A DNA stretch of 56,507 nt, the filler included, from Malassezia furfur (Eukaryota): the NCBI GenBank assembly GCA_052055015.1. It is 3 parts of 3 records of this genome, joined end to end, with 100 filler letters (N's around TTAATTAATTAA, not from the genome) between each part and the next. Parts side by side here need not be neighbours in the genome. Positions count along the whole stretch, not along the records: positions 1 to 18,788 come from JBQJIT010000200.1; positions 18,889 to 37,656 come from JBQJIT010000201.1; 1 more part is not named here. One strand, written 5' to 3'. The position numbers and the translations under genes were made by a program. Under the pieces are notes generated by a model. That model was not told the origin of the DNA. It saw only the letters and a list, made by a program, of their open reading frames with translations, and did not search any database. The stretch's first letter is position 1, and each line of letters starts with the position of its first letter. This document shows, in pieces, positions 1 through 56,507 of this stretch.

Positions 1-1541
1 AGCGGCACGAGCGGCGCATCCGGCGCCCACCACGTGCCCGGCGGACCGAGCGGGCGCGCCTGCCAGCGCAGCGCCACGCCGCTCACGAGCAGCGTGACGA
101 GCACGGCGCGTGACGGCAGCGACGCGATGAGGCGCGGCGCAGGCACTTGCGGCCACGCTGCGTACGCACGCGCCATGTACCGCAGACAGACCCCCACCCG
201 CACCGCCAGGCCGGCTATATTCGCCCACACGAGCACCGAGTTGGCGTCGCAGCCCAGCGCGGGGAATATGGCGCGGCCCGCGGCGAGCACCGCAACGAAC
301 GTTGCACTCGCACCAACAAGCACACGCGAGTACGATGCAAGTGTCGCGGGCGGCGCCGTGGACTGCAGGAATGCTTCCACGATGCCGTTCACACCCATCA
401 CCGGCAGGTAGTAGCAGTAGCTCCCGAGGGTCGCGGCCGCATGGGACGGCGGCGTCGCCCACCGCGGGCCTGCCACGATCATCAGGAACGGCTGGGCAAG
501 TGGCGGCGCAAACGCCACGAGCGCCGCGCCGAGCAGCATATGCGCACGCAGCAGCACACGCAGCCATGCGGCACTCGTGCGTGCGCCGCGCTCTGCGGTG
601 CGCTTGGTGCCATGCATCTCGCCAAGTGCCTCTGAAAAGGCCAAGCGTGCGCTCTCCTCGATGGGCTGGAACACCGTGCGGGCGAGCAGCGAGCCATAGT
701 TGCTTGCCAGCGCATAGCCGCCCTGTTCCTCGAGTGTCGTGAGGCGCGCGACCGCCAACTTGTCACCCTCTGTCAGCACAAACTTGAGCGCTGCCTGTAC
801 GCTCGTCACTACGACCAGCTGACGCGTCTCAGCGTCGAGCGGCGCACCACGTACGGGCAGCAGCGTCGCGAGCGCCTGCCGCGCGGACGCGAGGCGCGCG
901 ACCCCCGCACCGGCCACGAAAAGCAGCGTCGCGCCATACGCAGCACGGCTCAGTGCAAAGGCAAGCAGCGCACACGCTTCAGGCGCCAACGGCGCGCCCG
1001 ACATGTGGGTATACAGCGCAGCGATCCACGCCACGCCGCGCGGCTGCAGCAGTGCCACGGCGACACCCGCGCGCATAAGCACCGCAGACGCCTCCATCGT
1101 GACACGCAGGCGCAGATAACCATCGAGTGCGAGCGCATACGTGTGCAGCGGCTCGCTGAGAAGCTCGAGCATCGCGCCGAGGCAGTACAGTACGACGCTG
1201 CTCCGCAGTGCGGCGCCATGCACCAGCAGCGCATCGGGAGCAAGGTGGCGCATGTATACGTACCCCACAACGACCGATGCAATCCCGCCCAGCATGACGG
1301 GGAGCAGTGCGAGGTTGTGCACACTACGCAGCTGGTCGCGCCGGCGCATCACCGTCGCGCGGACACCGTCGCGGGCGAGCGCAAGGACGACACTCAGCAC
1401 GAGCTCGAGCTGCACATTGGCTGCACCAAACACGGCCGGCGTCGTGGTGCGCACGAGCAGCTGGTTCAGCACGAACGTCACGAGCCGCACGCCGACCTGC
1501 AGCAGGAGCAGCGCGCGCGCCGACGCGAACGTCGCGGCCAT
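1..1541 (-). CDS. RFT1: Man5GlcNAc2-PP-dolichol translocation protein Rft1 (3' end outside the window)
   Basis: ATG at 1541 gives MAATFASARALLLLQVGVRLVTFVLNQLLVR..QLELVLS; later come the Rft1 motifs LKFVLTEGDK and QGGYALASNYGSLLARTVFQPIEE. Absent from the ORF track because it runs off the edge. Confidence 0.9.
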   Translation of the reverse strand, partial: MAATFASARALLLLQVGVRLVTFVLNQLLVRTTTPAVFGAANVQLELVLSVVLALARDGVRATVMRRRDQLRSVHNLALLPVMLGGIASVVVGYVYMRHLAPDALLVHGAALRSSVVLYCLGAMLELLSEPLHTYALALDGYLRLRVTMEASAVLMRAGVAVALLQPRGVAWIAALYTHMSGAPLAPEACALLAFALSRAAYGATLLFVAGAGVARLASARQALATLLPVRGAPLDAETRQLVVVTSVQAALKFVLTEGDKLAVARLTTLEEQGGYALASNYGSLLARTVFQPIEESARLAFSEALGEMHGTKRTAERGARTSAAWLRVLLRAHMLLGAALVAFAPPLAQPFLMIVAGPRWATPPSHAAATLGSYCYYLPVMGVNGIVEAFLQSTAPPATLASYSRVLVGASATFVAVLAAGRAIFPALGCDANSVLVWANIAGLAVRVGVCLRYMARAYAAWPQVPAPRLIASLPSRAVLVTLLVSGVALRWQARPLGPPGTWWAPDAPLVP

Positions 1542-1556
1542 GGTTGTTTCACGTGA

Positions 1557-2705
1557 CTATGCACGGACCAAGGTGTGAAAGAGCTGCGCGCCAAACGCGT
1601 ACTTGGAGTAGGCGAGCGCCATGCTGCGCAGCTCGACGGCGAGCGCATCGAGCGCATCCTCGGGCTGCGGGTCGTCCCAGGTGCGCTGGCTTGCGTGGAT
1701 GGGAAGCAAGTCCCGTTCCACGAGTTGGGCCACGTAGATGCCCAGCTCCTCGGTCGCCGCGTCGGGCACGGCCGCGAGGTGCTGTGCACGTAGTCCTAGG
1801 TAGCGCGGCAGCGTGTGCGTTTGGACCGCTACACGCACGTCTGCAGGTGACGCTGGTGTGCACAAGTGCGCGAGCAGCTCGTGAATGTGTCGCTGCGCAG
1901 CCAGGTGCGTCTGCGCACGCTCGGCACACGCCGTGCCTAGCTCCTCCCAGAAGGTGGGTGGAAGCACAATATGTGCACACGAGCACACCACCCACTCGTA
2001 TGCCACATGTGGGTTGTGCACGGCGACACGCACGATGTCCGTGTGCCCGAAAGCACGCGCGAGGAGGATGCACGCATCTGCATCGTGTGCCGCCGCGCGC
2101 TGCAGGTACGCAAGCAAAAAGCGCTGCTCAGGCACCCCCAGTGCTGCAGAGGCCGCGCGCTGCAGTGCATACACGGCGCGGTCCACGTCGAGCTGCTGCG
2201 GGAGCGTTTGGTGTGGACAGATGGGCAGCTGGCACACCTGCGCTGGCACGACATGGCCGACATCCTCAACCGACCGCGGCGCACCCAGCAAGTGGTACAA
2301 GGTATCCTGGACGTCGTGTACAGCCGACTCGGTGTACATCGCGAACCAACGCGGCGCGCCGCTCGGCTCGTCGCGGCGCTGCATCCACGCGTAGATCTGC
2401 TCGACGGCTGCGCGGAACGGCTGCATTTCGCGCGGGGGCACGCGTGCCTGGCGTACGTATGGTGCGTGGCAGACGTACGCAAGCACCAGCCGCTGCGCGA
2501 GCCACGCGTGTACTGGCACCTGGAAGCATTTCGGCTCGCGCGCATTTTTGAAAAGCGCACCGCGCTCGGCGCCGTCAACAAGCGTGGGAACGAATGCAAG
2601 TGCATCGAGGAAGCGGCGCGGCGGCGTATGCTCCGCCTCCCACGCCCGCAGTGTGTCGGCGAGCGGCACGTACAGCGCACGCGCCCCCACAACCTCCTCA
2701 CCCAT
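1557..2705 (-). CDS. 382-aa protein with a CNOT11 (DUF2363)-like C-terminal domain
   Basis: ATG at 2705; same length (1149 nt) in contig C. Motifs ALGVPEQRFLLAYL, VAVHNPHVAYEWV and LAVELRSMALAYSKYAFGAQLFHTL resemble CNOT11. The CDS is well supported; the family call is inference. Confidence 0.6.
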   Translation of the reverse strand: MGEEVVGARALYVPLADTLRAWEAEHTPPRRFLDALAFVPTLVDGAERGALFKNAREPKCFQVPVHAWLAQRLVLAYVCHAPYVRQARVPPREMQPFRAAVEQIYAWMQRRDEPSGAPRWFAMYTESAVHDVQDTLYHLLGAPRSVEDVGHVVPAQVCQLPICPHQTLPQQLDVDRAVYALQRAASAALGVPEQRFLLAYLQRAAAHDADACILLARAFGHTDIVRVAVHNPHVAYEWVVCSCAHIVLPPTFWEELGTACAERAQTHLAAQRHIHELLAHLCTPASPADVRVAVQTHTLPRYLGLRAQHLAAVPDAATEELGIYVAQLVERDLLPIHASQRTWDDPQPEDALDALAVELRSMALAYSKYAFGAQLFHTLVRA

Positions 2706-2729
2706 CGTCGCCACGTGGCTCGTGCGACG
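2706..2729. promoter_or_regulatory. 24-nt divergent spacer with the palindrome GCCACGTGGC (E-box/G-box)
   Basis: CACGTG at 2712-2717, conserved at 53800-53805. Confidence 0.5.
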
Positions 2730-3491
2730 ATGGACCGCGCGCCGCTGTCGGCGCGGCGTGGGACGAGCTTCTCGCTCGGCACGCTGCTCGCCGACAGACC
2801 GCTGAGCGTCGCAGAGATGATGAGGTGGGTGTATATACTCATGCAGCGATGCGGCGACGCTCCCGAAGACAACCAACATGCGGCGGCCAACGATCTTGCC
2901 GCCCAACACGGTGGTACGTGCGCCCCTCGCGCGGTACCAAGGCGGCGGACACGACGACACGGACGAGGACTCAGAGCGCAAGCCATCGCGTGGCCCGATC
3001 GAAATGCTACACACCATTCCATGCCTCCCCGTGGCCTCGTACGTTGGCACGCTGACACAGCTTGGAGCTCGCGATGAATTTCTATGCGAAGGCACTCGGC
3101 TTTGTGCGCCGCGGCCTGCCCCACGCTAAGCAGGTGCGCATGGTACGTGGTGGGAAGGCACCGCGTATGGGTCCACGCGGCATGTTCGTGTCGTCGACCC
3201 CCGGTGTGCACGTCATATTGCGCGTCGAGGAGGGGATGCGGCCGACGCGAATCTGGATCGTAGTGCACAACGCGGACGGTGCGTGCACCATGTACTGACG
3301 CAGCGCTCTTTGACGAGATTGCTGCCAAGCTGCAGCACTATTCGCTCACGATGCGCGACTACTTTCCCCTGGAAAACTTTCTGCAAGCGCGCATCGAAGA
3401 GAAGCCGCACAACACGGCGTGGGGCACGCGTGAGTTCCGCGTGGTGGACCCGGACGAGAACGTGCTGGTGTTCTGTGAGGAACGTCTCTAA
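2730..3491 (+). CDS. Glyoxalase/bleomycin-resistance (VOC fold) protein, 230 aa, 3 introns (2825-2846, 3039-3060, 3279-3303)
   Basis: Spliced product contains IPCLPVASLELAMNFYAKALGF and TAWGTREFRVVDPDENVLVFCE. Removing the 22/22/25-nt GT-AG introns gives 693 nt in frame. Structure conserved in contig C. The start codon is less certain. Confidence 0.8.
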
Positions 3492-3507
3492 TGTACATAG
3501 AAGCATG

Positions 3508-5634
3508 CTACAGCGCCCGACATACCCCGATCAACAACGCGACCAGCACGAGCAGCGCACTCGGTCGCACGACGGCGGCCGCGTTCGCCTGTCGAAGGAG
3601 CCGGTCGACGTCCATGGCGTTGCAGTACACATGCCCGAATGCGTCGTACGCGACATAGCGCGACGGCGCGCCGCCGTACCGCAGTCCGTGCGACCCCGCA
3701 CCCCCGTTCAGACCCGCGCCGAGCCCGTCCGAACCGGCGTCCGCAAACGTGCCATAGTCGCGCTCCGCCGTCACCGTCCATTTCGGGCACATCCAATTCA
3801 TTAGCGGTGGGCACGAGCGTGTCACCATCTCGCACGTCGACAGGCAGGGGAGCAGCTCGCCGTAATCGCCCGGGGCAAACAACTCGTCGATGAACGGCTG
3901 TCGGCTGCTGTTGGGTCCGATGCGGTTCACCACGTACGGATACAAGTTGGTGTTGGCCGGCATCGGCAGACCCTCGAGGTCCGTGCCATTTTGGCTCGCG
4001 GCACTCTCTGACGGGTCCACCACGTCGGTACACCGCGGGATCGCCACGGCACACAGCCAGCTCTGATAGGCGCGCAGACAGTCATTGCACGTCGTCACGC
4101 TCGAGTACCGCCCAAACTCGTCCGAGTCGCAGGGAAAGGTACCGAGCGTCGCGCTAAAGTTGCCGTAGTTGGCCGAGACCATCTCGTTGAGCACCTCGAG
4201 CGCGTAGCTGATTGACTTGGACGGGTTGAACGGGATCGAATATGCCAGTTCGGGGCAGAATGGCACGTCGTACAGTAGCCGGCAGTTGCGGTTGCGCTTC
4301 GTAACGAACTTCACCGAGGGGTACAGCGTGCGGCTCAGCACACCGCTCGCATTCACCGACGACACGAGGTACGCCGTGTAGTTGTGGCCCGGCAGCAGGT
4401 TCGACGCCAAAAACTGCATGCGCACCTGCGGGCCCGACGACTGCTCATTCGAGTCGCTGTTCGTCGCGTTCGCCACCGACCCACGCCGCACCAGCTCGTC
4501 AAGGCTGACCATGCCCGCGGCGACGTCGCGCGCGCCGTACTGCGACCCTGGCGGCTGCATGCCGGCAGTATCGTTGATGCTCGGCGAGGGTGCCTGCGAC
4601 GCCTGCTTCTTTTGCTTGAGCATGTCACCACGGGTCACCACACTGACCGTGTTGCGGCTCGTCTCGCTGCTGTTTACATGAATCGCCTCGTCGCTGTGAC
4701 TCAGGTCCTGCCAGGTGTCAAAGATCGCACAGAACGATGAGTTGAAGTAGGTGATGGAGGATAAAGAGAATGCACCCTCGGTCGGTAGCACAATCAGACT
4801 GATGTTGGGTGCCGGTGACGTGTAGTTGAACGAGGTGAGCAATGCACTCTCGGCGTCCGCATCATTGTAGAATAAGCCGGATTCCGTCGCGACTTGTTCA
4901 AGTTGGGCTGGGTGAGTACGCCACTACGCACAGTGTGTCGATGCCGAGAGCTGGATGCGGTACACACCGTCCAGGCCGCGTGGGTCCGTCGGGGGAAAGA
5001 CCCCGATCCATATTCCGTCCTTGGAACCTTTGGGGAGCTGAACCTCGGCCCACCCGCCCTGCGCGTAGTCGACCAGCGACGAGGACAGGCCAGAGTCGGC
5101 ATTTGGACGGGGTATGCTCCATTTGTCTGACACAAAAAGGGACACGAGCGTTGCCTGTCGCGCCTCGTCTTCGTTCATGTTCAGTTCATTGAGCAACGTC
5201 GAGTTGCTTGTATTGTACGGCGGAATACGCGGGCCATCACACAGTGATAGCGACACAAAGATGGGTGTATTTATCGTTGTGTTGAACTTGAAAAAGAGGC
5301 CGTTTGTCGCGTTGATGGGCAAGTCACTGCGTACCATGACCGAGTCTTCCAGGGTATACGGTGCCGTCGTGTTCGCCTTTACGACGGGGACATTGGTTGG
5401 CTGTGGTGCGAGGCCGGTACTTGCATTTACAAAAGACGCCGTACTGAGCGTCGGGAGCTGCGTCTTGATGTTGTTTGTCGACGACTGTGTGCCGGTCGGT
5501 GGAGGTGTCCCTGACGCGCTACTGTGGCCCTTGGAGTGCCCGGACGTTGTGGACCTCGCCGCATCACTCAAGGGGAGAAGCAACAGAGATAGGCATAGCA
5601 CGAAGGCCACGAGCCTTGCGTGCAGTGCTGCCAT
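3508..5634 (-). CDS. MID1: Mid1 calcium-channel accessory subunit, 700 aa, 1 intron (4908-4931)
   Basis: N-terminal signal peptide, many NxS/T sites, Cys-rich C-terminus (NCRLLYDVPFCPELAYSIP, CNDCLRAYQSWLCAVAIPRC, ELLPCLSTCEMVTRSCP). Removing the 24-nt intron joins ORFs 4924-5790 and 3508-4842. Confidence 0.9.
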
Positions 5635-6227
5635 CGCCGGGTGGGGGGTTGGAGAAGACGGTAGGTGGAGGTCCCACGCGCCCGCTCGTGTCGCACTCGC
5701 CGTGTGCGAGCGGAGGCCCACTGGGATGTGGAGACACGCACCCCCGCTCTGGCGGCGATGCGCGCACCTGCGCGGCATTTTGGCGTCCACGTGGTCAGAA
5801 ATTACCGACTACGCGCGTCGGGGTCCTGAATACAACGCGCTCGGCCGGCCGTGGCGGCCTGCGGACGTGCAGTCGCAATTGCTGTGCGGAGATTGGTTGT
5901 GGACACGTTGTGGACAATAATTGCAGCAAGCGACGCAGGGTTGCGTTCATTTCATTCGTACATGTGGAGATTTATGGGTGCTGCGGAGATTTGTGCGGCT
6001 CCGCAGGAGGCCGCGTCAGCGATTCGCTAATAAGGCGCCGAGTGCGCACGATGGCCTTGGCGGTCTCCTGCTGCGCGCGGCGTGCAGAGAAACGCATAGT
6101 CCGGTTTGATGCGTGGTCCGGTGCCGCATTGGTGAAGCTGCTCGGTTGCGTACTCTCAATCGGCGTGGCCGAAGGCCCGCCGCCGCTGTGTCCGTTCTAG
6201 CTGGTCTATTGTACGATGGCACCTGCC

Positions 6228-7402
6228 TTACTGCTCGCCCACTTCCTGGATCGACTTGGCCATCGGCACGGCGCCCGTATCGAGGCCGGGCTCCTCCAGG
6301 TTGTGGAAGTCTGACACATAAGTGAATAGCACACATACCGAGAATCTCCGAGTACATCATTACCTTCCACGTGTCGATCGGAAGGTCGGCGTCGTTGAAG
6401 CTCCAGTCGAACGGCTCCTCTGCCTCTGGCTCGTCGGCAGGGTTGTGGTACGGCGCGAGGTAGGGGTGGCTGAGCGACTGCGCCGCCGTAATCCGCTTGT
6501 TCAGGTCAAAGACGAGCATCTTGTCGAGCAGGTCCAGCGCCTCAGGGTCCGTGTTGGGGAAGCGCTCGCGGAAGTCGACGCGTTCGCGCTTCGGCAACGA
6601 CTGGACGAATCGGAGCGTGTTTTCAGAGCAGATAGTTTGGATCACCTCGTCTGGCGGCGTGCCCAGGAGCTCGGTAATGATGGAGAATTGGTTCACATGG
6701 TCTTTGCCAGGGAACAGCGGCTTGCCCTCGAGCATCTCGGAGAAGATGCACCCCGCGCTCCACACGTCGACCGCCACATCGTATTTTTGCCAGGTCAACA
6801 TGATCTCGGGCGCGCGGTAGTACCGCGTCGAGACATAGCCGGTCATCTGCGGGTCCTGCACACGCGCAAGACCAAAGTCGCAAATTTTCAAGTCGCAGTT
6901 TTCGTTGATCAGAATGTTGCTGGGTTTCTGGGTGAGTCAAGCGACGTACCAAGTCACGGTGCACGACACCGGCAGAATGCACGTACTTAAGACCGCGCAT
7001 GATCTGGTAAAGGAAGTATTGCACAAACTGCTTCTCGAGCGGGCGGCTCGTCAGCAGACGGTGCAAGTCGGTGCCAAGCAGCTCGGTGACGAAGTACAGA
7101 TCTTCAAGGGGTGAGATGAAAATATCGCTCAGACTGATGATCTAGACGTGAGTGCGGGTCGTACGTACATTCTCGTGCCGAATATTCTTGAGCAGCTTCA
7201 GCTCACGGTATGTACGTTTCGCCAACACGGGGGTGGAGAAGGGCTTCATGACCTTCTTGACAGCCACCGAGGTGTCCGTCAGTTTGTCCCGGGCGCTGCA
7301 CACCAGGCCAAATGCGCCCATACCAACGGGTTGCAGATTCTCATAGCGTGATGTGACTTCAAAGACCGTGCCAAAGATGCTCAACTTAGTGAAGTCGGCC
7401 AT
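6228..7402 (-). CDS. HOG1: Stress-activated MAP kinase Hog1, 365 aa, 3 introns (7142-7168, 6928-6949, 6311-6338)
   Basis: [39 protein letters not shown] and the TGY activation loop ([11 protein letters not shown]). Spliced length 1098 nt in both copies. Confidence 0.97.
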
Positions 7403-7482
7403 CGTGGAGAGACGAGGAGCCGCGCGTAGAGTCGCCACGTGGGCATCCGCTGCGGGTCACGCGCATGGTGCATCGTCCTACG
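7403..7482. promoter_or_regulatory. 80-nt HOG1/SYP1 bidirectional spacer with CACGTG
   Basis: CACGTG at 7436-7441, conserved at 49091-49096. Confidence 0.5.
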
Positions 7483-9773
7483 ATGAGTGAGCCGGAATCG
7501 TCGTATGCGCCGGTGTTCGTGGTATGTATCATGCGTCCTAGCTCACGCAGCCCGCCGATCCACGCATTAGCGTACAAGCGCTCCAGACGCGGCTAAAAAA
7601 TGCCCGCATCTTTCACGAACAAATGTACGTTGCGTCGCACTGACCCAGTGCCGACTACTTCTCGGCGCGCCGCGAGGCCGAAGAGGCCTATGTGCGCCAG
7701 CTGCAAAAAATCACCAAGCGATCGTTCTTGTCAGACACAACATACCTGCCTCCCGAGTACCGTGATGTATACGACCGACTCGTAAGCGAGCTGGCCGAGG
7801 TTGCCCAGATCCACGGTCAGCTCGAGCGCCGCATCATGCGCGAATGCGAGCAACCGCTGCGCGAGGCGCCCTCTTCCGGCGAGTGGGCAAGTTTGCGGCG
7901 GTACGATGATACCCTCGCACCGATCCTCAAGGAGCTCAACTCACTCGAAAGCCAGCTGCACAAGGACCAGAAGAAGTTCGAGAGCAAGCGTACGGGAGCC
8001 CAGCATGCGAAGCTTGAGGCGACGCAACAGGCGCTCACACATGCGGTCAGCCAGTGGGATCAGAATGCGCCGCTTGCTGTGCAAGCGTACGAACGCGTGG
8101 ACCGTGCCAGACTCACGATGCTCCGCGAAACTGTACGTCAATTTTCCCGGGCGCAAAACGACATGGTCAAGGCCTTGTACGACCTGGCGGGGGAGACGGG
8201 GCATGCTGCGTCGCAGTTCAACGTGGACCACGAGATGCTCGCGTACGTAAACAACATTCGGCTGTCAGAGCGGAGCCGCGCGCTTGCACCGACGGCAGCG
8301 CTGGCGCCTCAGCCGCCGGCCGCGGTGGAAGCAAGCCAGGACCGCGCGCCGTCGCGCGGAATGAGTCAAAGACCGCCTTCCTCGCGCACACAGCGATGGC
8401 GCGATCCATGGGAGCAACATGAGGCACCTATGGGGCGCGCATCACCGCGCTTCTCGGTGCCGCTACCCAGTGCCCTGCTGCACCACTCTACGAGCCCCAA
8501 CACGACACCGATCCGCGAACACGGTATGCGCGATGCACCTAGCCCCGTGCCATCGCAGCTCACGCCCGGGCGCAGCACCACTTACGACCTGGGGGGGCAT
8601 GCAACGGCCACATCGCCCGATACGTCAATGGCGTCGCAAGCACCGCTCGGCCCAGGGCGCGTGCCGCTGGGCGACGATGAGGCAGCTGCACGTCGCAATG
8701 CGCGGCGCACCACGACGCAGCTCACTCAGGCGCCGTCGCTGCCCGACAGCCGGGAGGAGGAGGCCGCATGGGAGCGCATGCGCACGCAGCTGCGCAATTC
8801 CAGCCTCGGCATGCCCGTACCCGTGTCGCGTCGGCGCGAGTACCGCAACTCGAGTGTACCGACGATCAACCCACCGGGTCAGTCGCCCCCCGTGGAGGAG
8901 CTACGGGGTGTGCAGCAGACGTCCGAGACGGCGACACCGGCGCCGCCGCTGGTATCCACTTTTTCGCCCGCGACGATCTCGACGACACACATGTCGCCTG
9001 CGGTACATGCTGTGCCGCTCTCTGCGCGCGTTGTGGAGCGAGTCAACGTGATGTGGGTGAAAAGCGCTCTGACACGCGTCATGGTCGTCGGCGAGATCCA
9101 CCTCACGATGCTCGCCGCTGGCCCCGCGAGCGGGCGTGCACGCATCCAGCTCACGCACGCTAACCAGCTCGAAAAAGTTGCCGCACACCCTGACGTGCTC
9201 GCCGAGGTGCCTGAGGCGCCACACGTCTTTGAGCTTGATCTCGCCGAGCTCAGCCGCGCGGGCAACAACGTCGTGGCGCTGCGCTACCAGCTACACACGA
9301 GCCCCGATACCTACGCGCAATGGGCGCCCATCTTTATTGAGCCGCAATGGCGGTGCGAACCGCAGCAAAGCTCGTTGCTGCTGAACTACCGTGTCAATGC
9401 CGCATCGCAGTTGGCGGCCCGTGCGCCGCATGCCGCGTTACAGGCCGTCTCGTTCGCCGTAACACTTCCACACGAGACGCCCGTGTCGGGCGCGGTGCTG
9501 AGCCAGCCCGTGGGTGCGTGGGACCCAAGTGCGCAGCAGCTGCACTGGGAGCGCCCCACGACGCTGCCACTGGACGACACGGCGCCGAACAAGATCCTCG
9601 CGCGGTTCCCTCTCGCGACGCAGGGCACGCCGCAACCTGTGTCGGCCTCGTGGCAGCTTGCCGCGCATACTCTGAGCGACGTGGGCATCGAGGCCCTCAC
9701 GGGCGAGCAGGCGGTGGTCTTTGCGAGCGTCCACCGCGAGACGGTCGCCGGCAAGTACTTTGCACAACCGTAG
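7483..9773 (+). CDS. SYP1: Syp1/FCHO-like muniscin endocytic adaptor (F-BAR plus mu-homology domain), 745 aa, 2 introns (7522-7550, 7625-7648)
   Basis: Spliced N-terminus ..RLKNARIFHEQIADYFSARREAEEAYVRQLQK is F-BAR-like, followed by a Pro/Ser linker and a C-terminal MHD (VVERVNVMW..VVGEIHL, PQWRCEPQQSSLLLNY, KILARF, GKY). An in-frame ATG at 7465 is an alternative start. Confidence 0.8.
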
Positions 9774-9802
9774 ATGTGGAGGTAGGTCGCCTTCCGGACA
9801 CG

Positions 9803-10454
9803 ATGAGCACGGACAACCGCGATGACGACCCCTTCGTCCCGACGTCAATCGGGGAGGAGGAGACCATGGCCGAGAAATTTGTACGCAAGATGAAAAATGA
9901 CCCACTCGTGCCCATCGGTGCGTTTTCTACTGGCTGACGCAGGGTGTCTGCTCACTACCGTGGCGCTTACCTACGCCTCGATCCAGCTGCGCAAAGGCAA
10001 CCGTCAACTGTTCCAGCGCGCCCTGCGCTACCGTGTGCTATTCCAAACGCTCACTGTTGGCGCAGCAGGGGCTGGGCTGCTCATGTACGAGGCGCCCAAG
10101 ACCAAGGTCCTCCCCCCGAACGAGGACGGCACACCGGGCAAAGTGCAGTATTGGAACCAGGACAAGATTGACCAGCGCGAGACCGAAACCAAGGTCGACT
10201 GGGCCAGGAGGTACCGCGAAGCACACGCGCGTGACGAGCGTGAAAATGCTGCCATTCAGCGCATGATCGAAGAGGAGCTCCGCGCGCGCGAAGAACAGGC
10301 ACGGCGACAGCCACCGCCTCTCCCTCCACATGTTCCGGTCGAGCCCGTTTCGCAAGACGCGGCGATTCCAGAGGTGGAACAGCCCGCGCAGCACGATCCG
10401 CCGGTGCCCCCTCGCATTGGTCAGGACAAGCGCCGGTTTACGTTCCGCACGTAG
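9803..10454 (+). CDS. RCF1: Respiratory supercomplex factor Rcf1 (HIG1 domain), 208 aa, 1 intron (9918-9942)
   Basis: EKFVRKMKNDPLVPIG|CLLTTVAL..LRKGNRQLFQRALRYRVLFQTLTV is the HIG1 domain; the 25-nt intron is conserved in contig C. Confidence 0.85.
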
Positions 10455-10504
10455 CGAATATATACAGATGGGGCCGCAAGGGCCCCCTACCTTTTCCACT
10501 CCGT

Positions 10505-12558
10505 CTACGGCTGGCCGCTCACATGCCCAGCGCTCACGGGTACCGTCGGCAAGGGGGGTTTGGGCGGGCGTGTCTCGCCCTGTGCAGTCGCATGAGGCGT
10601 TAGCCCACGCGCCCATGTCTGTTCGACAGGTGCGGTCGCTGACGCTGACGACGTGAGTAGAGAATCGGTCGCAGGCACCGAAGCGCCGTCGCCCCTGTCG
10701 TCTTCGATGGCGCGACGCTTTCCTAGTGCCTTCTCGCTTGGGTGCGTCAGGTCATGCAGGGTCTCTGATGCGTCGTCAGGTGCAGGCGCATCATGCAGTA
10801 CAGGGCTCCGTAGCTGCGTCTCCTGTGCTTCCTGCATACGGCCATAGAGGTTGAGAGCTTCTCCGAGCGTGCTCAGCGATTCGAGTACATCAGCGAGCAG
10901 GGCCTCGGCACCAGCCGCCGCCTCGTCCGAGGAATGGGACAGTTCGGCGTACTCCGATGTCCATGCGAGCTCAGAAAGCAGCGTGTCTTGCGACCCCTGC
11001 ACTTTCTCCAGAAACTCGTCCACCAACGCCGAGTGGAGGCCCTCGAAAGAGAGCGTTTCGGTGAAGACCGACGCATTGGACTTGGCCAGTTGGCACTCGT
11101 GGTATACGTATGACACATGCTCCGCAGTATCTTCGGTCACAGGGTGTGCCATGGGGCTGGGCATGGACGTCGCATCGCGTACACCCAGCTCCTCGCCATT
11201 GGCTAAGTCGAAGGGCAGCGATCGGTGCGACGCACTGGTTGGCAGGCGCGACTCGGATGAGAGTGCGAGCGGAGAGACGTCGTTGGTCGTGAGCGACATA
11301 TCGCCCAGTTGTGCGTCCAGTGTCGGAGTAGCAAGCTCCGTATGATTCACGGGCGGAGCTAGGCCCTGGTCTTGCGCGGGGCGGCGGATCTCGAGCGAGG
11401 CTGGTATCGCCTGGGTTCGTGCCGGCGGCGCGGGAAGCTGCTCGGCGGGAAGGCTCCGTTGCGTGTGGTCATGAGGGTCGTGAGGATTCGTATCAAGCAT
11501 GTAGAGAGGGACAAACTGTCCATCAGCAGGGGATGGGTCAGGGCTCCCGCCGAAGAGTGCATGCTGCAATGGTTCACCTGTCTCGGCGCTGTTCTCGGGG
11601 CGTACGCGTGCCCATAGGCGTGCCACGGGGCGCAAGCGCTGTGATGTTTTGGACTGCGTGAGATAAAAAACGTACTCGATAAGCCAGTGCACTCAGCACC
11701 TGTAGCGTATCCTCCCGCAGTTCGGGGAAGGTAAGTGAGTTGTTCAAAATGTCTTCCAGAATGCCGAGCAGTTGTGTGTTGGCCGCGTACGTGCCAAACG
11801 TCCCCCCTGCTGAGAACGACCACAGGCCCCATGCCCGTACCGCACGCCGTTGCACGTGGAGGTCGCCACTCCGGAGCTCGAGACGCAGGGTGCGCACCGC
11901 CTCTTTGCTGTTTGCTTCCGACGAATGGATCAAGTCGCCCAGCGCGTGTACACGGCGCCAGTCATCAGGGCGCGGAAAAGCTCGGCAGAACATGCCTGTG
12001 TGAGTGAAAGGACGTACTGATCTCCATCGACAGCTGCTGGCTGTCGTTCGGTTCATTCTCGCGTGTTTCTTCTGGCTGTCGACGAGGCGGGTCAGACGCA
12101 TTATGCGTGCGTTTCCATTTAAACAGCCCACTTGACCGATCGCGCTGCCGCTGGCGTTCTCCGCTCGGTGCTTCGGAGGCACGCGGGTGATATACGGGAT
12201 AAGGCGACGATGTGGAATCCTCGGTGTGCGTACTTGCACCAAGATCGGTTGGACAATGACCTTGTGACCATGTACCGGAGCGCCGCAAGGGGGCGTCACG
12301 AGACCGCGGGTGCTTGGATCCATCGTTCATCAAGATCGGTCCATCTCGTGCAATGTTGCGTTCACGCCGCGCTGCGAGCCAAAAGGCTGATGCGAGGCTG
12401 TGCGTATCGCGTTCTTTGCGTGCATCGTTCGCATAGACTTCGCCGTACGTGGGATATGTAGTCTGTGCACTGCTCGTCTGCAATGTCGGTGGTTCCGCCG
12501 GCGCTGGCTCGCTATCCTCCACACGGTTCGGTGCTTTGCGCGCCAGCAGCCTTCGCAT
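10505..12558 (-). CDS. VHS + GAT domain protein (Lsb5/TOM1-like), 669 aa, 2 introns (11996-12017, 11654-11675)
   Basis: SKEAVRTLRLELRSGDLHVQRRAVRAW (VHS-like) and ECQLAKSNASVFTETL..LVDEFLEKVQGSQ (GAT-like). Two 22-nt introns join three ORF-track fragments in frame, in both copies. Confidence 0.7.
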
Positions 12559-12994
12559 CTGTGGGGCGTACCACCAAGAGCCGTGGTGGTTTAGTCAGCG
12601 TCCCTGGCGGGCTGAGTGCGAAACGTGTCGAGCACGTGCCTACCCCACAGATTATGATGTCACCGTGCCATGCCCAATGACGTTATTAGTCGAGTCAACC
12701 CAAGGTTTCGAAAGGTTGGGCTGCAATCCAGGGCACGGGGCATGCGGTCAATACGGTTGGTCCACACAGTCTAAATCTTTCTGGGCGCAATATACCCAGC
12801 GATCCATAATGACCGAACCCTGCATGCGGTGGGGCCAGGGCCAGGGAAAACGAGTTTGACCGCAAGCAGGCGATGGGCTGCTAATTCTCTGAGCCGTAGA
12901 TCCTTCCCTATTGCCACTCAATATAAGTTCGGCGTTTATACAATACGTGGATCTTGAAGATCTACTGTTCGTGTCCTCCTGCGATTGAACGGCA
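12559..12994. promoter_or_regulatory. Divergent promoter (VHS-GAT gene / Ran1-like kinase) with conserved blocks and CRE-like sites
   Basis: Blocks 12724-12751 and 12806-12845 are identical in contig C. TGATGTCA at 12655-12662; TGACGTTA at 12678-12685 (TGACGTCA at 43859-43866). Confidence 0.5.
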
Positions 12995-14098
12995 ATGCCA
13001 CGCACGTCCGCGACGCAACAGCCCAAGCTGGTCGGTCAGCGCATTGGTCATGGCCGGTACGAACTCGAATCTGTCCTGGGCGTGGGTGCGTACGGTGTTG
13101 TGTACCGTGCTTTCGACCTGAGAAGCAAGCAGACTAGCAAAAAGACCTCATCCGTCGACCTTGGCCAAGCGCCAAACTGGAACGACTCCCGTGAATATGT
13201 CGCGGTCAAGTGTCTCGACAAGAGTCAAATGGACTCTCGGCAGCGGTCGTTCCAACACCGCGAAACGCTACTGCACACAATGACTTCGTCTCACCCTAAC
13301 GTCGTCTCTCTACACGAAATTATCGACGAAGAGAATGCAGCATTCATTTTTATTGTGATGGAATACTGTCCCAACGGGGATCTGTTTTCCATGATTATCG
13401 AGAAGCAGCGCTATGCTGTGACCACGGAGCCACCCATGCTCGATACCAAGTATGAGGACGGGCGGCCCCTGCCGGACGATGCCCAGCTTCTTCAGAAACA
13501 CATCGCCATGGACATGGTGATCAAGGAAATCTTCAACCAGATCCTGGATGCTGTCGAGCATTGCCATTCCCTCCGCATCTACCACCGTGACCTGAAGCCA
13601 GACAACATCCTGTGCAGCCACGATGGTGCCAAGGTTTTCTTGGGCGACTTTGGACTGGCGACGGGCGACCGATGGAGTAAAGACTTTGGGTGCGGCAGCA
13701 CGTTTTACATGGGCCCTGAGTGCCAGGGCGGCCTTGGCGGCCGCGTCTCTCAATACAATACTGCGGCAAATGACGTGTGGTCGCTAGGCGTGATTTTGAT
13801 CAACCTCATCTGTGGCCGCAACCCGTGGAAGCAGGCCACTATGAAGGACGAAATCTTCCGCGAATACATCCGCGACCCCGACTACCTTCTGAGAATTTTG
13901 CCCATCACACCCGAGACCAACGCGGTGCTCAAGCGTATTTTCACCCTGCGCCCCGAGCTACGCTGCTCGATTCGCGACTTGCGGCGATGGGTGAACGCTA
14001 TTCCACGATTGCGTGCGACACCGTTGGACATTTGGCATCGCCAGCACCCGTCCAAGGCATTGCATATTCCATATCGGATCGCACGCGTTCAAGCATAA
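12995..14098 (+). CDS. Ran1/Pat1-Sks1/Vhs1 family Ser/Thr kinase, 367 aa
   Basis: LGVGAYGVVY, YHRDLKPDNIL, DFGLAT, FGCGSTFYMGPEC, ANDVWSLGVILINLICGRNPWKQA. Confidence 0.9.
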   Translation: MPRTSATQQPKLVGQRIGHGRYELESVLGVGAYGVVYRAFDLRSKQTSKKTSSVDLGQAPNWNDSREYVAVKCLDKSQMDSRQRSFQHRETLLHTMTSSHPNVVSLHEIIDEENAAFIFIVMEYCPNGDLFSMIIEKQRYAVTTEPPMLDTKYEDGRPLPDDAQLLQKHIAMDMVIKEIFNQILDAVEHCHSLRIYHRDLKPDNILCSHDGAKVFLGDFGLATGDRWSKDFGCGSTFYMGPECQGGLGGRVSQYNTAANDVWSLGVILINLICGRNPWKQATMKDEIFREYIRDPDYLLRILPITPETNAVLKRIFTLRPELRCSIRDLRRWVNAIPRLRATPLDIWHRQHPSKALHIPYRIARVQA

Positions 14099-14160
14099 TT
14101 TTTTCTGGTATGACTCGATGGACACAAGAGAGTTTGTTTATGGGCATACCCTGTATATGA

Positions 14161-15025
14161 TCAGACACGAACACTACGCGCAGGGTAGTATGATACCGCA
14201 TTTGTATGCATATAGGTCGAACACATGACATAAAGGTAACGAAACCACACCAACTGCGACGCATGTTCCCGCATCGCTGCCAAAGCGCGGAGATAACGGT
14301 ACGGCGTGACGAGCGTACGCAGGTCGTCGCGAGATGTTAGCGTGTCCATCACTGCGACTAACATTCCGCCAAACTTGGTCCAAACGGAGCGCGAATGAAG
14401 AATTAGAAGATCAGGCTGTTGGACAAGGAGTGACTGGGCGCGGCGCGCACCGTGGTAAGTAGCAATGTGGTTGGAGTGCTGGGATACGCCGCGTGCGTCA
14501 AAAGTCAAGATCTGGTCAGTGTATGCCACACGTACGGCATCGACATCGCTCTCTCCAATGTGCTCTGTGATCCGTTGCGCAATGTACGTGGGGTCCCACA
14601 CCGTGTCCATGCCGTCGAGCAGGTACCTGCGTGAGTTTGGGCGCAACGCACGGATCATGCAGGCATGTAACGTTGTCAGAAGGAACACCGAGAACCTCGT
14701 AGCTCGCTAGTAGCTCCGTCTTACGTCGGTTTCCGAGCCCTAGTGCATCGCCTAGGTTAGTGCTTGCGTGATACTTACCTTGTGAGAGGCACAGCGCCGT
14801 AATGGAGACGTGTTGGTCGCGCAAGGCCAGGATCGTCGGTGCAAAAAACATGCATTCATCGTCGGGGTGCGCAGTGACGACAAGTACATGACGCCATGTC
14901 GGGTGGTACATTGCACCATCGAGGTATAAGCCCGCATACCACCACTGCAGCAGAGCTATGCTTGCGAACAGGATGACGCCTACGCGCCCCCACCGCGCTC
15001 GGCCCCCGCGTGCAAAGCGGCGCAT
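14161..15025 (-). CDS. GPI12: GlcNAc-PI de-N-acetylase (PIG-L), 262 aa, 3 introns (14752-14778, 14627-14651, 14512-14535)
   Basis: N-terminal transmembrane segment, VTAHPDDECMFFAPTI, ILTFD..GVSQHSNH and AMREHASQLVWFRYLY. Spliced length 789 nt in both copies. Confidence 0.92.
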
Positions 15026-15070
15026 GTGGAGAGAGCACAAGCCAGGCAATCACGCGCGAAACTACTTCTT

Positions 15071-15928
15071 CTACTGGGTCTTCTGCGAGCGGGTCGCAGC
15101 GCGCGTCGCATACGGACGTGCAGAGGTCTGGGTGGCTAGCACCGATTCACCACTAGCCTTGCTCGCCTGCTTGCGCTCCGCAGCCTCCTTGTAGATGTTG
15201 GACGTGAACGGTCTGGACGGTGAGTCAGGTAGTTACGTACCCTTCAAACTGCAGCGCAACGGCATACGTTACGATGACCACCAAGCTGAGCAGCAGGCCA
15301 GCTGGTTTGGCGTACCACAGTGCGACGGCGATGAAGTTGGCCGAGCTGCCCCAATACATGGGGTCGGCGACGACGTTGAAGGGGAAGCCCGTGACCATAT
15401 GGTCCATCAGGATGCCGAAGTAGTCGCCAAGGTACGTGCCAGTCACGCCCAGCACATACATGGACGAGATAACGAGCACGTTGCCCACGGCGAACAGCAC
15501 GACGGCGAGCGCACGCACGGCGTTGTTCTCCAGCGCGGGGTTGGTCGGCTGCGCAGCAAGCGCCCGGTTGTACAGCATATCGCGCAGGATGCCGAGCGAG
15601 AAGATGGTCACGGCCAATAGGTAGCAACCAAGGTACCTGCGTCCACCCAAGAGCTTGGTGATGGTGCGGTTGCGGTGTTCTGGATCAGGTGAGTCACGCA
15701 CCGTTCTGGGCAACAATGTTCCAGAAGGTCGGGTTGAAAAGGCTGCGTGAGTTGTGGCACGTACATGGAGGCCACCGCGATCCACAGCGAAGGCTGCGTC
15801 AGATCCACCATGCCCTTCACGACATAGGGACTCGCTTGGTGCGGCGTAAACAACTTCTCGTACGCGTGCTGGGCGAACGTGGCCATGGCGTCGGTGGGCA
15901 ACCCCGCGCTGCGTTGCTGAGTCAGCAT
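15071..15928 (-). CDS. OPI3: Phospholipid N-methyltransferase Opi3/Pem2, 3 introns (15743-15764, 15680-15701, 15213-15240)
   Basis: Spliced LFNPTFWNIVAQNE, LGVTGTYLGDYFGILM, GFPFNVVADPMYWGS and FEGPFTSNIY. The true start may be the ATG at 15886. Confidence 0.93.
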
Positions 15929-15957
15929 CGTGGCTTGCGTGGCACGCACCGACGACC

Positions 15958-17109
15958 ATGGCGGACGCGTACCTAGAATCGGCGCTGCAGAGCACCGCGA
16001 CGCCTGCGGAGCTGCGCCCCTTTTACGAACAGTTCCGTGAGCTGCATAGTAAAAAGCTGTGGTACCAGCTCACGCTTCTGATTGACGAGTTCCTGCGTCA
16101 TCCGGCGTCCCAACAGGGTACCTACCAGATCGACCTGTACGAGAACTTCGTGTATACGTTTGCCAAGAACATCAACCACCTCAAGCTCGCGAGCTTTGGC
16201 GTGATTGTTTCGCGGCAGTTTTCTGATGCTGCCAAGGCGTACGATTTCCTGCATGCCTTGGCCACGGAGGCTGAAGAAAAGGACTGGCAGGACGCTTATG
16301 TGCTGCTGTCGATGGAGGCGGCGCATTTCCAGCTGCTGCTGGGCGATGTCGTGGCCACCAAAACGGCGATGGACAAGGCATCCAAGGTGCTGGACACGTT
16401 CGACTCGGTCGAGCCTGTGGTCCATGCGTCGTTCTACCGCGTGAGCGGCAACTACTACAAGTCGAAGGCCGAGTACGCGGACTATTACCGCAACTTCTTG
16501 CTGTTCCTCGCATGTATCAACTATGAGACAGAGATGAGCGTGGCGGAGCAGGTGCAGTGCGCGCACGACCTCGCCATCTCGGCGTTGCTGGGCGACACCA
16601 TCTACAATTTTGGTGAGCTGCTGCTCCACCCCATTCTCACGACGCTGCGCGACACGGAGTATGCGTGGCTGAGAGACATGCTCGTGGCCTTCAATGCGGG
16701 TGACATTGGACGTTTTGAGTCGCTGATCCCCCGCCTTGGGCAGGAGCCGATCCTCGAAACGAATGTGGCGTTTTTACGGCAAAAGATCTGCCTGATGGCG
16801 CTCATTGAAAATGTGTTCAAACGCTCGACCGACAACCGGACGTTGTCGTTTGAAACGATTGCACAAGAAACGCACATCCCTGTCGACGAGGTCGAGCACC
16901 TCGTGATGAAGGCGCTGGGCCTCGGCCTGATTCGCGGGGCGATCGACGAGGCAGCGCAGCTCGTGCGCATTACGTGGGTGCAGCCGCGCGTGCTCGACAC
17001 GAACCAGACCAAGGCACTGCTTGCGCGGCTGTCTGGGTGGTGCGACCGCGTGCAGCACGTGTCCGAGTTCGTCAAGACGCAGTCGCCCGAGCTGCTGGGC
17101 AATGCATAG
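15958..17109 (+). CDS. RPN9: 26S proteasome lid subunit Rpn9 (PCI domain), 383 aa
   Basis: KKLWYQLT, AISALLGDTIYNFGELLLHPIL, FLRQKICLMALIE and VEHLVMKALGLGLIRGAID..TWVQPRVL. Confidence 0.95.
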   Translation: MADAYLESALQSTATPAELRPFYEQFRELHSKKLWYQLTLLIDEFLRHPASQQGTYQIDLYENFVYTFAKNINHLKLASFGVIVSRQFSDAAKAYDFLHALATEAEEKDWQDAYVLLSMEAAHFQLLLGDVVATKTAMDKASKVLDTFDSVEPVVHASFYRVSGNYYKSKAEYADYYRNFLLFLACINYETEMSVAEQVQCAHDLAISALLGDTIYNFGELLLHPILTTLRDTEYAWLRDMLVAFNAGDIGRFESLIPRLGQEPILETNVAFLRQKICLMALIENVFKRSTDNRTLSFETIAQETHIPVDEVEHLVMKALGLGLIRGAIDEAAQLVRITWVQPRVLDTNQTKALLARLSGWCDRVQHVSEFVKTQSPELLGNA

Positions 17110-17137
17110 ACCGCCGCGCCGTAGCTCCCACCTCCAC

Positions 17138-18788
17138 ATGCCCAAGCACCGGCTGGACCAGCGGCAGCGTGCGACGCCGGGCATCGGCGCGCGGTGCGCG
17201 CACCCGCCGAGCGCGTTTGCGCAGTCCGTGTCAACGTCGGCACTCGAGGCAATTGTGGCGCCCATCGAGCTTGCGCACGACGCGCCTGCCGCGCACTTCC
17301 GCAACTGGGCGGGCGTCTACCATTCGGACGCGGCGACGCACGACGGCGCGTTTGCGCATACCCAGCGGCGCGTCTTTGCGCCGCACTCGGTCGAGCAGGT
17401 GGTCGCGATCGTGGAGCTTGCGCGCCGGGGTGGCACACACGGAACGACGCCCATCCCCGTGCGCGCAATTGGGCGCGTCCACAGCCCAAGCGATTTGCCC
17501 TTCTCGCTCGGGTGGAGCATTCGTACCGATGAGCTGCAGGGCGTCGTGCACGTCGATGCGGATGCGTGCACGGCAACGATGCTCGCAGGTACTTACCTCG
17601 AAACCATTACGCGTGTACTCGCTCAGCATGACCCACCGCTCGGCCTTCACAACCTGGGCTCCATCTCGGAGCAGACGATTGCGGGGGTAATTTCCACCGC
17701 GACACATGGGTCGGGCATCCATTTCCCCGTGCTGTCGGCGCATGTCGAGCGGCTTGAGCTCGTGTGCCCGCTGCTGACCGGCGCGCAGGTCGTGACGTGC
17801 AGCCGTACGGAGCGCGCCGACTTGTTCAACGCGTCGCTGTGTGGCCTGGGTGCCACGGGCGTGATTGTGAGCGTCACGCTGTCGGTAGAGCACGCGTTCC
17901 GCCTGGAGCAGATCACCGAGGACGTGCCCTTGCACGCACTCCTGGGCGACACGCCGCCGCCATCGTCCCTGCAGCCCGAGATCCTGGCGCGCGAGCCGTA
18001 CACCACTTTTACCCACAACCCCGCCGCGCTCGGTGTGCTGCTGGCGGCCGGTGTCGATTTGCCCGCGGCACCCGCCTACGTACCCCCACCACGGTCTGCG
18101 TCACCGAGCGACGTGTACCCGTACGTGCCTGTCGAGGCGCCGGGCGCACAGCCGGTTGACTGGAACGCCGGAGAGGCGACGCGCGCCGTGCAACAGCGGA
18201 TCGAGGCGCTCGTGGCGTCCGCCGAACACGTGCGACTGCTCCTCTTCCCCCAGGCTGAGATGGTGACGATCGATCGTGCGCGGCGCACCGAGAAGCCCGC
18301 AGACGCACCGAGCGCCGCCTCCGCACTGTACCACCGTGTCGTGCACTACCACCTCTCCCAATTTTTGCTGTTCTCGGCGCGCTTTCACGCGGGGCTGCCG
18401 CAGCGTGTCGCGCGCTGGATCTACCGCTGGACGCACACATCGCCACCGCGGGTGCCGCGCGAAGCGGGTGCGGCGCCGCCCGTTGCGGGGCTTACGCCCC
18501 TGTCGACATCGTCGGCCGTGCAGGTGCGCGTGGATGCGGCGCCCAACGTGTTCAACTTTGACTGCCTCTTCCCGCAATATACGTACGAGTACGCAATCCC
18601 GTACGAGTACGCCGGCGCGGCGCTACGGGCGCTGCGAGCGTGGCTGGATGAGGAGCATGCGCGCCCTGACGGCGTGCGGCCCCACTTCCCCGTCGAGGTG
18701 CGCTTTGTGGATGCCGACGGGATCTACATGAGTCACTGCTACGGGCGCAAGACGTGCTTTATTGGCATCATCCAGTTCCGCCCGTACG
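17138..18788 (+). CDS. ALO1: D-arabinono-1,4-lactone oxidase / L-gulonolactone oxidase family FAD oxidase (3'-truncated at contig end)
   Basis: FRNWAG, GRVHSPSD (covalent-FAD His), LGSISEQTIAGVISTATHGSG, CGLGATG, FNFDCLFPQYTYEYAIP and HFPVEVRF. Confidence 0.88.
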
Positions 18789-18888
18789 NNNNNNNNNNNN
18801 NNNNNNNNNNNNNNNNNNNNNNNNNNNNNNNNTTAATTAATTAANNNNNNNNNNNNNNNNNNNNNNNNNNNNNNNNNNNNNNNNNNNN
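18789..18888. other. Artificial contig linker
   Basis: N44-TTAATTAATTAA-N44, exactly 100 nt, with stops in all six frames; identical linker at 37657-37756. Confidence 0.98.
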
Positions 18889-19673
18889 TCAGCCTGCCGA
18901 TGGTGCCCTCGAACGGCATTGCAGCGAGCCGCAGCGGCACGACCCAGCTCCTGCCCGACTACGAGAGCCCCCACGTGCGCGTGCGCCACAAGCTCAAGGT
19001 CAAGTTGCGCTTTGGGTACGGCGCGAGCCAGCTCGCGGTCAATGCGGGCACGCAGAGCCTTGTGATGTGCGTGCCTGTGCGCTTCACCGAGTCGCCGCCG
19101 CCCGAGGCGCTCGCCCAGGCCGCGCCCATCATCTTCCCCCCGTCTGCACAAAAGTGCGTGCCCGCGGAAGGCGAGACCAATGTCCCGGTCCCGGCGGCGT
19201 ACACGCAGGCGACACACTCTGCGTTCCAGCCGAATGCCGAGGGCGACGAGCCCTACCTCCCTGCCTACATCCAGCTGTTCCGCGAGGATGGCTCGCGGCT
19301 CGTTGATGACTCCGAGACCCTGCCGCGCTACCCCAGCGTGCAGGACACTCCGCACGCGCCGACGGAGCGCGACGTGGCGTTTGCCGCGTACCTCGAAAAT
19401 GCATTGGTGCTGGCCGCGGACGACGAGCGCGAGGTCAAGACGGCCGCGCCCACGAGCGTCGTCGACACGCTGCACACTGCCGACGAGCTGTTCGAGGCGG
19501 ACGCCGCCGAGGTCGGCCCGCAGATCCGCGTGGACGACGACATGCTCGATGCCGAGATGCAGCAGACGTCGGTGATGACGGGCGCGAATGGGCTCGACTA
19601 CGACCTCGAGCTCGATGCGCGCGAGATGAACGGCGCACGCTCGCCGAATGTGTTTACCGATGCGCATTCATAG
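18889..19673 (+). CDS. 3' part of an alpha-arrestin-like (ART) adaptor, 5'-truncated
   Basis: LLPDYESPHVRVRHKLKVKLRF..LVMCVPVRF resembles the end of an arrestin-C domain and is followed by PY-like motifs (LPAY, LPRY). Confidence 0.55.
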
Positions 19674-19865
19674 ATACCCGGACTAGATGTGCGATGTTTA
19701 TAGTGGTACCGGGGGGTGGGCGACACGGGGCCAGCCGTGCGGCGCCGTGCGGAACGGTGCCGCACGCCGGGCCGCGTCCGCGGCGTCGGGCCGCACCCGC
19801 GCCCCTGGCTGCTACGCCACAGTGTATCGCACGTCTCGTTATCGTCTCGAGAGACTAGCTACGCA

Positions 19866-22800
19866 TTACAACAGATCGTCGACCTTGGCAAGCAAGCGGT
19901 CCTTGGGCGGCTTGATGCCCTCGCCCTCCATCACGTCGCCGAGCGTCGCGATCTGGTCGCGCGTGAGCTCGGCGTCGACCAAGAGCTGCGCCATGAACGA
20001 GTACGCCGAGGGCGCATCCATGCTCGTGTCGTCCAAGTAGGTGAGCTGCGGCTTGAAGCCCTCGAGGAGCATCTCCTCGGTCAGCACATTGCGCTCGCGC
20101 AGCGTCTTGATCAGCTTGCCCGCGTCCTGCACCGTGTCCGGCTTCTTGTCGAGCACGGCGGCAACCAGCGCGTCGACAAAGAGCGTGCGGTGCTTTTCGG
20201 GGAGTGCCTCGATGCTCTGCACACCCTCGTTGAGGTCGCGGATAGCGAGGTACTCTTTGACGTCGTTGGACACCTTGCGCTTGACGTCCTCCTCGCTGGG
20301 CTCGGCGCTCGCCGCGTCTGCCTCGCCGTGCTCCTCGTCGCCGGCCGGCTTGGTGCGCGGCTGGAGCTGCAGCTTGGGGCGCTGCGGCGCCTCGTCGCCA
20401 CCCTCGTGCGACGCGTTGAGCAGGTTGAACATGTTGCCCGCGTTCGCGCCACGCGACGGCGAGCGGTTGTCGGCGTCGGCCGGCGCGCCCTTTTGGTTCT
20501 TGCGCGAAAAGATGCTCTGCGGCCCGCCTCCCAGCTTGCCAGCCGCGCTGCGGTCGATGCCCTTGCCGAAGCCGGACAGGTCGCCGGCACGGCCCGTGCG
20601 AGGCGGAGGCGCCGCGCCGCCACCCACGGTGCTCCAGCCGTCGGCGCTGTGGTGCGCCTGCTCGCGCGGCTGACCGCGCCGCGAGCCGCCACGCGGGAGG
20701 CCGTGCGAGAACTTCTCGGCCTCCTTTTGCTGCTGCTGCTTCTTGGCGGCCTCGGCGTGGATCTCGGCAATGGTCTTGGGCGCCGAGGTGTCGTGGCGCG
20801 ACACCCAGTTGTCGTTGCGCAGGTCGATCACGTCGAGCAGCATGAAACGCATGCGCGACGAGATGTTGGGGCTCTGCAGGATATCGTCGATGCGCTTGAA
20901 GTAGACGTCCATACGACTCTTGTTGTTGCCGCCGCCCGCATCGAGCAGCGCACCGACGGTGGTGAGCAGGCGGCACACGCTCTCGATTTCGTCCTCCTCC
21001 GGCTCGGTGGTGGTGCGCAACAGACGCACAATGCACGTGTGCATAATGCGCGGCTGGAGCATCTGCAGCTTGAACAGCTCGCCGACAAATTGCACCAGAC
21101 CCAGCCCGCGGCGCTTGGCCTTTTGCTCCGCATAGTACTCGTCGGAGAGCAGTTCGGGCTCGTTGCCCGGCTTCTTCTCCTTGGCAGCGCCCCAGCCCTT
21201 CTCAAAGTCGCCCTGGCACCAGGTGAGCAGGTACTTGCGGAAGAGGAAGCCGCCGCGGTACTCCTTGCCCTCCTTCTCGTCCAGCACCTCGTCCTTGATC
21301 TCGGGGTTGAGGTTCACCTGGATCTTGGCACAGAGCTGCGCATACATCTCACTCCACGCCGCCTCGTCGATCGCCTTTTCAAACACGAGCGCAATCACCT
21401 GGCGCAGCGTACGCCCGTCGTCCTCGTTCGCCGACTGGTTCGCGATGGCGACAATCTGGTCGCTGATCGACTCAAACTTCTCCACCGTAAGCTTGTTGAG
21501 CAGCGACTTGACCTTGCGCTCCACCTGCAGCGGCTGGTCGGCCTCCTTGCGCGCCGAATCGTCCAGACTCTGCGGCTTCCACCGGTTCTCACTAAAGGCC
21601 AGCGGCACCACCTGGTCGAGCGGGATCGTCGGACCGCCCTTCTCCGGCGGGTTGACGTGCGGGCCACGCTGCCGGCCGCGGTTGCTCTTCGGGCGCGCGC
21701 CCATCGGCACGCCGGTGCCCATCGTCTCCCGCGACGGCAGCGGACCGCCACTGCCGCCGCGCGACATGCCGTGGCCGCGGCCCCCGCTAAAGGCGCCCAT
21801 CGGGCCACTGCCGCCAAAGCCGCCGCGGCTCGCGGCTGCAAAGCGCTCCTCGCTCGTACGGGCCCCGCCACGGCCACCCATGCCGCCGCGGCCAGGACCG
21901 CCCATGCCACCACGACGGCCGCCACGCCCGCCGCTCACGCTTTCCATGCCGATGCTCGCAAGCAGCGGCAGGTCCGCGGGCTTCTCGGTATATACGCTCA
22001 TGAACTGCAGCAAGAAGTCCCGGTCGTACCGGAACTTGCCCGGGGGCGCTGCCACGTTCAGCTTCGCGTCGGGCGCCTGCACCGACTCGGGGTACTGCAC
22101 CGCACCGAGGTCCTGGATGGGCGCTGCATGCTCAATCGCACGGTTCGGCTCCGCAGACGTCGACGCCTCGGCGTTGTCATCGGCCGGCGCCTCCGCCGAG
22201 GTGTCGTCTGCCTTGGCCGGCGCCGCCGACTCCGTCTTGGCCGGCTCACCTTCCTCCGCCTTGGCCTTGGCGGCCTCGTCGGCCGCAGCCTTTTCCGCCG
22301 CCGCCTTGTCCGCGGCGGTCTTGTCGGCCGCCGCCTTGTCGGCAGCGGCCTTGTCCGCGGCAGCCTTCTCGGCAGCGGCCTTGTCCGCAGCGGCCTTCTC
22401 GGCAGCGGCCTTTTCGGCGGCGGCCTTTTCGGCAGCGGCCTTTTCGGCAGCGGCCTTTTCGGCGGCGGCCTTTTCGGCGGCGGCCTTCTCTTCAGCCGCC
22501 TTCTCCTCGGCCGCCTTCTTCTCTGCCGCCTCACGCTCGGCCTTCTCTTCGGCGGCCTTCTTCTCCGCTGCTTCGCGCTCGGCCTTTTCGCGCTCGGCCT
22601 TCTCGGCCTCGGCCTTGGCACGCTCGGCCTCTTCGCGCTCGGCACGCTCCTTCTCCTCCTTGGCACGCGCCGCGGCCTCCTTCTCGGCACGCTCCTTCTC
22701 TTCCTTCTCGCGCTCGGCCTTCTCACGCTCCATCTTGAGCTTCAGCACGCGCTGCTGGAAGTCGGCCTGGGTCTTTACGCGGCTCTGCTCCGAGGCCGTG

Positions 22801-23780
22801 GCAGGCGCCTGGCCACCGGAACCGGTCGACTTCGGCGTGCCGGGCGCCGAGGCGCCATGCGACGACGGCGCCGGACTGTGCGCAGCTTTCGGCGTAGACG
22901 ACGCCGAGGCAGCGGCGGCGGCAGACGTCTTTTGCCGCACCTGCTCGAGGTCCAGCTCGGTGTGCGTCTCGGGGTTGACGATGCGCAGCGCCTTGCTCTT
23001 TTGCGGTTCAAAGGTACGCGCACCCACGTTCATCGCAAAGTTGGGCGACGGCGAAGCGGGTGGGTAGAAGGGCTGCGCACCACCAGGGCGCGGCATCATC
23101 GCAGGGCCACGCGGTGAGTTCGCCGCATGCATCGGCGAGCCGGGCATGCTACCCAGGTGCGGCGAGTTTGGCTGCTGCGGCCAGCCCTGCTGCGGCATGT
23201 AGGGGAAGCCGCCAGGGCTCATGGGGTAGCCGACGTGGGGGTACATCGGCGCGCCCTGCCATGGCGCAGGCCCGCCGGGGTACGGCATACCAGGTACAAG
23301 CGGCGTACCAGGCTGCGACGAGGGCGTCGGCGGCACCTTGTCGGGCCCCGCACCTTTGGGCACATGGGCCGCAGCGCCGCGCGGCGTCGCCGCAGGGGCA
23401 CCCTGTGCGGCCGACGGTGCACCCTGCGCCGGTGCACCGCCTTGGAAGAGCTTCTGGAAGTCGAGCTTCTTGCCCTTCTTGTCCGCCGGAGGCTCGTTGG
23501 CCGCGACGCTGCCGAACACGGTGGGGTTGCCACCCTGCAGGTGCTTGCCGGCGCTCGGCTGCGCAGCCGGTGACGAGCTGAGCACAGCACCTTGGTCATC
23601 AACCGTGCCAAAGTTGATGCTATGCGCAGGCGACGCGCCGCGCGACGCCGCGTGCTTGGGCATGTTCACCGGCTCGTCCGTCTTGGACGCATGCTTCGGC
23701 GGCTTGCCGCCCTTGTGGGAGCCAGAACGCGGCGCGTTCCCAGCGTTCGGCGTGGACGTACGCTTCTCTTGTCCACTCAT
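19866..23780 (-). CDS. TIF4631: Translation initiation factor eIF4G, 1304 aa
   Basis: eIF4E-binding motif RYDRDFLLQF, MIF4G domain (VERKVKSLLNKLTVEKFESISDQI, LVFEKAIDE, GLVQFVGELFKL, SSRMRFMLLDVIDLR) and an MA3-like C-terminus. Confidence 0.95.
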   Translation of the reverse strand: MSGQEKRTSTPNAGNAPRSGSHKGGKPPKHASKTDEPVNMPKHAASRGASPAHSINFGTVDDQGAVLSSSPAAQPSAGKHLQGGNPTVFGSVAANEPPADKKGKKLDFQKLFQGGAPAQGAPSAAQGAPAATPRGAAAHVPKGAGPDKVPPTPSSQPGTPLVPGMPYPGGPAPWQGAPMYPHVGYPMSPGGFPYMPQQGWPQQPNSPHLGSMPGSPMHAANSPRGPAMMPRPGGAQPFYPPASPSPNFAMNVGARTFEPQKSKALRIVNPETHTELDLEQVRQKTSAAAAASASSTPKAAHSPAPSSHGASAPGTPKSTGSGGQAPATASEQSRVKTQADFQQRVLKLKMEREKAEREKEEKERAEKEAAARAKEEKERAEREEAERAKAEAEKAEREKAEREAAEKKAAEEKAEREAAEKKAAEEKAAEEKAAAEKAAAEKAAAEKAAAEKAAAEKAAAEKAAADKAAAEKAAADKAAADKAAADKTAADKAAAEKAAADEAAKAKAEEGEPAKTESAAPAKADDTSAEAPADDNAEASTSAEPNRAIEHAAPIQDLGAVQYPESVQAPDAKLNVAAPPGKFRYDRDFLLQFMSVYTEKPADLPLLASIGMESVSGGRGGRRGGMGGPGRGGMGGRGGARTSEERFAAASRGGFGGSGPMGAFSGGRGHGMSRGGSGGPLPSRETMGTGVPMGARPKSNRGRQRGPHVNPPEKGGPTIPLDQVVPLAFSENRWKPQSLDDSARKEADQPLQVERKVKSLLNKLTVEKFESISDQIVAIANQSANEDDGRTLRQVIALVFEKAIDEAAWSEMYAQLCAKIQVNLNPEIKDEVLDEKEGKEYRGGFLFRKYLLTWCQGDFEKGWGAAKEKKPGNEPELLSDEYYAEQKAKRRGLGLVQFVGELFKLQMLQPRIMHTCIVRLLRTTTEPEEDEIESVCRLLTTVGALLDAGGGNNKSRMDVYFKRIDDILQSPNISSRMRFMLLDVIDLRNDNWVSRHDTSAPKTIAEIHAEAAKKQQQQKEAEKFSHGLPRGGSRRGQPREQAHHSADGWSTVGGGAAPPPRTGRAGDLSGFGKGIDRSAAGKLGGGPQSIFSRKNQKGAPADADNRSPSRGANAGNMFNLLNASHEGGDEAPQRPKLQLQPRTKPAGDEEHGEADAASAEPSEEDVKRKVSNDVKEYLAIRDLNEGVQSIEALPEKHRTLFVDALVAAVLDKKPDTVQDAGKLIKTLRERNVLTEEMLLEGFKPQLTYLDDTSMDAPSAYSFMAQLLVDAELTRDQIATLGDVMEGEGIKPPKDRLLAKVDDLL
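22255..22730 (-). repeat. Coding minisatellite in eIF4G: 15-nt units encoding (E/D)KAAA, preceded by E/K/R-rich repeats
   Basis: Repeated ggcagcggccttttc/ggcggcggccttttc units; protein reads EKAAAEKAAA..DKAAA. Confidence 0.9.
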
Positions 23781-24002
23781 ACAATCGGGAGGAAAAAAGT
23801 AGTGCGACCTCTACACAAACCGTGCAGAGTCGGACGACAGTTGCAGCTTCTCTCTCTTCGAGAGGCGCTGGCGGGAACCTTGGCGCTCGGCCGCCGCGCA
23901 ATTTTTCGCGCCGGTTGCAAACGGCTGCAGACGTTTAGTCAAATTACACTACACGCACGTGGCTATGTTGGGGCCCCCAGGTGAGCCCGGATCCCCGAAG
24001 TG

Positions 24003-26313
24003 TCAGGCGCGCTTGCGCTTTGCGGCAGGCGCCGTCTTGGCCGGTGCCTTTTTGTCGGTGCCGTTCACCATGGCACCACGCAAATCATGCGCGGCTTCGC
24101 CATACAGCGGGCGCACAGGCAGCTTCCCACTCGTAGGCACCTTGTAGCGCGGCCGCTCCGGCGCCACTTCAGGCACAATGTCGGTGCTCTTGGGCTCCTC
24201 TCCGTGTACCAGATGCGCCGCGTACCACGGGCGCAGCAGGCCAATTTGTGCAGGCAAACTTGCGCGTGAGACCAATACCACGGGGGGCGGAGGCGCGTAC
24301 GTCGGTGCCACTTTGCGCTCGCCGTCGGCCACAGCAGCATTCGTCGGCGCCGCGCGGCCAAAGAACAGCCGACTGGGAACTGACAGGCCTGCGAGGCCCA
24401 ACTCACGGTCAAGACCCAGCTCACGGAACCCGAAGAAGTCGTCGCCAAGCCCCTCGGCAAAATGACCTAGCGTGAGCGCCTCACCGTCGCGGGCAAGCAG
24501 CTCGTCGTCCTCAACGACGGCGCGTCCGAGGTTCGTGAGCTGTTCACGATACGCCGACTGCAACTTTCGAAGCCACTCGCGCAAGCGCACACCGTACCGC
24601 TCCACGTCGTTTTTGATGTATGCATCAAGTTTCTGGACATGGGTGCCGCCGCTGTTGTGCAGCGCATGTACAACCATTTCTTCCGCACCCATTTCCGTAC
24701 CAAAGCGATCGCAGTAGAGGCGCAGCGTACGCGCAAGGCCCATCATATACTCGCGCGTAACGTCCGTGAGGATGTGCAGGGCATTGGCATGGCTTCCATC
24801 AAAGCCCGTGTGCGCCAGCAGCATGCGCACCTGCCACGCAATCTGCTCGCGCGCGTACCCACGTGAGAGGCGGGGGAACGGGTTGACTCGACCTGTCGCG
24901 TGGACCTCGTGTGGGGTCCTGTGTGGCTCGCTCGGAGGCCTGGATGCTTGCGCGCCGCTAGGCGAGTGCGGGGTGGTCACACGGGCACTTGTCTCGCTGG
25001 CTGCCTCGGCGTCGTCTGCAACGGCGGCAGCAGACGCACCTGCGTTGCCTTCTTCCTCTTCCCCCATGCCCTCATCCTCGTCGGACGACGCTTGCGCAAG
25101 GTCAGCAGGGATGGGTAGTTCGTGCTCGACGACATCGGCGAGCCGGAAGAATTTCTGGTGGGTATGATGCAGACGTCGCAGCGTCTGGATATTGCGCGCC
25201 ATCATGCGGGGTATTCCGCGCCGATCCATTGGCTGTCGCGAGCGCGGCGGTGTATCATGAGAAGGCGAGGTGGGATGGCGGCCTGTATAAGCCAGTGATG
25301 GCAGGCCGGCACCGACCATGGCATCGGTTCCACACGATGCCCACCACGCGTGCAACGCATCACGCGGACGCACGCTCACATCCTTACGTGACCGCTGCAG
25401 ACCAAGGGCATTACCCAATGGGTCGACGCCGCGGGCATGACCGATCTGCTCGAGCATGGCCAAGGTCGCAGGAAGCGCGCGCGTTTCGCTAGACTCAGCC
25501 TCAGCGGGGAAACGGCGCGAAAGTGACGTGCCTTGGACAGCGGGCACGGCTAGGTGAGGATCAAGGTCGGAAAAAACCAATGTCGACTCGGCACTGCGCC
25601 GCAGTGCAACGTGCTGGGCAAACGGTGCCTGCTCCTGGTCGTTTTCGTCCACCTCCATTTCGTGCACGGGCGCAGCCGGGGGCTCTGCCGGGGGCGGTGC
25701 GCTCGGTTGCGGCTCCTCGGCGGTTTTCGGCGCAGGTGGTGGCTGCCAATGGCTTAGGATATCCTTGATGTCACCCTTTTCGCTCAAAAACCCTAGCAGG
25801 TGATTGGCCTTCTTGCGCATCATCGTCGCGTTTCGACGAAGGGGGTGTTGTGGTGACGCATTGTACAGTAGACAGTTGTCCCAAATCAAATCTAGGTCGC
25901 TTTGAAATTGTCCCTTGTTCTTGTACTGTCCACTCTTGAGCTTCTTTTGCATGGTGCCGAGATCCATAGGGTTCTTGATTACTGCGGGTTAGCGTCGTCC
26001 ACCACCTACCGTCGTAGTAATCGGGTGCGTCGCGCTTGCTCACGCGCTGTAGAAATGCCTGGGAGTGTTCCTGGTGTGTCAGGAGGAGCACATACAGTGT
26101 AGTTACGAAGCTCCGTGAGGATTCGCTCCATCGACTCTTCGAACTCTTCCTTCTCGTCCTGGTGTCAGTCACGTCGCGCTCCACGTACCCTGCCACGGCG
26201 CGCATCGGTGAGCAGCTGATGTAGTTCTGCATCACCCAATGCCACGTCGCCACGATTGGCCTCGATCGCCTGAAGTAGATACTGTCTGTGAGCTTTGCAT
26301 CACACACCTTCAT
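24003..26313 (-). CDS. SPT7: SAGA subunit Spt7 (bromodomain plus histone fold), 733 aa, 4 introns (26282-26307, 26159-26188, 26071-26095, 25982-26009)
   Basis: Spliced MK|YLLQAIEANR..|..LTELRNYT|EHSQAFLQRVSKRDAPDYYDV|IKNPMDLGTM..LIWDNCLLYN; histone-fold region LLAHTGF..LTDV and GDDFFGFRELGLDRELGL. Confidence 0.88.
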
Positions 26314-26375
26314 GGCCGGGTGGGGAAGCGTACGGGCCACGTGATGGTGGGTGGAGGAAGTTTTTTTGGACAACG

Positions 26376-27464
26376 ATGAAGCGGCAGCGCACGGCGCACG
26401 GCAAGGCACCCCGGCGCGCGCCTGCATCCACGCCTGCACCTGCGTCGACGGGGGTGAACAAGGTGAAGAATGCCATTCGGCAGACAAAGCGCCTACTAGC
26501 ACGCGTATGTTGCGCCTCTTGCTCACCGCAGGACACCATCACGCCGGGCACACGGATCGAGGCCGAGCGCCGTCTTCTTGCACTACAGCGCGAGCTCGAG
26601 GAGAAGGAGAAAGCCGGAAAAGAGCGGAATCTGGCAAGCCGATACCACAAAGTCAAGTTCTTTGGTATGTTTGCGCAAGGGAACTAACCACAGAGCGCCA
26701 GAAGATCCACCGTCGTGTGCGTCAGCTGCGCCGCGAGGCAGAAAAAGATCCGAAAAAGAAGGCGGTGCGCGCAGCTCTCTACGAGGCACGCGTTCTACTG
26801 CACTATGTCATGGTACGCATCGCGACTCACACAGACCTTCCCTCATGACCAGCGCTACGTGGCCCTCTTTGCGCAGGGGAACCATGACCCTGTTCTGCCC
26901 AAAAGCGATGCATCCGACCGCGCACAGCAAAAGGCGGCTGCGTATCTCGCCCATGTGCGCAAGCAAGTGAAACGTGGCGAACTATCCGATGAGCCCGAAG
27001 TGGAGCTTGAAGCGCGCGAAGAAGCGTCGCGACAGGCACGTCGGACCAGTGGCACCAAACGAACTCGTGTCGATGACGCTTCGAACGCCCAGGCTCCCAA
27101 GCGCCGGAATGTGGCACAGGAGGCAGACGAGGAAAGCGAAGCATCGGATGCGAGTGACGCAAGTTCTTCCGGTGACAGCGACAGCGACCGCGACCGTGAT
27201 ACCAGTGACGGCGGCGAGGCAGAAAATGCAGCGCAAGGCAGCGAGACACCAGGGACCTCGTCCAGCGCCGACGCATCTGATGAAGTCACCTCCAGTGATG
27301 AATCATCCAGTGAGGAGTCATCCAGCGAGGAGTCATCCAGCGAGGAGTCGTCCAGTGAGGAAGAAGCCGTCGCACCCCGCAACGAGCGGGGTACTCGCAA
27401 GCCAGCTGCGCCCGCTGCGCCTTCCAAGCCGTCGCTCGCTGACGATGAATTTTTTGCTATGTAA
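26376..27464 (+). CDS. EFG1: rRNA-processing protein Efg1, 336 aa, 3 introns (26505-26531, 26665-26693, 26813-26834)
   Basis: KNAIRQTKRLL, RYHKVKFFE|RQK and HYVM|TFPHDQRYVALF match ribosome-biogenesis Efg1 (not the Candida transcription factor); acidic Ser-rich tail. Confidence 0.85.
27303..27362 (+). repeat. 4 x 15-nt coding tandem repeat (SSSEE) in the Efg1 tail
   Basis: tcatccagtgaggag-like unit repeated four times. Confidence 0.85.
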
Positions 27465-27465
27465 T

Positions 27466-29169
27466 TTACGGCGTGCACCGACCGGTCCAGCGAGGATACA
27501 GTGCGGTCTCGCGCACGGTCCAGCGGTTGGTGAGCCATGCCAAGAGACGCTCGAGACCAAGACCGTACCCGCCATGTTCGCATGTGCCGTAGAGGCGCTG
27601 ATCAGTGTACCAGTAGTACGGCGAGGGGTCGATGCCCTCGCGCTTGTACGCCTCGAGTAGCTCCTCCCGGTTGTTCATCCTCATGCTGCCGCCGACGATC
27701 TCGCCGACGCCCGGCATAAGCACGTCGACCGACTCGGTGAACTGCTCGTCGCCCACGACGCGGGACATGTAGAACGACTTGATCTCACGCGGGAAGCTGT
27801 GCAGCAGGATGGGCACGTTGAGCTGGTCGGTCATCTTGCGCTCCGCGGCCTCAGCAATGTCGTCGCCGATCTGGTGCGGTTTGCCCTCATCCGTGAGGAT
27901 GTTGTGGTCGTTAAGATATTGGATGGCATCCTTGTAGTTCATGCGCATGAACGGCCGCTTGGGCGCAGTGAAGCCCGGGTTGAGTTGCTCAATCAGCTCG
28001 CGTGCCGCCGGGTTGGCGAGCAAGCGGTCGACCGTGCCGCAAATGAGCTGCTCGATGTGGGTCATGAGCTCGTCGAAGTTGAGGAACGCCAGTTCCGCCT
28101 CGACGTGCGTGTACTCGCTCAAATGACGGCGCGTGTGGCTCTTCTCTGCGCGGAAACTCTCCTGAACGCAGAACACGTCGCCGAGAGCAGGCAGGCAGGT
28201 CTCGAGGTAGAGCTGCGAGCTCTGCGTCAGATACGCCTTTTCGCCGTAGTAGTCCAGAGAGAACAGTGTGCTGCCGCCCTCGACCTGCGTCTGCACCAAG
28301 CACGGCGTGTTGACCTCGGTCAGGCCAAGTGACTTGAACTCGGCACGGAACGCTTCAAGCGCAGCGGCGCGCACCTTGAGCACCGCGGACGCCGTCTCGC
28401 CACGGAGCACAAGGTGGCGGTTGTCGGCGAGAATCGAGGGATCGGCGTTCTCCGAAATGCGGTTCGTGACCGCATCTTCGCCGCCGGGCGCTTTGCCGAT
28501 GCACTTCCAGTAGTCTACCACGAGCTCATGGTTGCCCGGCGCCTTTTTGCCCTCCGGAAGCGCCTTAATCACGCCGTAGAGCTCGACAGTCGACTCGAGC
28601 GTAAGGGTGAGTGCGTCATAGGTCTGCGTGAGCTTACCCTGCAGCACGCATTGCAGGTAGCCAGTACCGTCGCGAAGGACAAGGAAGATGAGGTCCTTTT
28701 GTACGCGCAGACGATGCACCCAGCCAGACACCTTGATGCGCACGTCACGCGACTCCTCCGCCTGCCTGATCTTGATGCGCTTCGCCTCGGGCGCATCTGC
28801 GGGCGGCTCAATGACGACCTTCTTGCTCTCCTCCAGCTTCTTCTGCTCGCCCGCCTGACGCTCCTTGTCGAGCGCGGCCTGCTCCTCGGCCTTCTTTTGC
28901 TTCTTGATTGCAACGTCATACAGCTTCTTGGCCTTCTTAAGTCCCGAGCCAGAGATAGGCTCGTATGCATCTTCGCCCGGCTTCTTCAGAAGGAGCGCGA
29001 CGTCGGTGCCGTGCTTCAGCATCGCACCAACGGCGGTCTTGTACGGCTTGGCTGCGGAGCCATCCCCGGTCTCATCGTTACCTTGGGCCTCATCGTAGTG
29101 CACGGGTTGCTTATCGCTAACTTGCATCTGCGCGGTCTGCGCCGCGAGCGCTTCCGAAGAAGAAGACAT
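27466..29169 (-). CDS. DED81: Cytosolic asparaginyl-tRNA synthetase, 567 aa
   Basis: GWVHRLR, LRDGTGYLQCVL, AYLTQSSQLYLE, FRAEKSHTRRHLSEYTHVEAE, PGVGEIVGGSMR and HGGYGLGLER. Confidence 0.96.
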   Translation of the reverse strand: MSSSSEALAAQTAQMQVSDKQPVHYDEAQGNDETGDGSAAKPYKTAVGAMLKHGTDVALLLKKPGEDAYEPISGSGLKKAKKLYDVAIKKQKKAEEQAALDKERQAGEQKKLEESKKVVIEPPADAPEAKRIKIRQAEESRDVRIKVSGWVHRLRVQKDLIFLVLRDGTGYLQCVLQGKLTQTYDALTLTLESTVELYGVIKALPEGKKAPGNHELVVDYWKCIGKAPGGEDAVTNRISENADPSILADNRHLVLRGETASAVLKVRAAALEAFRAEFKSLGLTEVNTPCLVQTQVEGGSTLFSLDYYGEKAYLTQSSQLYLETCLPALGDVFCVQESFRAEKSHTRRHLSEYTHVEAELAFLNFDELMTHIEQLICGTVDRLLANPAARELIEQLNPGFTAPKRPFMRMNYKDAIQYLNDHNILTDEGKPHQIGDDIAEAAERKMTDQLNVPILLHSFPREIKSFYMSRVVGDEQFTESVDVLMPGVGEIVGGSMRMNNREELLEAYKREGIDPSPYYWYTDQRLYGTCEHGGYGLGLERLLAWLTNRWTVRETALYPRWTGRCTP

Positions 29170-29286
29170 GGTCGTTCGCCAAACCGGCGCGGCGCTGCTG
29201 ACTCATTCCTCCACAACCGGGGTGCGCCGCGGGCCCCGCGCGCCGCCAGGGCCGCCCCAGCGATAGCCATCCGCCTCCACTCGACC

Positions 29287-30924
29287 ATGCTGCGTGTGGC
29301 TGCCCGTGCGGCGTTCGTGGCTCTTGCGCTTGTCTGTGCGGTGCATGCGGCCCCTGCAGCAGTGCCGGCATTTGTACCCGGTACCTTTACCTATACGCCC
29401 AGTGGTGGTGCCGAGGCGCCGCTAGTCGAGCCGGCCAGCGTCGAGACGTTGCCCCAGCGCTATCTCGTTGCGCTTAAGCCCGGCGTGGCGACGAGCTCGT
29501 TTGCGGTGCACCATGCACGGATCGCCGACGCTCAGGCCTCGGCCAATGCCTTCCATGCGCTTAGCGGCGACGACCACGGCGTGCGCCACGTGTATGACCT
29601 CAATCAGCAGGTGATCGGCTACGCCGGCCGCTTCTCCGACGACGTCCTGGCGTACATCCGCGCGCAGCCCGAGGTGGAGTTCGTCGAGCTCGACCAGGTG
29701 GTGCGCACCACGATGCTGCCGCAGGGTGCAGAGCGTGTCGCGGAGATGCCTGCGCCGTCCGCCACCGCCGCCACGCTGCCCTTCCCGCCTTGGAGCGACC
29801 CGTACAAGCACCAGACGGAGACGGGTGCGCCGTGGGGCCTGGCGCGCATCTCGCATCGCGCGGGCCTGTCGCTCGGCACGTTTAACAAATACGTGTACGA
29901 GGCAATCGGTGGCGAGGGCGTCACGGCCTACGTGATCGATACCGGCATCTACACGCAGCACGAGGACTTCCAGGGCCGCGCGCGCTGGGGCAAGACGATT
30001 CCCCTGAACGACGTGGACGCGGACCAGCACGGTCACGGCACGCACTGTGCCGGTACGATCGGCTCGGCTACGTACGGTGTCGCGAAGAAGGCCGAGCTTG
30101 TGGCGGTCAAGGTGCTGGGTGCCGGCGGCCAGGGCTCCATGTCGGACGTCACCGCCGGTGTGTTGTGGGCGGTCGCCGACGCACAGCGGATCAGTGCTGA
30201 GCATGCTGCGAACCCCCACACGGAGGCCGCGCAAAAGCACCGCGGCTTTGTGGCCAGCATGTCGCTTGGCGGCTCCAAGTCGCCCGTGCTTGACCGTGCG
30301 GTGAACGGTGCGGTGGAGACCGGCATGCACTTCACCGTGGCGGCCGGCAACGAGAACCAGGACGCATGCAATGTGTCTCCGGCCGGCGCCGAGGCGCCGC
30401 TCACGGTGGGCGCGTCGACGATCGCCGACCAGCGTGCCTACTTTAGCAACATTGGCCCGTGCGTCGACATCTTTGGCCCCGGCCTCAACGTACTCTCCAC
30501 GTGGAACACGGGCCGGCGCGCCGTCAACACCATCTCGGGGACGTCGATGGCGACGCCGCACATTGCGGGGCTGCTTGCCTACCTGCTCTCGATCTACGGC
30601 TCGGCCGACTTTGAGGCGGAAGGCACGCCGGCGGTCGATGAGGCCGCGGTGCAGTACCGTGCGGTGCGCTCGTGGGCGACGCAGGCGCTCGCAGCGCTGC
30701 ACCCCTGGGTGCCCGCGGCGCTGCGCCCCGCGTGGGAGCTGTGGCTGCCCGCGGTGCGTGCGCCTGTGGTGGCCAAGGCCGACGATGGGATCAGCAGCGC
30801 ATTGACGCCCAAGCAACTGCGCCGGGCGCTGCTGCGCTTTGCGTCTGACGGCATGCTCGAGGGCCTGGACCACACCACAGTGAACCGGCTTGCGTACAAC
30901 AACGCGACGACGCTGTCTATGTAG
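29287..30924 (+). CDS. PRB1: Subtilisin-like (S8, proteinase K family) protease, vacuolar proteinase B-like, 545 aa
   Basis: Signal peptide, I9 propeptide, APWGLARISHR and the catalytic triad VIDTG / HGHGTHCAGT / SGTSMATPH. ATG at 29287; the longer ORF-track extension is antisense to AsnRS. Confidence 0.92.
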   Translation: MLRVAARAAFVALALVCAVHAAPAAVPAFVPGTFTYTPSGGAEAPLVEPASVETLPQRYLVALKPGVATSSFAVHHARIADAQASANAFHALSGDDHGVRHVYDLNQQVIGYAGRFSDDVLAYIRAQPEVEFVELDQVVRTTMLPQGAERVAEMPAPSATAATLPFPPWSDPYKHQTETGAPWGLARISHRAGLSLGTFNKYVYEAIGGEGVTAYVIDTGIYTQHEDFQGRARWGKTIPLNDVDADQHGHGTHCAGTIGSATYGVAKKAELVAVKVLGAGGQGSMSDVTAGVLWAVADAQRISAEHAANPHTEAAQKHRGFVASMSLGGSKSPVLDRAVNGAVETGMHFTVAAGNENQDACNVSPAGAEAPLTVGASTIADQRAYFSNIGPCVDIFGPGLNVLSTWNTGRRAVNTISGTSMATPHIAGLLAYLLSIYGSADFEAEGTPAVDEAAVQYRAVRSWATQALAALHPWVPAALRPAWELWLPAVRAPVVAKADDGISSALTPKQLRRALLRFASDGMLEGLDHTTVNRLAYNNATTLSM

Positions 30925-30955
30925 ATCGAACGACTCTTGTATTTCCACACCGCCC

Positions 30956-32053
30956 TCAGAAGTCGGGGAAGAAGCCGGGAAACTCGTCCGGCGCATCGAG
31001 CCGCCCGTACTCGGCCAAGTCCACCTCGGGGTACTTTTCAAACTGGCTCGCATCGCCCTCGACGGCGATGTTGGGGATGTAGGGCGCCGGGATCTCTTTG
31101 CGGTACAGGCAGTCCCAGTCGATCTCGGCGAACCACATATGCGAGAAAATGTCGCGGCTGCCGTGCTGCAGATTGCCGAACCGCTTCGAGAGGTCTGCCG
31201 TCAGCAGCGAGCGCAGCAGGTCCTTGGCGCCCACCTCAAAGAAGCTCGGGTACTGCACATTGCCCGCGAGAATCTTTTCATAGAGCTTGATCGGGTTTCC
31301 GTCCTCCGTGTAGAACGGCGGATAGCCTGCCAGCATCTCAAACAGCAGCACTCCGAGAGACCACCAGTCGACACTCTTGTTGTACCCGCGCGCGCGGATC
31401 ACCTCGGGCGCAAGGTAGTCGGGCGTACCACACAGCGTCCAGCACACACCAGTGGAGCCCGCCATGTCTTTGGCAAAACCAAAGTCGATCAGTTTGAGGT
31501 GTCCGTCGGCGCCTAGCAGGATATTCTCGGGCTTGAGATCCCGGTAGATGATGTCGTGCTTGTGCAAGAAGTCGATGGCCAGCGCGACCTCAGAGATATA
31601 GAATTTGGCGACCTGATGAGGGAAGCGCCGCGACTGCCGCAGCAGGGTAAACAGTTCGCCGCCAGGTACAAAGTCCATGACGATGTACAAAAATGTGGGA
31701 TCCTGGAACGTGCCCCATAGATTGATCAGGAAGGGATGCCGCACCATTGACAGCACATGGTGTTCGTTGTTTGCATGCTCAACCTGCTTCATTTTCACCA
31801 CATGCTGCTTGCGCAGCACTTTGACCGCATAGAAGCGCTGGTTGTGCTGGCTGCGCACGAGGTGCACGCGCCCAAACGAGCCGGTGCCGAGCGTGCGCAA
31901 AAATTGGAAATCCGAGAGCTTGTACCGCCCGCCGAGCTTCCGCACCGGAAGACTATTCACCACGCGCGGCGTGGTCGAGGCCATCTCGGAAGTGGCAGCA
32001 ACGCCGCTGCCAGCGAATGCCTCGGTCGCCGACGCGCCGGGTGTCGGAATCAT
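30956..32053 (-). CDS. cAMP-dependent protein kinase catalytic subunit
   Basis: [55 protein letters not shown] and the C-terminal FxxF (FPDF). Start is 32053 or 31984. Confidence 0.93.
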
Positions 32054-32141
32054 GTCCCAGCCCGTCACTCGCCAAAACCGTCGGGAGCGTGTCGCACGGG
32101 CAGCCTAGTGCTGACTAAAAATACAGCCCTCGCCAGTTGCC

Positions 32142-32785
32142 ATGACGACGCGACGGGCGATCTCCGCCGCGACACTGCGTGCGGTGCGCGTACGCGCACC
32201 CATGAGCGCGGTCGCACGCGTATCCTACCCTGCGCTGCCTTTTGTACGAACAACGCCTTCCGTGGGAGTGCTTGTGCGCCACTATACGAGCGAGTCTGCG
32301 TACACGGCTGCGGACCTGTCCGCACAAGACTACAACCGGCGCGTCGACGCGTCGCTCGACGCCCTCACAGAGCAGCTTGAGGAGCTGCTTGAAACAGAAG
32401 ACATTGAAGAGATCGAGCGCACGCGCGGGAGCGGCGGGTCGCTCAGTGACTGGGACGTTGAATACGCCGTACGTTCTGGGCGCACGAGTGCCCAATCTCT
32501 CGAAACCATACTAACCAACAGACGGGGGTACTCAACCTGCGTTTGGGCTCGCTGGGCACCTATGTAATCAACAAGCAGCCGCCCTCAAGGCAGATCTGGC
32601 TCTCGAGTCCAACGAGGTACGTGCGCAACAGGAGCTGACTTCGAAGTGGCCCCAAGCGGTTTGACTATGACGCCGAAAAAGACGCATGGTTCACGTACAA
32701 GGACGGCCAACTATACCTTCTTCACGAGCTGCTGGACACCGAGCTGAGCGCCGTATTCGGCAAGACCCTCACTGTGGAGCTCTAA
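32142..32785 (+). CDS. YFH1: Frataxin, mitochondrial, 186 aa, 2 introns (32469-32521, 32617-32646)
   Basis: Arg-rich presequence; spliced [44 protein letters not shown]. Confidence 0.93.
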
Positions 32786-32988
32786 GCGAGGGCCCCACGC
32801 GTGGTCACGTGCCTTGGACCCCGGGCACGCCGCAAGCTGCAAGGCGCTGCACGTTGCCGCACGGTATGCATATAGCAACTTCACCGGGCCTGGTAGGCGT
32901 AGCTGGTGTAGGGAAAAAAACAAGCTGGGCTGAACCAGGCGCGGCTCGACATCGCACCGTCCCTTGGCAGAGGATCAAGCCTCGAACG

Positions 32989-33990
32989 ATGGCTCAACAA
33001 GCGAAAGGCATGGGCTCACGGCTTCTGCACCAGCTTGCTGGGCTGGGAGGCCAAAGCCATGCTAACGACGCTTCCAAAACACCTAGTTCGCCATCGGGAA
33101 CGAAGCCCTCTACCCCTTCCAAGGCCGGGTTGTTTGGCAAAGGCGTCGGCGCGTTGACGTCGTCGCCGTCCCACGCGGGCTCGTTCTCTGCGAACCAGAT
33201 GAGCCCCGCGCGTGCCAACATGTGCGGATTGGAGGGACAAATGTCGCGGTTTGGCGCGCAGGATGCCCAGCATGACATTAGCAATGTGAGCCAACAGGGG
33301 GACCATTCTTTTATGAATAATGTCCGCTCGCACCTGCCCTTTGGCGACCGGATGGGCCATGCGCTGCACGGTGCACAGGGCCATCTGCCGCAAAGCGAGC
33401 TGGAGCGGCTGCAGATGCAGCAGCAGGCACAGCGCCTCGCTCAGTCGCAGTTGCAGTACGGCCAACCCGAGATGCCGAGCACGGTACAGAACCAGATGGC
33501 CCAGAACCAGGGCCAGGGCACCGGTGCATCCGCAGAGTCGGCTCAGGCCCAGGCGCTTGCAGGCCGGACGATGCAGCAGGAGTACCCGTCGCAGCAATCG
33601 CGGCAGCAAGAGTTGGATAGGCTGACCGGCCAACTTCAGCAGGGCAATGCGAGCGGTGCGAGCCAGGACCCGAGGCTGTACCAGCAGGACCTGCAGAACA
33701 CACGGAGCGGTACGGAGCAGGATCAGTCAATTGCGTCGTATGCTGGTCTGGCACAGGGTCAGTCCGCCGCTCAAGCGGGTGCCCAGGGTCAGGGTCAGAC
33801 CCAATACGCACAATACTCGCAGCTTGTTCAGCAGTATCCTCAAGGTGGGCAGTACACCCAGCAACAATACGCACAGGGACAAGTGCCAACGGGCGGCGCG
33901 GGTACGCAGCAGCAGCAGCAGCCGGCGGCACAGCAGGCCTACGCCCAGCAGCAAGCATACGCCCAGCAGCAGTACTTGCAGCAGCAACAA

Positions 33991-34032
<42 letters not shown>

Positions 34033-37000
34033 TTGTCATCGGCACAGTCGTATGGACAAGTGCCCTCGGCACAGCAGGCGTATGCTCAGCAGCAGCAGCC
34101 CCAAGCTTATGCTCAGCAGCAGCAGCCTCAGGCTTATTCTCAGCAGCAGCAGCCTCAGGCCTATGCTCAGCAGCAGCAGCAGCAGCAACCTCAGGCGTAC
34201 GCACAGCAGCAGCAGCCCCAGGCGTATGCCCAGCAGCAGCCCCAAGCGTACACGCAGCAGCAGCAAGCGCAGGCCTATGCACAGCAGCAGGCCTATGCAC
34301 AGCAGCAGCAGCAGCAGCAGCCGTCTTCGCCGCAATCGCAATCGCAACCACAGTCCCAGCCTTCGGGCCCTTCGGCGCAGGCCAACCAAGGGTACACGCA
34401 GCCTGTGTATGCGTCCGCCGGCAATTTGACGACGGATGCGCAGGACGCAGCGGGTGCTGTGCCCGACGCGAGCCGCTCGACGGCGGCGCCGTCGGCCACG
34501 CAGTACGCGCAGGCCGACACGACGCTGCCGCGGGATGAGCCGACCGCCGGGGATCGGACGCTGGAGTCGATTACGTCGGCACGTGGGGGTGCGTATGCGC
34601 CCAATACCTCGACGGATGCGACGCCGACCAAGGGTGGCGCTGGGCGGCTGGAGCCTGCCGAAATTGCGCGCATGTCGCGGCAGTACTACATTGAGTTGCT
34701 GCACTACTTCCGGACGCAAACGACCAAGATTTCGCTGCTGACGCATTCGCGCAGCAATGCGCGTGAGAAGCTGTCGCGACTGAGCAAGCAGCAGTTTGCC
34801 GAGCTCTCGACCGACGTGCACGACGAGCTGAAGCGCCGGCAGGGAGCGATGGATGGCGACCAGCCGGTGCCGTTCCTGCCTGGGCGCGACGACTTTCACC
34901 CGAAGCGTAACCAGGCGCGGCAGAAGCTTGCGACGCTGCCCAAGAACCGTTTCCGTGACCTGGCCAGCGACGTTTTCTTTGAGTTGGAGCGCCGCTTCCC
35001 CGAGTTCCCCGCGGAGCTGCGCCCCGAGCCGCTGGAGGACATTATGACGCCCAAGGACGGCGACGCACAGCGCCAGTCGGTGCAGGACTCGCAGCGCGAC
35101 AGCACGCTGACCAGCGCGGCACCGCCGACGACCGCGACGCTGAACCGCGTGCCCTCGGCCGCGACCACGACGTCGGTGCAGACGAGCACCGCGGCGCGTG
35201 CGCCGCAGTCGCAGCTGTTTGTGCCCACGCGGAGCACGGCGGTGGAGGAGAGTGTAAATTTGCCCTACACGCTGCCGAGTCCGGCGGAGGCCGAGGCCAC
35301 GCGCGAGCTGACCGACCCCAATGCGGCGGCCACCGACGCGGCGATCGAGGCGCGGGCGGCGGCGCTGCAGGCACGCAGTGCCGACGAGATGCGCGAGCTG
35401 CGTGGCATGTACGAGGACCGTATCCATGCGCTTGAGCAGCAGCTGGGCAGTGCGACGCACGTCCGCGAGCAGCTCGAGCAGCAGCTCACTGCTGCCGAGG
35501 AGACGCGTGCGCAGCAGACGCGCTCCGCGCAGCAGTCGCAAGACGCGCTCGAGCAGGAGATGCGCAGTGCCCAGCAGGAGCTGCAGGTTGCACAGCAGGC
35601 ACGCGCAGCGCTCGAGGAGCAGCTGCGCGAGATGCAGCAGGCGCACAGTGACCTCCGCTCGCAGCTCGCCGGCACGGTCCAGGCACGCGAGCAGTTCCGC
35701 GGTGCGCTCAACGACCAGCAAACCCAGCGTGAAGCGCTCGAGTCGCACGCGCGCCAGCTGGAGCAGGCGCTCGACGCGCACCGCCGCGAGGTGGAGGAGC
35801 TGCGTGTGCTGCACGAGCAGCGCCAGACGGAGCTGGGCGAGCAGAGCCGTGCGCTGCAAAAGGCCAACGATGAGCTTGACCATCGCCAGACGGACTTGGA
35901 GGCGCTGCGCGCCGAGTACAGTCTGCTGCACGTTGCGCACGCCAATGCCACGCGCGAGGCGGCGCAGGTCGACGAGGCTGCGTGGAAGCGCGAGATCGAG
36001 CGGATGCAGCGCGACACGCAGCAGCAGCAGCAGTTTGTCCAGGAGCTGCGCACCGAGGTCGGCTCGCTGCTCGAGGAGCTGCGGCGCCTGAGCGCGCGCA
36101 ACGACGCCATGACCGCCGACAAGGAATCGGACGTGGCCATCATTCGCGACCTGCACGCGCAAATGTCGAGCTATAAGCGCCAGTTTGAGAATGCGCAGGC
36201 CGAGCTACGTGCGCAAAAGACATCGGCGCAGCCGCTGTGGGCGCAGCCGCTCCGCTCGGAAGAGTGGATGCACGTGTCGGAGCGCGGCGCGATTGCGGAC
36301 ACCAACCTCACCTCGTTCCAGACGTCGATCGACGAGCTGCTCGCCACGACGCGCGGCCCGACGCCGTCCAACGTGCTCGTGGCTATGAAGACCGTGGTGC
36401 TCTCCACCTCGTTGATCACCGACGACGTTGCCAAGTACGAGAACGCCGCGGCCAACGCCGAGCCGGGCATGCCCGGCGTCACGCCGCTCTCCACGGCGCA
36501 GTACAGCGACTTGCAGTCGCTCAAGGTTGGCATGTCGGAGGCGCTCGCGAACCTGATGAGCGCGTGCCGCAACCATGCCAACTCGCAGGGGTTGGCGCCG
36601 GTGAGCTTGGTGGACGCCGCGGCGACGCACGTCTCAATGGCTGTGGTCGAGATGATCAAGCTCGTCAAGCTCCGCAAGGTTGAGCAGCCCGACACGCTGG
36701 TGCAGCGCAGCACCGAGGCGGACACGTCGGCGAGCAGCGGTTTGCGCCCGCTGCACATCAGCCAGCGCTCGGCGATCGCCTCGCCGCCCAACTCGGCCAG
36801 CCTCGGCCTCGGCCGCACGCGCCGCCTGCCGAGCCAGGGCTCGCTGCGCGGCGTGTCCTACTCGGTGGAGCGCGGGGAGCGCGACGCGGAGCGCGACTCC
36901 AGTGCGCCGGCCACGCACGACTCCGATGGACCGGACGACTTTGTCCGCCCCCGCCAATCGAGCATCGGCATGGGCCGCTACTCGCCCGTGCGCTACGCCG

Positions 37001-37656
37001 CGTCGCGTGCACAGGAGCCCAACTTGCAGCCCGAGTCGAGCCGCGGCACGAGCGCCTCGCCGACGCCCGCGCAGAGCAACGTGCACTCCGAGCTGCAGAG
37101 CGGCTTGCGCGCGTTGGCGACGCACCGCCCGGACGAGGTGCAGGCGCACCAGGCGAGCCCGAGCTTGAGCGTCCGCACGCAGGACACGCAGCCGGCCGCG
37201 GGCATGCAGTCGAGCCCGAGCCTGACGCAGCCCGTCTCGCCGGGCGCCGGCCTGCGTGCGAGCCCGAGCGTGGGGCAGCCCATGTCGCCCACCACGGGCC
37301 TTGTGGCAAGCCCGAGCGTGGGGCAGTCGCCGTACCTGTCGCGCCCCACGCACGCACAGGTGCCGCAGCAGCGCTCGCCACTGGTCACGACGTTTAGCGC
37401 GGCGAGCTCCCCGGAGGTGAACGTGCCGAGCGCCCCGAGCTCGGTGCGGCACCCGTCGGGCGGCCCGACGGCGACGCATCTGCAGACCGCGCAGCCCAAC
37501 GTCGCGCAGAGCCCCGTGTCGCCGGCGTCAACGAGCGCCTCGCTGCCCAACGGCTCGCCGGTCACGACGCAGCGCATGTGGGACAACAGCGCGGCGGGCG
37601 CCGCGGGCGTCGGTGCCCGCGCTAAACGTCGTGACCAGTGGCGAGCGCTGCTGCGG
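32989..37656 (+). CDS. SPA2: Polarisome scaffold Spa2 (GIT/SHD-I repeats, coiled coil), 3'-truncated
   Basis: AREKLSRLSKQQFAELSTDVHDELKRR and FHPKRNQARQKLATLPKNRFRDLASDVFFELERR, then a long coiled coil and GLAPVSLVDAAATHVSMAVVEMIKLVK. ATG at 32989. Confidence 0.9.
33907..34320 (+). repeat. CAG microsatellite and QQQPQAYA coding repeats in the Spa2 N-terminus
   Basis: Uninterrupted Gln run of about 18 codons at ~33979-34032, followed by repeated cagcagcagcc(c/t)ca(a/g)gc-ta-gc units. Confidence 0.9.
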
Positions 37657-37756
37657 NNNNNNNNNNNNNNNNNNNNNNNNNNNNNNNNNNNNNNNNNNNN
37701 TTAATTAATTAANNNNNNNNNNNNNNNNNNNNNNNNNNNNNNNNNNNNNNNNNNNN
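37657..37756. other. Artificial contig linker
   Basis: N44-TTAATTAATTAA-N44, 100 nt. Confidence 0.98.
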
Positions 37757-39407
37757 CGTACGGGCGGAACTGGATGATGCCAATAAAGCACGTCTTGCGC
37801 CCGTAGCAGTGGCTCATGTAGATCCCGTCGGCATCCACAAAGCGCACCTCGACGGGGAAGTGGGGGCGCACGCCGTCGGGGCGTGCGTGTTCCTCGTCCA
37901 GCCACGCACGCAGCGCACGCAGTGCCGCGCCAGCGTACTCGTACGGGATCGCGTACTCGTACGTGTACTGTGGGAACAGACAGTCGAAGTTGAATACGTT
38001 CGGCGCCGCATCCACACGCACCTGCACCGCCGACGACGTCGACAGCGGCGCGAGGCCGGCGACCGGCGGCGCCGCACCCGCCTCGCGCGGCACCTTGGGC
38101 GGCGCCGCGTGCGTCCAGCGGTAGATCCAGCGCGCCACGCGCTGCGGCAAACCTGCGTGGAAGCGCGCGGAGAACAGCAGAAACTGGGAGAGGTGGTAGT
38201 GTACAACACGGTGATACAGCGCCGAGGCGGCGCTCGGCGCGTCCGCGGGCTTCTCGGTGCGCCGCGCACGGTCGATCGTCACCATCTCGGCCTGAGGGAA
38301 AATGAGCAAGCGCACATGCTCCGCGGACGACACAAGCGCCTCGATCCGCTGCTGCACGGCGCGCGTCGCCTCGCCGGCATTCCAGTCGACCGGCTGCACG
38401 CTCGGCGCCTCGACGGGCACGTAGGGGTACACGTCGCTCGGCGACGCGGACCGCGGCGGTGACACGTACGCGGGGGCCGCGGGCAAATCGACACCAGCTG
38501 CCAGCAGCACACCGAGCGCCGCGGGGTTGTGGGTAAAAGTGGTGTACGGCTCGCGCGCCAAAATCTCGGGCTGCAGCGATGACGGCGGCGGCGTATCGCC
38601 CAGGAGCACGTGCAGCGGCACGTCCTCGGTGATCTGCTCCAGGCGGAACGCGGGCTCCACCGACAGCGTCACGCTCACAATCACGCCCGTTGCGCCCAGG
38701 CCGCACAGCGACGCGTTGAACAAGTCAGCACGTTCCGTGCGGCTGCACGTCACGACCTGCGCGCCGGTCTGCAGCGGGCACACGAGCTCGAGCCGCTCAA
38801 CATGGGCGGACAGCACGGGGAAGTGGATGCCCGACCCGTGCGTCGCGGTGGAGATCACCCCCGCAATTGTCTGCTCCGAGATCGAACCGAGGTTGTGCAG
38901 GCCGAGCGGCGGGTCGTGCTGCGCGAGTACGCGTGTGATGGTCTCGAGGTAGGTGCCCGCAAGCATGGTCGCCATGCATGCGTCGCTGTCGATGTGCACG
39001 ACGCCCTGCAGCTCGTCCGTGCGGATGCTCCACCCGAGCGAGAAGGGCAGGTCGCTGGGGCTGTGGACACGCCCGATTGCGCGCACGGGGATCGGCGTCG
39101 AGCCACGCGCGCCACCGCGGCGCGCAAGCTCCACGATGGCGACCACCTGCTCAACCGAGTGGGGCGCAAACACGCGCCGCTGGGTGTGCGCAAATGCGCC
39201 GTCGTGTGTCGCCGCGTCGGAATGGTAGACGCCTGCCCAGTTGCGGAAGTGCGCAGCAGGCGCGTCGTGCGCGAGCTCGATGGGCGCAACGATCGCCTCG
39301 AGCGCCGACGTCGATACCGACTGCGCAAACGCGCTCGGCGGGTGCGCGCACCGCGCGCCAATGCCCGGCGTCGCGCGCTGCCGCTGGTCCAGCCGATGCT
39401 TGGGCAT
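37757..39407 (-). CDS. ALO1: ALO1-like lactone oxidase, copy 2 (3'-truncated)
   Basis: Counterpart of 17138-18788; truncated at the same nucleotide. Confidence 0.88.
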
Positions 39408-39435
39408 GTGGAGGTAGGAGCTACGGTGCGGCGGT

Positions 39436-40587
39436 CTATGCATTGCCCAGCAGCTCGGGCGACTGCGTCTTGACAAACTCGGACACGTGCTGCACCCGGT
39501 CACACCACCCAGACAGCCGTGCGAGCAGCGCCTTAGTCTGGTTCGTGTCGAGCACGCGCGGCTGCACCCACGTAATGCGCACGAGCTGTGCCGCCTCGTC
39601 GATCGCCCCGCGAATCAGACCGAGGCCCAGCGCCTTCATCACGAGGTGCTCGACCTCGTCCACCGGGATGTGCGTCTCTTGTGCGATCGTCTCAAACGAC
39701 AGCGTCCGGTTGTCGGTCGAGCGCTTGAACACGTTTTCAATGAGCGCCATCAGGCAGATCTTTTGCCGCAAAAACGCCACATTCGTCTCGAGGATCGGCT
39801 CCTGCCCGAGGCGGGGGATGAGCGACTCAAAGCGCCCAATGTCGCCCGCGTTGAATGCCACGAGCATGTCGCTCAGCCACGCGTGCTCCGTGTCGCGCAG
39901 CGTGGTCAGGATGGGGTGGAGGAGCAGCTCACCAAAGTTGTAGATGGTGTCGCCCAGCAGCGCCGAGATGGCGAGATCGTGCGCGCACTGCACCTGCTCC
40001 ACCACGCTCATCTCTGTCTCGTAGTTGATACATGCGAGGAACAGCAAAAAGTTGCGGTAGTAGTCCGCGTACTCGGCCTTCGACTTGTAGTAGTTGCCGC
40101 TCACGCGGTAGAACGACGCATGGACCACGGGCTCGACTGAGTCAAACGTGTCCAGCACTTTGGATGCCTTGTCCATCGCCGTCTTGGTGGCCACGACGTC
40201 ACCCAGCAGCAGCTGGAAGTGCGCCGCCTCCATCGACAGCAACACATACGCGTCCTGCCAGTCCTTTTCTTCGGCCTCCGTGGCCAGCGCATGCAGGAAA
40301 TCGTACGCCTTGGCGGCATCGGAGAATTGCCGCGAAACAATCACACCAAAGCTCGCGAGCTTGAGGTGGTTGATGTTCTTCGCAAAGGTGCGCACGAAGT
40401 TCTCGTAGAGGTCGATCTGGTAGGTGCCCTGCTGCGACGCCGGATGACGCAGGAACTCGTCAATCAGCAACGTCAGCTGGTACCATAGCTTTTTGCTGTG
40501 CAGCTCACGGAACTGCTCGTAAAAGGGGCGCAGCTCCGCGGGCGTCGCGGTGCTCTGCAGCGCCGATTCCAGGTACGCGTCCGCCAT
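39436..40587 (-). CDS. RPN9: Rpn9, copy 2
   Basis: 1152 nt as in copy 1; only four amino-acid differences seen. Confidence 0.95.
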   Translation of the reverse strand: MADAYLESALQSTATPAELRPFYEQFRELHSKKLWYQLTLLIDEFLRHPASQQGTYQIDLYENFVRTFAKNINHLKLASFGVIVSRQFSDAAKAYDFLHALATEAEEKDWQDAYVLLSMEAAHFQLLLGDVVATKTAMDKASKVLDTFDSVEPVVHASFYRVSGNYYKSKAEYADYYRNFLLFLACINYETEMSVVEQVQCAHDLAISALLGDTIYNFGELLLHPILTTLRDTEHAWLSDMLVAFNAGDIGRFESLIPRLGQEPILETNVAFLRQKICLMALIENVFKRSTDNRTLSFETIAQETHIPVDEVEHLVMKALGLGLIRGAIDEAAQLVRITWVQPRVLDTNQTKALLARLSGWCDRVQHVSEFVKTQSPELLGNA

Positions 40588-40617
40588 GGTCGTCGGTGCG
40601 TGCCACGCAAGCCCACG

Positions 40618-41475
40618 ATGCTGACTCAGCAACGTAGCGCGGGGTTGCCCTCCGACGCCATGGCCACGTTTGCCCAGCACGCGTACGAGAAGCTGTTTAC
40701 GCCGCACCAAGCGAGTCCCTATGTCGTGAAGGGCATTGTGGACTTGACGCAGCCTTCGCTGTGGATTGCAGTGGCCTCTATGTACGTGTTATTGCTTACG
40801 CAGCCTGTTCAACCCCACCTTCTGGAACATTGTCGCCCAGAATGGTGCGTGACTCACTTGACCCAGAACACCACAATCGCACCATCACCAAGCTCCTGGG
40901 CGGACGCCGGTACCTCGGATGCTACCTGCTTGCCGTGACCATTTTCTCGCTTGGCATCCTGCGTGACATGCTGTACAACCGCGCGCTTGCCGCGCAGCCG
41001 ACGAACCCCGCCCTGGAGAACAACGCGGTGCGCGCGCTCGCTGTCGTGCTATTTGCCGTGGGTAATGTGCTGGTTATCTCGTCTATGTACATGCTGGGCG
41101 TGACGGGCACGTACCTCGGCGACTACTTTGGCATCCTGATGGACCACATGGTCACGGGCTTCCCATTCAACGTCGTCGCCGACCCTATGTACTGGGGCAG
41201 CTCGGCCAACTTTGTCGCTGTCGCGCTGTGGTACGCGAAGCCGGCTGGTCTGTTGCTCAGCGTAGTGGTCATCGTGACGTATGCCGTCGCGCTGCAATTT
41301 GAAGGGTACGTTACCGCCTGGCTCACCTTCCAGCCCGTTCACGTCCAACATCTACAAAGAGGCTGCGGAGCGCAAGCAGGCCAGTCAGGTAAGTGCCAAG
41401 CCGGCGCCGGTCGTCCAGACCTCCGCACGTCCGTACGCGACGCGTGCTGCAACGCGCTCGCAAAAGGCCCAGTAG
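40618..41475 (+). CDS. OPI3: Opi3, copy 2; introns 40782-40803, 40845-40866, 41306-41333
   Basis: Same motifs and intron sizes (22/22/28 nt) as copy 1. Confidence 0.93.
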
Positions 41476-41519
41476 AAGAAGTAGTTTCTCTGTAATTGCC
41501 TGGCTTGTGCTCTCTCCAC

Positions 41520-42383
41520 ATGCGCCGCTTCGCACGCGGGGGTCGAGCGCGCTGGGCACGCATAGGCGCCGCCCTGCTTGCATGCGTAATAGTGCTTCAG
41601 TGGTGGTATGCGGGTGTGTATCTTGACGGTGCGGCGTATCGTCCGACATGGCGCCATGTGCTCGTCGTAACCGCTCATCCTGACGACGAATGCATGTTTT
41701 TTGCGCCGACGATCCAGGCCTTGCGCGATCACCACATCTCGATCTCAGCACTATGTCTCTCACAAGGTAAGCGATCCGCGCAAACTGACCCAGGCGATGC
41801 ACTTGGCCTCGGTGACCGACGCAAGACAGAGCTGCTAGCGAGCTACGAGGTCCTTGGGGTTCCTTCTGACAATGTCACTTGCCTGCATGATCCGTGCGTC
41901 ACCCCGTATTGACACAGACGCCTCCTCGACGGCATGGACACAATATGGGATCCCGCCTACATTGCACAGCAAATTGCAGAGCATGTTGGTAAGAGTGACA
42001 TCGACGCTGTATGTAAGGCACACACTGACCAGATCTTGACCTTTGACGCAGGCGGTGTCTCCCAGCACGCCAACCACATTGCCACGTATTACGGCGCACG
42101 CCGTGCCCAGTCACTCCTTGGCCAACAGCCTGATCTGCTCACCCTCCAATCGCGGTCCATTTGGACCAAGTTTGGAGGTATGACAGTCGCTGTGATGGAT
42201 ACGCTGACCTCTCGAAACGGCCTGCACTCGCTCGCCGCACCACACCGCTACCTTCGCGCTTTGGCAGCAATGCGGGAGCACGCATCACAGTTGGTATGGT
42301 TTCGTTATCTTTATGTCCTATGTTCGACCTATATGCATACAAATGCGGTATCATATTACCCTGCGCGTAGTGCTCGTGTCTGA
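41520..42383 (+). CDS. GPI12: PIG-L/Gpi12, copy 2; introns 41767-41793, 41894-41917, 42009-42032
   Basis: AHPDDE and GVSQHANH motifs; spliced length 789 nt. Confidence 0.92.
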
Positions 42384-42448
42384 TCATTAACAGGGTATGT
42401 GTCCATAATCGAATTCTCTCGTCACCCATCAAATCAAGCCAACGAAAA

Positions 42449-43552
42449 TCATGCTTGCACGCATGCGATCCGGTACGGAACATGAGATGCCTTGGGCGGG
42501 TGTTGGCGAAGCCAAATGTCCAATGGTGTCGCACGTAACCGTGGGATCGCGTGCACCCATCGCCGCAAGTCGCGAATCGAGCAGCGCAACTCGGGGCGCA
42601 GGGTGAAGATACGCTTGAGTACCGCGTTGGTCTCTGGCGAGATGGGCAGAATCTTCAGAAGGTAGTCGGGGTCGCGGACGTATTCGCGGAAAATTTCGTC
42701 CTTCATCGTGGCCTGCTTCCACGGGTTGCGACCACAGATGAGGTTGATCAGGATCACGCCTAGCGACCACACATCATTCGCCGCAGTATTATAATGAGAG
42801 ATGCGGTTACCGAGGCCACCCTGGCACTCGGGACCCATATAAAAGGTGCTGCCGCACCCAAAGTCTTTGCTCCACCGGTCGCCAGTGGCGAGGCCGAAGT
42901 CGCCCAAGAAAACCTTGGCACCATCGTGACTGCACAGAATGTTGTCTGGCTTCAGATCACGGTGGTAGATGCCAAGAGAATGACAATGCTCGACAGCATC
43001 CAAGATCTGATTGAAAATCTCCTTAATCACCATGTCCATGGCAGCGTGCTTCTGAAGAAGTTGTGCGTCGTCTGGCAGTGGTCGCCCGTCGTCGTACTTG
43101 GTATCGAGCAAGGGAGGTTCCCTGATCACAGCGTAGCGTTGCTTCTCGGTAATCATAGAAAATAGGTCCCCGTTGGGACAGTATTCCATCACAATAAAAA
43201 TGAACGGTGCATCTTCGTCGTCAATGATCTCGTGTAGGGTGACGACATTGGGGTTAGACGATGTCATAGTGTGTAGCAGTGTCTCGCGATGTTGGAACGC
43301 CCGCTGCCGAGAATCCATTTGGCTCTTGTCGAGACACTTGACCGCGACATAGGTATTTGAGTCATTCCAGTTTGGCATCCGGCTCAGGTCAACGGATGCG
43401 GTCTTTTTGCTCGTTTGTTTGTGCCTCAAGTCGAAAGCACGGTACACGACACCGTACGCACCCAGACCCAGGACAGATTCGAGTTCGTACCGACCGTGAC
43501 CAATGCGCTGCCCGACCAGCTTGGGCTGCTGCGTCGCCGACATTCGTGGCAT
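42449..43552 (-). CDS. Ran1/Sks1-like kinase, copy 2
   Basis: 367 aa, same kinase motifs as 12995-14098. Confidence 0.9.
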   Translation of the reverse strand: MPRMSATQQPKLVGQRIGHGRYELESVLGLGAYGVVYRAFDLRHKQTSKKTASVDLSRMPNWNDSNTYVAVKCLDKSQMDSRQRAFQHRETLLHTMTSSNPNVVTLHEIIDDEDAPFIFIVMEYCPNGDLFSMITEKQRYAVIREPPLLDTKYDDGRPLPDDAQLLQKHAAMDMVIKEIFNQILDAVEHCHSLGIYHRDLKPDNILCSHDGAKVFLGDFGLATGDRWSKDFGCGSTFYMGPECQGGLGNRISHYNTAANDVWSLGVILINLICGRNPWKQATMKDEIFREYVRDPDYLLKILPISPETNAVLKRIFTLRPELRCSIRDLRRWVHAIPRLRATPLDIWLRQHPPKASHVPYRIACVQA

Positions 43553-43984
43553 TACCGTTCAATCGCAGAAGGAGAAAACGAGCACTGGATCTTCAATTCC
43601 CACGTAGGTTATAAACTCCGAATGGGAACTGAGTGGCGGTAGAGAAGGGTACGACTCAATTACCAGCCCATCGTGGGCTAGCGGTCAAACTTGTTTTCCT
43701 GGCCCTGGCCCCACCGCATGCAGGGTTCGGTCATTATAGATCGCTCGGCCTCAATACGCCCCGAAAGATTTAGACATACGGGCCAAACTGTTTTGACCGC
43801 ATGCCCCGTGCCCTGGATTGTAGCCCAAACCTTCAAAACCTTGGGTTGGCGCGGACGGTGACGTCATTGGACAGCCCGTTGTGACATCATAGTTTGCGGG
43901 GTCGAAACGTGCTCGACACGTTGAGCTTGAGCAGCCAGGGCCGCTGACTAAACCGCCACGGCTCTTGGTGGTGCGCCCCCACAG

Positions 43985-46026
43985 ATGCGAAGGCTGCTGG
44001 CGCGAAAAGCACCGGTTCGTGTGGAGGACAGCGAGCCGGCGCCGATCGAGCTACCAGCAACACAGACAGAAAGTGCACATACGACGTATCCCACATATGG
44101 AGAAGTCTATGCGAACGATGTGCGCAAAGATCGTGAAACACACAGCCTCGCGTCGTCCTTTAAGTTCGCAGCGCGGCGTGAACGCAACATGGCACGAGAT
44201 GGCCTGATCTTGATGAACGAGGGATCTAAGCACCTAAGGGCTCGGGATGCGCCCTTGCGGCGTTCCGGGACATGGTCGCAGGGACATCGGCCATCCGACC
44301 TGAGTACAGCCACACACACCGATGATCCCACATCTTCGCCCTACCCGGTGTACCACCCGCATACGGCTGAGGCACCGAGCGGCGAGCGCCAACGACATCG
44401 TGATCGTTCGAGTGGCTTGTTTAAATGGAAACGCACGCACAATGCGTCTGACCCGCCGCGGCCACAACCAGAAGACCGGCGCGAGAACGAACCGAGCGAC
44501 AGCCAGCAGTTGTCGATGGAGATCAGTATGTGCTTGTACTCACACAGGTATGTTCTGCCGAGACCCTCCACGTCCAGATGACTGGCGTCGTGTCCATGCG
44601 CTGGGCGATCTGATCCATTCCTCAGAAGCGAACAGCAAAGAGGCGGTGCGCACCTTACGCCTCGAGCTCCGGAGCGGCGACCTCCACGTGCAACGGCGCG
44701 CGGTCCGTGCGTGGGGCCTGTGGTCACTCTCGGCGGGGGGGACGTTTGGCACATATGCGGCCAACACGCAGCTGTTGGGGATTCTGGAAGACATTTTGAA
44801 CAACTCGCTTACCTTCCCTGAACTGCGGGAGGACACGCTGCAAGTTCTGAGCGCACTGGCGTATCGGGTACGTTGCATCCCTAACGCAGTCCAAAACGTC
44901 GCAGCGCTTGCGACCAGTGGCACGCCTATGGGCACGTGTGCGCCCCGAGAGCAGCGCCGAGGCAGGTGAGCCGCTTCAGCATGCGCTCTTTGGAGGGAGT
45001 CCCGATCCATCACCCGCAGATGGACAGTTTGTCCCTCTCTATATGCTTGACACGAATCCTCGAGACCCTGATGAACACACGCTGCCGAGCCTTCCCGTCG
45101 AGCAGCCTCCTGCGGCGCCAGGACGGACTCAGGCAATTCCAGCCTCGCTCGAGATCCGACGCCCCGCGCACGACCCAGGCCTGGCACCGCCCGTGCAGCA
45201 AGCTGAGCTTGCTACGCCTACACTGGACGCACAACTTGGCGATATGTCGCTTGCAACCAACGAGGTCTCTCCGCTTGCGCTCTCGTCCGAGTCGCGTCTG
45301 CCGGCCAGTGCCTCGCACCGATCACTACCCTTTGACATGGCGTACGGCGAGGAGATGGGCGCGCGTGATGCGACATCTAACCCGCTCCCCATGTCACAGC
45401 CGCCGGTCGAAGATACCGCGGAGCATGTTTCACGCGTATACCACGAGTGCCAATTGACTAAGTCCAATGCGTCGGTGCTCACCGAAACCCTCTCCTTCGA
45501 GGGCCTCCACTCGGCTCTGGTGGACGAGTTTTTGGGTAAGGTGCAAGAGTCGCAAGATTCGCTCCTTTCAGAGTTGGCGTGGACATCGGAGTATGCTGAG
45601 TCACACCATATCACGGACGAGGCAGCGGCCGGGGCGGAGGCACTACTTGCCGATGTACTCGAATCGCTGAGCACACTCGGCGAAGCACTTAACTTGTATG
45701 GTCGCCTGCTGGACGCGCAAGAGACGCAGCCCCGAAGCCCTATGCCACACGATGCGCCTGAAACTGATGACGTATCCGAAGTTCTGCACGACCCCGTCCA
45801 TCCAAGCGAAAAAGCGCTTGGAAAGCGCCGCGCCGTGGAGGACGACGGGGACGGTGGCGCATCGATGCCTGCGGCCGGCACAACATACGTGTCGTCAGCG
45901 CCTGTCGAACAGGTATGGCCTCGTGAACCGACGCCGAATGCGGCTGTACCGCGTGAGACGCGTCCGCCCAAGCCACCCCTGCCGATGGTACCTGTGAATG
46001 CAGAGCAAATGGGTGGCCAGCATTAG
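43985..46026 (+). CDS. VHS-GAT (Lsb5/TOM1-like) protein, copy 2; introns 44526-44547, 44868-44889
   Basis: 665 aa after splicing; 4 aa shorter than copy 1 in the C-terminal tail. Confidence 0.7.
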
Positions 46027-46076
46027 ACAGAGTGGAAAAGGTAGGGGGGCCTTGCGGCCCCATCCGTATATATTCG

Positions 46077-46728
46077 CTACGTGCGGAACGTAAACCGGCG
46101 CTTGTCCTGGCCAATACGCGGAGGCACTGGCGGGTCGTGTTGCCCCGGCTGTTCCACCTCTGGAATCGGCGCGTCCTGCGAAACGGGCTCGACCGGAACA
46201 TGTGGAGGGAGCGGCGGCGGCTGGAGCCTTGCCTGTTCTTCGCGCGCCCGCAGCTCCTCCTCGATCATGCGCTGAATAGCAGCATTTTCGCGCTCGTCCC
46301 GCGCATGTGCTTCGCGATACCGCTTGGCCCAGTCGACCTTGCTCTCGGTCTCGCGCTGGTCAATCTTGTCCTGGTTCCAGTACTGCACCTTGCCCGGTGT
46401 GCCATCCTCGTTCGGCGGCAGGACCTTGGTCTTGGGCGCTTCGAACATGAGAAGCCCGACTCCTGCCGCACCAACCGTGAGCGTCTGGAATAGTACACGA
46501 TAGCGCAGGGCGCGTTGGAACAAATGACGGTTGCCCTTGCGCAGCTGGATCGACGCGTAGGTAAGCGCCACGGTGGTAAGCAGACACCCTGCGTCAGCGA
46601 GTGGACAACGCACCGATGGGAACGAGCGGGTCGTTCTTCATCTTTCGCATAAACTTCTCGCCCATTGTCTCCTCATCCTCAATTGAGGTCGGGAGGAAGG
46701 GGTCGTCATCGCGGTTGTCTGTGCTCAT
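46077..46728 (-). CDS. RCF1: Rcf1, copy 2; intron 46589-46613
   Basis: Counterpart of 9803-10454. Confidence 0.85.
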
Positions 46729-46757
46729 CGTGTTCAGAAGGCGACCTACCTCCACAT

Positions 46758-49049
46758 CTACGGTTGCACAAAGTACTTCCCAGCGACCGTCTCGCGGTGG
46801 ACACTCGCAAAAACCACCGCCTGCTCGCTCGAAACCGGCTCAATGCCGACGTCACTCAGGGTATGTGCGGCAAGCTGCCACGAGGCCGACACGGGCTGTG
46901 GCGTGCCCTGTGTCGCGAGCGGGAACCGCGCGAGGATCTTGTTCAGAGTCGTGTCGTCCAGCGGCAGCGTTGTGGGGCGCTCCCAATGCAGCTGCTGTGC
47001 ACTCGGGTCCCATGCACCCACCGGCTGGCTCAGCACTGCACCTGCCACGGGCGTCTCGTGCGGGAGCGTCACGGCAAACGACACGGCCTGCAACGCGGCA
47101 TGCGGCGCACGGGCCGCCAAGTGCGATGCGGAATTGACACGGTAGTTGAGCAGCAACGAGCTCTGCTGTGGCTCACACCGCCATTGCGGCTCAAGCAGGA
47201 TGGGCGCCCACTGCGCATAGGTATCGGGGCTCGTGTGCAGTTGGTAACGCAGCGCGATGACGTTGCTGCCCGCGCGGCTGAGCTCACCGAGATCCAGTTC
47301 GTAGACGTGCGGTGCCCCAGCCACCTCGGCCAGCACGTCGGGATGGGCGGCGACTTTTTCAAGCTGGTCGGCATGCGTGATCTTGATGCGAGCGCGCCCA
47401 CTCGTAGGGCCTGCGGCGAGCATCGTGAGGTGGATCTCGCCGACGACCATAACGCGCGTCAGTGCGCCGTTGACCCACATGACGTTGGTCCGTTCCACGA
47501 CGCGCGCCGAAAGCGGCACAGCATGCACCACGGGCGACATGTGTGTTGTCGAGATGGTCGCGGGCGAAAAGGCAGACGTCAGTGGCGGCGCCGGTGTCGT
47601 TGTCTCGGACGCCTGTTGCGCGGCGCGCGACTCCTCCACGGGCGGTGACTGACTGGGAGGGTCAATCGTCGGCACACTCGAGTTGCGGTACTCGCGTCGG
47701 CGCGACACGGGCGCCGGCATGCCGAGGCTCGAGTTACGCAGCTGCGTCCGCATGCGCTCCCATGCAGCCTCCTCCTCCTGGCTGTCGGGCATCGGCGGCG
47801 TCTCGGTGAGGTGCGTCGTGGCGCGCCGCGCATTGCGCCGCGCCGTAGCCTCCTCATTGCTGCTCGGCCCCCGCCGCGGGCCGAGCGGCGCTTGCGATGT
47901 CATCGACGTATCTGGCGAGGCAGTTGTTGTGCGCCCTGCCAAGTTGTTGGCGACGCTGCGCCCGGTCGTGAGCTGCGACGGCACCGGACTCGGTGCGTCG
48001 TACATGCCGTGTTCGCGGATCGGTGTGGTGGTGGGGCTTGTCGAGTGGTGCAGCAGAGCGCTGGGCAGCGGCACCGAGAAGCGCGGCGATGCGCGCCCAA
48101 CCGGGGCCTCGTTCTGCTCCCACTGGTCACGCCATCGCTGTATGTGCGGCACCGACGATTCCTGGCTCATGGTGCGCGATGGCGCACGGCCCTGTCCACC
48201 GTCGGCCACGGTCGCCGAGTGGAGCGGCGACGACGCCGTGGACGCCAGCGCCCGGCTCCGCTCGGGGAGTCGGATCGCGTCCACGTATGCGAGCATCTCG
48301 TGGTCCACGTTGAATTGAGATGCTGCATGGCCCGTCTCGCGCGCGACGTCGTACATGGCCTTGGCCATGTCGTTCTGCGCCCGCGCGAATTGGCGGACGG
48401 TTTCACGGAGCATCGTGAGCCGCGCACGGTCCACACGTTCGTAGGCTTGCACGGCGGGCGGAGCATTCTTATCCCACTGGCCGACCGCACGCGTAAGTGC
48501 CTGCTGCGTCGCCTCGAGCTTGGCGTGCTGGGCACCCGTGCGTTTGCTCTCGAATTTCTTCTGGTCTTTGTGCAGCTGGTTCTCGAGCGAGTTGAGGTCT
48601 TTGAGGATCGGCGCGAGGTTGTCATCATACCGCCGCAAGCTTGCCCACTCGCCGGACGATGGTGCTTCGCGTAGCGGCTGTTCGCATTCGCGCATAATGC
48701 GGCGCTCGAGCTGGCCGTGGATTTGGGCGACCTCGGCAAGCTCGCTCACGAGCCGGTCGTACACATCGCGGTACTCGGGGGGGAGGTAAGTGGTGTCTGA
48801 CAAGAATGAGCGCTTGGTGATTTTCTGCAGCTGGCGTACGTAGGCCTCTTCGGCCTCGCGGCGCGCCGAGAAGTAGTCGGCACTGGGTCAGTGCGAAGCA
48901 GCCTACATCTGTTCGTGGAAGATTCGGGCATTTTTTAGCCGCGTCTGCAACGCCTGGATACTGATGCGCGGGTCGGCGGGCTGCGCGGGTCAGGATGCAC
49001 GTATACGTACCACGAACACCGGCGCATACGACGACTCTGGCTCGCTCAT
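46758..49049 (-). CDS. SYP1: Syp1/FCHO-like muniscin, copy 2; introns 48981-49010, 48883-48906
   Basis: Spliced length 2238 nt as in copy 1. Confidence 0.8.
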
Positions 49050-49129
49050 CGTAGGACGACGCACCATGCGCGTGACCCGCAGCGGATGCCCACGTGGCAA
49101 CTCTACGCGCAGCTCCGCGTCTCTCCACG

Positions 49130-50302
49130 ATGGCCGACTTTACCAAGTTGAGCATCTTTGGCACGGTCTTTGAGGTCACATCACGCTATGAGAATCTGCA
49201 GCCCGTTGGTATGGGCGCATTCGGCCTGGTGTGCAGTGCCCGGGACAAGCTGACAGACACTTCGGTGGCTGTCAAGAAGGTCATGAAGCCCTTCTCCACC
49301 CCCGTATTGGCGAAACGCACATACCGTGAGCTGAAGCTGCTCAAGAATATCCGGCACGAGAATGTACGTACGACCTGTGCTCACGACCAGATCATCAGCC
49401 TGAGCGACATTTTCATCTCGCCACTCGAAGATCTGTACTTCGTCACCGAGCTGCTCGGCACCGACTTGCACCGTCTGCTGACGAGCCGCCCGCTCGAGAA
49501 GCAGTTTGTGCAATACTTCCTCTACCAGATCATGCGCGGTCTCAAGTACGTGCACTCCGCGGGTGTCGTGCACCGTGACTTGGTACGTCGCTTCACTTAC
49601 CCAGAAACCCAGCAACATTTTGATCAACGAAAACTGCGACCTGAAGATTTGCGACTTTGGTCTTGCGCGTGTGCAGGACCCGCAGATGACCGGCTATGTC
49701 TCGACGCGGTACTACCGCGCGCCCGAAATCATGCTGACCTGGCAAAAATACGACGTGGCGGTCGACGTGTGGAGCGCGGGGTGCATCTTCTCCGAGATGC
49801 TCGAAGGCAAGCCGTTGTTCCCCGGCAAGGACCATGTGAACCAATTCTCCATCATTACTGAGCTCCTGGGCACGCCGCCGGACGAGGTGATCCAGACCAT
49901 CTGCTCCGAAAACACGCTCCGGTTCGTCCAGTCGCTGCCGAAGCGCGAGCGCGTCGACTTCCGCGAGCGCTTCCCCAACACGGACCCCGAGGCGCTGGAC
50001 CTGCTCGACAAGATGCTCGTCTTTGACTTGAACAAGCGCATTACGGCGGCGCAGTCGCTCAGCCACCCGTACCTCGCGCCGTACCATAACCCGGCGGACG
50101 AGCCGGAGGCGGAGGAGCCGTTCGACTGGAGCTTCAACGACGCCGACCTGCCGATCGACACGTGGAAGGTGATGATGTACTCGGAAATTCTCGGTATGTG
50201 TGCTACCAACTTATATCAGACTTCCACAACCTCGAGGAGCCGGGTCTCGATACGGGCGCCGTGCCGATGGCCAAGTCGATCCAGGAAGTGGGCGAGCAGT
50301 AG
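49130..50302 (+). CDS. HOG1: Hog1 MAP kinase, copy 2; introns 49364-49390, 49583-49604, 50194-50219
   Basis: TGY motif; the protein appears identical to copy 1 in the segments compared. Confidence 0.97.
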
Positions 50303-50883
50303 GGCCGGTGCCACCGTATAATAGACCAGTTAGACCGGACATTGCGGCAGCGGCCCCTAGGCTACGCCGGGTGAGGGAACTTAGCCGAGCAGCATCCCCG
50401 ATGCGGTGCCCAACCATGCGTTTCCCTGCATGCCGCGCGCAGTAAGAGACCGCCAAGGCTATGGTGCGCACTCGGCGCCTGCTTAGCGAATCGTTGACGC
50501 GTCCTCCCTGCGTAGCCACATAAATCTCCGCACGGCCGACAAATCTCCACACGGTACGAATGAAATGAACGCACCCGGCTTCGTTGCTGCAATTTATGTC
50601 CACAGCACGTCCACAACCAATGTCTGAACGGCAATTGCGCTTACGCGTCCGCAGCCCCGCGTGCCCGGCCGAGCGCGCTGCATTACAGCGCTGCCGCGTG
50701 CGAAAGAGCAATTTTTGACCACGTGGATACAAAATCCCGCGCGAAAGGCACCGCCGCCAGGGCGCAAGTGTCTTCTCCACATCCTCAGGGGCCTCCGCTC
50801 GTGAACTGCGGTGTGCAACACGAGCGGGCGCGAGGGACCTCCACCTACCGTGTTCCCCCAGCATATCCCCTCCCCACCCGGCG

Positions 50884-53009
50884 ATGGTAGCGCTGCACAC
50901 AAGGCTCATAGCCTTGGTGCTATGCCTATCTCTGTTGCTTCTCCCTACGAGTGATGCAGCGAGATCCACAACGTCCGGGCACAGCAAGAGTCACTCCAAT
51001 ACATCTGGTACAGCCCCACCGACCGGCACCTTGTCGTCGACCAACAACATCAAGACACAACTCCCGACGCTCAGTACGGCGTCCTTTGTAAATGCAAGTA
51101 CTGGTCTCGCGCCCCAGCCCACCAATGTCCCCGTCGTGAAAGCAAACACGACGGATCCGTATACCCTGCAAGACTCGGTCATGGTGCGCAGTGACCTGCC
51201 CATCAACGCCACGAACGGCCTCTTTTTCAAGTTTAACACGACGATAAATACACCCATCTTTGTGTCGCTGTCACTTTGTGACGGGCCACGTATTCCGCCA
51301 TACAATACGAGCAACTCGACGTTGCTTGACAACCTGAAAATGGACGAAGACGAGGCGCGGCAGGCGACACTCGTGTCCTTGTTTGTGTCGGACAAATGGA
51401 GCATCCCTCGTCCAAATGCCGACTCGGGCCTATCTTCGTCTCTGATCGACTATGCACAGGGTGGGTGGGCCGAGGTGAAGCTGCCCAAAGGCTCCAAAGA
51501 TGGAATCTGGATTGGGGTCTTCCCACCGACGGACCCGCGCGGTCTGGACGGCGTGTACCGCATTCAGCTTTCGGCATCGACACACTGTATGTAATTTGTA
51601 CTCACCCAGCACAACTGGAGCAGGTCGCGACCGAATCTGGCTTATTTTACAACGATGCGGACGCAGACAGTGCGCTACTCACCTCGTTCAATTACACGTC
51701 GCCCGCGCCCAACATCAGCCTTATTGTGCTGCCGACCGAGGGCGCATTTTCCCTATCCTCCATCACCTACTTCAACTCGTCATTCTGTGCAATCTTTGAC
51801 ACATGGCAGGATTTGAGCCGCAGCGCCGAAGCGATTCATGTGAACAGCAGCGAGACGAGCCGCAATACGATCAACGTGGTGACACGCGGCGACATGCTCA
51901 AGCAAAAGAAACAAGCATCGCAGGCACCCTCGCCGAGCATCAACGACACCGCCGGTATGCAGCCGCCGGGGTCGGAATACGGCACGCGCGACATCGCCGC
52001 GGGCATGGTCGGCCTCGACGAGCTGGTGCGGCGTGGGTCGGTGGCCAACTCGACCAACAGCGACTCGGCTGATCAGTCGACGAGCCCTCAGGTGCGCATG
52101 CAGTTCCTGGCGTCGAACCTGCTGCCGGGTCACAACTACACGGCGTACCTTGTGTCGTCGGTGAACGCAAGCGGCGTGCTGAGTCGCACACTGTACCCCT
52201 CGGTCAAATTTGTCACGAAGCGCAACCGCAACTGCCGTCTGCTGTACGACGTGCCGTTCTGCCCCGAGCTCGCGTACTCGATCCCCTTCAACCCGTCCAA
52301 GTCGATGAGCTACGCGCTCGAGGTGCTCAACGAGATGGTCTCGGCCAACTACGGCAACTTTAGCGCGACCCTCGGCACCTTCCCGTGCGACTCGGACGAG
52401 TTTGGGCGGTACTCGAGCGTGACGACGTGCAACGACTGCCTGCGTGCCTACCAGAGCTGGCTGTGTGCCGTGGCGATCCCGCGGTGCACCGACGTCGTTG
52501 ACACGTCACAGAGCGCAGCGAGCCAGAACGGCACGGACCTTGAGGGTTTGCCGATGCCGGCCAACACGAATCTGTACCCGTACGTGGTGAACCGCATCGG
52601 GCCGAACAGCAGCCGACAGCCGTTCATCGACGAGCTGTTTGCGCCAGGCGACTACGGCGAACTGCTCCCGTGCCTGTCGACGTGCGAGATGGTGACCCGC
52701 TCGTGCCCACCGCTGATGAATTGGATGTGCCCCAAATGGACCGTGACAGCGGAGCGTGACTATGGCACGTTTGCGGATGCCGGCTCCGACGGCCTCGGCG
52801 CGGGCCTGAATGGCGGCGCGGGACAGCACGGCCTGCGGTACGGCGGCGCGCCTTCGCGCTACGTCGCATACGATGCATTTGGACACGTCTATTGCAACGC
52901 CATGGACGTCGACCGGCTCCTTCGGCAGGCGAATGCGGCCGCCGTCGCGCGGCCGGGCGTGCTGCTGGTGCTGGTCGCGTTGGTGGTGGGGGTATGGGGG
53001 GCGCTATAG
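50884..53009 (+). CDS. MID1: Mid1, copy 2; intron 51587-51609
   Basis: Spliced length 2103 nt as in copy 1; the intron is 23 nt versus 24 nt. Confidence 0.9.
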
Positions 53010-53025
53010 CACGCTCTTATGTACA

Positions 53026-53787
53026 TTAAAAACGTTCTTCACAAAACACCAGCACGTTCTCGTCCGGGTCCACTACACGGAACTCGCGCGTGCCCCATGC
53101 CGTGTTGTGCGGCTTATCTTCGATACGCGCTTGCAGAAAGTTTTCGATGGGGAAGTACTCGCGCAGCGTGAGCGAGTAGTGCTGTAGCTTGGCGGCAATC
53201 TCGTCAAAGAGCGCTGCGTCAGTACGCAGCGAACGCACCGTCCGCGTTGTGTACGACGATCCAGATCTGTGTGGGCCGCACCACATCCTCGACGCGCAGT
53301 ATAACGTGCACGCCGGGCGACGATGAGACGACCATCCCGCGCGGGCCCATACGTGGCGCCTTGGCGCCGCGCACCATGCGCACCCGCTTGTCGTGCGGCA
53401 GGCCGCGGCGCACAAACCCGAGCGCCTTGGCATAGAAATTCATCGCGAGCTCCAAACTGCGTCAGCGCGCCGACCTACGAGGACACGGGAAGAGAGGGAA
53501 TGGTGTGTAGCATCTCGATTGGGCCACGCGACGGTTTGCGCTCCGAGTCTGAGTCCGAGTCGTCGTGCCCGCCGCCTTGGTACCGTGCGAGGGGCGCACG
53601 TACCACCGTGTTGGGCGGCAGGATCGCAGGGCGGCGCATGTTGGTTGTTTTCGGGAGCGTCGCTGCATCGCTGCATTAGCACCAATACCCACCTCATCAT
53701 CTCTGCGACGCTCAGCGGTCTGTCGGCGAGCAGCGTGTTGAGCGAGAAGCTCGTCCCACGCCGCGCCGACAGCGGCGCGCGGTCCAT
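53026..53787 (-). CDS. VOC/glyoxalase-like protein, copy 2 (3 introns)
   Basis: 762-nt span as in copy 1, with the same splice sites. Confidence 0.8.
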
Positions 53788-53811
53788 CGTCGCACGAGCC
53801 ACGTGGCGACG

Positions 53812-54960
53812 ATGGGCGAGGAGGTTGTGGGGGCGCGTGCACTGTACGTGCCGCTCGCCGACACGCTGCGGGCGTGGGAGGCCGCACATCCGCCGCCGCG
53901 CCGCTTCCTGGATGCACTCGCACTCGTGCCCACGCTCGTCGATGGCGCCGAGCGCGGCGCGCTCTTCAAAAACGCGCGCGAGCCGAAATGCCTCCAGGTG
54001 CCCGTGCACGCATGGCTCGCACAGCGGCTGGTGCTTGCATACGTGTGCCATGCCCCGTACGTGCGCCAGGCGCGCGTGCCTCCGCCCGAGATGCAGCCGT
54101 TCCGCGCGGCCGTCGAGCAGGTCTACACGTGGATGCAGCGACGCGACGAGCCGAGCGGCGCGCCGCGCTGGTTCGCGATGTACACCGAGTCAGCCGTGCA
54201 CGACGTCCAAGACACATTATACCACTTACTGGGTGCGCCGCGGTCAGTCGAAGACGTCGGCCATGTCGTGCCTGCGCAGGTGTGCCAGCTGCCCATCTGC
54301 CCGCACCAGACACTCCCGCAGCAGCTCGAAGTGGACCGGGCCGTGCACGCACTGCAGCGCGCGGCATCCACGGCGCTGGGCGTGCCCGAGCAGCGCTTCT
54401 TGCTCGCGTACCTTCAGCGCGCAGCGACGCACGACGCGGATGCGTGCATCCTCCTTGCGCACACGTTTGGGTACACCGACGTCGCGCGCGTCGCCGTGCA
54501 CAACCCGCACGTTGCGTACGAGTGGGTGGTGTGCTCGTGTGCCCACACTGCGCTCCCGCCCACTTTCTGGGAGGAGCTGGGCACTGCATGCGCAGAACAC
54601 GCGCAGAACCACCTGGCCGCGCAACGGCACATTCACGAGCTGCTCGCGCACCTATGCATGCCGACGTCACCTGCGGACGTGCGTGTCGCGGTTCAGACGC
54701 ACACGCTGCCGCGCTACCTAGGACTACGTGCACAGCACCTCGCCGCCGTGCCCGACGCGGCAACCGAGGAGTTGGGCATCTACGTGGCGCAGCTCGTGGA
54801 GCGCGACCTGCTCCCCATCCACGCAAGCCAGCGCACGTGGGATGTTCCGCAGCCAGAGGACGCGCTCGACGCGCTCGCCGTCGAGCTGCGCAGCATGGCG
54901 CTCGCGTACTCCAAGTACGCGTTTGGCGCGCAGCTCTTTCACACCTTGGTCCGTGCATAG
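53812..54960 (+). CDS. CNOT11-like protein, copy 2
   Basis: Counterpart of 1557-2705. Confidence 0.6.
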   Translation: MGEEVVGARALYVPLADTLRAWEAAHPPPRRFLDALALVPTLVDGAERGALFKNAREPKCLQVPVHAWLAQRLVLAYVCHAPYVRQARVPPPEMQPFRAAVEQVYTWMQRRDEPSGAPRWFAMYTESAVHDVQDTLYHLLGAPRSVEDVGHVVPAQVCQLPICPHQTLPQQLEVDRAVHALQRAASTALGVPEQRFLLAYLQRAATHDADACILLAHTFGYTDVARVAVHNPHVAYEWVVCSCAHTALPPTFWEELGTACAEHAQNHLAAQRHIHELLAHLCMPTSPADVRVAVQTHTLPRYLGLRAQHLAAVPDAATEELGIYVAQLVERDLLPIHASQRTWDVPQPEDALDALAVELRSMALAYSKYAFGAQLFHTLVRA

Positions 54961-54975
54961 TCACGTGAAACCACC

Positions 54976-56507
54976 ATGGCCGCGGCGTTCGCGTCGGCGC
55001 GCGCACTGCTCCTGCTGCAGGTCGGCGTGCGGCTCGTGACGTTTGTGCTGAACCAGCTGCTCGTGCGCACCACGACGCCGGCCGTGTTCGGCGCGGCGAA
55101 CGTGCAACTCGAGCTCGTGCTGAGCGTCGTTCTCGCGCTCGCCCGCGACGGCGTCCGCGCGACGGTGATGCGCCGGCGCGACCAGCTGCGCAGCGTGCAT
55201 AACCTCGCGCTGCTCCCCGTCGTGCTGGGCGGCATCGCATCGGTCGTTGTGGGGTATGTGTACATGCGCCACCTCGCTCCCGACGCGCTGCTCGTGCATG
55301 GCGCCGCGCTGCAGAGCAGCGTCGCACTGTACTGCCTTGGCGCAATGCTCGAGCTGCTCAGCGAGCCGCTGCACACGTACGCTCTCGCGCTTGACGGATA
55401 CCTGCGCCTGCGCGTCGCAATGGAGGCAAGTGCCGTGCTCGTGCGGGCGGGCGTCGCCGTCGTGCTATTGCAGCCACGCGGCGTGGCTTGGATCGCAGCG
55501 CTGTATACCCCTACGTCGGGCGCGCCGCTCGCGCCCGAAGCGTGTGCGCTGCTCGCCTTTGCGCTGAGCCGGGCTGCGTATGGCGCGACGCTGCTCGTTG
55601 TGGCCTTCGTGGGGGTCGCACGCCTCGCGTCTACGCGACAAGCGGTCGCGACGCTGCTGCCCGCGCGCGATGCGCCGCTCGACGCCGAGACGCGCGAACT
55701 AGTCGTGGTGACGAGCGTGCAGGCGGCGCTCAAGTTTGTGTTGACCGAGGGCGACAAGCTGGCGGTCGCGCGCCTCACGACGCTCGAAGAGCAGGGCGGC
55801 TATGCGCTCGCGAGCAACTATGGCTCGCTGCTCGCACGCACCGTGTTCCAGCCCATCGAGGAAAGCGCGCGCTTGGCGTTTTCTGAGGCGCTCGGCGAGG
55901 TGCACAGCACCAAGCCGGATGCCGAGCGTGGCGCGCGCACGAGCGGCGCATGGCTACGTGTATTGCTGCGCGCACATATGCTGCTCGGCGCGGCGCTCGT
56001 CGCGTTTGCGCCGCCGCTCGCACAGCCATTCCTGATGGTGGTGGCAGGCCCGCGGTGGGCGACGCCGCCGTCGCATGCGGCCGCGATCCTCGGGAGCTAC
56101 TGCTACTATCTGCCGGTGATGGGCGTGAATGGGGTGGTCGAGGCGTTTCTGCAGTCTACGGCGCCGCCCGCGACGCTCGCTTCCTACTCGCGCGTGCTGG
56201 TGGGTGCGAGCGCGACGTTTGTTGCGGTGCTCGCCGCGGGCCGCGCCGTGTTCCCCGCGCTGGGGTGCGATGCCAACACGGTGCTCGTGTGGGCGAACGT
56301 TGCCGGCCTTGCGGTGCGCGTGGGTGTGTGTCTGCGGTACATGGCAAGTGCGTACGCAGCGTGGCCGCAGGTGCCTGCGCCGCGCCTTGTTGCGTCGCTG
56401 CCGTCGCGCGCCGTGTTGGGCGCGCTGCTGGTTAGCGGCGTGGCGCTGCGCTGGCAGACGCGCCCGCTCGGTCCGCCGGGCACGTGGTGGGCGCCGGATG
56501 CGCCGCT
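54976..56507 (+). CDS. RFT1: Rft1, copy 2 (runs off the window)
   Basis: MAAAFASARALLLLQVGVRLVTFVLNQ.. and LTEGDK..QGGYALASNYGSLLAR. Confidence 0.9.
   Translation, partial: MAAAFASARALLLLQVGVRLVTFVLNQLLVRTTTPAVFGAANVQLELVLSVVLALARDGVRATVMRRRDQLRSVHNLALLPVVLGGIASVVVGYVYMRHLAPDALLVHGAALQSSVALYCLGAMLELLSEPLHTYALALDGYLRLRVAMEASAVLVRAGVAVVLLQPRGVAWIAALYTPTSGAPLAPEACALLAFALSRAAYGATLLVVAFVGVARLASTRQAVATLLPARDAPLDAETRELVVVTSVQAALKFVLTEGDKLAVARLTTLEEQGGYALASNYGSLLARTVFQPIEESARLAFSEALGEVHSTKPDAERGARTSGAWLRVLLRAHMLLGAALVAFAPPLAQPFLMVVAGPRWATPPSHAAAILGSYCYYLPVMGVNGVVEAFLQSTAPPATLASYSRVLVGASATFVAVLAAGRAVFPALGCDANTVLVWANVAGLAVRVGVCLRYMASAYAAWPQVPAPRLVASLPSRAVLGALLVSGVALRWQTRPLGPPGTWWAPDAP

Follow-up and report, generated by a model that had tools for sequence, protein, structure and literature searches.

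The very short introns of Malassezia furfur appear to be limited by two spacings around the branch adenosine

The window analysed here, a whole stretch of 56,507 nucleotides, consists of three contigs of a genome of the Malassezia furfur type, which has two subgenomes, with linkers of N between them. A self-trained gene model, with a flat intron-length prior of 12-45 nt and acceptance of coding-sequence introns at scores above 2, places exactly 27 introns in 11 genes between positions 2825 and 32646, independently recovering all the 27 listed in a preliminary description of this DNA. Their lengths are 22 nt (eight introns), 24 (three), 25 (four), 26 (one), 27 (three), 28 (three), 29 (two), 30 (two) and 53 nt (one), and 27 of 27 have the GT...AG termini of U2-type introns (GT, rarely GC). 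Five calls of low score (at most 1.1) were discarded; four of them fall in the duplicated piece, where none is supported by the homeolog. The features are as follows.

2825..2846, + strand: 22-nt intron 1, glyoxalase-like gene (2730-3491); gene model, homeolog 22 nt, ORF restored without a Pfam profile across the junction
3039..3060, + strand: 22-nt intron 2, glyoxalase-like gene; gene model, homeolog 22 nt
3279..3303, + strand: 25-nt intron 3, glyoxalase-like gene; homeolog 25 nt, last exon a weak Glyoxalase_2 match
4908..4931, - strand: 24-nt intron, MID1; gene model, homeolog 23 nt
6311..6338, - strand: 28-nt intron 3, HOG1; gene model, homeolog 26 nt
6928..6949, - strand: 22-nt intron 2, HOG1 (HRDL/KPSN junction); Pkinase profile runs on at 124/125, homeolog 22 nt
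7142..7168, - strand: 27-nt intron 1, HOG1; Pkinase profile runs on at 59/60, retention gives an in-frame stop
7522..7550, + strand: 29-nt intron 1, SYP1/muniscin; gene model, homeolog 30 nt
7625..7648, + strand: 24-nt intron 2, SYP1/muniscin; gene model, homeolog 24 nt
9918..9942, + strand: 25-nt intron, HIG1-domain gene; gene model, homeolog 25 nt
11654..11675, - strand: 22-nt intron 2, VHS-domain gene; gene model, homeolog 22 nt
11996..12017, - strand: 22-nt intron 1, VHS-domain gene; gene model, homeolog 22 nt
14512..14535, - strand: 24-nt intron 3, PIG-L gene; branch A followed by a 4-nt tail, aligned homeolog 24 nt
14627..14651, - strand: 25-nt intron 2, PIG-L gene; gene model, aligned homeolog 24 nt
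14752..14778, - strand: 27-nt intron 1, PIG-L gene; gene model, aligned homeolog 27 nt
15213..15240, - strand: 28-nt intron 3, PEMT (OPI3-like) gene; gene model, homeolog 28 nt
15680..15701, - strand: 22-nt intron 2, PEMT gene; branch-like motifs with A at 12 and at 17, homeolog 22 nt
15743..15764, - strand: 22-nt intron 1, PEMT gene; gene model, homeolog 22 nt
18789..18888, no strand: artificial contig linker, N44-TTAATTAATTAA-N44; second linker at 37657-37756
25982..26009, - strand: 28-nt intron, bromodomain gene; gene model
26071..26095, - strand: 25-nt intron, bromodomain gene; gene model
26159..26188, - strand: 30-nt intron, bromodomain gene; gene model
26282..26307, - strand: 26-nt intron, bromodomain gene; gene model only, an AG 3 nt past the branch A is skipped
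26505..26531, + strand: 27-nt intron 1, EFG1-family rRNA-processing gene; gene model
26665..26693, + strand: 29-nt intron 2, EFG1-family gene; Efg1 profile 58/60
26813..26834, + strand: 22-nt intron 3, EFG1-family gene; gene model
32469..32521, + strand: 53-nt intron 1, frataxin; gene model, contains a 7-bp hairpin
32617..32646, + strand: 30-nt intron 2, frataxin (AAG acceptor); Frataxin profile 67/70
37757..56507, no strand: inverted homeolog of 1-18788, about 87% identical, with second copies of the first 18 introns (40782-53692)

A strict donor-branch-acceptor motif has 18 matches in the window and 0 in the reversed window. The eight segments of exactly 22 nt all have GT and AG ends at the coordinates and on the strands listed, and carry a CTNAY branch motif that allows the adenosine to be set at position 17, 5 nt from the intron end. 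Signals are kept in both subgenomes: all 18 homeologous copies retain GT, a branch-like motif and AG, and lengths differ by 1-2 nt in 4 of the 18 pairs, in agreement with the earlier remark that several do. The claim that each removal restores a conserved motif stands for two junctions in Hog1 and one each in Efg1 and frataxin, where Pfam profiles continue across; for several other introns only the ORF is restored. The absence of introns under 22 nt holds within the window but not genome-wide, where 21-nt introns are common and 20-nt ones rare; at the rates found elsewhere in the genome, the probability of zero 21-nt introns among 27 is 0.04-0.16.

Genome-wide, the strict motif gave 3357 matches of 15-40 nt versus 64 in the control, including 604 at 21 nt (control 1) and 692 at 22 nt (control 2). 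In 750 kb, the gene model called 636 introns in 462 genes (about 0.85 per kb and 1.4 per gene), with median 24 and mode 22 nt; 73 introns have 21 nt, 116 have 22 nt and none has 19-20 nt. Over the genome lengths are mostly 21-30 nt, rarely 20, with a median of 24-25 and a GC content of about 0.56. The floor at 22 nt proposed from the window is contradicted by 21-nt introns almost as frequent as 22-nt ones, and by the rare 20-nt introns. A smooth distribution running well below 22 nt had been named as evidence against such a floor; the motif and gene-model lengths have instead a sharp edge, located at 21 nt (rarely 20) and not at 22. This edge is not a detection limit, since introns shortened in silico were recovered by the gene model in 62 of 62 cases at every length from 15 to 20 nt.

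At 15-20 nt the strict motif has 119 matches; 35 distinct acceptors were examined, 29 of them nested in a longer intron of 21-29 nt. Of the remaining six, two are identical homeologous 18-mers, in frame and stopless, which are probably coding, and one lies on the opposite strand of a gene. The other three are 17-mers that fall outside the predicted coding sequence; two of these are homeologous copies with the same sequence, located in a 5' leader. About ten strict matches have 20 nt, eight among the first 100 matches listed, and none of these eight was called as a 20-nt intron. A motif with a 4-nt tail gave 36 matches, 11 at 20 nt and none at 18-19 nt, and the gene model calls all the 11 as 20-nt introns with the branch A at 16. 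No intron shorter than 20 nt is supported by the genome-wide motif scans and the gene model.

Several 20-nt removals restore conserved proteins, namely PPIL4, Chs5, Bmt5 and a VWA domain. In PPIL4 the RRM profile crosses the junction (33/35), the joined motif is present in 92 of 120 homologs and the M. brasiliensis protein corresponds to the spliced product there. Both M. furfur PPIL4 models found in the search lack six conserved residues directly after the 20-nt intron; gene models thus miss tiny introns, and Malassezia proteomes may hold many such errors. Among confident 21-nt introns, 49 of 64 have no in-frame stop, and three stopless ones match gaps of 7, 7 and 8 residues against solved MOB2, NAA20 and lanosterol synthase. 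Of the 13 homeolog pairs with 21 nt in both copies, 12-13 agree at GT, +5/+6, the branch CT and A, and AG, and only 3-8 agree at the spacer positions. At the level of DNA sequence, the thousands of tiny introns predicted in M. furfur are genuine.

Branch points were assigned by motif. The donor matrix is GTACGT-like and the branch consensus is RCTNAY, variable at the base before A (CTGAC 155, CTCAC 143, CTAAC 70, CTTAC 40). U12-type introns have an extended RTATCCTT donor and a TCCTTAAC branch, and are ruled out by this donor matrix and branch. Counting motifs by branch-A position, with no condition on AG, gives 0-6 at each of positions 10-15, 48 at 16 and 58 at 17, and the best branch motif lies at position 14 or before in 10 of 560 confident model introns. 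Donors are stronger where the branch A is at 16: GTACGT occurs in 68/93 such introns versus 216/397 at 17-25 (p=0.001), and +3G in 2/93 versus 62/397 (p=1e-4). The tail from branch A to AG is 5 nt in 327 and 4-8 nt in 511 of 554 introns, in which a tail of 3 is never used and four AGs at that distance are skipped. A polypyrimidine tract is absent: a U4 run follows the branch in 3/554 introns, and the interiors of longer tails contain C163 G139 A106 T105. The layout of donor, spacer, branch and AG, tract-less and with a sharp lower edge, is supported. Two spacings, with the branch A at 16 or beyond and at least 4-5 nt from there to AG, describe the edge better than a total length does.

U2, U6, U1-70K (two copies) and U2AF65 are present in the genome. 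U2 has a canonical GUAGUA and U6 is canonical, with its ACAGAGA box. No U1 snRNA match to RF00003 was obtained among the 41 of 173 candidates scored, and a U1 5'-end plus loop pattern had 26 matches, none recognisable as U1 among the matches listed. U2AF65 is a recognisable three-domain ortholog; its RRM1 aromatic triad is intact in 0/20 Malassezia-clade proteins versus 99/99 scorable proteins of other fungi, and its RRM2 aromatics in 4/20 versus 101/101, with UHM conservation alike (0.66 and 0.67). Inspection of spliceosome components, as earlier suggested, points to lost RNA-binding aromatics in U2AF65, but U2 and U6 are canonical. The decayed RNA-binding faces across the clade lend support to the proposed alteration of 3' splice-site recognition, and RNA binding by U2AF65 is probably lost functionally. 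In S. pombe introns often have no tract although U2AF65 is conserved (PMC8624252), so tract loss alone does not require a change in U2AF65.

The sequence anatomy, both edges, the homology support and the snRNA and U2AF65 sequences are direct observations. We infer from them that splicing occurs in the cell as predicted, at the assigned branch points, and that the cause is steric; a steric minimum of the Malassezia spliceosome is a reasonable inference. We consider it probable that these are ordinary U2-type introns which genome compaction has pressed up against a lineage-specific wall of two spacings, with a branch-site-driven 3' choice. GUACGU (positions 1-6) would be bound by U1 and then by the U6 ACAGAGA box, followed by a linker of free sequence; RCUNAC would pair with U2 GUAGUA, and the linker length probably allows both helices to be held together, requiring the branch adenosine at position 16 or beyond. 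The 3' splice site would normally be the first AG at least 4-5 nt past the branch A, chosen by proximity and with no tract. U2AF65, having lost its aromatics and kept its UHM, probably acts as an SF1/U2AF35 bridge, with the branch site driving recognition. The common 21-nt minimum would thus correspond to 16+5, and the rare 20 nt, with near-perfect signals, to 16+4. On balance, we also lean towards a 'ruler' spliceosome serving about 5,000-6,000 introns per haploid genome, with a 16-nt minimum to the branch A, a 3' site chosen by proximity and tract reading given up through genus-wide U2AF65 decay. The 16 nt are lineage-specific and not a chemical or universal limit, because Stentor forms lariats of 10-11 nt (PMC9505925).

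A total-length floor at 22 nt, read as the steric minimum of the spliceosome, agrees with 8/27 window introns at 22 nt, none shorter, and with the mode of the 750-kb sample, but is refuted at the DNA level by the 604 strict-motif 21-mers against one in the control, the three confirmed by gaps versus solved homologs, and the 11 20-mers, that of PPIL4 being confirmed by homologs; it is scarcely tenable. We give hardly any credence to the segments being unspliced, whether as short insertions in coding sequence, pseudogenes with frameshifts or errors of assembly. Read-through would be possible for the stopless 49 of 64 confident 21-nt introns; however, the two subgenomes share the signals while differing in the spacers, retention would put essential genes out of frame in both copies, removal closes the Pfam and solved-structure alignments exactly, and RNA-seq supports 5271 of 5350 introns in M. 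sympodialis (mean 30 bp; PMC5389616).

It is possible, but unlikely, that the two spacings are real and the wall is post-catalytic or outside the core, either because release or debranching (Prp43/Dbr1) is inefficient for lariat loops under 16 nt or because a Malassezia-specific protein lands on the linker; assembly could then go shorter. The edge on the loop from 5' splice site to branch and not on total length, U2 and U6 without a change explaining it, and smaller loops spliced in other lineages (PMC9505925) are in line with this. However, linker sequence is not conserved, and donors are stronger exactly at A16; debranching should be indifferent to donor +3/+4, so this favours a step of recognition or assembly. 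The absence of any physical wall, with signals packed end to end, drift and a pile-up due to history (birth size or a past shortening sweep), is improbable. Adjacent intron lengths correlate (rho 0.50, n=207) and lengths vary by gene and contig, indicating that local mutational history shapes the distribution; but packed signals need just 15-16 nt or so, positions 7-11 are unconstrained in sequence yet have a fixed minimum number, same-motif counts drop from 604 at 21 nt to about ten at 20, and indels are frequent above the wall, with lengths differing in 30 of 149 homeolog pairs. Taken by themselves, these 149 pairs do not suffice to demonstrate selection against deletions.

Work on how small an intron can be, and on the step that limits it, has mostly used ciliates, nucleomorphs and parasites, which lend themselves poorly to manipulation. 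M. furfur can be cultured and transformed (PMC5654937), and offers a workable fungus, with thousands of introns at the wall, for testing the smallest removable intron. The two-spacing wall gives a prediction sharp to one base: a branch A at 15 would fail and one at 16 work, and a tail of 3 would fail and one of 4 barely work; U2AF65 is a candidate co-evolved factor. If the ruler reading is true, this culturable, transformable basidiomycete would stand at a physical limit to intron definition that is sharp to one base, and its 20-nt introns would be natural edge cases.

Short Malassezia introns (mean 30 nt) were already known; the ruler and the U2AF65 decay have no prior description in the literature searched. 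Other members of the genus have a similar intron density and very short introns, with 5350 introns of mean 30 bp in M. sympodialis (PMC5389616) and a mean of 37.2 and median of 30 in M. restricta (PMC9241646), unlike the median 24-25 and mode 22 of M. furfur; Malassezia annotators set the minimum intron at 15-20 (PMC6473144). The available text of these three papers gives no account of a minimum, branch-point spacing, splice-signal anatomy or U2AF65.

Stentor coeruleus has AU-rich introns of 15-16 nt, almost one length, with 10-11-nt loops, and shares with M. furfur the 5-nt tail past the branch A, conserved snRNAs and a proposed steric limit, there on the tight lariat (PMC9505925). M. furfur differs in its 20-30+ nt lengths, loop of at least 16 nt, GC of about 56%, length distribution with a long right-hand tail, and strong consensus at both donor and branch; length, GC and loop rule out introns of the Stentor type. 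Yarrowia lipolytica, Trichomonas vaginalis and Giardia lamblia also have no tract and a branch anchored a few bases from AG, but are intron-poor with a near-invariant branch, and introns are longer in the first two (Irimia and Roy 2008, PMC2483917). M. furfur resembles this constrained branch-AG class in its tract-less, anchored branch, and not in intron number or branch invariance: it has about 1.4 introns per gene, a degenerate branch and a 5' spacing also at the wall. Myxobolids, Dicyema, microsporidia and Rozella, like M. furfur, have median lengths of 22-27 nt, short introns next to short ones, and U2 and U2AF (PMC13644364); in Rozella the modes are 21 and 26 (PMC6157073). In Myxozoa and Dicyema the signals have shrunk to GTa..AG and U2AF is reported to be conserved, whereas Malassezia, which is not among the known exceptions listed there (ciliates, microsporidia, dicyemids; PMC13644364), keeps strong signals with a decayed U2AF65 RNA-binding face. 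Although U2AF65 of Malassezia differs in remaining identifiable as an ortholog with three domains, the S. cerevisiae Mud2-type system is like that of Malassezia in being branch-site-driven, with the UHM kept in the U2AF65 ortholog and a weak or dispensable tract (PMC8624252).

The window consists of three contigs (1-18788, 18889-37656 and 37757-56507) joined through artificial linkers:

18789-18888: artificial N linker between separate contigs
37657-37756: artificial N linker between separate contigs

Two of the three contigs are homeologs from different subgenomes, the segment 37757-56507 being an inverted copy, about 87% identical, of 1-18788. The whole genome amounts to 13.68 Mb in 1856 contigs. 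M. furfur hybrids exist, and on the basis of six aligned contig pairs, all with 86-89% identity, the genome is taken to carry two subgenomes; the first 121 residues encoded by a gene outside the window are 100% identical to an annotated Malassezia furfur protein. The haploid Malassezia genome size is given as 7-9 Mb in a review (PMC7426719). Homeolog pairs were taken from the contigs of search matches and not from contigs of neighbouring rank; among C190-C199 no pair was found. Other elements of the window are a perfect 40-nt inverted repeat at a contig end (37363-37402 / 37617-37656), probably an assembly artefact, and two coding repeats: a 15-nt repeat (A-A-E/D-K-A; 22195-22740, minus strand) and a Q-rich one (33900-34365, plus strand), in genes that, judging by their motifs, are probably eIF4G-like and Spa2-like, respectively.

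The preliminary description reported 27 very short introns in 11 window genes, with a floor at 22 nt. An independent, self-trained gene model, written for this analysis with a flat intron-length prior of 12-45 nt, returned a set of the same size at score >2, five low-score calls being left out; 26 introns measure 22-30 nt and one 53 nt, and the eight 22-nt segments all lie exactly where they had been placed. The claim that each removal restores a conserved motif holds for Hog1 (59 to 60 and 124 to 125), Efg1 (58 to 60) and frataxin (67 to 70), whose Pfam positions are continuous over the junctions; Pfam matches were obtained for 21 of 30 exons. Splicing signals are kept in all 18 introns with a homeolog, with length changes of 1-2 nt in four of them. 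At the DNA level, the observation of tiny introns in the window stands. The 53-nt frataxin intron (32469-32521) contains a 7-bp hairpin (-12.4 kcal/mol) directly after the donor; as a general device for shortening long introns, hairpins were rejected, since 27 long spacers gave no folding signal (mean z -0.09).

The 22-nt floor did not survive genome-wide counting. A strict motif, GTRYGT-N(k)-CTVACNCAG, has 3357 matches at 15-40 nt, compared with 64 for the reversed pattern; 21-nt matches are nearly as many as 22-nt ones (604 vs 692; controls 1 and 2), while 15-20 nt combined give 119 (control 15). Thirty-five distinct acceptors of this last list were inspected, namely 26 from the first 30 loci and nine picked for 20-nt length or strong donor: 28 sit within a model-called intron of 21-29 nt, one has an upstream GTACGT donor that makes a 24-nt intron, and six lie outside any such longer intron, chance being probable for some. 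In a 750-kb sample, in which each homeologous pair counts twice, the model called 636 introns with a median of 24 nt (73 at 21 nt, 116 at 22 and 77 at 23; the lengths 19 and 20 are absent). Three contigs of this sample (C5, C9 and C14; 217 kb) entered it after many 21-nt matches were known there; leaving them out gives 30, 77 and 53 introns at 21, 22 and 23 nt among 455, with a median of 25. Introns of 12-19 nt were rejected: only ten of the 636 calls are of 20 nt or less, all at 12-18 nt, mostly low-scoring and in nine cases with a length divisible by three, and the 16-nt call lies near a doubtful start. When introns were shortened in silico to each of 15-20 nt, the model still found 62 of 62, and is therefore able to detect shorter introns in coding sequence.

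The 21-nt introns are supported by further evidence. When three stopless ones are read through (three in-frame introns tried, three positive), alignment with the solved structures of MOB2, NAA20 and lanosterol synthase shows gaps of 7, 7 and 8 residues, respectively. Of 13 homeolog pairs with 21 nt in both copies, 12-13 agree at each of the signal positions (GT, +5/+6, the CT and A of the branch, AG), compared with just 3-8 at spacer positions. In-frame stops are more frequent in 3n introns (60/164 vs 88/352, p=0.009), an excess unused as evidence because the model finds stop-bearing 3n introns more easily. In sum, the introns are real at the DNA level, the general trait was already known, the 22-nt floor is wrong, and a sharper rule lies beneath.

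This rule appears to involve two spacings. When GTAYGT followed by CTVAY was searched in 610 kb, ignoring the AG, the branch A fell at positions 10-15 in 3, 3, 6, 0, 2 and 3 cases, and at 16 and 17 in 48 and 58 (control about 2.4 per position); the edge at 16 recurs with 5-nt and 6-nt tails, the tail being the nucleotides after the branch A. Among 560 confident model introns, none has the branch A at 15, 93 at 16, 112 at 17 and ten at 14 or less. The tail is of 5 nt in 327/554 introns and of 4-8 nt in 511; 4 nt is found in seven and 3 nt in none, four AGs at that distance being bypassed. Donors are stronger at the edge, with GTACGT in 68/93 introns at A16 vs 216/397 at A17-25 (p=0.001), and +3G is rarer (2/93 vs 62/397, p=1e-4).

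A branch A at 16 or beyond and a rare 4-nt tail therefore predict rare introns of 16+4 = 20 nt. The 4-nt-tail motif has 36 matches genome-wide (control 11): 2 at 16 nt, 3 at 17, none at 18-19, 11 at 20, 2 at 21, 8 at 22 and 10 at 23. All 11 20-mers read GTACGT-N6-CTCACCAG, and the model calls each of them at this length, with position 16 for the branch A; they lie in seven genes, four seen in both subgenomes, and one of the seven contains two extra 20-mers with GTACGC donors. Of the 16-17-nt matches, four of five were examined, three in or near genes and one in an ARF gene, and none of the four is called. In PPIL4 the RRM profile passes from 33 to 35 over the 20-nt junction, the joined motif is present in 92/120 homologs, and the annotated M. 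brasiliensis protein is identical to the spliced product at this junction. In Bmt5 and Chs5, the exons downstream of the 20-nt introns start at profile positions 7 and 14; another carrier, judging by its motif, is presumably a VWA-domain gene. Two public M. furfur PPIL4 models (P0003 and P0004) miss six residues at the 20-nt junction, compared with our loci L140 and L145, and also conserved residues past the 23-nt intron, as would be expected if tiny introns had led to wrong annotation. In a relative, the read-through ORF P0006 has an insertion of seven residues at each of the two PPIL4 intron positions, which corresponds to introns of 21 nt. The PPIL4/Cyp6 genes at L140:1138-2305 and L145 (G000:C53, C94) have no cyclophilin domain; all named Malassezia matches likewise show the Pfam RRM only, and full-length smut-fungus matches both domains.

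One shorter candidate is found in both subgenomes:

G000:C2:48843-48859, minus strand: 17-nt intron-like segment (locus L031)
G000:C63:14898-14914, plus strand: 17-nt intron-like segment (locus L054)

The two copies are identical, with branch A at 12. They follow a stretch of pyrimidines in the 5' leader of a gene for a secreted peptidase-like protein, with the ATG about 12 nt further on; no donor was found in the 30 nt upstream. They may break the spacing rule, or may form the end of a longer intron in the leader. Locus L177 has a similar 17-mer, outside predicted genes.

The preliminary description suggested altered 3' splice-site recognition and inspection of the snRNAs for losses or truncations. 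U6, with two copies, is canonical in its ACAGAGA box and its AGC triad, and U2, found once, has a canonical branch-pairing GUAGUA. These features rule out a change of U2 pairing and one of U6 to fit +4C donors; despite the canonical U6, donor +4 is C in 416/554 introns and A in 11. No U1 snRNA was matched in the whole genome by pattern search or by the Rfam model (RF00003, 41/173 candidates scored); loss of the U1 snRNP is unlikely, as U1-70K is present in two copies, and the U1 snRNA is probably divergent. 

U2AF65 retains RRM1, RRM2 and UHM, with ESRAVLEF in place of the KNFAFLEF of human structures at RRM1 RNP1. The query was compared with its 120 best homologs; in a quick 40-row tree, which takes in 20 of the 101 others, a branch with SH-aLRT 100 splits off a Malassezia group of 20, including six named species and 13 further proteins. 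The RRM aromatic positions stack on uridines; the RRM1 triad is complete in 0/20 of the group vs 99/99 scorable others, and RRM2 aromatics in 4/20 vs 101/101. Mean identity within the group is 0.49 vs 0.67 in RRM1, 0.64 vs 0.79 in RRM2 and 0.66 vs 0.67 in UHM, the reference being the 44 proteins ranked next, of which those with a name are smut-fungus relatives. The N-terminal region is also shorter in the group, at about 140-170 residues, most of the named smut relatives having 265-350. This pattern suggests that RNA binding by Malassezia U2AF65 was lost.

In the mechanism we propose, U1 at GUACGU and SF1/U2 at RCUNAC would define the intron, with U2AF65 as a protein bridge; U1 would then be swapped for U6 at the donor, branching would form a lariat loop of at least 16 nt, and the first AG at least 4-5 nt past the branch A would be docked by proximity. 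Compaction would shorten introns until the linker between donor and branch helices becomes too short. Support for compaction pressure comes from intron length, which differs among contigs of the 750-kb sample, tracks intergenic distance over contigs (rho 0.54) and correlates within genes (rho 0.50, n=207; reached by 0/500 within-contig shuffles); C196 and C199, with low GC and long intergenic gaps, have almost no introns. The minimum could arise during assembly or at release and debranching; an assembly-stage limit is favoured because donors are stronger at A16.

Short introns as a Malassezia trait are not new: published works include a review phrase on very short introns (PMC7426719), a mean length of 30 bp for M. 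sympodialis introns, 99% of which are supported by RNA-seq (PMC5389616), a median of 30 in M. restricta (PMC9241646) and annotation settings with minimum introns of 15-20 (PMC6473144). The Gotoh supplement gives a main mode of 35.7 for M. globosa, from JGI models, and modes of 21 and 26 for Rozella (PMC6157073). Term searches of PMC8476143, PMC3560662, PMC5654937 and PMC10581693 found nothing on intron minima, and the literature searched, mostly outside subscription papers, describes for Malassezia neither the 20/21-nt edge nor the 16-nt spacing nor a decayed U2AF65. Ultra-short introns were surveyed in 2026, with ciliates, microsporidia, dicyemids and myxozoans named as carriers (PMC13644364). 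Introns that have no tract and a constrained branch-AG distance have been described in Yarrowia, Trichomonas and Giardia (PMC2483917). Stentor lariats are of 10-11 nt with a 5-nt tail (PMC9505925); by this comparison, the 16-nt minimum spacing is a property of the present lineage.
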